From positions 1 through 26,007 of the IMG/VR virus record IMGVR_UViG_3300048629_000014: 26,007 nt of DNA, one strand, 5' to 3'. The position numbers were made by a program, and so were the translations under genes. This stretch comes from a virus (lineage: Duplodnaviria; Caudoviricetes). Shown here one piece after another: positions 1-26,007 of this stretch. A model generated the notes under the pieces. That model was given only the letters and a program-made list of their open reading frames with translations, had not been told where the DNA came from and did no database searches. Numbering within the stretch: position 1 is the first letter of the stretch; every line of letters starts with the position of its first letter.

Positions 1-13
1 TTGTAAGTTATAG

Positions 14-21
14 TATATTTG
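14..21 (+). promoter_or_regulatory. Bacteroidota-type -7 promoter box (TATATTTG)
   Basis: Exact TAnnTTTG match about 100 nt upstream of the only credible plus-strand gene; the -33 element would lie outside the window. Confidence 0.55.
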
Positions 22-31
22 TAATACAAAA

Positions 32-115
32 TAGTTGACCACGACCAACTAATAAGATATTTTTTAAAATTCCCTGTGGATAGACTGTCGTGGATCTTGA
101 AGCAGGGTGTTTTTT
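32..115 (+). promoter_or_regulatory. Structured 5' leader: two hairpins with complementary loops, then a U-tract
   Basis: Stem TAGTTG/CAACTA (32-51) has loop CCACGAC. Stem CCCTGT/GCAGGG (72-107) has GTCGTGG (87-93) in its loop. T-run at 110-115. Confidence 0.5.
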
Positions 116-118
116 ATT

Positions 119-889
119 ATGACAGATTTATTAAAAGTAAACGGAAACCAAGAAGTAATCACTTCAAGAGAAATTGCAGAATTAACAGGTAAGCAACACG
201 CTCATGTAATGAGGGATATTAGAAGTCTAATTTCTCAACTAACAGACCTTGAATTTAACCAATCCAATTTTGGATTGGTCGATTATAGAGCTGGAAACAA
301 TCAATTAAGAACTCAATATGCACTTACTAAAGAAGGTTCACTTTTACTTATGACAGGGTACAATGTAAACATGAGATTAGCAGTTCAAAAAAGATGGCAG
401 GAACTTGAGGAATCTCAAAATAAATTGCAAATACCTACTTCTTTTAAAGAAGCTCTCCTATTGGCTGTAAAACAACAAGAGCAAATTGAGGAACAAGAGT
501 TGAAATTAGCCGAGAACAAGCCAAAGGTGGAATACCATGATGAAGTACTTGATACGAGTTCTACGCTAACAATTACCTCTATAGCAAAAGAACTTGGTAT
601 GTCAGCTATTGAGTTAAACTCTGGACTACATAGAGCAGGTATTCAGTACAAACAAGGTAGTGTTTGGCATTTATATAGTAAATATGCTAATTGGGGTCTT
701 ACTAAGCTGAGAACACATAAGATTTCAGAAAGTGAAACTCACCACACTACTACATGGACTGAGAAAGGTAGAGAGTTTATTCATTGTGTAGTTAAAGGTT
801 TGAGCGTAGAACACTTAAAACCTACAGTAAATGAAAGACCTTTAAACTTACTTTATAGACTATCTAGTTACAACAAAGCTATATGTTAA
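119..889 (+). CDS. Rha-family regulator with KilA-C/antirepressor C-terminal domain
   Basis: ITSREIAELTGKQHAHVMRDIR (Rha N-terminus), IPTSFKEALLLA linker, KPKVEYHDEVL...TITSIAKELGMSA...TTWTEKGREFI (KilA-C). ATG at 119 preferred over GTG at 107. Confidence 0.85.
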   Translation: MTDLLKVNGNQEVITSREIAELTGKQHAHVMRDIRSLISQLTDLEFNQSNFGLVDYRAGNNQLRTQYALTKEGSLLLMTGYNVNMRLAVQKRWQELEESQNKLQIPTSFKEALLLAVKQQEQIEEQELKLAENKPKVEYHDEVLDTSSTLTITSIAKELGMSAIELNSGLHRAGIQYKQGSVWHLYSKYANWGLTKLRTHKISESETHHTTTWTEKGREFIHCVVKGLSVEHLKPTVNERPLNLLYRLSSYNKAIC

Positions 890-913
890 ACTACATAGTT
901 GTATAGATACAAG

Positions 914-941
914 AAACCCTACCATAAATAGTAGGGTTTTT
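914..941. terminator. Probable bidirectional intrinsic terminator
   Basis: AAACCCTAC/GTAGGGTTT 9-bp stem with A/T tails, between convergent genes. Confidence 0.75.
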
Positions 942-965
942 CTGTGTTCTCGGATTAGTTATTTC

Positions 966-1211
966 TTATTGGAAACCGATCCAAATATCCGCAGGTAATA
1001 CTGTAGTTCCTGCTGAATTAATCTGCGTGCATTTGCAAAAAAGCTGTCTAATAATATCTACAGGTAATATTATAGTCTCCTTGCTTTCCAGAACTACTTC
1101 TACAGTTTCGGTTCCTGACACCGATGCAGGAAATGCAATTACACCACTACTGTGAAATGGTGTGTCGAATGTAGGAGCGTGTACTACTGCTCCAGCTTGT
1201 TCTATAATCAT
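966..1211 (-). CDS. Small hypothetical protein, possibly virion-associated
   Basis: 81-aa ORF, beta-rich composition, last gene of the minus-strand structural run. Confidence 0.6.
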   Translation of the reverse strand: MIIEQAGAVVHAPTFDTPFHSSGVIAFPASVSGTETVEVVLESKETIILPVDIIRQLFCKCTQINSAGTTVLPADIWIGFQ

Positions 1212-1233
1212 ATTTTCTAATTTTTAAAGGTTA

Positions 1234-1479
1234 TTAATTAGCGTGTTTGTACTTCAAATAAGAAAACTCATCTGAAACTATCGAGTATAAAACTCTAAAT
1301 CTGTGGTCGTTCTTATCTATGATAAAAAATTCCACACTACTGTCTAATGGTAAACTTACACCATTTTCAATTAAAACATCCTCGATTTCCTGCCTACTTA
1401 AAGTGTTCTTGAGGTTCTCGGCTGTTTCATACCTTTTAGAGAAAATGTTTTCTCCCATTATTTCTTTTAAATCACTCAT
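1234..1479 (-). CDS. Hypothetical protein
   Basis: 81-aa ORF with ATG start, co-oriented and tightly packed. Confidence 0.6.
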   Translation of the reverse strand: MSDLKEIMGENIFSKRYETAENLKNTLSRQEIEDVLIENGVSLPLDSSVEFFIIDKNDHRFRVLYSIVSDEFSYLKYKHAN

Positions 1480-1505
1480 AATTAGTGCTTATTAAGGTTA
1501 TACAA

Positions 1506-2168
1506 TTAAGGTGTATAGTAAACTAATTCACCATTATACGTAACTATTTCTCCGTTGTATCTCACAATATTTGCTGAGATAGGTGCAACATTGAAATCAG
1601 TTAAAATATTTACTTCTCCTGCTGACCAAGCGTGTCCAGATATTCCATAGAAACCTTCTTGTGGTAAAGTGTAGTCTGCTTCTACTTGTAACAAACCATC
1701 TACAAATACCGACACATGAGAGTCTGTGAAATATACCTCAAAGAATCCTTCTATGTCTGTACCACCACTTGCTAAAGTTGACCAAAAACCGTTCTTGCGT
1801 TGTACAATTTCAATAGTATCACTATTTACTCTTGCACCTACAATATTAGTACTATTTATAAACTTAGCAAAAGGAAGCAGCCAATTATCATTTCCACCAG
1901 GATTACTATAATTTCCTGAAACTACACCTTCAATTTTCTTGTAGTGTTTAAAGTTCAAGTTCTCAGGGTTAATTCCTGATCCTGTTCTCGGAAAAAATGT
2001 TATTCCTTGACCAAAGTTCACCCAACCTAAATGGTCTGGAGCAGCACCATCAACCAACCTCCAATCAGGGTGATTGTCTAGCGGAGAACCAGTTTCACTT
2101 GGTGGGTAGAACTGTACATCTGTTTTCCTATATGGAATTGTCAGTTTATTACCTATTAATGTTGACAT
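1506..2168 (-). CDS. Hypothetical beta-sandwich/lectin-like protein, possibly virion-associated
   Basis: 220 aa, rich in Gly and aromatic residues, C-terminal repeated YNGE[IL]V motif. Confidence 0.55.
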   Translation of the reverse strand: MSTLIGNKLTIPYRKTDVQFYPPSETGSPLDNHPDWRLVDGAAPDHLGWVNFGQGITFFPRTGSGINPENLNFKHYKKIEGVVSGNYSNPGGNDNWLLPFAKFINSTNIVGARVNSDTIEIVQRKNGFWSTLASGGTDIEGFFEVYFTDSHVSVFVDGLLQVEADYTLPQEGFYGISGHAWSAGEVNILTDFNVAPISANIVRYNGEIVTYNGELVYYTP

Positions 2169-2170
2169 AG

Positions 2171-2446
2171 TTATTTATCTTTAATTGTTTTTACTAAAGT
2201 ACTATCCACATTGTTAACTGTTTCTCGTACTTGTTTAACTCTATCGTTAGTCTTACCAACTGTCTCATCAATCTCTTCTACTTTATCACCTAACTTCTCT
2301 AGTTCTCGGCCTACTTGTGAGGTTTGGTCACTTCGTACATTCGGACTATCATCTAGATGCATATTAGCATTACCTGTGGCAATCAAAATAGTGCAAGACC
2401 AAAGAGTTGCTACTATTACTATAAAGGTTATAATTAGTTTCTTCAT
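2171..2446 (-). CDS. Putative lipoprotein with coiled coil (possible spanin component)
   Basis: MKKLIITFIVIVATLWSC is a signal peptide with lipobox-like Cys, followed by a heptad-rich helix. Start moved to the MKK ATG at 2446. Confidence 0.55.
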   Translation of the reverse strand: MKKLIITFIVIVATLWSCTILIATGNANMHLDDSPNVRSDQTSQVGRELEKLGDKVEEIDETVGKTNDRVKQVRETVNNVDSTLVKTIKDK

Positions 2447-2460
2447 AAGTTCTCTACGTT

Positions 2461-3345
2461 TTATGGACAAGGGTCAGGATTAGTCCATACACCAGGTATT
2501 GCATCATCATTTAATCGTACAGGGGTTCCTGTAGGAGCAGGTGCTACAATTAAAGGTGAGTAATAGTAAGCACCATCACCTTGAGTTATATTAGGATAAT
2601 TAATATACTTAATACAAACTAAAGATGGACACTTAGAGAATATATCTGTTACATTATCAGCAATAGGAGCATCTAAACTACCAACATACTCTAAATCTGG
2701 GCAATTTTCAGCTAAACTATATAGAGTTGTAGCTTTAGGTAAATATAGACTAATATGTTTTACTTTACTTGCTGCTATAAATCTACCTATACTACTTACA
2801 TTAGTAAGATCAAAATCAGGTATTTCTTCTAATCCTGTTGTTTCAAACATATTACTTGCATCAGCAACATTACTTGTATCGAATAAATCTACATGATTTA
2901 GTAAACTAGTACCAACAAACATAAGAGCAGCTTCAGTAATATTTGCTGTTATACTAGGGTCAGATACATAGAATTTAAGTAGTTCTTGTTGATGTAGAAA
3001 TAACCCTCGTAAGCTAGTTAATTCTGGACTTACAGCTACAAGAGTAGCTTCTGACATATAATGTGTGTAGTTAAATCCAACTTCTGTTACTGCTCTACCT
3101 GTAAGTACACTTTCTTGGTGTGCTACTACTGAGTAAACACCATCACCATTAGGTATTGAAACACCATCTAGTTTTAAATTATAACCTTCTATGTATAAAC
3201 TTATATTATCTAGTTTAGGTGTGAATCTTATTTCAAAATCATCCGCACCTCCTCGTTCCCATACAAGAGCACCCCCCAACATCACTTTATTAATGTTGGT
3301 AGAGCCTAATTTTAAGTCTTGTATGTCGTTTGTTCCTAGCTTCAT
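2461..3345 (-). CDS. Putative tail adhesin with BspA/DUF285-like leucine-rich repeats
   Basis: N-terminal KLGSTNINKVMLGGALVW module. Repeats FDTSNVADASNMF, FDLTNVSSIGRF, TANITEAALMF. Confidence 0.65.
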   Translation of the reverse strand: MKLGTNDIQDLKLGSTNINKVMLGGALVWERGGADDFEIRFTPKLDNISLYIEGYNLKLDGVSIPNGDGVYSVVAHQESVLTGRAVTEVGFNYTHYMSEATLVAVSPELTSLRGLFLHQQELLKFYVSDPSITANITEAALMFVGTSLLNHVDLFDTSNVADASNMFETTGLEEIPDFDLTNVSSIGRFIAASKVKHISLYLPKATTLYSLAENCPDLEYVGSLDAPIADNVTDIFSKCPSLVCIKYINYPNITQGDGAYYYSPLIVAPAPTGTPVRLNDDAIPGVWTNPDPCP

Positions 3346-3347
3346 AA

Positions 3348-4337
3348 TTACATTATAAAATATCCTGTTGTATTAATGTAAGTACCTAACAAATCATATT
3401 CAGTTTGAGTACCAACCCAAATATGATGCATTCTTGATGTAGTACCACCAGGGTCTTTCGATACTTTCTCGTTAGCTAAGTTATCAACATAATCTTTACG
3501 AGTTAGGTGTTTAACATCAGTAGGTACATCACCACCACCTCGTGTTGAAACATTACCATCATCGTGTACGGTAAATTCAGTTAATAGCGTAGAACCATCA
3601 GAACCCATATTCCTAAAGTACAGACTTTCACTTACAGGGTTTGCATAGATAAAAGCATTTGTAGTACCATCTTCTCTCTGTAAAGCAATATTTGCATTAC
3701 CATCAGGAAGAGTAGGTTTAATATTTACATAATTAGCAGCAGTTAACATTCCTGATAACTCACCACCACTTAATGGTAATACACCTACCCAATCAGGCGT
3801 AGAACCACCTCGACCATAAATAGTACCATCATTAGGAGATTCAGGAATACCACCAGCATTTGGGTCAATCCATTCTTTACCATCACCTGCAAGGTTTGTA
3901 GCAAGTACTTGTCCTGCAGAACCTAAACCTAAACTATCTTCTTTATCGTTTAAAACTAACTGCGTATCATTGTTTATAGGTAAATCTAAAGGTGCTATGT
4001 TCTCAACTAAATCTAACCCAATAGTACTTTTTGAAATATTATGTGGGTTTGTATCTGTTAAGTGATCTATACCTACATAATTTCCTGCTACCACATCATC
4101 ATTAAAATCTGATAAGTTCAAAGGTTTGTTCTTTATGTATGCCAAAGATGCAGGGTCGCTTTCATCCCAATCTGATTGTAGTCCTGTGACATCACCAAAT
4201 TCTCTAAAAACTATCCTTCCTTCATCCATATCCACAGCCAACAACAAACCACCCATTCCTGTGTAATCAGTAGGGGTATCATTTAGAGCTAAGAATGTTT
4301 TGTTTAGCTCTTCTATATCTGGAATTTCATTGCTCAT
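3348..4337 (-). CDS. Tail fibre-like protein
   Basis: Mosaic of common fibre motifs: QSDWDESDPASLAYIKNKP, NPHNISKSTIGLDLVEN, PESPNDGTIYGR, LTRKDYVD and C-terminal IWVGTQTEYDLL. ATG at 4337. Confidence 0.7.
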   Translation of the reverse strand: MSNEIPDIEELNKTFLALNDTPTDYTGMGGLLLAVDMDEGRIVFREFGDVTGLQSDWDESDPASLAYIKNKPLNLSDFNDDVVAGNYVGIDHLTDTNPHNISKSTIGLDLVENIAPLDLPINNDTQLVLNDKEDSLGLGSAGQVLATNLAGDGKEWIDPNAGGIPESPNDGTIYGRGGSTPDWVGVLPLSGGELSGMLTAANYVNIKPTLPDGNANIALQREDGTTNAFIYANPVSESLYFRNMGSDGSTLLTEFTVHDDGNVSTRGGGDVPTDVKHLTRKDYVDNLANEKVSKDPGGTTSRMHHIWVGTQTEYDLLGTYINTTGYFIM

Positions 4338-4347
4338 AATATTATTT

Positions 4348-5166
4348 TTAAGGGTTATCAATTATAGTTACATAGTTCTGAATAGTTTTGACATCAGTAC
4401 CTATACTATTAGAAACTTGTAGAGTTACAGTAAATATTCCTGTAGTCGAATAAACATGAGTAGGATTTTTTACAGCACTAAAGTTTCCATCACCAAAGGC
4501 CCAACTATAACCTGTTGAGTTCTCGGATGAGGTATTCATAAATGATACGGATTCGCCTAGAACTGCAGTAGGGTCTGTACAATAGAAATCTGCAGTAGGT
4601 AAAACTCTTGGTGGAGTAGGTCTATCATTATTATCCAATGCTCTAACAACACCATTACCTACATACAAACCACCTGAAAAACTTGGTGTGTTTTGTGGTG
4701 AGGTTTCCCCTAAAAATTCCTGCTTAAAAGCTGGATATAAATCAGCGTTTGCTTCTAGATAAACTCTCATCTTTCTACCATAAGCATCTGCAATAGTTCC
4801 TTCTTGGTCAGCCAAGAACGAGCTTTCGTTTAGTTCTGCTGAGGTTCCGTTATCAGTATCTCTCTTTACAAGACCGCTATTCTCTGCTTTAAATACCATT
4901 TGGTTTAATCCAAGTGATAAAGCTTCGTGTACCAAAAATGGTTGTAGATATTTTTCGAGAAATCTCTCATTATCACCACCAATACAACAGTCTAAAGTAT
5001 CTTCTTGTAGTTCTGACATAAACCTCTCACCTATAAGGTCAGTAGCTTTTAAGTCTTGAGCTATGATTATGAAAGGAGTAATATACTCATAGTCGAAATT
5101 ACCAACAACACCGCTAAGTTCCTTGAACTTATCCTCTCCAATTAATATAATTTTACTCGTTGCCAT
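4348..5166 (-). CDS. Putative head-tail adaptor with C-terminal PKD domain
   Basis: Directly follows the portal. PKD signature PTADF...VSFMNTS...YSWAFGDG...NPTHVYSTTGIFTVTLQVSN. Confidence 0.7.
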   Translation of the reverse strand: MATSKIILIGEDKFKELSGVVGNFDYEYITPFIIIAQDLKATDLIGERFMSELQEDTLDCCIGGDNERFLEKYLQPFLVHEALSLGLNQMVFKAENSGLVKRDTDNGTSAELNESSFLADQEGTIADAYGRKMRVYLEANADLYPAFKQEFLGETSPQNTPSFSGGLYVGNGVVRALDNNDRPTPPRVLPTADFYCTDPTAVLGESVSFMNTSSENSTGYSWAFGDGNFSAVKNPTHVYSTTGIFTVTLQVSNSIGTDVKTIQNYVTIIDNP

Positions 5167-6364
5167 CGCTTGTTCCTCCTTTCTTAGTTGAGTTTACAGT
5201 ATTCTTTTTGTCGTTTACACTAGCATTAGCCTTATCATCCTTAACATCTTCCGTAGAACCAGATTCTATTAGAAGTTCGTTAACAAACATAATATCGGCT
5301 TCTGTTTTGTTAAACTTTAGTATCTTTTTCAAAGCTCTAATCATAAGTTTTTGTAGTGGAACTACAGAACCTTTTAGAAACATTTGAAATTCAGTATCTA
5401 TTTCATCTGCCTTACTTGAGAAACCTGAGTTAGTTTTCAAACCTGCCAAAGATGGGTACGTTCTATGTGCCGAAATAATCATATCTCTGAACATTGGCAA
5501 CATACGTTCTGTGTACTCACCTAAATTTGGTGGCTCAAATGTGTCAAGTTGTACCTTTTTTGCAGGGTCAGTACCAAAAAACATCATTAGCTTTTGACCA
5601 TGAACACCTTTAAACTTACCTCTTACATAAGTTTCAAGATTGGCTTTATCATCTTCAGTTGGTTCTCCGTTAAAGAAGTTCATTATCATACTTGGAAAGA
5701 AACCATTTGTTACATCGTTTCTATTCAAAGAAGCAACATCATCTTCTAATAAAATGTATTGTACCGCACTCATATAAAGTGGTACTGTATAATACTTTTG
5801 GTTAGGTCTTTTGATTCTTTCTATGATTACTGCTGTATCTGTATCAACATTTTTTGGATCAAATACTGCTAAAGGTCTTGGTTTATGCTTTTTCAAATAT
5901 TTCTTATTCCAATTACTTGAAACGTAAACTGTATCAATCTTTCCTTCTTCATTGTACAAACCTACTCTAACATCTTCATAGTTGAGTCTATTAATACCTA
6001 CTATTCTAGTTCTGGCTGAGTTAAACATAACCTCCCAATAAATAGTTTCAAACATCGCAGCATCACCACTTGTATCGTCAATCAATTCCTCTAGAGATAA
6101 ACCTTCTGTATCAATATCATCAAAGTCCAAGTACTGTTTGCCTTTAGTAATTTCAATCTGAAGGTCTCCGTTAACAAACGTTTTCTTAGAATCGAAAATA
6201 GCAGCATGAGTAGGACTTAATGTAATCAAGTTGGCTATGTACACAGGTAATTGATTGTCAGCACCGAAATAAACATAGTCTCTCACACCTGAAGCGTATT
6301 CCTCAAAATCAGGGATAGTTAACTCAGGTAAAGTACTAAAAATTCCATTATATATGATAGACAT
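5153..6364 (-). CDS. Portal protein
   Basis: 403 aa with YFGADNQLP, SPTHAAI, YYTVPLY, NGFFPSMIM and IISAHR motifs typical of portals in Bacteroidota-type phages. Confidence 0.8.
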   Translation of the reverse strand: MSIIYNGIFSTLPELTIPDFEEYASGVRDYVYFGADNQLPVYIANLITLSPTHAAIFDSKKTFVNGDLQIEITKGKQYLDFDDIDTEGLSLEELIDDTSGDAAMFETIYWEVMFNSARTRIVGINRLNYEDVRVGLYNEEGKIDTVYVSSNWNKKYLKKHKPRPLAVFDPKNVDTDTAVIIERIKRPNQKYYTVPLYMSAVQYILLEDDVASLNRNDVTNGFFPSMIMNFFNGEPTEDDKANLETYVRGKFKGVHGQKLMMFFGTDPAKKVQLDTFEPPNLGEYTERMLPMFRDMIISAHRTYPSLAGLKTNSGFSSKADEIDTEFQMFLKGSVVPLQKLMIRALKKILKFNKTEADIMFVNELLIESGSTEDVKDDKANASVNDKKNTVNSTKKGGTSDGNE

Positions 6365-6383
6365 ATCTAATTGTGTTTTAAGT

Positions 6384-6410
6384 AAGGGTACAGCCGAGAA
6401 CCATACCCTT
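6384..6410 (-). other. Intergenic hairpin containing the GCCGAGAAC motif
   Basis: AAGGGTA (6384-6390)/TACCCTT (6404-6410), extendable by G-U pairs on the minus strand; no strong U-tract. Confidence 0.5.
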
Positions 6411-6427
6411 GTATTAATAACTTACTA

Positions 6428-7285
6428 CTATGTTGAAGGGATAATAATATCCTCTCCAGGTGTGTAGCCTGATTCCGTAGGTGGGTTTGTTGTACTAATA
6501 GTATAACGAACACCATATTTAACAACCTGCTCTTCCGAAGTTTGAGCTATGCTTATAACTATCGGAGAACTAGTACCTGCTTCATATTGGTATGCACCAC
6601 CATCAACAGAATATCTAACTTCGTAACCATCAGCAGAAGCTACATCATCAAAAGCAACAGATAGTTCACCTGCAACTTCGTCATAACTTGCTTGTACATT
6701 AGAAGGTCCTGATAAGTTAAATGTTAGGAACTCACCTGATTCATCAATAAGTATGTCGTCAAGTTCAGCATGACGTGCGTAGTTTAATTCCTTACCTGTC
6801 CAAGTTACCTCGTAACCTTGTAAAGAAGCACCCTCAGCACCTGTTCTACTTCCACCTGAAGTCATATCCACACCATTTTCCTCACCGTAAACTATATACT
6901 TTGGTTTACCATTACTCTCATAATTGTAAAGTTCGGCAACTATAATTTGCTTTCCTTTAGCAATGTTAGAAAGTTCTACAGAAGTATCGTGTTCTACGCC
7001 AAGCAATGTACCATTTATTGATAGTTCTACGAATGAAGTACCAAGTTTAGGGTCAGCAGACATTTCCTCTGAAGCATCCCCCAAGTCTATTGGTAAAGGA
7101 AACTTGTAGAATTTCAAAGGTTGTCCTGTTCCGTCAAGAATGTCGTATATTCTCTTTGGGTATTTAGGTGCTACTACTACATCACTTTCATAGGCTCCAA
7201 TCCAAAGAGTTTTAATACCTGACATCCCATCTTTACATAAACTTTCTCCGAAAGCTTTAGTAATATTTAGACACTTACTACCCAT
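6428..7285 (-). CDS. Tail tube protein paralogue 2 with C-terminal FN3/Ig-like domain
   Basis: Highly similar to 7290-7916 (SKCLNITKAF, SADPKLGTSFVEL, SLQGYE.WTGKE), plus a tail GPSNVQASYD...FDDVASADGYEVRY. ATG at 7285. Confidence 0.7.
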   Translation of the reverse strand: MGSKCLNITKAFGESLCKDGMSGIKTLWIGAYESDVVVAPKYPKRIYDILDGTGQPLKFYKFPLPIDLGDASEEMSADPKLGTSFVELSINGTLLGVEHDTSVELSNIAKGKQIIVAELYNYESNGKPKYIVYGEENGVDMTSGGSRTGAEGASLQGYEVTWTGKELNYARHAELDDILIDESGEFLTFNLSGPSNVQASYDEVAGELSVAFDDVASADGYEVRYSVDGGAYQYEAGTSSPIVISIAQTSEEQVVKYGVRYTISTTNPPTESGYTPGEDIIIPST

Positions 7286-7289
7286 GATA

Positions 7290-7916
7290 TTAAGGATTTG
7301 TAGGAGGTGCAACAACAATCACACTATCTCCGTTAGTTGGATCAGAAGTAAGAGTAATACCCTCTACGAAAGGAGCATAAGCTCTTTCTTTACCTGTCCA
7401 CGCAAGTTCATAACCCTGTAATGATGCAGATTCAGCTCCTGTACGAGAACCACCACCTGTCATATCAACACCGTTCTGCATACCATAAAGTATGTAAACA
7501 GGAATTTCTACCTCTCCACCTGAACCATCAGGTACAGATTGTTTGGTATAAAGTTCAGCAAGTATGATTTGTTTACCTCTCATCATACTTGTAAGTTCTT
7601 GAGCATAATCTTTACGTAACCCTAAAAGAGTACCGTTGATTGTTAACTCAACAAAACTTGTTCCTAGCTTTGGGTCAGCAGAAGCTTCTTCAACTGCATC
7701 ACCAATATCAATAGGCAAAGTAAATTTCCAAAATGGAACATCAGTACCTTCAGTTTTCACACTTGTAACAACATTCTCACTATTAAGTAATACTTCTGTG
7801 TTATGCTCAAATGCACCTACCCAAAGATTCTTGATACCTGCCATAGCTGACTTACACGTATTGCCTTCAAAAGCTTTTGTTATATTTAGACATTTGCTCA
7901 AATCTCTTATGCACAT
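7290..7916 (-). CDS. Major tail tube protein (paralogue 1)
   Basis: C...C...GIKNLW N-terminus and G.QNG.D...G...TG......GY.L...GKE pattern typical of tube proteins next to capsid genes in such phages. Start uncertain (ATG 7916 or TTG 7901). Confidence 0.7.
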   Translation of the reverse strand: MCIRDLSKCLNITKAFEGNTCKSAMAGIKNLWVGAFEHNTEVLLNSENVVTSVKTEGTDVPFWKFTLPIDIGDAVEEASADPKLGTSFVELTINGTLLGLRKDYAQELTSMMRGKQIILAELYTKQSVPDGSGGEVEIPVYILYGMQNGVDMTGGGSRTGAESASLQGYELAWTGKERAYAPFVEGITLTSDPTNGDSVIVVAPPTNP

Positions 7917-7940
7917 CTTTTCAATGCGACTTTGTTTGTA

Positions 7941-8456
7941 TTAATTATATTTCCAAATAAACCCTTTAGAAGATTTAGAAATACCTAATAAATTATTTTG
8001 TATTCCTGATCTACTTATTCCAACTATATGTGAAGCCTCTGTAACACTACCAAATGTATCTACAAAAACACCATCTAATGTATATTGAGAAATAGACACT
8101 TTGTATTTTTCACTTTTACCTTTGCTGTTGTTCTCGGCCCAAGTCATTAGTTGAATATTATTAAACGTATAGGGTAATTCAGACTTTATTCTATCTACAG
8201 AAGGTTTTAAATCTTTATGATAACCAGAGTCTTTCCAATCATTATATAACTCATGAAACTTAGGTTGACTATAAAGCCAATCTCTAAGTTCCTCCTTGCT
8301 ATAAGTTGGATAAGCGTGTCCTCTTTTCTTAGAACTTGCTCTCTGAGAACCATATATAACAGATATTAAACCTTTCTTAGTTCTATAATATTTAAGTTGT
8401 GTTTCACTTCTCACCTCTTCGGGTGTTATAACAATATTTTGTTTTGTATTAGACAT
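7941..8456 (-). CDS. Putative free-standing homing endonuclease (HNH-like core plus NUMOD1/IENR1 domain)
   Basis: PSVDRIKSELPYTFNNIQLMTWAENNSK nuclease-like motif. QYTLDGVFVDTFGSVTEAS...GFIWKY NUMOD1-type C-terminus. Confidence 0.75.
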   Translation of the reverse strand: MSNTKQNIVITPEEVRSETQLKYYRTKKGLISVIYGSQRASSKKRGHAYPTYSKEELRDWLYSQPKFHELYNDWKDSGYHKDLKPSVDRIKSELPYTFNNIQLMTWAENNSKGKSEKYKVSISQYTLDGVFVDTFGSVTEASHIVGISRSGIQNNLLGISKSSKGFIWKYN

Positions 8457-8479
8457 CTTTTAAATATTTATCGGTTAAT

Positions 8480-8510
8480 AAAAAAGCCCTGCCTCAGCGA
8501 GACAAGGCTT
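8480..8510 (-). terminator. Intrinsic terminator after the major capsid gene
   Basis: Minus strand AAGCCTTGTCTC-GCT-GAGGCAGGGCTT followed by TTTTATT. Confidence 0.8.
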
Positions 8511-8537
8511 CATTTAATTTTGATTTTCTACTACCTA

Positions 8538-9431
8538 TTAAGGAGTTTTAGTACCAAGTACAAATCTCTCAGGGAAAGCATAAGATGCTGTATTCCACCA
8601 ATGAGCTTTGAAACGGATGTTGTTTGACAAATCAGTATCACCCATATCCTTCAATGTAACGTTATTTCTATCGTTATCAATGTCAGTTAGGTAGTACAAG
8701 TTTGAAACAAACGAACCATAAACATATCCAGGATTTGCACCAACGATACCTGCGATTTTTACACCAAGGTAATTAGTACCTTTTTCGTCAAGATAGAACT
8801 GTGGCATTGCACCATTCTTTGCAAGAGCTTGTTCGTAAACAGCTTTGTCAGTTGTGTGCATAATGATAACTGCATCAGAAGGATCAAAATCTTCAACTTG
8901 TGCTAAAGCAGAATATACTTTACCAATCTCATCTAAGATATTATCAACAGTTAAAACACCTGCTAATGTTACCTTGTTTTGAGTAGGAATATCAGTATCT
9001 GCAACAGCCTCAGCAGTAATAGCAGACCAAATGTCCTTATCAACAGCAATAGCTACTCTATGTAGGATAGCTTCTGTAATAGCAGTTGCAGCTTCTGCGT
9101 TAAGAGAACCATCTGCTCCAGGTTGCATATCGTATGCAGACCATTCGATGTTTAGTTCATCCTTACAGAACTGTAAGTTAATATTTACTGGAGATAAATC
9201 AACAGTTTTATTGTTGATGTCACCACCAGCAGGCGTGAAATCACAAAGAGAACCTTGTAAGGCATCTGTACCTACTTGGATAGTTCTCAGAGTAGTTTTA
9301 CCCTTTGCATTTTGACGGATTTGGAAAATCCCTTGAGCTAAAGATGAGCCTTTGACCATCTGTCTAGCTATAAGTTTACCAGCCTCTATACCAACAAATT
9401 GGTGAGTACTAGATTGTGACACATTAGCCAT
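8538..9431 (-). CDS. Major capsid protein
   Basis: 297 aa after protease and scaffold, followed by a strong terminator. CDFTPAG...LQFCKDEL..W, LTVDNILDEIGKVY and DLSNNIRFKA motifs. Confidence 0.8.
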   Translation of the reverse strand: MANVSQSSTHQFVGIEAGKLIARQMVKGSSLAQGIFQIRQNAKGKTTLRTIQVGTDALQGSLCDFTPAGGDINNKTVDLSPVNINLQFCKDELNIEWSAYDMQPGADGSLNAEAATAITEAILHRVAIAVDKDIWSAITAEAVADTDIPTQNKVTLAGVLTVDNILDEIGKVYSALAQVEDFDPSDAVIIMHTTDKAVYEQALAKNGAMPQFYLDEKGTNYLGVKIAGIVGANPGYVYGSFVSNLYYLTDIDNDRNNVTLKDMGDTDLSNNIRFKAHWWNTASYAFPERFVLGTKTP

Positions 9432-9475
9432 GATTTTTAATACCTATTTCTAGGGTTTTGTTTTCAATTTAACAA

Positions 9476-10138
9476 TTACTTTTTTAAACCCTCTTCGACT
9501 AACTTAGTCATAGAGAAAGGTTCATCAGTTTTACCATCAGTTGATGGATTAACCTTTGTAGGCTTTGAAGCTGGCTTTTGCATTTCCAACTTTAATTCCT
9601 GCAATTCAGTTTCAATAGGTTCGAAACGTTTTAATGTTTCAGAAACAACCTCAGAAACTAGCTCTTTAACCTCATCTTTTGTGAAAAATTCACCTTGTAA
9701 GGTTTGTTGAGTATCTTCTTTTGGTTCTTTTCCTTCCTGAGAACCATCTTCAGGACCTTTACCTTCTTTGCCTTCTTCAGACATATATTGGTAAGTCAAA
9801 CCTTGGATTGCATCAAACACCATGTTCATAGCTTTCTGGCCCCATCTAGGTGGAAAAGCTACATAATCATTAGGGTTTTTAAGCACATCTTCTGCGTTTG
9901 CTTTGGTTGACTTATCCACAGCTTCCTTAATCATCTGCTCAAGGACTGTTTTTTCTAAATAGAAATCAACAGCATCTTTGATAACTTCCAGGTTTTGCTC
10001 AGGGTTTTCTACATCAGGCTTTTTATCACCATCTACTTTTTTACCCTCTTCACCACCTTTGTTTTTATCATCTTCAGATAAATTCTGTGCTGGTTCTAAG
10101 TCAAACAATGTTTCAATGAACTTTCTAAACTTGCTCAT
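9476..10138 (-). CDS. Putative capsid scaffolding protein
   Basis: Acidic, charged, low-complexity helical protein between protease and capsid; C-terminal coiled coil plus PASKP motif. Confidence 0.6.
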   Translation of the reverse strand: MSKFRKFIETLFDLEPAQNLSEDDKNKGGEEGKKVDGDKKPDVENPEQNLEVIKDAVDFYLEKTVLEQMIKEAVDKSTKANAEDVLKNPNDYVAFPPRWGQKAMNMVFDAIQGLTYQYMSEEGKEGKGPEDGSQEGKEPKEDTQQTLQGEFFTKDEVKELVSEVVSETLKRFEPIETELQELKLEMQKPASKPTKVNPSTDGKTDEPFSMTKLVEEGLKK

Positions 10139-10152
10139 ATCATAAATTATTT

Positions 10153-10683
10153 TCAGTTAATAAATTGTCCAAAAACCTCCTGCTTTATGTCAGGCTCCAA
10201 GGCGTTGGATTCTACCTTGAACTTCTCAATATCATCTGTTATCTCTAAAATAGTTTCTTCAGGTAATTTACTCTCAATAGAAATGCCACGTAAACTACCA
10301 TCTTGTACTCTATCCCAAATAGAATCATCTTGTACTTTTAACTTTACTCTCCACTCGTCACCATCCATGTAACTGTCTGCTACCTCTAAACCATCTGTAC
10401 TTTCTAGTGAATGGTCTATGCTTAACTCTACATCATTAGCTATAAACTTTTGTGCTAAATCTTCTATGGTAGGTTGATTGAAATAGATAAACATTTCAGG
10501 CTTTTTACGATAAATCTTTTGTTTAGCTTTTAGTACCAAACTATCTACTATTCTGTTCTCGGCATCTATTTTACAACCATCACTTAATGAGCAAATACCA
10601 ACATCTTCTCCGTTTGCAGGTAAACCCACAAGAGAAAGTCTTTTTACTCCTTGTTCATTTGTATTTACTCTGTTTATCTTCAT
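10153..10683 (-). CDS. Putative prohead serine protease (XkdF-like)
   Basis: LSLVGLPA, SIDH, W.VKLKVQDDSIWDRVQDGSLRGISIE motifs; first gene of the head module. Confidence 0.75.
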   Translation of the reverse strand: MKINRVNTNEQGVKRLSLVGLPANGEDVGICSLSDGCKIDAENRIVDSLVLKAKQKIYRKKPEMFIYFNQPTIEDLAQKFIANDVELSIDHSLESTDGLEVADSYMDGDEWRVKLKVQDDSIWDRVQDGSLRGISIESKLPEETILEITDDIEKFKVESNALEPDIKQEVFGQFIN

Positions 10684-10868
10684 TTGCCAAAGTTTACACT
10701 TATATAAAGGTACAAACCTCTGTATTAGCCGAGAACTCTATACTTGAGAGAGTTTTACCTACATTTTCAACTTCTTTAGGTGCTTGTAAACGTTTGTAAA
10801 CGACTACCATTTTTGGGTAATTTTTCATCCAAATAGGAATTTTAATGACGAACGTTTCTAAATAGTAA

Positions 10869-11011
10869 GTTACAAATGTTACATAACTATGTATCAAATG
10901 TTACTTAGTAACAAATGTTACTTAGTAATTTATTAAAAATCAATACTTTATAATCCTTATGTATCAAATGTTACTAATAAAAATACTTTCCTTTTGTGTA
11001 ACAAAGGTTAC
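10869..11011. repeat. Five copies of a 14-bp imperfect palindrome GTAACA-AA-TGTTAC
   Basis: Copies at 10869, 10891, 10908, 10961 and 10998, each at most one mismatch from the consensus. Confidence 0.85.
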
Positions 11012-11203
11012 TTATTATGTCAAAAATTTTATATAACTTGACATTATAAGAGTAACAAGCTAATTAGATTGAATGATAATGAAATCTCGACTAAATAAAT
11101 TTTTCTTTTTTCTTTTTCTTTTTTAAACTTTCTACTTAGCTGAGAACAGGATAAAAGATTAATTACTACCTTTACTTTTACATACTTCTAATCTTTTGGT
11201 TGC

Positions 11204-11276
11204 GTTCTCGGCAGTAACTATACAAACTCTGCTACATAGAGTAATAGTACTTTAGCTTTCAACTACTGCCGAGAAC
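11204..11276. repeat. 13-bp inverted repeat built on the GCCGAGAAC motif
   Basis: GTTCTCGGCAGTA (11204-11216) and TACTGCCGAGAAC (11264-11276). Confidence 0.75.
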
Positions 11277-11304
11277 TATCAAAAACTTCTGTATGGTTCT
11301 CCGC

Positions 11305-13413
11305 CTAAATAGAAACACTATCTTTAATAGCATTATCTGCTTTAATCTTACCTTCTACTTCAGAACTAACAACATAGGCTTTCATAACTCTACTATTACT
11401 TTCGGTTATTTGTTGTTGTCTAGAAATATCTACATCATTAAATCCTGGTCTTGCTGAGGTATAACTAGACCTTATTGTTTTAGTAGGTGCACTAGAACTA
11501 CCACCATCATAAGTAAGTTTGTTGACTTTGCTCCACTCAATACCACCTGTTATTGCCATTGCGGCCGCAGTAGCTAAGTTAGCAAATGACCAAGGTTGCA
11601 TACCTAAAGCTCCTACGATAGCAGCACCTGTACTCATCAAGATACTAGCCTTTTGAAACTTTTTAGCTTTCTCAAACTCTTCTTTGTTTCTAGCATCCGA
11701 AGTATCACCTAATCCATTTAAAGCATCAGAAAGCATATAAGCAGTAATAACACCTGCTTGTAGTATATCCTCTTTTTTAGCTTGCAGTTCTTTTTGTCTA
11801 GCTAACTCATCTTTCTCTGCTTGTTTTTGATCCTTTGCTATTTGGTCTAAACCTCTTTTTCTAATATCAGCTTCTTCTTGAGCATACTGTTTAGTTAAAG
11901 CATTCTTTGTAGTAAAGAAATCAGTAAAAGCTTGAATAGCTAAAGCTTGTTGGTCAGGTTCTAAGCCTAAACCTCTAAGTTTTGTAAGAGAACCTGATAA
12001 AGTATCTCCCTCAGAAATAGTAATACCTGAAGTATCATAAACATTACCACTAAGCTCGGCTAAAACTTCGTCTGCTAATCGTTTAGCTTCTTCTAAGTTT
12101 CCAAAACCAAGCATTCTAGTAATAGCATCTTTCTGTTCTTTTATACTAGCTTTTGTTATAGACCTATCTAATTTTGCTTGAGATTTAAAGAAAGATAATA
12201 TATCTTTAACAGCATCTTCACCAGCTTTTTTATTATAAGCAGCCACTTCATCAGCGTGTTTTTTAGCTTCTACTTTTAGAGCTACCAAATGTTTAATATA
12301 AGCAGATTTAAACTCAGATGATTTTGCTTTATAATTGTCTGTAAGTAATATAGATTCTAACTCTTCTATAGATTTACCATCAACAAAACTTTTTACAGCA
12401 CTATCTATTTCTTCTAGGTGTTTCTTTAAACTATCAGCTTTTTTAGCTTGAGCATTATCAAAATTTGTTGCTATCTGTCTATATTTGGCATCTAGTTCAG
12501 CAGAAGATGAGAATAACCAATCACTATAAGATACAGATCCAAATTCATCACCTCTTGTTTGAGCAATAAGAAAACCCCTCATAGATTTAAAAGATTCTGT
12601 AATTGCTGAACTAACACCAGGGTCAGCTAAAAAGTCTTTCCAAATATTTATAAATTTAGTAGATTCTGTATTTAAGTTCTCTATAGATTTTACAGTATCA
12701 CCTCCATAAGTTTTTAATAACTCTTTAGCAAACTCAGGAAGTACTTCATCAGCCATAACAGTACCAGCTTTCAACTGCTTGTCTAGTTCTGCAGTAGTTA
12801 TTCCCATAGATTCAGCTAAAATAGCATAAGCACCAGGTAAATGATCTCCAAGTTGTTGTCTTAATTCTTCTGAAGATACTTTACCTTTAGAAATCATTTG
12901 TTCTAAAGCTTTGAAAGAACGTTCTAAAGATTGATTATCTAAATGTAGTATGGCAGCAGATTTATGTATATCCTCATAAATACTATTTGTTTGTGATAAA
13001 GTAAGATTACTTGTTTTAGTAGCTGCTCTAAATTTAGTGTATTGTTTAGTAATACTAATTAAATCCCCACCATATTTTGCAACTAACCCTCTAGTAAATG
13101 TCAAAGAGTTCTGATAATCTTCTTCTCCTGAAGTAACAGCCTTTAGAGCAAATTCCATAGCTGTATATTGCTTGTTTACTTCATAAATTTGTACAGCTAG
13201 TTTCTTTGCTAAATCTAATCCAACTCTTATAGCATTATTCCAAACGGCAAAAGCTTTGGCAGTTAATCCTGTAGATGTACCTAAATTTGTTGTTTTAGTA
13301 TTAACATTATCTATACTATCAGAATAATCCTGAAGTTTCTTTCTTAAAGAATCAAGTTCTGCTTTACTTTTGCTTGTTTTTATATCAAGCGTAAACGTTA
13401 TTTTCTCAGACAT
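11305..13413 (-). CDS. Tape measure protein
   Basis: 702 aa, helical and Ala/Lys-rich. ALEQMISKGKVSSEELRQQLGDHLPGA tape-measure domain; hydrophobic C-terminal helices. Confidence 0.9.
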   Translation of the reverse strand: MSEKITFTLDIKTSKSKAELDSLRKKLQDYSDSIDNVNTKTTNLGTSTGLTAKAFAVWNNAIRVGLDLAKKLAVQIYEVNKQYTAMEFALKAVTSGEEDYQNSLTFTRGLVAKYGGDLISITKQYTKFRAATKTSNLTLSQTNSIYEDIHKSAAILHLDNQSLERSFKALEQMISKGKVSSEELRQQLGDHLPGAYAILAESMGITTAELDKQLKAGTVMADEVLPEFAKELLKTYGGDTVKSIENLNTESTKFINIWKDFLADPGVSSAITESFKSMRGFLIAQTRGDEFGSVSYSDWLFSSSAELDAKYRQIATNFDNAQAKKADSLKKHLEEIDSAVKSFVDGKSIEELESILLTDNYKAKSSEFKSAYIKHLVALKVEAKKHADEVAAYNKKAGEDAVKDILSFFKSQAKLDRSITKASIKEQKDAITRMLGFGNLEEAKRLADEVLAELSGNVYDTSGITISEGDTLSGSLTKLRGLGLEPDQQALAIQAFTDFFTTKNALTKQYAQEEADIRKRGLDQIAKDQKQAEKDELARQKELQAKKEDILQAGVITAYMLSDALNGLGDTSDARNKEEFEKAKKFQKASILMSTGAAIVGALGMQPWSFANLATAAAMAITGGIEWSKVNKLTYDGGSSSAPTKTIRSSYTSARPGFNDVDISRQQQITESNSRVMKAYVVSSEVEGKIKADNAIKDSVSI

Positions 13414-13618
13414 GGTTTCTTAAATTTTTCTTATGAATACTATAGCTTTTCTTGAAAGCTTTTAGTTTAGAGTTCTCGGTCCTGTAGTCCTCGGTTAATG
13501 CCGAGAACACAGAACTAAGTTGACCAAGTATAGCAAAATCTATCCAGATATTACTACTAACTGTTATCTTCTTATTTTCTTTATTTATTATCATAACTAT
13601 ACTTATTATTCTTGACAA
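13406..13618 (-). CDS. Small hypothetical protein (uncertain)
   Basis: 70-aa ORF that fills the gap and overlaps both neighbours; no recognisable motif. Confidence 0.35.
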   Translation of the reverse strand: MSRIISIVMIINKENKKITVSSNIWIDFAILGQLSSVFSALTEDYRTENSKLKAFKKSYSIHKKNLRNHV

Positions 13619-16600
13619 TCATCTACTTGATAAGGAGGTCCGTAACTACCCCAACCTGCAGAATTAGAATATTTAACTTGTAAGTACCCTATCTCATCCG
13701 CTTCCGTGTACATATACTGTACAGCATCAATATCAGGAGCATCAACAGTTACTTCTTGTATCTGAGTACCCCACTGAAACTTAAACATATATTGAACAGC
13801 ATCAGGTTCAGCAACTACAGCACCATAAAACTCGTCAGTAGTTCTCTTTATACAAGAGTTAAGCTGATCTATTGTTGGTGAGTGGTCAGGTGGATTAATT
13901 ACCTCTGCAGGAATTTCTACCTCTGCCGATAAAACACCAGGACTATCTTGATATTCACCTGTTGTGTCTTTAGCAACTACTCTAAAACTTGCTTGATGTG
14001 TACTACCATCTTGAGCATAACTAAATGAGTGAGTACTAGATGTTACATCAGAAATATCTTTAGTACTTGTATCTACATAAACCCAAACCGTGTATAAATC
14101 TGCATTTGAAACATCATCCCATTCACAATGTATTGTGTCTGTAGCCTCGTCATAAGTTGCTACCAAATTAGTAGGTGCTGATAAACTAGGTATAGCAGGA
14201 ACTGTATAAACAGAACTTGTACTAACAGGCGAATCATCAGCTATACTAGAAACTGCATACACTTCATAATATACTTCTTGGTCTGAAGTTGTAGGATGAA
14301 CATACGCTGTAAATGATGGCGTTGCATTGGTAGCTGTGTAATCTTCTACTCCATCAACAAACATCTTTATCTTATAGTTCTCGGCATTAGCTACAACATC
14401 CCAAGTACCTGTGAAAACATCATTTACATCTTCCCAAGCTGAGGTTAAATTTTGAGGTGCTTCTAAAGCTGGTCTAGGTCCTGCCCACTCTGAAGTTCCT
14501 GAAGTAAGTCTTAGAACATTACCTCCAGCACTATGAACTTCTGTAGCATTTGTAAATGGATCATAAGCTCCAGCAATATCGAAAACATCACCATCTATTA
14601 TCAAACCTGTAAGAACTCCCTCAAGTTGTGCTCCTGTATAACCTCCATTGTTACCTACATATTTTAGTAAATCACCATCAGTATTATCAAACGTAGTCTT
14701 TAAAGTATGTTGTAAACCATCGGCAACCATACTATTAACACTATATCCTGAAGGCATATCGTATTCATCTTGACCAATTACAGGCTGACATATTTTGTTA
14801 TCTAGCAACATTTCCGTAGAACCATCTTCCATTCCTGTAATTTGAGTATCTCCTGAACCTACACCAAGTAGTAAAAAGTAAGGAACTGTACTAGCATTAC
14901 CGTGGTCTCCACCAATTAATGCTTGCTCATTAAGTAAGTTAGCATCCAACATAAATGTTATTGTTGAGGTATCAGCATTTATAGGTGTATCTAACTCCCA
15001 AATCGCAGCATTTGCTTCTGTAATTCTAATACCTATAACATCTTGAGCAGGTAAAGCAGGAATTACAACATCTATAGAAGTAGCCATTTGACTACTATCC
15101 CATGTTCCTGTAGAATCATTAGCTACTACAGTAGTGTAATAGGTTTGCTCAGAACTCTCTTGATTTACTGTAAGATTAAAGTATGGGTTATTTGTACCAT
15201 CATCTAGGATATTTCTTGTATCAATAGCTACTCCATTTCTATAAGTAACAAAGTCATAGTCTGTAGCATTATCTACTCTATCAACACCTATCTGTAATAG
15301 TTTATTTACATCACCCCAAACATACCTATTAAATATTGGTGTATCAAGAGCATCTTCACTTGTTTGTGGTGAAGTTACTGCATCTGAGTCTTGGTACATA
15401 TCATTTCCAATAGCTTTAAGTGTATAGTAATATGTAGGATATGCTTGTTCTAGGATATAGTAAAACTCTGTTTCACTTGCCGCTAGATTAATAGTATCTA
15501 AATAAGTACCATCACCTAAATATGTTTTTATCTCATAAGCACTAGCATTTGGAACTGCGTGCCAAGTACCATGTAAAGTGTTATTAGTTTCAGGTAAATA
15601 TTCAGCAGTTAATCCTGTTGGATTACTTAGCTTACTAAACGGAATTGTTACAACAGGTGAATTAGCTACAGGTGAAACATTACCACCATTTGTACTAGCT
15701 CTAAGTGTGTAATAAACCTCTCTATCTACATTTTTATGAGGCACATCAGCTTCAGTAAATGTAGTTCCTGTTACCATAAATGTTTTGTAAACAGTTCCAT
15801 CTGTTACCAAACTTACTGTGTATTCAGTAGCATCAGGCACAGCATCCCAAGTTCCTACTAAATCTCTTGTATTGCTATCGAAAGTCAAAGTCAAGTTTTT
15901 AGGAATTTCTAAATTGGTACTAGCTCCCCATTGGTCTCTAATAAGTTTAAAATTTACAGGGTATCTATCCATAACATCATAGTCAGAATAACTTAATATT
16001 CTAAACTTTAGATTATCAAATATAACAGGTGCAAACTCATTTAGTTTAGCATAATCTTCAGGTAATAAATGAATATCAATATCTAATACTTTAGAATCAT
16101 ACTCATACATTCCATCTAGTATTTCCTTATACTGAGCATACCAAAATGTACCTATTTGATGAGGTAATGGCATTACATAAGGATCTGTTTTATACTCTAA
16201 ATCATAGCCTCCTGTTAAGGCCCAATTAGCTTCATAAACTTTCTCACCAGGAGCTAAATCATTTGAGCCGAGAACCTTGTAGTAGTTTACTTCCTCTAAT
16301 AACTTACTGTGGCAGAATGGGTATGAATGTACTGATAAGTTAGCACCAGGATTTTCTATACCTGTAGCTAGAGAAATAGAATCAGAAGTACCATCATCTT
16401 TTTGTATAGCTCTCAAAGTTAAATCCCAATAGAATAATCTATATCCAGGATTTATAGTTGTAAACTTCTCAATATCTTTAAAGTTACGTGGCATTAATAA
16501 AGAATGTACATCCTCATTAATAGATTGTATTGCATTTGTAATAAATGGCTCGAAAACACCTGTGTATTCTAAAGACTCTTTAGCGTATCTATTGTTAGTG

Positions 16601-18288
16601 TGTATTTTTATTAAAGCTCCAAAATCTACACCGTTCTCTTCTTTGTAGTTCTTATTTAGAAAGGATAAATTCTCTTTCCATTTCAAATCAATAGTTTTAG
16701 GTAAATATTCTGAAGCAGGTTTTATATTAAACTTAGACTTCCTATCTACCATTGGTGTAATATCTAGAGTAGGTGTAGCATTTTGTTTCCAAATATCTAT
16801 TAATGGCATTATCATAAACTCTAAAGCATCACCTTTGTATCGGTACTTAATAACACTTTTTGTTATCATAAGAAACTCTTTTAATAACTCAAGTTGTGTC
16901 ATATCACCAAAGTAACTACCCATCTTTCTAGCATTTGGATCAATTACCATAGATGGAACAGTTATCCCACTATTAACACCTATTGTAAAAGTTACCCACA
17001 TTCCATCAGGTGCTGTTGTTACAGTATTCCTGAGTTCTAGGTAAACTTTATCACCTTCAGCTAAAGTTACTTCTGCTGTAAGTTCTACTCTAAAGTAAAT
17101 ACCACCAGCTATTATCTGTTCTGAGGCTAAGTCTGTTTTTGTTGTACCATCTGCAGTTTCATGAACTAGATAAATAAACATTTCTAAATCAGAAGTGTCA
17201 ATATCTGTGAAGTAATTACCACCAAATACAGAGGCAAACCCAAAGTCACCATCATTAGGAGCTACAAAATTGTAGTTTGACCACAAAGTAGTATCACTTA
17301 CATTATCTAGTTTTATTTTATGCATTAAAGTTTCAGGTAATGTACCAAATACAAATTCAGCATCATAAGTTTTAGATACTTTAGCATACTCAGCTTCAGG
17401 TATAGCTGTAGATTTAGTTTTAGAAGAACCAGGTAATTGTAAGAATAAGTTATCGAATTGTTTATTACCCTTATAAAAGTCCATATCAGCCGAGAACTGC
17501 ATCTGTTCTAGCTCACCTGTAGATGAGATAGGTACAAACTTACGCTCATTTAACATATTGTCTATAAGTGGTATAAACTTCATTGCAGGCGGTAACTTAT
17601 AACAATCAATCGCTTTCATTATTACATGAGCACCACTACTACTATTTAACAAACCGTAGAAAGGTGTATATTCCTCAGTATCTGTTTTTACTCTATCCTC
17701 TTCATGATAAAAACCATACCCAACATTATCTTGTAGTGGGTAAAACATCTCAAATGTATCATTGAAAGAACCATCATCAAACTGAAGTTGTCCATTCCAA
17801 CTATCTATTATTTGTTGATTGCTTGAATAAGTGTGATTAAACTTCTCTAACCACTTTAAATCCTTAACTTTTAATGCTTCAAGAGCTGTTTTTAAAGTAT
17901 TTAATCTGCCAAAAATTGCTACTTTGTAAATATCGGCATTAGAATCATAGTTTATTAATTGAATATTACCATCCAATATTACAGCACCATCATTTTTAAC
18001 TTGACATTGGTAAACTTTAATAGCAGGGTCGTGTCTAACATCACCTTTATAGTCAGTATGTGTAGGTGATACCAAATGTAAATCTCCGAAATCATTAAAG
18101 AACTCAGCATTAACTTCTGTACCCATCAAATCAAACTCATGTACATACTCGGAACCTACTTTAGTAAAAGCTTCCAAGTCTAGTACATCAAAGTTTATAA
18201 GCACAGCAAGTTTAGTTCCTGAATAGAGTTTAGTCCATTCTCCAACACCTGTTGAGCTATTTCTTTTATATCCTAGTAATTCTAACAT
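13606..18288 (-). CDS. Large tail tip/hub protein with multiple C-terminal FN3-like domains
   Basis: 1560 aa next to the tape measure. Repeats PKNLTL..WDAVPDATEY, PTGLTA..WHAVPNASAY, PQNLTS..WDVVANAENY, PTNLVA..WDDVSNADLY. Confidence 0.75.
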   Translation of the reverse strand: MLELLGYKRNSSTGVGEWTKLYSGTKLAVLINFDVLDLEAFTKVGSEYVHEFDLMGTEVNAEFFNDFGDLHLVSPTHTDYKGDVRHDPAIKVYQCQVKNDGAVILDGNIQLINYDSNADIYKVAIFGRLNTLKTALEALKVKDLKWLEKFNHTYSSNQQIIDSWNGQLQFDDGSFNDTFEMFYPLQDNVGYGFYHEEDRVKTDTEEYTPFYGLLNSSSGAHVIMKAIDCYKLPPAMKFIPLIDNMLNERKFVPISSTGELEQMQFSADMDFYKGNKQFDNLFLQLPGSSKTKSTAIPEAEYAKVSKTYDAEFVFGTLPETLMHKIKLDNVSDTTLWSNYNFVAPNDGDFGFASVFGGNYFTDIDTSDLEMFIYLVHETADGTTKTDLASEQIIAGGIYFRVELTAEVTLAEGDKVYLELRNTVTTAPDGMWVTFTIGVNSGITVPSMVIDPNARKMGSYFGDMTQLELLKEFLMITKSVIKYRYKGDALEFMIMPLIDIWKQNATPTLDITPMVDRKSKFNIKPASEYLPKTIDLKWKENLSFLNKNYKEENGVDFGALIKIHTNNRYAKESLEYTGVFEPFITNAIQSINEDVHSLLMPRNFKDIEKFTTINPGYRLFYWDLTLRAIQKDDGTSDSISLATGIENPGANLSVHSYPFCHSKLLEEVNYYKVLGSNDLAPGEKVYEANWALTGGYDLEYKTDPYVMPLPHQIGTFWYAQYKEILDGMYEYDSKVLDIDIHLLPEDYAKLNEFAPVIFDNLKFRILSYSDYDVMDRYPVNFKLIRDQWGASTNLEIPKNLTLTFDSNTRDLVGTWDAVPDATEYTVSLVTDGTVYKTFMVTGTTFTEADVPHKNVDREVYYTLRASTNGGNVSPVANSPVVTIPFSKLSNPTGLTAEYLPETNNTLHGTWHAVPNASAYEIKTYLGDGTYLDTINLAASETEFYYILEQAYPTYYYTLKAIGNDMYQDSDAVTSPQTSEDALDTPIFNRYVWGDVNKLLQIGVDRVDNATDYDFVTYRNGVAIDTRNILDDGTNNPYFNLTVNQESSEQTYYTTVVANDSTGTWDSSQMATSIDVVIPALPAQDVIGIRITEANAAIWELDTPINADTSTITFMLDANLLNEQALIGGDHGNASTVPYFLLLGVGSGDTQITGMEDGSTEMLLDNKICQPVIGQDEYDMPSGYSVNSMVADGLQHTLKTTFDNTDGDLLKYVGNNGGYTGAQLEGVLTGLIIDGDVFDIAGAYDPFTNATEVHSAGGNVLRLTSGTSEWAGPRPALEAPQNLTSAWEDVNDVFTGTWDVVANAENYKIKMFVDGVEDYTATNATPSFTAYVHPTTSDQEVYYEVYAVSSIADDSPVSTSSVYTVPAIPSLSAPTNLVATYDEATDTIHCEWDDVSNADLYTVWVYVDTSTKDISDVTSSTHSFSYAQDGSTHQASFRVVAKDTTGEYQDSPGVLSAEVEIPAEVINPPDHSPTIDQLNSCIKRTTDEFYGAVVAEPDAVQYMFKFQWGTQIQEVTVDAPDIDAVQYMYTEADEIGYLQVKYSNSAGWGSYGPPYQVDDCQE

Positions 18289-18292
18289 AAGA

Positions 18293-19465
18293 TTAAACTT
18301 TAGGTAAAGGTTTTGCTACCTCTACAGTTAATTCTATTTGACTTAATGGTTCATTTGTGCTTGACCTATAAGGTATAATATCAGCTTGAATAAATGCTCT
18401 TTGTATATCCGAAGAACCTGTCATAAGTATGAAAAACTCTGTGGCTAAAGCATAATCAGCAACAGCATTCATACGGTCTTTATCCATGTAATCTGTTTTA
18501 GCTTGAAACTTCATACGTGGTTTAATATTCCACTTACGTTTAGTTCCATCGTATTCCTCTAGTTCTTGGCTATCCCTAGTAATACCTGCTGTGTTCTTCA
18601 TAGTAAATGGTATTGTTGCCCACATAAAACTTGTATCTAGAAACAACAAATCAAATGAGAAATCATAATCCATATTACATTCAAAGTTTACAGTAAGATT
18701 AGTAGTCATTAAAGTTACAGTACTACCACTTACAGTAGCAGTTTCTACTATCTCTAAAGTTTTGTGAGTAAGACCTTCTGCTATGTTACCAATAACTAAC
18801 TCTAAATAGTTATTCTCAATATCATACATAGGTTTGCTATAGAATATCTCGTGCGTAGAACCATCAGCATAGTGATCTATAAAGTTTACTGTAACCTGTT
18901 GGTTAGTATGACCGCTATGTTTTACTACTTGGTAATACAAACTCTTCAAAGAATTTTGTTGCCAAGACATAGTTTTATTCACAATCTTATCAGGATTACT
19001 TGGGTCAGTAGGTTCAAATATTACAGAACCTTCTCCAAGTTTAGGTGTCATGTGTCCATATTTGTAAGCTTCTCTACTTACTCCACGAACAGCTACAAAA
19101 GAAACATCGCTTGCAGGGTCATACACTTTCAAACCCCAAACACCAAACTCATCTTTCGAAATAGTGTAAGGTCTTAATGTAACATGGGCAAAACCATCAT
19201 CTACAATTAGTACTTCTTTAACAAAAGTTACTCTAGGTGTAGGTTTAGAAATAGAGCGTAATATTACTTTTCCTATACCAACTTCGTAATCAACATCAGC
19301 TTCGTAAGCATCAGCCTCAGCATCTGCTCTATAAACTCCATCTATTACAATCTCAACTCCTACTTTAGTTCTATACGCAATAGTTGAGGTACTTAGAGTA
19401 ATATCTAATCCATAACTTATTGGTACAGCTTTTGTTGGGTCTATATTTATCAGGTTAACATTCAT
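18293..19465 (-). CDS. Putative tail structural protein (distal tail-like)
   Basis: 390 aa, beta-rich, upstream of the tail tip gene. C-terminal LLFLD...WATIPF...TDYM pattern. Confidence 0.55.
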   Translation of the reverse strand: MNVNLINIDPTKAVPISYGLDITLSTSTIAYRTKVGVEIVIDGVYRADAEADAYEADVDYEVGIGKVILRSISKPTPRVTFVKEVLIVDDGFAHVTLRPYTISKDEFGVWGLKVYDPASDVSFVAVRGVSREAYKYGHMTPKLGEGSVIFEPTDPSNPDKIVNKTMSWQQNSLKSLYYQVVKHSGHTNQQVTVNFIDHYADGSTHEIFYSKPMYDIENNYLELVIGNIAEGLTHKTLEIVETATVSGSTVTLMTTNLTVNFECNMDYDFSFDLLFLDTSFMWATIPFTMKNTAGITRDSQELEEYDGTKRKWNIKPRMKFQAKTDYMDKDRMNAVADYALATEFFILMTGSSDIQRAFIQADIIPYRSSTNEPLSQIELTVEVAKPLPKV

Positions 19466-19467
19466 GA

Positions 19468-19887
19468 TTACTCGTTTATAAATTTATCACAATTAGCTTC
19501 TCTACCTACTTGAACTTCTACCTCAACTTGATAACCTTCTGTTTGGTCCTCTTGATACAAACCTGTTGGTTCGTAGGTATGTTCATTATCGTATCTACTT
19601 ACATAAAGGTTTTTGTTTTCCATAACCAAATCACGTATAATCTCTAGCGTAGAACTCTGAATTGATAATCTATCACTTAAATTAGATTTTACTTTATCCG
19701 TTACAGTAAGCGTAAGCTTTACTTTAAAGTCTGAGGCATCTACCAAAGATAGATATGCTCTAGGATATTGCTTTCCTGATTTACTTACACTATAAGCAGT
19801 TTGGTCTCCATAACCTGAACTGTTTACATCTACGTGTTGAATGTATCTCTTTAGTAAATCATCTACTACTTCTTCAAATGTTTTCAT
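19468..19887 (-). CDS. Putative tail terminator/completion protein
   Basis: 139 aa with GYGD...YPRAYL motif; size and position fit. Confidence 0.55.
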   Translation of the reverse strand: MKTFEEVVDDLLKRYIQHVDVNSSGYGDQTAYSVSKSGKQYPRAYLSLVDASDFKVKLTLTVTDKVKSNLSDRLSIQSSTLEIIRDLVMENKNLYVSRYDNEHTYEPTGLYQEDQTEGYQVEVEVQVGREANCDKFINE

Positions 19888-19888
19888 A

Positions 19889-20341
19889 TTAAGAAAATTT
19901 AGCGTTTTTTAAATTCTTTTTCATCCAAGCTATTTCGTTTTGTTCTACAAGAGCAGCATACATACTTTCGAAAATACGTTGTATCTCCTTATCATTGTGT
20001 ATCTTTTCTATGTAGTTCTTGGCATTAAATCCCTCTTTTTGTATTGACTTAGCAATAGCAAATTGAACACCTTTGTCAGAAGTGTACTTACTAAAACTAC
20101 TAGGTGGTGGCATCTTGTTACCATACTTGTACGGAGAACCAGGAACTTTCCTCTTTGTTCCCGAAACACCTTTGTCTTGGTATTGGAAATATTTATCTAC
20201 AGTAACAATTACAACATCGGTATCTTTCTTAAACTTAGCCGAGAACGAGAAATCACCTTTGGTAATCTTCTTCATCCTTTCCTCTAGTAAGAAAAGATGT
20301 GTGTTTACTATCACCGTATAGTCTGTATCTATAATTCCCAT
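19889..20341 (-). CDS. Putative tail completion/neck protein (HK97 gp10-like)
   Basis: YFQYQDKGVSG...KMPP...FAIAKSIQKEG motif. Confidence 0.6.
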   Translation of the reverse strand: MGIIDTDYTVIVNTHLFLLEERMKKITKGDFSFSAKFKKDTDVVIVTVDKYFQYQDKGVSGTKRKVPGSPYKYGNKMPPPSSFSKYTSDKGVQFAIAKSIQKEGFNAKNYIEKIHNDKEIQRIFESMYAALVEQNEIAWMKKNLKNAKFS

Positions 20342-21149
20342 TACTTTGTTTTGTTAAAGTTTACTGCTTCATCATAACTTAGTCTATTCTTATAAACTGC
20401 ATAAGCAAAAGCTTCACTTATTGGTGAAAGTAGAGCTTCTGTTCTTTTCATAAAATCACCACCTGTAAGCATATACACGAAAGCGAGCCATCCTAGCTCT
20501 CCTGTCTCATTGCTTGGTACTATCTTTGTAGTCTTAGGAATTTTCAACAAACTATTGTTGTATTCCTCTGTTATTTCATGATGGCTCGTAATGTAAAATT
20601 TACAACTGCTCTGACTACAACGTATGACATCTTATCTAGGAAAATCTTTTCCCTGAGTTCTAGGCTAGTGTCTGACTCTGTACTATAAGGTTTAGTGTTG
20701 TACAAAATATTGTTTTGTTTTGTTACTTCTCTGTAAAGTACTGCCATTATCTTTTCAATGTTATTCTCTACATCAGATAACAAATCTACTAAATCAATAT
20801 AAGCTCCTGTCTCAATAGTTTTGAAATTTGGTTCTAAGCCATACTTTATACCATCTATTTCAATAATCCTATAATCCTCAATGTTAATCTTTTCCTTTGG
20901 TAAATCTGTGAACAATGGAATTACCACGTTAGCAACTTTGTTGAAAACTTCTATCGGAAAAGCTCTTACTTCCTCAATATTAATCTTGTTAAAGTGTGCT
21001 ATTAATTGAGCTGTTCTCTCTAAATCGCTGAGGTTTTCCACCTTCATCAACTTGTTGAAAACTTTAACATCGTTAATTGTTAATTCTTTTATAGAATTAG
21101 GAATAGTTAAAGTAAGCTCTTCTACATTTATTTCTTTTTCTTTCTCCAT
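20341..21149 (-). CDS. Tail assembly chaperone, long -1 frameshift form (about 269 aa)
   Basis: Slippery A-AAT-TTT at 20601-20595. The -1 frame is open (YITSHHEITEEYNNSLLKIPK...) and runs into the 20341-20550 ORF, which lacks an ATG start. Confidence 0.65.
20571..21149 (-). CDS. Tail assembly chaperone, short form
   Basis: 192 aa with IPNSIKELTI, YGLEPNF..I..GAYIDL and IMAVLYR motifs; ends just after a slippery heptamer. Confidence 0.65.
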   Translation of the reverse strand: MEKEKEINVEELTLTIPNSIKELTINDVKVFNKLMKVENLSDLERTAQLIAHFNKINIEEVRAFPIEVFNKVANVVIPLFTDLPKEKINIEDYRIIEIDGIKYGLEPNFKTIETGAYIDLVDLLSDVENNIEKIMAVLYREVTKQNNILYNTKPYSTESDTSLELREKIFLDKMSYVVVRAVVNFTLRAIMK

Positions 21150-21164
21150 ATTATTATAAAGGTT

Positions 21165-22375
21165 TTAGATAAATGAATATTTACCTACGTTTCTTTTTAG
21201 TTTATCTCTACAAGCATAAATCACACTATCGGTGTAGTGGTCGTTACCATCCTGTAGCTTATCAATACTTTCTCCATTCTTTGTAAGCCATTCTAAATCT
21301 TCAAACTCTCTTACCAAATTTGGATCATCATAGTACACATTAATAACGTAATCATTCATACTATGTACTGCTTCTTCTTTATGTCCAGGGTATTTCTTTA
21401 TGCCGAGAACTGTACACTTTGACATACCATCTAACTCTTCAATCAAACGTGGTGCCGAACTATCAGCAATAATTACTTGTCGTTGAGGTACTGCTTGGTA
21501 CATATCAGCTATTTGTTGAGTACTTAATCCTGAACCATAACCATAACCTCTAATCCAAAGCTCACCATTATAAAACTTAACATTCGATAGTGTAGTAGGG
21601 TCAGTAAATCCGTAGTCAGAACCCCAAGAACTCCACTTCTCGTTTGAAGGCCAAGTATTAACAATGTTGAATTTAGGAAAGGCTGCAAGTTCTGCGTTTG
21701 CCATGTACCTACCCTCAAGATATACTGCTCTAAACCTTGCATTCTTACTTCCTCTGTACTCTATCTCTTCAATAAGTTCATCAGGTAAGTTCTCAAGATT
21801 GTCTTTATAAGTAGAATGAATATACTTTGTTTTAGGATTCTCTAGTAATTCAGTAATCCATTGCTTTCTACGTGTAGGATTTTGTGTAATGATAATACTA
21901 CCACTTAGTAGTCGCATTCCTACTTGGCGGAGAACACCATCAGCTTCAGGACTTAGATTAAGCTCATCAAATAAAGCATAGTCTGCCTCTATTCCTGTGA
22001 ATTTATCTTCTGCATTGTGTTCACCATGACTCATGAAATAAACTACACTACCATTTGGATAAGTAAGTGTAGCTTCCTGCTTATTGAAACTGTCTTTATT
22101 CCAATAACTACCAGCTATTTGTTTATAAGGTTTGATTAAGTTCTTTTTGGTAATAGGAACTGTTAAACCTGCCACAATAAATACTAAAGGGTTCTCACTT
22201 TTCACAGCTTTTAAATGAAATAGCTGTAAAGCAGAGTACGTCTTTGAACTTCGAGTACCAGTCAACCCCCTGTGCTAAATAAGTATCTAAAGCCTGAGTT
22301 CATCGCTTGGATGTACTTTTCGCCTACAATACCTATCTTTAGCACAGGGGTAGTATTTGTATTTACGTTATTCAT
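21165..22375 (-). CDS. terL: Terminase large subunit (PBSX-like), interrupted by an 8-nt insert in Walker A; about 400 aa if joined
   Basis: Segment 1, 22375-22265, reads MNNVN...RYLFSTGG then TGA. Segment 2, from 22256, reads TRSSKTY... with Walker B YALFDE, NP motif, HSTYKDN, nuclease GSDYGFTDPT and DHYTDSVIYA. Confidence 0.85.
22267..22350. repeat. Perfect 13-bp inverted repeat in the terL 5' segment
   Basis: CCCCTGTGCTAAA (22267-22279) and TTTAGCACAGGGG (22338-22350), 58-nt spacer. Confidence 0.9.
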
Positions 22376-22908
22376 AATCTTCTTCCTTTGTTGTCTGTTC
22401 TAAGTATATGCTTCAATGTATTTACATTTATACCAAATCTATCTGCTACATCTGCTCTACCATAGTTTACTCCTTTGAGCTTTTTCTGAGTGGCAACGTA
22501 TCTTCTAACTTCTTTTACAAAATCATCAGAATATTTACCCATACCATTGTTCAAACCTTTTTGAGGTTTAGCCTTGCCGTAAATATACCCTCTTCTTACG
22601 TTTTCAGAGTGAGGTATATACCAAAGATTATCTAAATTATTGTTTAACGAATTTCCATCTTTATGGTCTATATCGTAATTACTTCCTGGTCGTTCTCCTT
22701 TAAAAGTTAAAACTTCAATTACGTGAACAGAAACTGTTTTATACTCTCCTTCATCACTTTTCAACATTGTTTTATAATAACCACCTGTGACAGCAGGTTT
22801 TAATACTTTAACCCTTCCTGTTCTTTTGTAATTAAGACTTCTAATTCTTCCAAGATTGCTAACTTCATAGCCTGTGAATCCTGGTATCACTTTCCATATT
22901 TCTTCCAT
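22372..22908 (-). CDS. NUMOD4-HNH homing endonuclease
   Basis: EEIWKVIPGFTGYEVSNLGRIRS (NUMOD4), IDHKDGNSLNNNLDNL..IPHSEN (HNH), C-terminal HTH-like segment. Its stop overlaps the terL ATG (ATGA). Confidence 0.9.
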   Translation of the reverse strand: MEEIWKVIPGFTGYEVSNLGRIRSLNYKRTGRVKVLKPAVTGGYYKTMLKSDEGEYKTVSVHVIEVLTFKGERPGSNYDIDHKDGNSLNNNLDNLWYIPHSENVRRGYIYGKAKPQKGLNNGMGKYSDDFVKEVRRYVATQKKLKGVNYGRADVADRFGINVNTLKHILRTDNKGRRL

Positions 22909-22911
22909 AAC

Positions 22912-23259
22912 TTATTCATCTAAAAATTTATCTAAATCTTTCTTGGCATCTTTGTTTTGTACTACAACTTTTAAGTTATCACCATTAATGTTTATAGTAC
23001 CTTGGTTTAGGTTCTTGGTAAATGACAAATACTTTAAAGCCGTGTCAACATCATCCATGTTATTTTCTACAGTTTCTATAGCTTTATCTCGTAAAGCAAT
23101 TCGTGCTTCTTCAACTACACCTCGTAGGTCAAACTCACGTATATACTTATAGATTGTTTCTCTACTTGCACCATAAGCTTTCACTACTTTACTTATATTA
23201 CCTCCTGCATTGTATATATTTTCTGTGAGGTCCTTCTTTGTTATATTTAATTTCTCCAT
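22912..23259 (-). CDS. Putative terminase small subunit
   Basis: 115 aa with N-terminal HTH (GNISKVVKAYGASRETIYKY) and a helical oligomerisation region; upstream of terL. Confidence 0.7.
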   Translation of the reverse strand: MEKLNITKKDLTENIYNAGGNISKVVKAYGASRETIYKYIREFDLRGVVEEARIALRDKAIETVENNMDDVDTALKYLSFTKNLNQGTININGDNLKVVVQNKDAKKDLDKFLDE

Positions 23260-23297
23260 AATATGTTTTCCTCCTTTCTGTACTATTATAAAGGTTT

Positions 23298-23328
23298 AAA
23301 GCAAACCCCAACTTATGCTGAGGTTTGC
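23298..23328 (-). terminator. Probable intrinsic terminator or hairpin
   Basis: Minus strand GCAAACCTCAGC-ATAA-GTTGGGGTTTGC (12 bp including G-U pairs), then a short TTT. Confidence 0.55.
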
Positions 23329-23337
23329 CACAATAAA

Positions 23338-23826
23338 CTACACACGTATTTTACTAAAACCTCTGAACTTGTCAGAGTTCTTCTCGAAAGTGTCAGCACA
23401 AACAAATATTACTTTGTACTTACCTTCAAGATGTACTGCCTTATCTCCTGTTCTCAGCAAAGTAATTAGATTCTTTCTACTAGCCAATTTGAATAGTAAT
23501 CTCAAATCAATAACTACGCTTCTTCTATCTTTGGAAACTACTACAAGGTTTTGCTTTACTTCCATAGCATAATCAAGTACGCTTTCCATAGTAACTTTAT
23601 CACCAAGTATTACAAAGTTATCAGGTGCTTGTTTAGGCTGAGAACTGGATTCTTGTGTTTCCTGGTTTTCTTCCTCTACCTCTTCCTTTTCAGTTAATTG
23701 CTCTTCAGCCATATCACCAATAGCTTCTTTTGACTTTGCCTCAGCTTCAGCTTTTTTACGTGCTTTAGTAGCTTTGATTTTCTCGTTAATCTTTGCCTGC
23801 TCTTCAGGTGTTCTTTTTGTTGACAT
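23338..23826 (-). CDS. Hypothetical protein with basic N-terminal helix and acidic linker
   Basis: 162-aa ORF with A/T-rich leader. Confidence 0.65.
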   Translation of the reverse strand: MSTKRTPEEQAKINEKIKATKARKKAEAEAKSKEAIGDMAEEQLTEKEEVEEENQETQESSSQPKQAPDNFVILGDKVTMESVLDYAMEVKQNLVVVSKDRRSVVIDLRLLFKLASRKNLITLLRTGDKAVHLEGKYKVIFVCADTFEKNSDKFRGFSKIRV

Positions 23827-23847
23827 AATATTAATATTTATTGTTAC

Positions 23848-24246
23848 TTAATTATAAAGGGTGTAGTCTAGTTCTGCAGTTGTAGCAACATAAACTAAAT
23901 CTACTTCTTTCTTTTTTACCTCTTTTGTTTTCCTATCGTACACACTTTGTCGATATTCTAAAACTGCAAAGGTTACTTGACCTCTCAAAAATTTGATAAT
24001 CTGAGTAGGATTGTAACCTCTTATTTTCATCTGCTTCTTACGTAAAGCAGTACGGAATTTGCCGAGAACTCTCAACATTATTTCACTTTGCAAATCATGT
24101 AAACTTGGTTGGTGACTTAATAACTCAGGATAACCCCAAAGTGTTTGTTCTATAACCTCTTTATAAAACAAAGCTAAAGTATCATCTACCTTACCAAGTT
24201 TCTTAGATTCAACTAATGATGATATGATTTGCTGTGCTGTTAACAT
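23848..24246 (-). CDS. Hypothetical helical protein, possible sigma-region-2-like regulator
   Basis: 132-aa ORF; only a weak by-eye resemblance to gp55-like late sigma factors. Confidence 0.45.
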   Translation of the reverse strand: MLTAQQIISSLVESKKLGKVDDTLALFYKEVIEQTLWGYPELLSHQPSLHDLQSEIMLRVLGKFRTALRKKQMKIRGYNPTQIIKFLRGQVTFAVLEYRQSVYDRKTKEVKKKEVDLVYVATTAELDYTLYN

Positions 24247-24602
24247 TACTTACTTACATTATCGAAAGGTTCAAATTTTGTCCAAACTTTACCTCCTTCA
24301 AAGTCTATTCCCCAAGTAACTATACCAAGGTTAACTCCATAAGTAGTACCCATATCAAGACTAATACCATAAGTATTATCTTTATCTTCAAAACTAACAA
24401 GAGTTATTCTTTGTAATTCTTGTTTAGTAGGTGTTTTTGTACCGAGAACTTCGTAGATAATCTTTCTAATTGTGTTGTCGATAGCTTGTTGCATAACCTT
24501 TACAGTAGTGTCCATCATTTCCTTGTACTCAGAAGTTTCCTTATCGGAGAACTCAATAGGTTTTGCACTGTTTTTAATTACTTTCATCTTTGCCTTTTCC
24601 AT
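24246..24602 (-). CDS. Hypothetical protein
   Basis: 118-aa ORF coupled to the next gene by a TAATG overlap. Confidence 0.65.
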   Translation of the reverse strand: MEKAKMKVIKNSAKPIEFSDKETSEYKEMMDTTVKVMQQAIDNTIRKIIYEVLGTKTPTKQELQRITLVSFEDKDNTYGISLDMGTTYGVNLGIVTWGIDFEGGKVWTKFEPFDNVSK

Positions 24603-24605
24603 ATC

Positions 24606-24950
24606 TTAAAATCCTAATGAATTGTACATTTTGCTTTCCTCGCTCCAAATTTGCATTCTCTCGTTAATCTCAGCATCTGCTTTTGCTCTACGTTTCTTTT
24701 CCTCAACCAACATTTGTTTAATAAGCTTGATGTTCTCGGCAGTAGAAGGAACTTTTGTAAGAGCTTCTTTTTCTGCTTCAAGTTTACTTACCTTGTTCTT
24801 TAACTCGGTAATTTTAGCGTAGAACTTAGCCTCAGTTCTATTGATAGATTTAAGTACATCTTCTGCTGTAACTCCATCTACAAAATCCCAGTGATTTTTA
24901 TAATGTCTGCTTTCTATAATTCTATCTTTAAATAAATCAACTACACTCAT
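24606..24950 (-). CDS. Hypothetical coiled-coil protein
   Basis: 114-aa ORF, heptad-rich. Confidence 0.65.
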   Translation of the reverse strand: MSVVDLFKDRIIESRHYKNHWDFVDGVTAEDVLKSINRTEAKFYAKITELKNKVSKLEAEKEALTKVPSTAENIKLIKQMLVEEKKRRAKADAEINERMQIWSEESKMYNSLGF

Positions 24951-24963
24951 ATTATCATATCGT

Positions 24964-25239
24964 TTAATTTGGTTCTACAAGTATGAAAGTATCTTCTACT
25001 ACATTCTCGCTTTGTTGGATTTTTATACCACGAAATCTAGGGTTTTCTATATTTACAGGACTAGCCATCATAGACATTATGTGGTAAATCATGTAGTTGA
25101 AATCTACAGGATGAAGTACTACCTTGTCAGGATAAATTTTAGAGAAACCTTGTTTATCTCTAGCTCTACAAAAATCCCTTATCCCTATATTCAATCTATC
25201 AATAAGTTTATTGATTCTATGTTTAGTTTCTACATCCAT
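24964..25239 (-). CDS. Hypothetical protein
   Basis: 91-aa ORF, tightly packed with its neighbours. Confidence 0.6.
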   Translation of the reverse strand: MDVETKHRINKLIDRLNIGIRDFCRARDKQGFSKIYPDKVVLHPVDFNYMIYHIMSMMASPVNIENPRFRGIKIQQSENVVEDTFILVEPN

Positions 25240-25242
25240 AAC

Positions 25243-25710
25243 TTATAACTCATCTTTATATTTACCTCCGCCAGTAGGACCAAAACCTTGGTTTAAATCC
25301 TTGCTATCACTATTGAATACTCTAGCATCTTCACCTGTGTTTATACCTTTTGGTAGAGAAGTGTTCTCAGATGTAAGCTGTGGCTCTGTGGTATGGTTTT
25401 TAGTGAACTTATTATACTTAATAATGAACTCTTCTGTTGCTTTAACCAACTTGTCTTTGAATTGTTCTACGCCAGGACTGTGAGACTTCTCCGAGAACAG
25501 AACCAAACCCTCTCTAAAAAACCCTGTACCTACTTGATAATTTACAAGTAGTGTTATTTGGAAATAGTCAGGCTTTTTTGCTACCCAACTTTCATCAGTA
25601 TCAACATCGGTTATTCTTAAAGTTTGTAGTTCAGGTTCTGCTCCTACTGCTAATAAGCTGGTAAGCATATCATCTACCCAAACTACTTTTGTGTTATAAA
25701 ATCTTGACAT
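25243..25710 (-). CDS. Hypothetical protein
   Basis: 155-aa ORF, tightly packed with its neighbours. Confidence 0.65.
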   Translation of the reverse strand: MSRFYNTKVVWVDDMLTSLLAVGAEPELQTLRITDVDTDESWVAKKPDYFQITLLVNYQVGTGFFREGLVLFSEKSHSPGVEQFKDKLVKATEEFIIKYNKFTKNHTTEPQLTSENTSLPKGINTGEDARVFNSDSKDLNQGFGPTGGGKYKDEL

Positions 25711-25731
25711 AACGTTTTACTTTTCCGAGAA

Positions 25732-25965
25732 CTACTTCCCTGTTACTAAATACAATTTGGCACTTGCTCCATCTCTTTTCTTAACTCCAGAAAGTCTTGT
25801 TAAATAATGACCAAGTCTTACGCTCCTACTTCTACTAACAGGTAAACCACAGGCAGTTGTTAACTCTGCTGTGGTAAACCATTTAGCACTAAACTCTTTA
25901 CGCTTTAATACCTTTGTGATTGTATCACCAAACTCAGGTATAAATAAAACCTTGTTATCTTTCAT
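25732..25965 (-). CDS. Small basic protein, possible winged-helix DNA binder
   Basis: 77 aa; WFTTAELTTACGL...VRLGHYLTRL helix-helix-wing pattern. Confidence 0.5.
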   Translation of the reverse strand: MKDNKVLFIPEFGDTITKVLKRKEFSAKWFTTAELTTACGLPVSRSRSVRLGHYLTRLSGVKKRDGASAKLYLVTGK

Positions 25966-26007
25966 AAATATTATTGTTTAATTTCATTACTATATCAAAA
26001 CTAAGTC

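Follow-up and report, generated by a model that had tools for sequence, protein, structure and literature searches.

Why does one short octamer recur throughout this phage DNA, and what reads it? The window (the whole stretch analyzed) is 26,007 nt of a partial phage genome with a GC content of 34.2%. CCGAGAAC is present in 24 exact copies, 13 on the + strand and 11 on the − strand as GTTCTCGG, and a recount reproduced every start position listed in the original prediction. It is the top-ranked octamer of the window (24 copies compared to 18 for the runner-up), and its density is about 1 per 1,100 bases over the + and − strands. Seventeen of the 24 extend to the 9-mer GCCGAGAAC, as first described, and the 9-mer occurs about once per 1.5 kb. 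Order-2 and order-3 Markov models predict 0.18 and 0.57 copies of CCGAGAAC, respectively, and the log10 p of the word in this window is −26.7.

Count, form, and placement of the word

The original prediction held that the word is a DNA-level signal and named a codon-shuffled null as the check. The enrichment survived that null. The 33 genes contain 18 exact copies compared to a mean of 0.21 and a maximum of 2 in 1000 synonymous-codon shuffles, an enrichment of about 90-fold in coding DNA. Synonymous and codon-order shuffles rule out a protein-coding cause. The word is spelled with rare codons and overrides codon preference, and the exact copies are read as AEN, SEN, TEN, PRT, GRE, VLG, and FSA/FSE, which includes all of the frames noticed originally (AEN, VLG, FSA, PRT, and GRE). 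The word also lies between genes, as had been claimed; the noncoding 5% of the DNA holds 6 of the 24 exact sites (p = 0.001). The dinucleotide CG is depleted genome-wide (314 compared to 742). The flanks of the copies differ, which rules out a tandem or dispersed repeat, and masking the word revealed no second comparable word among 6- to 8-mers (best log10 p −7.7). A strong second half of a bipartite site was not detected within 40 bases, and there were 0 Rfam matches. Literature searches found no report of the word itself and no over-represented octamers in Flavobacterium phages. The word is short, asymmetric, and over-represented beyond codon usage.

The exact sites in the left part of the window are at 510–517 (+, AEN) in a Rha/KilAC antirepressor gene, 946–953 (−, intergenic), 1414–1421 (−, AEN), 1984–1991 (−, PRT), 2302–2309 (−, GRE), 4519–4526 (−, SEN), 6394–6401 (+, intergenic), 8130–8137 (−) in a NUMOD endonuclease gene, and 10555–10562 (−, AEN) in the prohead protease gene. 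A 620-base intergenic region contains five sites between 10729 and 11303: exact copies at 10729 (+), 11204 (−), and 11269 (+), a CTG variant at 11140 (+), and a CGG variant at 11296 (−). A separate palindromic operator-like array is located at 10869–11011. Two exact sites, 13472 (−) and 13501 (+), fall within 13472–13508, and another is in the large tail gene (14377–14384, −, AEN). The remaining sites are at 16268–16275 (+, VLG), 17490–17497 (+, FSA), 20239–20246 (+, FSA), 21403–21410 (+, VLG) in terL, 24062–24069 (+, VLG), 24442–24449 (+, VLG), 24732–24739 (−, AEN), 25491–25498 (+, FSE), and 25725–25732 (+, intergenic). At the terL site, 8 of 12 homologues have V in place of the L.

The wider form C-x-x-AGAAC, or (G)C-x-x-AGAAC, occurs in 74 copies with fixed ends and a graded two-base middle. 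The one-mismatch list in the original prediction gave the seven CGGAGAAC positions correctly and missed the larger classes, CGTAGAAC and CTGAGAAC, along with CTTAGAAC, CCAAGAAC, and CCTAGAAC. The 12 CGTAGAAC sites (558−, 805+, 3588+, 3798+, 5252+, 6991−, 7024−, 14815+, 18854+, 19648+, 24818+, and 25464−; span 558–25471) are all in genes, compared to 0.42 expected. Six of the seven CGGAGAAC sites (2082+, 5662−, 6563+, 11296−, 20132+, 21928+, and 24545+; span 2082–24552) are in genes, compared to 0.31 expected, as are eight of the nine CTGAGAAC sites (707+, 1959−, 8343+, 9283−, 9737+, 11140+, 23450−, 23638+, and 25363−; span 707–25370), compared to 1.3 expected. The 15 weaker variants, CTTAGAAC (6), CCAAGAAC (5), and CCTAGAAC (4), lie within 4556–23018 and are 4- to 5-fold over the null.

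The possibility that the word traces to a library or assembly artefact, raised in the original prediction, is ruled out by two sequencing runs that carry the same sites. Contigs of run X2, which may be the source of the record, are identical to positions 6000–25983 except for a 12-base gap and cover 18 of the 24 exact sites. In run X3, obtained in 2018 by another study, the sites at 21403, 21624, and 21928 are unchanged, and the word is therefore no artefact.

The absence of strand polarity noted originally holds (13/11, p = 0.84), and relative to the genes 30 sites are sense and 29 antisense. Copies of the exact octamer tend weakly toward − on the left and + on the right (p = 0.024, one of seven sets tested), a tendency that was not seen in wider variant sets (p = 0.13 and 0.62). 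Spacing is random, with neither regular intervals nor 10.5-base phasing, and there is no density gradient along the window. Close pairs of sites are no more common than random spacing predicts. The convergent pair 11269/11296, just past a gene end, is predicted to fold (z −2.7), and a strong hairpin is predicted between 13501 (+) and a one-mismatch CCGAGGAC copy (z −4.4). Some protein or process probably reads the word.

Relatives and candidate hosts

The nearest relative has the same gene order and a terL that is 51% identical. The word is absent from it, and no other word is enriched there. At the 21 sites where codons could be aligned, the relative has the word at none. Even a shared GLEP peptide is encoded as GGA CTT GAA CCA in the phage and GGC TTA GAA CCA in the relative. 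The terL and capsid scans returned one close relative (L001/L122), and the metagenome capsid scan yielded none. Viral terL scans gave 82 loci, 62 of them 8 kb or longer, and in these at most 3 exact copies were seen. In a set of 162 loci, 109 of which are 8 kb or longer, the best octamer of any of these 109 reached a log10 p of −8.9 compared to −26.7 here. Three paired-motif scans of viral contigs, one of which covered 23 of 64 parts, yielded mostly GC-rich chance matches (81 loci ≥1.5 kb and 199 loci ≥3 kb). One 28% GC locus has 4 exact copies in 12 kb. Another (L432, p = 1.8e-6, picked on the motif pair) was rejected; its genes are unrelated, and it has 28 copies of CNNAGAAC compared to 13 for the control in 34 kb. 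Within the phage, the word is present in mobile-looking genes, with four sites in the antirepressor gene and three in the NUMOD gene, which is absent from a 2018 relative. The density in such genes is at least that in core genes, which fits a word set by the host or a fast gain of sites.

The phage comes from deep-sea vent samples, and relatives of its antirepressor in genomes point to Bacteroidota. None of 48 antirepressor loci in genomes is enriched for the word. The host search covered 401 Bacteroidota, 121 Marinilabiliaceae, and 301 Flavobacteriales genomes (about 790 in all), and the word never approached its phage density. The octamer was densest, at 1 per 8.5 kb, in a genome with 69% GC in the 20 kb sampled; sampled low-GC genomes have about 1 per 30–45 kb, and many genomes have far fewer. 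For the 9-mer, the maxima were 1 per 26 kb in Marinilabiliaceae, equal to the control, and 1 per 43 kb in Flavobacteriales. The one mildly enriched genome (G450; 46 copies of the 9-mer compared to 13 for the control) was rejected as a candidate host based on GCGTAGAAC (10 compared to 26) and on strand skew, which was not found in 400 kb. A literature search returned no description of a Chi sequence in a Bacteroidota.

A putative Chi-like signal

We tentatively favor a Chi-like switch for a host AddAB/RecBCD-type enzyme as the putative function of the word, by analogy with phages that carry Chi. The host end-resection enzyme would enter an end of the phage DNA and begin degrading it. On meeting (G)C-x-x-AGAAC, it would turn from degradation to repair and recombination of the phage DNA. 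The packaging genes bear on how such ends may arise. They lie at 21165–23259 on the − strand and comprise terL (21165–22375, interrupted near its 5′ end), an HNH gene, and a probable terS (22912–23259), with the bulk of the window downstream of terS. TerL has a below-cutoff match to the PBSX family (TIGR01547, E = 3e-13), and its sole solved-structure match is 2WBN, which we take to be SPP1 G2P, a headful enzyme. The likeness to SPP1/PBSX terminases suggests headful packaging, in which case the ends would be permuted and would have to recombine through terminal repeats. A correctly oriented site lies at a median of about 0.55 kb from any end on either side for the seven-variant set, and at 1.4–2.2 kb for the exact octamer.

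Many palindromic restriction sites have been purged from the window (CCGG, 0 compared to 18; GAATTC, 0 compared to 16; GTATAC, 0 compared to 19.5), and CCWGG is not avoided (42 compared to 43.5). This purge points to hosts rich in restriction enzymes, and breaks might therefore also arise internally. A restriction target, which phage DNA would avoid, is an unlikely identity for the word, since the word is enriched approximately 90-fold and the palindromic sites are absent.

The original prediction took the lack of polarity to separate the word from Chi. This argument fails because P1, a headful phage, carries Chi on both strands (31+/19−). The first 26,007 bases of P1, its dense part beside pac and chosen after the fact, have Chi at 12+/12− compared to 13+/11− here. 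By analogy, the layout of the word appears to match P1 point by point. One report describes the orientation of Chi in P1 as nearly random and Chi as the commonest octamer of that genome (bioRxiv 10.1101/2021.07.08.451572). The two share a top-ranked octamer on both strands, in genes and noncoding DNA, at similar density and with headful packaging, which is likely here. The differences are that the word here is another one with a graded two-base middle, not known as the Chi of any host, and that there is no density gradient within the window. Chi is polar in cos phages and on both strands in headful P1; here, the word is on both strands and TerL is PBSX/SPP1-like, which would fit P1.

A rule that phages have either a Rec module or Chi is set out in a second study, in which the lambdoid phages LLS and MD8 lack a Rec module and are Chi-rich (PMC12315714). 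As in that study, the octamer is selected against codon usage and near-cognate variants are also frequent, but theirs is strongly polar (20/23 and 32/32) and clustered at the right end (PMC12315714). Genes for Erf and YqaJ are present in P12024L, the closest phage in culture, and no such word occurs there; this single, distant case agrees with the rule. No replication/recombination module, Rec module, or nuclease inhibitor was found within the 26 kb of this partial genome; the early region lies outside.

Several observations count against a Chi-like signal. No host-side signal was found in the approximately 790 Bacteroidota genomes. A Chi word is expected to be frequent in the host chromosome and biased toward the leading strand, and the mildly enriched G450 showed no such skew in 400 kb. 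A known Chi ranks high among host octamers, 21st in E. coli and 43rd in P. aeruginosa (PMC12315714; bioRxiv 10.1101/2021.07.08.451572), and a CG-rich word is unlikely to be among the commonest octamers of an AT-rich host. The lambdoid hoarders of Chi are polar and end-clustered, whereas the word is randomly spaced without a gradient. No word is enriched in the relative that shares the gene order, and GTTCTCGG has 4 of 8 letters in common with E. coli Chi.

Other readers of the word

The original prediction left an open-ended list of functions. Recombination or end protection may fit best among them, and nicking, an operator, or a restriction decoy fits poorly. The main alternative to the Chi-like signal, possible but doubtful, is a word private to the phage and recognized by a protein whose gene would lie in the missing third of the genome, such as a replication/recombination loader or a DNA coat that protects, compacts, or self-marks. 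The lack of enrichment in the candidate-host genomes is consistent with this idea, the strict core and graded middle resemble a protein-binding energy landscape, and sites are denser where coding leaves the DNA free. However, the relative with the same gene order lacks an enriched word, the word is at least as dense in mobile-looking genes as in core genes, and the spacing is irregular. None of the 33 proteins of the window emerged as a candidate reader, and atlas searches of two right-end proteins named none. We regard as unlikely the proposal that the word acts as a password in a self/non-self system not yet described. A protein of the host or the phage would spare or coat DNA bearing C-x-x-AGAAC and destroy DNA that lacks it. 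The word would then have no relation to Chi, would not show in host chromosomes, and would belong to a group of genome-wide words private to Bacteroidota phages.

It is improbable that the word is a self-mark against a host defence that attacks unmarked DNA, either as a phosphorothioation context at GAAC/GTTC (Dnd type) or through a methylase, with more sites giving more protection. The palindrome purge indicates heavy defence pressure, and the core includes GAAC, a common Dnd motif, always with A at −1 here. In Salmonella, modified GAAC prefers A or C at −1, and its flanks favor C at −2 and K, G downstream (PMC9521924). Compared to that published context, the GAAC core and the A at −1 are alike, but the word has G/T at −2 and a fixed C at −4, and enrichment is confined to AGAAC with that C. 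Where GAAC follows C, G, or T, there is no enrichment (9 compared to 14.8, 33 compared to 32.5, and 46 compared to 52.8, respectively). A modification target would also be expected at high frequency in the host chromosome, which was not observed in any genome searched.

Still less probable is a word with no selected function, which would instead arise from near-sites through repair bias or methylase-linked mutation in the host. HIP1- or Vsr-like processes are examples of such drive. The sites are unpolarized and random, and the two products of CCG deamination, CTG and CCA, are both among the variants. These variants are enriched 5- to 6-fold, however, less than CGT and CGG (29- and 19-fold), the genome is CG-depleted overall, and such drive would be expected to leave a stronger mark on the host chromosome than on the phage, which was not observed in the genomes searched. 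A DNA uptake sequence of a competent host, copied into a temperate phage by transformation, is very improbable. Uptake sequences of the Neisseria DUS or Haemophilus USS type are asymmetric, unpolarized, and present about once per kb, and the asymmetric, unpolarized 9-mer lies in genes and between them with one pair (11269/11296) that folds. That origin needs thousands of host copies, whereas no chromosome with the word was found among the genomes searched and the best 9-mer density is that of 1 per 26 kb; close pairs are also no more frequent than under random spacing. Repressor operators or stoperators, programmed nicks, and translocase (KOPS/SRS-like) signals are polar or tied to promoters, and despite the asymmetric sequence and the enrichment between genes they are just as improbable, because the word is not oriented with transcription near promoters (sense 30/antisense 29), 18 of 24 exact sites are inside genes, and the palindromic operator-like array is separate.

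These findings concern one partial genome, and no relative sharing the word was found in the scans. A phage-encoded reader or a defence protein would represent a new way of marking viral DNA as self. If the word is Chi-like, it would identify the signal for end resection in a member of the Bacteroidota, as a concrete word with ranked variants, and phages could expose host signals that are not visible in host genomes.

An over-represented octamer and its variants

All 24 exact copies of the octamer were recovered at the positions listed in the original prediction, 13 on the plus and 11 on the minus strand, and 17 of them extend to GCCGAGAAC. The word tops the octamer ranking of the AT-rich window, with 24 copies compared to 18 for AATATTTA. 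Its 18 copies in 33 genes compare with a mean of 0.21 and a maximum of 2 in 1000 synonymous-codon shuffles. The enrichment persists under this codon-aware null and a library or assembly artifact is not supported, so neither objection raised in the original prediction stands. Metagenome run X2 is identical to the window over 6000–25983 save a 12-base gap and includes 18 of the 24 sites, but it may be the source of the record. In run X3, from a separate 2018 study, the sites at 21403, 21624, and 21928 are unaltered.

The full motif C-x-x-AGAAC occurs 74 times, half of the 147 AGAAC in the window. Seven middles exceed expectation in genes: CG (18 observed, 0.16 expected), GT (12, 0.40), GG (6, 0.28), TG (8, 1.4), CA (5, 0.9), TT (6, 1.4), and CT (4, 1.0). 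The remaining nine show no excess over chance there. The excess disappears when the initial C or any letter of the core is altered, except for a weak signal with AGAAA (4 compared to 0.9 expected). Among 52 strong sites, 33 follow a G, and position −4 leans mildly toward T; no second half-site was detected within 40 bases. The seven variants together are balanced between strands (36/31), sense and antisense copies number 30/29, and spacing is random. The exact word tends weakly toward minus copies on the left and plus copies on the right (p = 0.024 in one of 7 sets), which the wider sets do not show. Non-coding DNA, 5% of the window, holds 6 of the 24 exact sites (p = 0.001), and rare codons spell the word within genes, such as CTC (17 of 689 Leu), GGC (23 of 535 Gly), and CGC (3 of 258 Arg). 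Directly upstream of the tape-measure gene, a strong predicted minus-strand hairpin at 13465–13515 (−21.4 kcal/mol, z −4.4) pairs the motif with a one-mismatch inverted copy.

The phage and its probable host

The 26,007 bases of the window are the entire virus record (34.2% GC), and the sequence is present in hydrothermal-vent metagenome runs. Its genes make up a tailed-phage structural module: antirepressor, tail genes, portal, capsid, protease, tape measure, terminase, and HNH and NUMOD endonucleases. About one-third of the genome probably lies outside the record, and with it the genes for replication and recombination. The terminase matches Parabacteroides, Bacteroides, and Flavobacterium phages (~30%), the capsid and portal match only Nonlabens phage P12024 (35.7 kb; ~23%), antirepressor relatives lie mostly within Bacteroidota, and a Shine-Dalgarno sequence is missing at most gene starts. 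These features point to a Bacteroidota host. TerL has a below-cutoff match to the PBSX family, and the sole solved structure that it matches is 2WBN (SPP1 G2P). From these matches, we infer that the phage packages by headful and that pac lies upstream of most of the contig.

TerL (minus strand) is interrupted in its Walker A region at 22257–22267. The frame from the ATG at 22375 reads ...STGG and then TGA (22264–22262), where homologues continue as STGGTRS. Eight extra bases part the frames (GGT-TGA-CT-GGT), leaving matched Gly codons flanking the stop; they are identical in X2, the possible source of the record, and terL of the nearest relative is uninterrupted. Candidate explanations are a short ribosomal hop, re-initiation at an overlapping TTG, or a broken gene. 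PMC10732093 describes a parallel for a short hop, the 10-nt terminase inserts of Streptomyces phage Hau3. Fold prediction found no special RNA fold at the interruption.

Other features were noted. The NUMOD endonuclease gene (7893–8448), between the major capsid and tail-tube-like genes, is skipped in an X3 contig and is therefore probably a mobile insertion; it bears three motif sites. Adjacent paralogs of PHROG 19091 (6428–7916; 71% alike over 111 bases) are probably a duplicated tail-tube gene, and the relative has a single copy matching both. A 132-residue protein upstream of terS (23848–24246, minus strand) weakly resembles sigma-70 region 2 and is a possible late-gene activator. Upstream of the protease/capsid genes, a 14-base near-palindrome, GTAAC-A/C-TTTG-W-W-AC, is clustered in five copies at 10869–11011 (10 strand-matches compared to 0.6 expected), which look like an operator or origin array. 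Restriction-site avoidance is strongly evident: CCGG, GCGC, GAATTC, GATATC, CAATTG, CATATG, CAGCTG, and GTATAC each occur 0 times in genes compared to 10–20 expected (both strands counted), and GATC is reduced to 23% of its expected count. CCWGG is not depleted.

The word in relatives and candidate hosts

The nearest relative (51% identical terL) has no site at any of the 21 sites with aligned codons. Some of these encode the identical peptide with other codons (GLEP, LRT), and others differ conservatively, such as the VVG-to-VLG change in terL, at whose L position 8 of 12 homologues carry V. Amino acid identity at the sites (28 of 73) equals the 39% background. CNNAGAAC is not enriched in this relative (6 compared to 9 for the control; 16.5 kb). 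Of 82 terL-related loci, none of the 62 that span at least 8 kb has more than 3 exact copies, and the best own octamer in 109 such loci (of 162) has a log10 p of −8.9 compared to −26.7 in the window. Three paired-motif scans of viral contigs, the first covering 23 of 64 parts, gave chance matches. Phage P12024L encodes Erf and YqaJ and has no such word.

Host-side samples came from 401 Bacteroidota, 121 Marinilabiliaceae, 301 Flavobacteriales, and 5 others (~790 distinct genomes, from which the true host may be absent). None approached the phage density of one per 1.1 kb. The highest, one per 8.5 kb, is likely explained by Ala-Glu-Asn codons; the sampled 20 kb of that genome is 69% GC. In a Marinilabiliaceae candidate host, the 9-mer is 3.5-fold over control and GCGTAGAAC is not enriched, and 400 kb showed no strand skew of the word. 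Leading-strand-biased words in the same 400 kb, GGAGGGGT (27 compared to 2) and (GG)GTTAGGGG, may represent repeats or a KOPS/Chi-like signal of that host.

Candidate functions

The original prediction set the word apart from Chi for its lack of polarity. That argument is valid for lambdoid Chi hoarders, which are polar (LLS 20/23, MD8 32/32; PMC12315714), but fails for headful packagers: P1 Chi counts are 31+/19−, and the first 26,007 bases of P1, its dense part picked after the fact, carry 12+/12−. As described by Subramaniam and Smith (bioRxiv 10.1101/2021.07.08.451572), P1 Chi is the commonest octamer, nearly random in orientation, present in non-coding DNA, read in several frames, and dense beside pac. 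The first four marks are seen directly in the window word. Given this layout and the probable headful packaging, we tentatively prefer a Chi-like reading, at somewhat under even odds, in which the word would turn a host enzyme of the AddAB/RecBCD type away from degrading DNA and toward repairing it. Through this switch, permuted phage ends could recombine and restriction cuts could be survived. The median distance from any break to a correctly oriented site is ~0.55 kb for the seven variants and 1.4–2.2 kb for the exact word. Mobile-looking genes bearing the word and the word-free, Erf- and YqaJ-encoding P12024L lend weak support. Against this reading, known Chi words are frequent in the hosts that use them (PMC12315714 and bioRxiv 10.1101/2021.07.08.451572), yet the sampled genomes yielded no host signal. 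The window, which excludes the early region, has no density gradient, and E. coli Chi shares only 4 of 8 letters with the word. A literature search, which excluded subscription papers and supplements, yielded no described Bacteroidota Chi, no paper on over-represented octamers in Flavobacterium phages and, in four spellings, no mention of the word.

A phage-encoded protein that reads the word is a less probable alternative. It accounts for the empty host scans but leaves the word-free relative unexplained, and the window proteins searched included no candidate. The GAAC core suggests a modification-based self-mark, but this is unlikely: GAAC in other contexts is not enriched, and the flank preference in PMC9521924 differs from the word's flanks. 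Mutational drive is more doubtful still, and an uptake sequence or a set of operators, nicks, or translocase signals is least probable; all require a host or polarity signal that the scans did not find.

As far as its layout shows, the word resembles the P1 Chi array, a likeness that stops short of establishing it as a Chi. In this one partial genome, it is a clean, strong, and testable signal.

Follow-up and report, generated by a model that had tools for sequence, protein, structure and literature searches.

A stable mRNA hairpin ending at the break in two interrupted phage terminase genes likely helps ribosomes hop the gap

RESULTS

A phage large terminase gene is split over two frames at a hairpin

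The large terminase gene (terL) of the window, i.e., the whole 26,007-nt stretch of the viral record IMGVR_UViG_3300048629_000014 analyzed here, is interrupted by a stop codon and a change of reading frame, and its mRNA is predicted to form a very stable hairpin whose 3′ end falls on the codon immediately preceding the break. Because such a hairpin is found in two broken terL genes and in none of 133 unbroken relatives, it likely helps ribosomes hop the gap and resume translation in the second frame.

The two parts of terL and the features around their junction are listed in Table 1. After the GGU at codon 37, the mRNA reads UGA, CU, and then GGU-ACU in the -1 frame, so that the stop codon lies directly 3′ of a take-off codon that is matched by an identical landing codon (GGU/GGU). 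UGA is the least used stop in the record, ending 3 of the 32 ORFs. An 8-nt skip (UGACUGGU; equivalently, a GGU-to-GGU hop over UGACU) would yield a product in which ...FSTGG is followed directly by TRSSKTYSALQLFH..., and it restores the Walker A motif GGTRSSKT. This product is colinear with P0002, the closest uninterrupted relative (67% identical). Residues 3-33 of P0002 align with residues 7-37 of ORF1, and residues 34-395 align with ORF2 starting at the resume codon, without any insertion or deletion; the P0002 sequence across the site is FSTGGTRSSKTYSALQLFH. The gene belongs to the Terminase_3/Terminase_6N family of the PBSX type (Pfam matches PF03237, PF04466, and PF17288), and the nuclease domain of P0002 matches the SPP1 terminase structure 2wbn. 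The product predicted by the gene caller begins 20 residues downstream of Walker A.

The interrupted sequence was identical in a second sample and study (contig depth, 11.8; 0 differences), so that the break is not an assembly error; the samples with the phage are from vents. The initial annotation had taken the perfect repeat at this spot to argue that the interruption is evolved. A reassigned UGA (codes 4 or 25) was rejected, as translation through it meets a TAA 17 codons on, in the wrong frame. No KKYK-like nascent-peptide motif was evident by eye in the 37-codon ORF1 of the window or of the second interrupted gene described below, and no tRNA genes were found in the record. The 5-nt length of the gap precludes a take-off (A-site) stem-loop.

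Table 1. Features of the terL junction and its neighborhood in the window
Feature	Position	Strand	Basis
Putative small terminase subunit gene (terS; HTH), directly upstream of the HNH gene	22912..23259	-	
NUMOD4 + HNH_3 homing-endonuclease-type gene between terS and terL; stop codon overlaps the terL ATG	22372..22908	-	
terL ORF1, from the ATG at 22375 to the take-off GGU (codon 37); product MNNVNTNTTPVLKIGIVGEKYIQAMNSGFRYLFSTGG	22265..22375	-	
84-nt mRNA hairpin: outer 13-bp stem, inner 10-bp helix, and apical helices	22267..22350	-	Repeat search, folding
Shine-Dalgarno-like AGGGGGU, 5 nt 5′ of the landing codon; overlaps the base of the 3′ arm and the take-off codon	22265..22271	-	
5-nt coding gap UGACU, opening with the in-frame stop UGA (22264-22262)	22260..22264	-	
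Landing codon GGU, identical to the take-off codon and 8 nt downstream of it	22257..22259	-	
terL ORF2, from the resume codon ACU (22256-22254) to the stop; begins TRSSKTYSALQLFH; rest of Walker A, ATPase, and nuclease	21165..22256	-	

The hairpin is the most stable fold of the record

A repeat search of the window identified an inverted repeat with two 13-nt arms that are 100% complementary and 58 nt apart. The 5′ arm, CCCCUGUGCUAAA (22350-22338, minus strand), spans codons 9-13 of terL (acC CCU GUG CUA AAg), which belong to its poorly conserved N-terminal part. The 3′ arm, UUUAGCACAGGGG (22279-22267), reads UUU AGC ACA GGG G, and its final G is the first base of codon 37, GGU (22267-22265). 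The initial annotation had described a 13-bp stem ending on the first G of the take-off GGU, and its coordinates and pairing were borne out by this search. The 58-nt spacer that it reported has the correct length but is not an unpaired loop, being itself paired within a single 84-nt hairpin.

The 84 nt fold into one nearly continuous, bulged hairpin of about 32 bp with a minimum free energy of -40.9 kcal/mol, compared with -16.8 ± 3.0 kcal/mol for shuffled versions (z = -8.15), none of 200 of which folded as well. It ranked first of 12,962 sliding 84-nt windows covering both strands of the whole record, and the runner-up, an unrelated window, reached -30.5 kcal/mol. When the 37 codons were recoded synonymously, the energy of the hairpin was not matched by any of 3000 usage-weighted or 3000 uniform versions. 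The arms make use of rare codons, namely, GGG (20 of 531 Gly codons), AGC (4.7 per 1000 codons), and GTG (5.1 per 1000). The sense strand folds better than the antisense strand (-40.9 versus -32.0 kcal/mol), which fits an RNA-level element with G.U pairs.

Dinucleotide shuffles of the whole 26-kb record contained a mean of 0.147 perfect inverted repeats of at least 13 bp with a spacer of up to 150 nt, and 11% of 300 shuffled records had at least one such 13-bp repeat; the real record has two. An Rfam search returned no family at the hairpin. An intrinsic terminator was rejected, as the stem is followed by GUUGACUGGUAC, without a U run, and the hairpin lies inside the coding sequence.

A second interrupted terL carries an unrelated hairpin at the same place

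A scan of IMG/VR for the pattern of the break recovered one other terL, on contig L245, whose product is 28% identical to that of the window; a second site pattern recovered only this contig again. Both genes share the break GGG-GGU-UGA-NU-GGU-AC, which in L245 reads GGG GGU UGA AU GGU ACA at the equivalent Walker A codons. ORF1 has 37 codons in L245, as in the window, and AGGGGGU is present at an equal distance (5 nt) from the landing codon. The L245 hairpin is 43 nt long and unlike that of the window in sequence, and its 3′ strand ends at the equivalent place, the take-off codon. With -23.2 kcal/mol (z = -5.05), it ranked first of 2999 windows. The nearest relatives of L245 among the loci fetched are uninterrupted.

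In 596 Gb of prokaryote genomes, the site pattern gave 22 matches, none of them in a terminase, a number that we take as the noise level. A search for short N-terminal terL fragments returned only the window's own 37-residue ORF. A mobile N-terminal module shared by the two phages was rejected, as the two 37-residue ORF1 peptides are about 19% identical when compared by eye.

Uninterrupted relatives lack the stem

The comparison proposed in the initial annotation, whether the stem accompanies the insert only, favored its interpretation, which is partly supported overall: both broken terL genes have the hairpin, and none of 133 distinct uninterrupted relatives has a perfect stem of more than 6 bp that terminates at the corresponding base, compared with 13 bp in the window and 9 bp in L245. 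The equivalent 84 nt of the relatives fold with a mean of -16.1 ± 5.2 kcal/mol, which places the window at z = -7.9 after GC correction. L001, the sole close relative with DNA in hand, gave a fold of -20 (z = -2.3). P0002 cannot encode the 5′ arm, with K-Q-I-L-K where the window has T-P-V-L-K.

Walker A is contiguous in 157 of the 162 loci of relatives; the other five comprise one intein, one locus with too little upstream sequence, two contig ends, and one miss of the regular expression. Counted more loosely, 158 of the 162 loci have the motif, and its first Gly is conserved in every one of these 158. Inteins sit in the same Walker A codons of the relatives P0013 and L057.

When the region was compared with 50,697 phage records, megablast gave no match, and tblastn returned only terL genes less than 30% identical. 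The DNA of the closest relatives, P0002, P0003, and P0004, was not found in IMG/VR. A metagenome scan (32 of 64 parts) gave relatives of at most 34% identity among the matches listed, and a scan of the genome collection gave no relative. The sequences P0004, P0011, and P0010 begin after Walker A. A P0003-like relative occurs in run X3, whose contigs do not contain the site at 80% likeness or more, and the pieces obtained from run X1, of which about 35% was read, do not cover the site. A look-up of RNA runs containing the stretch listed none.

A proposed 8-nt hop driven by refolding of the hairpin

We propose that the 84-nt hairpin refolds behind a ribosome paused at the UGA and thereby drives peptidyl-tRNA(Gly) to hop 8 nt forward onto the matching GGU, or locks in such a hop. 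Judging from sequence and computed folds, we give this reading a probability of roughly 0.55. The ribosome would pause with GGU in the P site and UGA in the A site, with the inner helix of the hairpin already re-formed outside. The 21 nt adjoining the P site, which can pair without interruption, would then zip on exit and draw the mRNA through by about 8 nt. The tRNA(Gly) would re-pair with the second GGU, perhaps aided by the Shine-Dalgarno-like AGGGGGU 5 nt upstream, and decoding would restart at ACU. Such motifs precede only 5 of the 32 ORFs in the record, so the contribution of this element to the hop may be nil.

By calculation, an 8-nt advance at the take-off codon frees -9.9 kcal/mol of upstream folding if the ribosome protects 12 nt, and -8.7 to -14.7 kcal/mol for 9-13 protected nt; 7 of 2576 sampled positions free as much. 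With a 12-nt offset, L245 gains a modest -5.3 kcal/mol, which 36 of 828 positions equal or exceed. The idea of a stem that would zip up and push, as put forward in the initial annotation, fits the gain of about -10 kcal/mol in the window as well as two kinds of precedent: exit-side mRNA pairing as described for T4 gene 60 (10.1101/2024.12.09.627546), and refolding upstream hairpins abutting the shift site, reported to stimulate forward shifts and attenuate backward ones, in 70S ribosomes too (PMC6321510, PMC3639245). A point against this reading is that the hairpin, with its 3′ end touching the P-site codon, cannot be complete at either take-off or landing, and only about 8 further pairs are formable during the hop.

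Two interrupted genes are known, and the lineage of the window is represented by a single sequence (in two samples), so that it offers no within-lineage base-pair covariation. A broader scenario, which we consider possible but would rather bet against, is that a conserved cassette (the hairpin with GGG-GGU-UGA-NU-GGU) was set, independently or horizontally, in the Walker A motif of unrelated terminases, where it breaks the target of an intein or homing endonuclease, and that refolding alone powers an efficient hop. The HNH gene next to the window terL is absent from the equivalent junction in L001. Any tie between this gene and the break is uncertain, because no HNH_3 gene was found in the 6-kb L245 contig.

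Alternative explanations for the break and the hairpin

A programmed -1 frameshift would also reach the second ORF, as the peptidyl-tRNA(Gly) could slip from GGU to GGG with UGA in the A site while the hairpin pauses, spaces, or tunes the event. The terL frame is indeed the -1 frame, and the path is open in both genes; on G-GGU-UGA, the G before GGU lets two of three pairs survive, and a five-G run followed by U-UGA is kept in both interrupted genes. What makes this explanation unlikely is its product, STGG-LTG-TRSSKT in the window (junction peptide STGGLTGTRSSK) and QGG-LNG-TRSGKT in L245. The slip would place a 3-residue insert inside Walker A, where none of the 157 contiguous motifs has one, and a T or N at the Gly position that is invariant in 158 of 158 relatives. 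The sequence A GGG GGU, present in both genes, is not an X XXY YYZ heptamer. Downstream structure is not significant either, with z = -0.17 for the 99 nt from the take-off codon onward in the window and z = -1.24 downstream of take-off in L245, and upstream abutting hairpins are described as attenuating -1 slippage (PMC3639245, PMC6321510).

The hairpin might instead serve the regulation or processing of the terL mRNA, for example as an RNase III site, a stabilizer, or a translation brake, unconnected with the decoding of the break. Its length of about 32 bp with bulges resembles that of double-strand RNase substrates, and little conservation is seen among the 5′ stem-loops of gene 60 cassettes (10.1101/2022.08.31.505936). 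That the remaining strong hairpins in the record fall between genes also speaks for such a role; against it, the terL hairpin is the only strong one inside a coding region. The role would leave unexplained both the position of the 3′ strand, which terminates at the take-off codon in each of two unrelated sequences, and the absence of the stem from 133 uninterrupted relatives, and we find it quite improbable.

Palindromes are known to be prone to indels. The insertion may have arisen from a DNA hairpin formed at the replication fork, or from cleavage of the foot of this hairpin by a nuclease, leaving a terL that is dead or rescued by a helper; hairpins acting as mutational hot spots could explain their co-occurrence with the break without any function. 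In the window, the HNH endonuclease gene is only 113 nt away on the upstream side, and the inteins in the same codons of P0013 and L057 suggest that DNA is often cut here. A mutational accident is nevertheless very improbable, as the inserts (TGACTGGT and TGAATGGT) are near-identical in phages whose terL products are 28% identical, and both consist of a stop right after a Gly codon plus a matched landing codon. Both flanking ORFs are intact, the remaining 31 ORFs of the record are open and tightly packed, and the sequence is unchanged in the second sample at a depth of about 12. The origin of the hairpins themselves would also still have to be explained.

Least probable of all, and hardly credible, is termination at UGA with re-initiation at the overlapping UUG (gGUUGA) to give a 37-residue peptide and a shortened TerL (M-T-G-T-R-S-S-K-T): although UUG overlaps UGA in both genes, the downstream ORF is called from UUG, and an SD-like G run lies just upstream, the spacing between that run and UUG is 0-1 nt, the shortened TerL would lack the strand leading into the P-loop and the invariant first Gly, and the hairpin and matched GGU codons would have no role.

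DISCUSSION

To our knowledge, very few cases of natural bypassing exist, namely, T4 gene 60 and related cassettes, the byps of yeast mitochondria, and the candidate in Hau3, and the case for exit-side mRNA pairing as the cause of forward movement still depends on a single, complicated 50-nt system. If real, a hairpin-driven hop in terL would provide a stripped-down counterpart, with a 5-nt gap, no take-off hairpin, and a very strong stem. Synonymous changes can be made throughout the 5′ arm, whose codons are poorly conserved, which makes the idea of the hairpin as a driver testable with a small reporter. The presence of the same break in two terminases that are 28% identical, each with uninterrupted nearest relatives, indicates that an essential phage gene may be genuine even if its frame is broken in its most conserved motif and it looks like a pseudogene. 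At present, annotation pipelines split such genes or shorten them.

The proposed action of the hairpin resembles that of refolding upstream hairpins, which are likewise stable, have their 3′ foot 0-2 nt from the shift site, and act on the exit side; their effect is reported to increase as they become more stable and closer to that site, and has been demonstrated in 70S ribosomes (PMC3639245, PMC6321510). Those hairpins are engineered or belong to a coronavirus attenuator and act on 1-nt shifts, and the two papers describe no natural hairpin coupled to a multi-nucleotide hop. The codon arrangement recalls the synthetic stop-hops of E. coli (Weiss et al. 1987, via PMC5009743), which also involve matched codons around a stop, re-pairing a few nucleotides downstream, and a slow A site as the trigger. 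As outlined in that later account, stop-hops are in-frame, engineered, low-level events without a dedicated mRNA structure, whereas the event proposed for the window changes frame in a natural, essential gene with a conserved hairpin.

In the terminase of Streptomyces phage Hau3, two 10-nt inserts have been proposed to be bypassed (PMC10732093, citing Smith et al. 2013). Hau3, as presented there, and the window share a large terminase in which short blocks break the frame between segments that adjoin each other in uninterrupted relatives, and a Gly codon at take-off (Hau3 junction, GWG followed by NDPLL). In both, a 1-nt shift would insert residues in a conserved junction. The 5′ stimulators proposed for Hau3 are a stem-loop and a flanking Shine-Dalgarno sequence, comparable to the hairpin and the putative Shine-Dalgarno-like element of the window. 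According to the same source, the Hau3 blocks open with UUA, a rare sense codon interpreted as sensing host tRNA, whereas that of the window opens with a stop; they measure 10 nt rather than 8 nt, lie at other protein positions, and occur in a phage of a high-GC host. Unlike the stem-loops of Hau3, as described there, the stem of the window was compared between interrupted and uninterrupted genes.

T4 gene 60 relies on matched Gly codons, a stop after take-off, an SD-like element, and an upstream stem-loop, among the signals described in 10.1101/2024.12.09.627546. The window has matched take-off and landing Gly codons with a stop directly 3′ of take-off as well, and in both genes an SD-like element precedes the landing codon by 5-6 nt. 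Its upstream stem-loop is proposed, as in that account of gene 60, to pair as the mRNA exits the ribosome. Gene 60 is associated with a MobA homing-endonuclease cassette and the window terL adjoins an HNH gene, whereas L245 has none in its 6 kb. The two genes encode a topoisomerase and a terminase, respectively, and have no sequence homology. The gap is 50 nt in gene 60 and 5 nt in the window (an 8-nt shift), where there is neither a take-off stem-loop nor an AU-rich scanned gap. The remark in the initial annotation that the gene 60 arrangement differs was correct as to spacing, the stem-loop lying 9 nt from the take-off codon in gene 60 and 0 nt in the window, but was overstated, as gene 60 has a comparable 5′ stem-loop, albeit one far less stable than that of the window. 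The closest known cases are thus the 5′ stem-loop of T4 gene 60 and the short terL bypasses proposed for Hau3.

The terL gene is interrupted within its Walker A codons

The terL gene of the window is divided between two ORFs, the second of which matches Terminase_6N, Terminase_3 and Terminase_3C in Pfam. P0002, at 67% identity the closest of the uninterrupted relatives, has ...RYIFSTGGTRSSKTYSALQLFH... in the corresponding stretch. Its residues 3-33 align with residues 7-37 of ORF1 and its residues 34-395 with ORF2 from codon ACU (22256) onward, showing that the window's terL is longer by exactly 8 nt, UGACUGGU or, in an equivalent reading, GGUUGACU. If peptidyl-tRNA(Gly) hopped from one GGU to the next across UGACU, the product would be a colinear protein with the Walker A motif GGTRSSKT. 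This 8-residue motif is contiguous in 157 of the 162 relatives' loci fetched, the remaining five being accounted for by an intein (L057), a short upstream sequence (one locus), cuts at contig ends (two) and a miss of the regular expression only (one).

The break is a genuine feature of the DNA: in a second sample, a hydrothermal vent metagenome from a different study (sequencing run X2), contigs cover 22221-22950 with no differences and no gaps at a depth of 11.8, which bears out the view of the initial annotation that the interruption is not an error. The samples that contain this phage are hydrothermal vent metagenomes. The remaining 31 ORFs are open and lie tightly packed along the record. 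Reading UGA as a sense codon leads nowhere.

Features of the interrupted terL locus and of other regions of the record
Feature	Position	Strand	Description
terL ORF1	22265-22375	minus	start ATG 22375; 37 codons, MNNVNTNTTPVLKIGIVGEKYIQAMNSGFRYLFSTGG, the last two GGG GGU, UGA next
terL ORF2	down to 21165	minus	-1 frame; reads ..LTG-TRSSKTYSALQLFHLKAV..
Take-off GGU	22267-22265	minus	codon 37
Landing GGU	22259-22257	minus	
Hairpin 5' arm	22338-22350	minus	codons 9-13
Hairpin 3' arm	22267-22279	minus	
NUMOD4 + HNH_3 gene	22372-22908	minus	between terS and terL; stop codon overlapping terL ATG
Stem-loop	23296-23330	minus	13 bp, GCAAACCUCAGCA....UGGGGUUUGC; between preceding ORF and strong terS ribosome-binding site AAAGGAGG
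Region without genes	10684-11304		~620 nt
Imperfect inverted repeats	10898-10984		
Other perfect 13-bp inverted repeat	11204/11264		
GTTCTCGG, examples	11204-11211, 11269-11276, 13472-13479, 13501-13508, 21403-21410		
Inverted GTTCTCGG pairs	11204/11276, 13472/13508		intergenic hairpins
L245 ORF1	1526-1636 (own contig)		37 codons

A stable hairpin ends at the proposed take-off codon

The 13-nt inverted repeat reported in the initial annotation is exact: in the RNA sense, CCCCUGUGCUAAA pairs with UUUAGCACAGGGG with 100% complementarity across 58 nt, and the final G of the latter is the first base of the take-off GGU. The 84 nt form a single hairpin. Its outer helix has 11 bp and is followed by a bulged AA in the 5' strand, a second helix of 10 bp and, at the apex, three short helices. 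The minimum free energy of the hairpin is -40.9 kcal/mol, compared with -16.8 +/- 3.0 for shuffled sequences (z -8.15; none of 200 as good), and it ranks first for stability among the 12,962 sliding 84-nt windows of the record, both strands included, the next unrelated one reaching -30.5. Because none of 3,000 usage-weighted and none of 3,000 uniform synonymous recodings was as stable, the hairpin does not follow from the encoded protein. Its arms contain rare codons, GGG representing 20 of 531 Gly codons and AGC and GTG occurring at 4.7 and 5.1 per 1,000. Folding of the mRNA-sense strand beats that of the antisense strand by 8.9 kcal/mol, a difference that a role of G.U pairs would lead one to expect and that suggests an RNA-level element. 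Rfam has no family at this hairpin.

Perfect inverted repeats of at least 13 bp within 150 nt number two in the record, against 0.147 expected per shuffled record. The other one lies in a region without genes amid a tightly packed minus-strand array, together with imperfect inverted repeats. Counting both strands, the 26 kb contain 24 copies of the 8-mer GTTCTCGG (0.15 expected; none of 100 shuffles reached 24). C follows in 17 of the 24 copies, and the flanks lack conservation; two inverted pairs of the 8-mer form hairpins. Contigs of run X2 in Logan stop near the stem-loop that precedes terS. Few ORFs (5 of 32) follow an SD-like motif and most have A/T-rich upstream sequences, a pattern reminiscent of Bacteroidota-type initiation and in keeping with the terL relatives in Bacteroides, Parabacteroides and Flavobacterium phages.

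The hairpin accompanies the interruption

A degenerate pattern (GGN GGN stop NN GGN ACN plus the remaining Walker A codons) had a single match in IMG/VR, contig L245, which is also a terL gene according to Pfam; a second pattern yielded no further contig there. The same site pattern matched 22 times in 596 Gb of prokaryote genomes, never in a terminase, arguing that L245 is not noise. Its ORF1 ends with GCU UUG CAA GGG GGU UGA, followed by AU and then, in the -1 frame, GGU ACA AGA AGC GGU AAA ACA (G-TRSGKT), and the core common to both genes is AGGGGGUUGA(C/A)UGGUAC. The two TerL proteins are 28% identical (103/374), and the two phages differ in the family of their small terminase subunit. Among the loci compared, those most closely related to L245, namely L035 (48%), L049 (47%) and L124 (46%), are all uninterrupted.

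L245 has its own hairpin, of 43 nt in total, in which (U)CCCUUGCAA pairs with UUGCAAGGG(G) around a 7-bp inner helix. At -23.2 kcal/mol (z -5.05; none of 200 shuffles as good), it ranks first among the 2,999 windows of its contig, and its stability was equaled by none of 3,000 weighted and 11 of 3,000 uniform synonymous recodings. Its sequence is unlike that of the window's hairpin; in both, a C run faces a G run at the base of the stem, and the 3' strand of L245 ends on a G as well, either the final base of GGG or the opening base of the take-off GGU. ORF1 has the same length in both genes, N-terminal length being highly variable in the relatives. A peptide of about 37 residues fills the ribosomal exit tunnel. 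This shared length may be a coincidence.

The longest perfect stem ending at the equivalent base, with a 5' arm at most 110 nt away, was determined for 133 distinct uninterrupted relatives. It was shorter than 4 bp in 69 of them, 4 bp in 51, 5 bp in 12, 6 bp in one and never longer, against 13 bp in the window and 9 bp in L245. The equivalent 84 nt of the relatives have a mean of -16.1 +/- 5.2 kcal/mol, which places the window at z -7.9 after GC regression. L001, uninterrupted and devoid of the HNH gene, is the only close relative (51% identical) among these DNA controls, all others being at most 37% identical and the DNA of P0002 and P0003 being left out; over 141 nt it folds at -20 kcal/mol (z -2.3) and the window at -47.5 (z -6.7). 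As P0002 has K-Q-I-L-K in place of T-P-V-L-K, the genetic code implies that it cannot encode the 5' arm. The initial annotation had proposed asking whether homologues have the 5' arm only together with the insert. We found such a hairpin in both interrupted terL genes and in none of the 133 controls, and these comparisons provide good support for the stem belonging to the interruption. The gene calls of P0004 (347 aa), P0011 (348 aa) and P0010 (317 aa), which are 66%, 42% and 44% identical, begin just past Walker A or later despite contigs of 7.4, 3.5 and 12.8 kb; these genes may be interrupted too.

Proposed mechanism

The reading that we favor, with a probability of roughly 0.55, is that the stem belongs to the break and that its refolding behind the ribosome drives an 8-nt forward hop; a hop with such a pushing action is the best supported of the candidate mechanisms. 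The ribosome would arrive at GGU with UGA, the stop codon of just 3 of the 32 ORFs, in the A site, the apical and inner helices possibly having re-formed behind it. With some 12 nt protected on the 5' side of the P site, a forward slide of 8 nt would allow about 8 further pairs, a calculated gain of -9.9 kcal/mol, or between -8.7 and -14.7 if 9-13 nt are protected. Across the record the gain averages -1.7 +/- 1.8, and 7 of 2,576 sampled positions match the take-off site, including one within this hairpin. The gain is smaller in L245 (-5.3 kcal/mol; 36 of 828 positions as low). After the hop, AGGGGGU would precede the landing codon by 5 nt, but as SD-like motifs precede only 5 of the 32 ORFs we give this element little weight.

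Regulatory, mutational or re-initiation readings jointly take up the probability left beside the hop and a -1 frameshift. A -1 slip at GGG GGU UGA would reach the identical frame, but it is improbable, since its product, GG-LTG-TRSSKT, has T at the Walker A position where the first Gly is invariant (158/158, the motif being found in 158 of the 162 loci by a looser count), and the site has neither an X XXY YYZ heptamer nor a downstream structure (z -0.17).

Endonuclease gene and homing at Walker A

An endonuclease gene separates terS from terL in the window, whereas in L001 terS directly abuts terL. In sequencing run X3, the terS/HNH boundary is precisely where a P0003-like relative parts from the window, a thin hint seen in loose ends. 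In P0013 and L057 (upstream of 2501), the same codons of Walker A carry inteins, with junctions ..ILVHN/SSKT and ..ILVHN/SGKT, 6 nt from the window's insert; this DNA is thus a homing target recurrently hit by mobile elements. The 50-nt insert of T4 gene 60 gives immunity against MobA, and by analogy the 8-nt insert could give immunity to homing. The 6-kb L245 contig has no HNH_3 gene, and no HNH relative could be assigned to the contigs of other relatives. A link between endonuclease and break, present in one of the two cases, is speculative.

Comparison with known bypass systems

The closest known cases are T4 gene 60 and the terminase of Streptomyces phage Hau3, which has two 10-nt blocks; with both, the break in the window has in common that the protein is colinear, that the Gly codons match, that the A site is blocked and that a stem-loop lies 5'. 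The literature searched on terminase bypassing and short hops comprised only works on these two and does not describe the present cassette. The proposed exit-side refolding agrees with the gene 60 model, in which pairing of the exiting mRNA drives unidirectional forward movement and uninterrupted pairing is thought most favorable (10.1101/2024.12.09.627546); in T4, according to that preprint, GAG precedes the landing codon by 6 nt, comparable to AGGGGGU in the window. The refolding also agrees with experiments in which a hairpin refolding 0-2 nt from the shift site stimulated forward and attenuated backward shifts, 70S ribosomes included (PMC6321510, PMC3639245). In contrast to gene 60, the window has no take-off stem-loop inside the gap, its gap is 5 nt rather than 50 nt, and there is no sequence homology, which makes it an analogue that stands outside the gene 60 cassette family. 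For Hau3, a stem-loop located 5' was proposed together with a flanking SD, and bypassing was shown in E. coli for a UAA variant (PMC10732093). Compared with Hau3, the window uses a stop instead of the rare UUA, at a different position in the protein, and its break occurs in two distant phages, each with a matched hairpin.

Follow-up and report, generated by a model that had tools for sequence, protein, structure and literature searches.

An 8-nt coding gap in the Walker A motif of a phage terminase gene and its candidate origin, with the adjoining HNH endonuclease gene, as a homing cassette

Introduction

How a phage can carry a large terminase gene (terL) that is broken by a stop codon and surplus nucleotides within its Walker A motif, directly downstream of a gene encoding a NUMOD4-HNH endonuclease, is the question raised by the locus described here, which lies in a 26,007-nt stretch of viral DNA (hereafter the window). 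Very few genes are known to use programmed bypassing, and the pairing of a nuclease with a bypass is known only from the topoisomerase genes of T4-like phages, where its origin is still called a puzzle. In that system, according to the available text of Manning & Atkins (bioRxiv 2022.08.31.505936), the bypass is present in all phages with the enzyme, MobA.

Results

The terL locus of the window

The virus record behind the window is 26 kb long and approximately 42% complete, and the window sequence is present in hydrothermal-vent metagenome runs; no RNA runs were found among the listed holders of this sequence. Its terL is of the PBSX type, the best named relatives being those of Dysgonomonas, Prevotella, Parabacteroides and Bacteroides phages or prophages (approximately 30%), and only 3 of the 27 window genes have a Shine-Dalgarno (SD)-like motif. 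Because of these terL relatives and the scarcity of SD-like motifs, we infer that the host of the phage belongs to the Bacteroidota.

The features of the locus are collected in Table 1. The gene map and Pfam matches bore out the preliminary description of a NUMOD4-HNH gene placed between terS and terL and coupled to the latter by an ATGA overlap, the terS label being inferred from position, as this gene occupies the same place as the gene directly abutting terL in the related locus L001. The nuclease gene had also been described as ending approximately 110 nt from an 8-nt insert in Walker A; the distance from its stop to the insert is 107 nt, and the insert is absent from the closest homologue. 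ORF1 of terL, in which 21 of 29 residues are identical to those of the homologue P0003, ends in STGG followed by TGA, and ORF2 restarts at TRSSKT from position 22256, such that the sequence reads GGG GGT TGA, then CT GGT, then ACT CGA (GGT-TGA-CT-GGT). The closest homologue (P0002), with 245 of 361 residues identical over ORF2, reads STGGTRSSKTYSALQLF without a break, and exactly 8 nt (22264-22257) are therefore extra in the window. In a strain variant of ORF2, all three listed differences were synonymous. Rfam gave no match in the window, nor was a Hint match obtained in the terL pieces, and the 8-nt interruption is neither a group I/II intron nor an intein.

Table 1. Features of the window locus and of comparable loci
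Feature	Position	Strand	Remarks
Probable terS, 115 aa, HTH	22912..23259	-	HTH_7 E 6e-5, at cut-off; cassette flank
Free-standing NUMOD4-HNH gene, 178 aa	22372..22908	-	NUMOD4 PF07463 E 1e-10; HNH_3 PF13392 E 2e-11
ATGA overlap, HNH stop/terL start	22372..22375	-	
terL ORF1, 37 codons + TGA	22262..22375	-	N-terminal helix/strand, first half of Walker A
Predicted mRNA stem-loop (84 nt)	22267..22350	-	Perfect 13-bp outer arms 22350-22338 / 22279-22267
Candidate take-off codon GGT (Gly37)	22265..22267	-	Putative role
8-nt coding gap: TGA stop, CT, matched landing codon GGT (22259-22257)	22257..22264	-	
terL ORF2, 363 codons	21165..22256	-	Rest of Walker A, Walker B, nuclease domain; no stop; Terminase_6N, phrog_2
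Fractured terL, split intein with NUMOD4-HNH between halves	L487 2134-4211; L488 2089-4368		
Truncated first terL start copy, HNH, second start copy, 42-nt hairpin gap in Walker A	L566 2393-3150		
Old terL start cut at Walker A, same-tail HNH, replacement start with GGGVFSGKS, ungapped	L541 350-1300		

A 1,076-nt contig from run X2 (study P2, depth approximately 12) covers positions 22221-23296, including the insert and the HNH gene, with 0 differences, and continues for 36 letters past the insert on its short side. As this identical contig stems from a second study, the gap is not the error of a single assembly; run X2 shares year and habitat with the possible source run of the window, and the two may belong to one campaign. 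No gap-free allele was found among the contigs of runs X1-X3, which by their nature cannot show absence.

Two further regions of the window were recorded. A second putative free-standing endonuclease gene (7941-8456, minus strand), with matches to NUMOD1 and to PHROG endonuclease VII/HNH families, directly follows a probable major capsid gene (8538-9431) and a terminator-like hairpin. The adjacent genes at 6428-7318 and 7290-7916 (minus strand) both match one uncharacterized family, phrog_19091, and are possible tandem paralogues.

Intact terL genes elsewhere

The length of the P-loop was kept in 117/117 full-length terL homologues and in 142 of 149 further homologues, the other seven being four inteins at this motif and three truncated calls. 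Distant terL loci, among the matches listed, were single ORFs lacking an adjacent upstream NUMOD4-HNH gene in 160/160 cases, of which 147 had at least 600 nt upstream and many were near-copies. The only close relative with DNA context was L001 (50%), in which terS abuts an intact terL and neither HNH nor gap was found. The metagenome scan for close relatives gave, among the matches listed, distant intact terL genes only, GTDB scans gave no close relative, or only intact prophage terL genes and chance matches, and the GenBank phages contained no close HNH (best 38%) or terL (best 30%). An ENA contig of 7.4 kb (P0004) encodes a terL that is 66% like that of the window and is called from just after Walker A, as is the window protein (P0001); it may represent a second split terL in the close clade.

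A hairpin closing on the take-off codon

The stem-loop predicted in the ORF1 mRNA, a feature absent from the preliminary description, closes on the first base of the candidate take-off codon. ORF1 folded at -43.4 kcal/mol (z -5.83), with 0/200 shuffles as stable, and none of 864 windows of 90 nt sampled on the minus strand was more stable than the 90 nt ending at take-off, which also surpassed 1000/1000 synonymous controls; the intact L001 folded at -8.9 kcal/mol, against -42.5 kcal/mol for the window. Perfect stems of at least 13 bp ended at just 2 of 5160 sampled positions. The structure appears only with the whole of ORF1, a fold started inside the hairpin giving a z of -0.19. No stable structure was detected across 22230-22300 (z +1.6), and the downstream barrier hairpin is weak in the window (z -1.5).

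A second lineage with gapped and intact alleles

Scans for a GG-stop-gap-GTRS pattern, which are blind to unmatched gaps and to the second gap site described below, gave one true case among 48 terL matches in 239 loci. This was L174, a distant terL that reads GGG GGT TGA AT GGT, with the same 8-nt geometry as the window and no HNH gene. The pattern matches L188 and L208 were rejected, as they are out of frame and lie in a portal-like gene. The best 80 relatives of L174 (70-100% identity), from lake phages, were then taken as the lake set, of which 78 were classifiable, L461 and L465 being cut off. Half of these (39/78) carried a gap and 39 were intact; 13 gaps were at site A, after the Gly-Gly codons and thus at the codon of the window (one of 8 nt and twelve of 5 nt), and 26 at site B, after GGTRS (twenty-two of 5 nt and four of 6 nt).

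Every lake gap is opened by a stop codon, which follows the take-off codon in 9/9 gap haplotypes, and in all nine the landing triplet, one gap length further on, has the same middle base as that codon (G where take-off is on Gly, C where it is on Ser), most lake gaps having a landing codon mismatched at position 1. The loci L407-L409 and L424 have in-frame 6-nt gaps (stop + GCA) after the Ser codon in Walker A, with the same hairpin and a landing codon mismatched at position 1. In the carriers both ORF1 and ORF2 are under purifying selection, with pN well below pS (site B ORF1 pooled, pS 0.42 and pN 0.09). The lake carriers go back to a small number of origins and were retrieved through their similarity to a terL that has a gap, and the association p-values given below are therefore optimistic.

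In 19/19 distinct lake carrier sequences, which amount to few independent cases (a handful of origins), the base on which the stem closes is the first of the take-off codon, and the end point of the stem shifts by 9 nt with the gap from site A to site B. No such hairpin was found in the 26 distinct intact lake alleles, which reach at most 8 bp with G-U pairs. In the alignment of the site B stem 130/130 cells pair, with one two-sided change and five one-sided G-U changes; this covariation was reached by 8/500 shuffles, a result inflated by relatedness. The upstream stem of L566 likewise ends at its 42-nt gap.

The nuclease and its relatives

The window HNH is I-HmuI-like in its front half, which aligns with I-HmuI (PDB 1u3e) at E 9e-7, and has a C-terminal YGR tail resembling a helix-turn-helix; I-HmuI, which is intron-encoded, differs in its C-terminal part. 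The window enzyme keeps D81, H82, N90, N94 and N103, and the DH pair, N90 and N103 align with I-HmuI residues that have catalytic roles. At five conserved columns it has V63, E65, V66, W96 and P99, each seen in 0-3 of 119 homologues. The window HNH may, from its sequence, be decaying, and the chances that the enzyme is still active appear evenly balanced.

The set of HNH relatives comprised 80 loci among the matches listed, and the top two of these by profile score were L487 (46%) and L488 (34%), in both of which the HNH gene sits between the halves of a split intein inserted in the Walker A motif of terL. The window HNH groups with L487 and P0122-P0124 (SH-aLRT 95), and the gap of the window is 6 nt from the L487 intein site. 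Endonucleases housed in inteins generally cleave alleles that lack the intein, at the place where it would insert, which makes Walker A DNA the probable target of the window HNH. A YGR/YTR C-terminal motif was present in 9 of 54 tree rows among the matches listed; among these, the HNHs with known DNA were at a terL 5' end in 7/7 cases and with an interrupted Walker A in 6/7. Clustering of the 'Walker A interrupted' label on the HNH tree was not significant (110/500 shuffles), the starred 14-row group also includes four HNHs away from terL, the L566 HNH falls outside this group, and in an earlier HNH tree no starred group joined the window and lake HNHs.

NUMOD4-HNH genes were also found next to intact terL genes, directly before terL in L538 and L556, one gene earlier in L520, and also in L185; that of L511 precedes a terL of another type. 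The remaining HNH-relative loci were not at a terL detected by the terL profile. The NUMOD4-HNH gene of L535 is flanked by two fragments of an apparent DnaE gene, the ends of which are intein-like, and the HNHs of L543 and L564 group with it.

The nuclease gene and the terL 5' tract in the lake set

A 183-aa NUMOD4-HNH is encoded directly before terL in 5/39 carriers versus 0/38 intact alleles (Fisher p 0.055; 77 loci with at least 250 nt upstream), and after dereplication in 4/21 carriers versus 0/26 intact alleles (p 0.034). These five loci (L450, L456 and L483-485) have the order terS-NUMOD4-HNH-terL and all have site B gaps, their HNHs being only 33-34% like that of the window. Neither an HNH gene nor a detectable remnant was found in the other 34 of the 39 carriers, including 13/13 at site A, so that, among the loci compared, the window is the only one in which HNH and gap are paired at this codon. 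Open reading frames of 72-75 aa between terS and terL (L452, L453, L459, L460, L425 and L469) were considered as HNH remnants and rejected, as they had no tblastn, blastn or Pfam support. Small unrelated ORFs (72-123 aa) occur at the terS-terL junction of both carriers and intact loci (the same six loci, and L463-L482), marking an insertion hot spot.

The 51 nt before the second Gly codon were 98-100% identical to another carrier in 19 of the 21 dereplicated carriers, and the 300 nt after the gap in those carriers were 69-93% identical. For instance, L456 matches the carrier L450 before the gap (97%) and the intact L441 shortly after it (97-100% over 90 nt), the site A carriers L410 and L420 are 98% identical before the gap and 69% after, and L483 is 91% like the intact L473 after the gap, with a different N-terminus. 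These patterns suggest that the terL 5' tract, which extends to the gap, is transferred as one unit, as co-conversion predicts. Patchy presence and a co-converted flank were thus found in the lake clade; for the window, L001 alone lacks the gene, and although ORF1 is closer to P0003 and ORF2 to P0002, mosaicism of ORF1 was not significant (best p 0.076).

Discussion

Ribosome hopping across the gap

It is highly probable, judging from the predicted structure and the recurrence of the layout, that ribosomes hop the 8-nt gap to make full-length terminase. The ribosome would slow at TGA with tRNA-Gly on GGT (22267-22265), the exiting ORF1 mRNA would zip into the 84-nt hairpin, full closure of which requires forward movement of the ribosome, and the hairpin would push the ribosome 8 nt onto the second GGT, such that reading restarts at ACT and STGGTRSSKT is restored. 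Full closure should need approximately 5 nt or more of movement, which would fit the shortest gaps. Amongst the features by which bypassing is recognized, the window has a take-off codon that is matched by its landing codon and followed by a stop and, as a predicted structure, a stimulatory mRNA element 5' of take-off. The sequence AGGGGGT, 5 nt before the landing codon, has the form of a mini-Shine-Dalgarno, but also constitutes the hairpin arm and the Gly-Gly coding. Bacteroidota ribosomes ignore SD sequences (PMC7797042, in the text available), and an internal SD as a landing aid found no support, 3/27 window genes having an SD-like motif. In the available texts on other systems, pairing of the mRNA leaving the ribosome is the proposed driver of T4 bypassing (bioRxiv 2024.12.09.627546), and a hairpin lying next to and upstream of the shift site promotes forward shifts and hinders backward ones on 70S ribosomes (PMC6321510).

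Were there no hop, the locus might instead be read by a -1 shift on GGG GGT, adding Leu-Thr-Gly to the P-loop, or yield two chains through an ORF2 restart at the TTG overlapping the stop. The -1 frame is indeed open through the window gap, every 5- or 8-nt gap places an NTG in the ORF2 frame, and GGG precedes take-off in 13/13 other site A carriers versus 6/39 intact alleles; this GGG is, however, accounted for by its place in the 3' arm of the hairpin, no slippery run exists at site B, and neither mechanism is workable for the in-frame gaps of 6 and 42 nt, which have the same hairpin. One shared frameshift is likewise excluded by the gap lengths of 5, 6, 8 and 42 nt. The loop would moreover be lengthened or broken, although no natural P-loop insertion was seen in the 117/117 and 142/149 homologues, and upstream hairpins oppose -1 shifts (PMC6321510, text available), all of which makes translation without a hop very unlikely. 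A dead gene or an assembly artefact is less credible still, to the point of being extremely unlikely: the record is approximately 42% complete, so a second terL could lie elsewhere, and the evidence consists of contigs and not raw reads, but the identical contig in a second study, the intact ORF2, a hairpin far beyond chance and the same 8-nt geometry in the distant L174 stand against it, and the artefact in particular is largely refuted.

A homing cassette and its rivals

For the locus as a whole, we favour, with some reserve, the reading that the HNH gene, the first 37 terL codons and the 8-nt gap are one mobile homing cassette, in which the nuclease cuts uninterrupted Walker A DNA, the gap protects and ribosomes hop. 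Its parts differ in strength: the cassette origin is probable, a requirement of the gap itself for immunity is only slightly favoured, and the hop is better supported than the immunity role. As suggested by its relatives, an HNH group situated at the terL Walker A would arrive with a replacement terL 5' end finishing at the gap; the nuclease would cleave, in co-infecting phages, terminase Walker A DNA that has no interruption; the gap, by analogy to MobA, would block re-cutting; and the nuclease would later decay or be lost, leaving the gap. The preliminary description had advanced such a mobile cassette, and this gains from the recurrence of terS-HNH-gapped terL in the lake lineage, the movement of the 5' tract as a block and the position of the nearest HNH relatives inside Walker A inteins, but is weakened by the 34/39 carriers that have no HNH. 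Co-occurrence of the HNH gene and the insert across related genomes, which it had named as a check, held in one direction, in that the HNH never precedes an intact lake allele (0/38), and failed in the other, the gap occurring without the HNH in those same 34 carriers. For MobA the same one-way pattern applies, the bypass being kept in several phages that lost the enzyme (Manning & Atkins, bioRxiv 2022.08.31.505936, available text), and the gap without an HNH therefore weakens the cassette and does not refute it.

Two other readings accept the hop. The cassette could be real with immunity arising from the recoded terL 5' tract, the gap being a passenger or a throttle on the terminase level. 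Relative to the closest intact alleles, carriers diverge along the entire 5' tract (37-65% ungapped identity), the gap persists without a nuclease in 34/39 carriers, and L541 has a related HNH and no gap, its ungapped odd Walker A hinting that recoding alone may protect. This is nonetheless rather unlikely, as the lake HNH never stands before a recoded gap-free allele (0/38), and for MobA it was the insert that protected and not the flanking polymorphisms (available text of Manning & Atkins). Alternatively, the HNH could be an unrelated resident of a terS-terL hot spot, with gap and gene having arrived separately; endonucleases are common near terminase genes in any case (PMC10055350, text available), 13/13 other site A gap loci have no HNH, NUMOD4-HNHs occur near intact terL genes, and neither the tree clustering nor the mosaic test of the window ORF1 was significant. 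Separate arrival is unlikely, too, in that both L487, the nearest relative, and L488 sit inside this very Walker A motif and, among the matches listed, 7/7 tail-motif HNHs with DNA are at terL 5' ends and HNH adjacency is absent from the 160 background terL loci.

Beyond the cassette of the window, there is an even chance that this NUMOD4-HNH group specialises on the terminase Walker A of Bacteroidota-type phages, with interchangeable shields in the form of a split intein, a stop-led gap of 5-42 nt or a recoded motif, and that the version with a gap brings its own terL 5' end, the hairpin of which drives a minimal hop with no other signal. Taken jointly with this reading of interchangeable shields, the fully matched 8-nt case of the window might equally well be, or not be, the cleanest natural substrate for the hairpin-push model.

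Comparison with known systems

The nearest parallel is MobA/gene 60 of T4-like phages, which, in the available text of Manning & Atkins (bioRxiv 10.1101/2022.08.31.505936), shares a free-standing HNH gene that overlaps the beginning of the ORF after it, a 5' coding tract that is supplied by the element and finishes at the landing codon, a matched pair of Gly codons for take-off and landing, the former followed by a stop, and a bypass that outlives the nuclease. As there described, the MobA element splits the topoisomerase II large subunit and adds CTE/NTE tails, whereas the window HNH precedes terL and splits nothing; the HNHs are set apart by size and domains (269-279 aa versus the 178-aa NUMOD4-HNH_3 of the window); the gene 60 gap is approximately 50 nt with an A-site stem-loop, the window gap being 8 nt without one; and the T4 5' stem-loop stands 9 nt before take-off, unlike the window hairpin, which closes on the take-off codon. 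The window system would therefore work like MobA/gene 60 without being a member, with another host gene, HNH, gap and signals. The word 'terminase' has 0 occurrences in the main text of Manning & Atkins.

A short non-coding terL block is also present in Streptomyces phage Hau3 (10 nt, and 7 nt in a prophage; Antonov et al. 2023, PMC10732093), where, in the text available, mass spectrometry in E. coli supports terminase bypass when a stop occupies the A site. It differs from the window in its rare UUA trigger, proposed regulatory role and other terL family, and the terms 'HNH' and 'homing endonuclease' have 0 occurrences in that paper's text. Hau3 shows, as far as this text goes, that a short terminase bypass can work without a nuclease; its first junction, GWG|KDPLL, looks like an ATP-binding motif. 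The published fractured genes (2009, PMC2677866, text available) share the layout seen in L487 and L488 at the terL Walker A, the window having no intein; they involve GIY-YIG or Vsr-like enzymes, with HNH predicted as possible, whereas L487 and L488 carry NUMOD4-HNH. In collaborative homing of ICP1 (PMC10055350, text available), a free-standing nuclease (T5orf172) likewise lies beside a terL 5' piece and an interruption would block its site, but this interruption is a spliced intron and that of the window 8 nt. The same text describes the HK97 gp74 type as a small HNH conserved in cos-type packaging modules, from which the window HNH differs in its NUMOD4 architecture and in being absent before terL in 160/160 background loci, among the matches listed, and in L001. 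No terminase bypass tied to a homing endonuclease was found in the literature searched, which consisted largely of open-access papers and the main texts of preprints.

Significance

Gapped terL genes are called without Walker A, as in P0001, and so resemble pseudogenes. With its single hairpin and 8-nt gap, the 120-nt cassette makes a push mechanism driven by pairing of the exiting mRNA directly testable, and natural variants are available in gap length (5, 6, 8 and 42 nt) and in landing match. If the cassette reading is true, selfish nucleases would have, in addition to introns and inteins, a third general means of occupying an essential motif, the coding gap.
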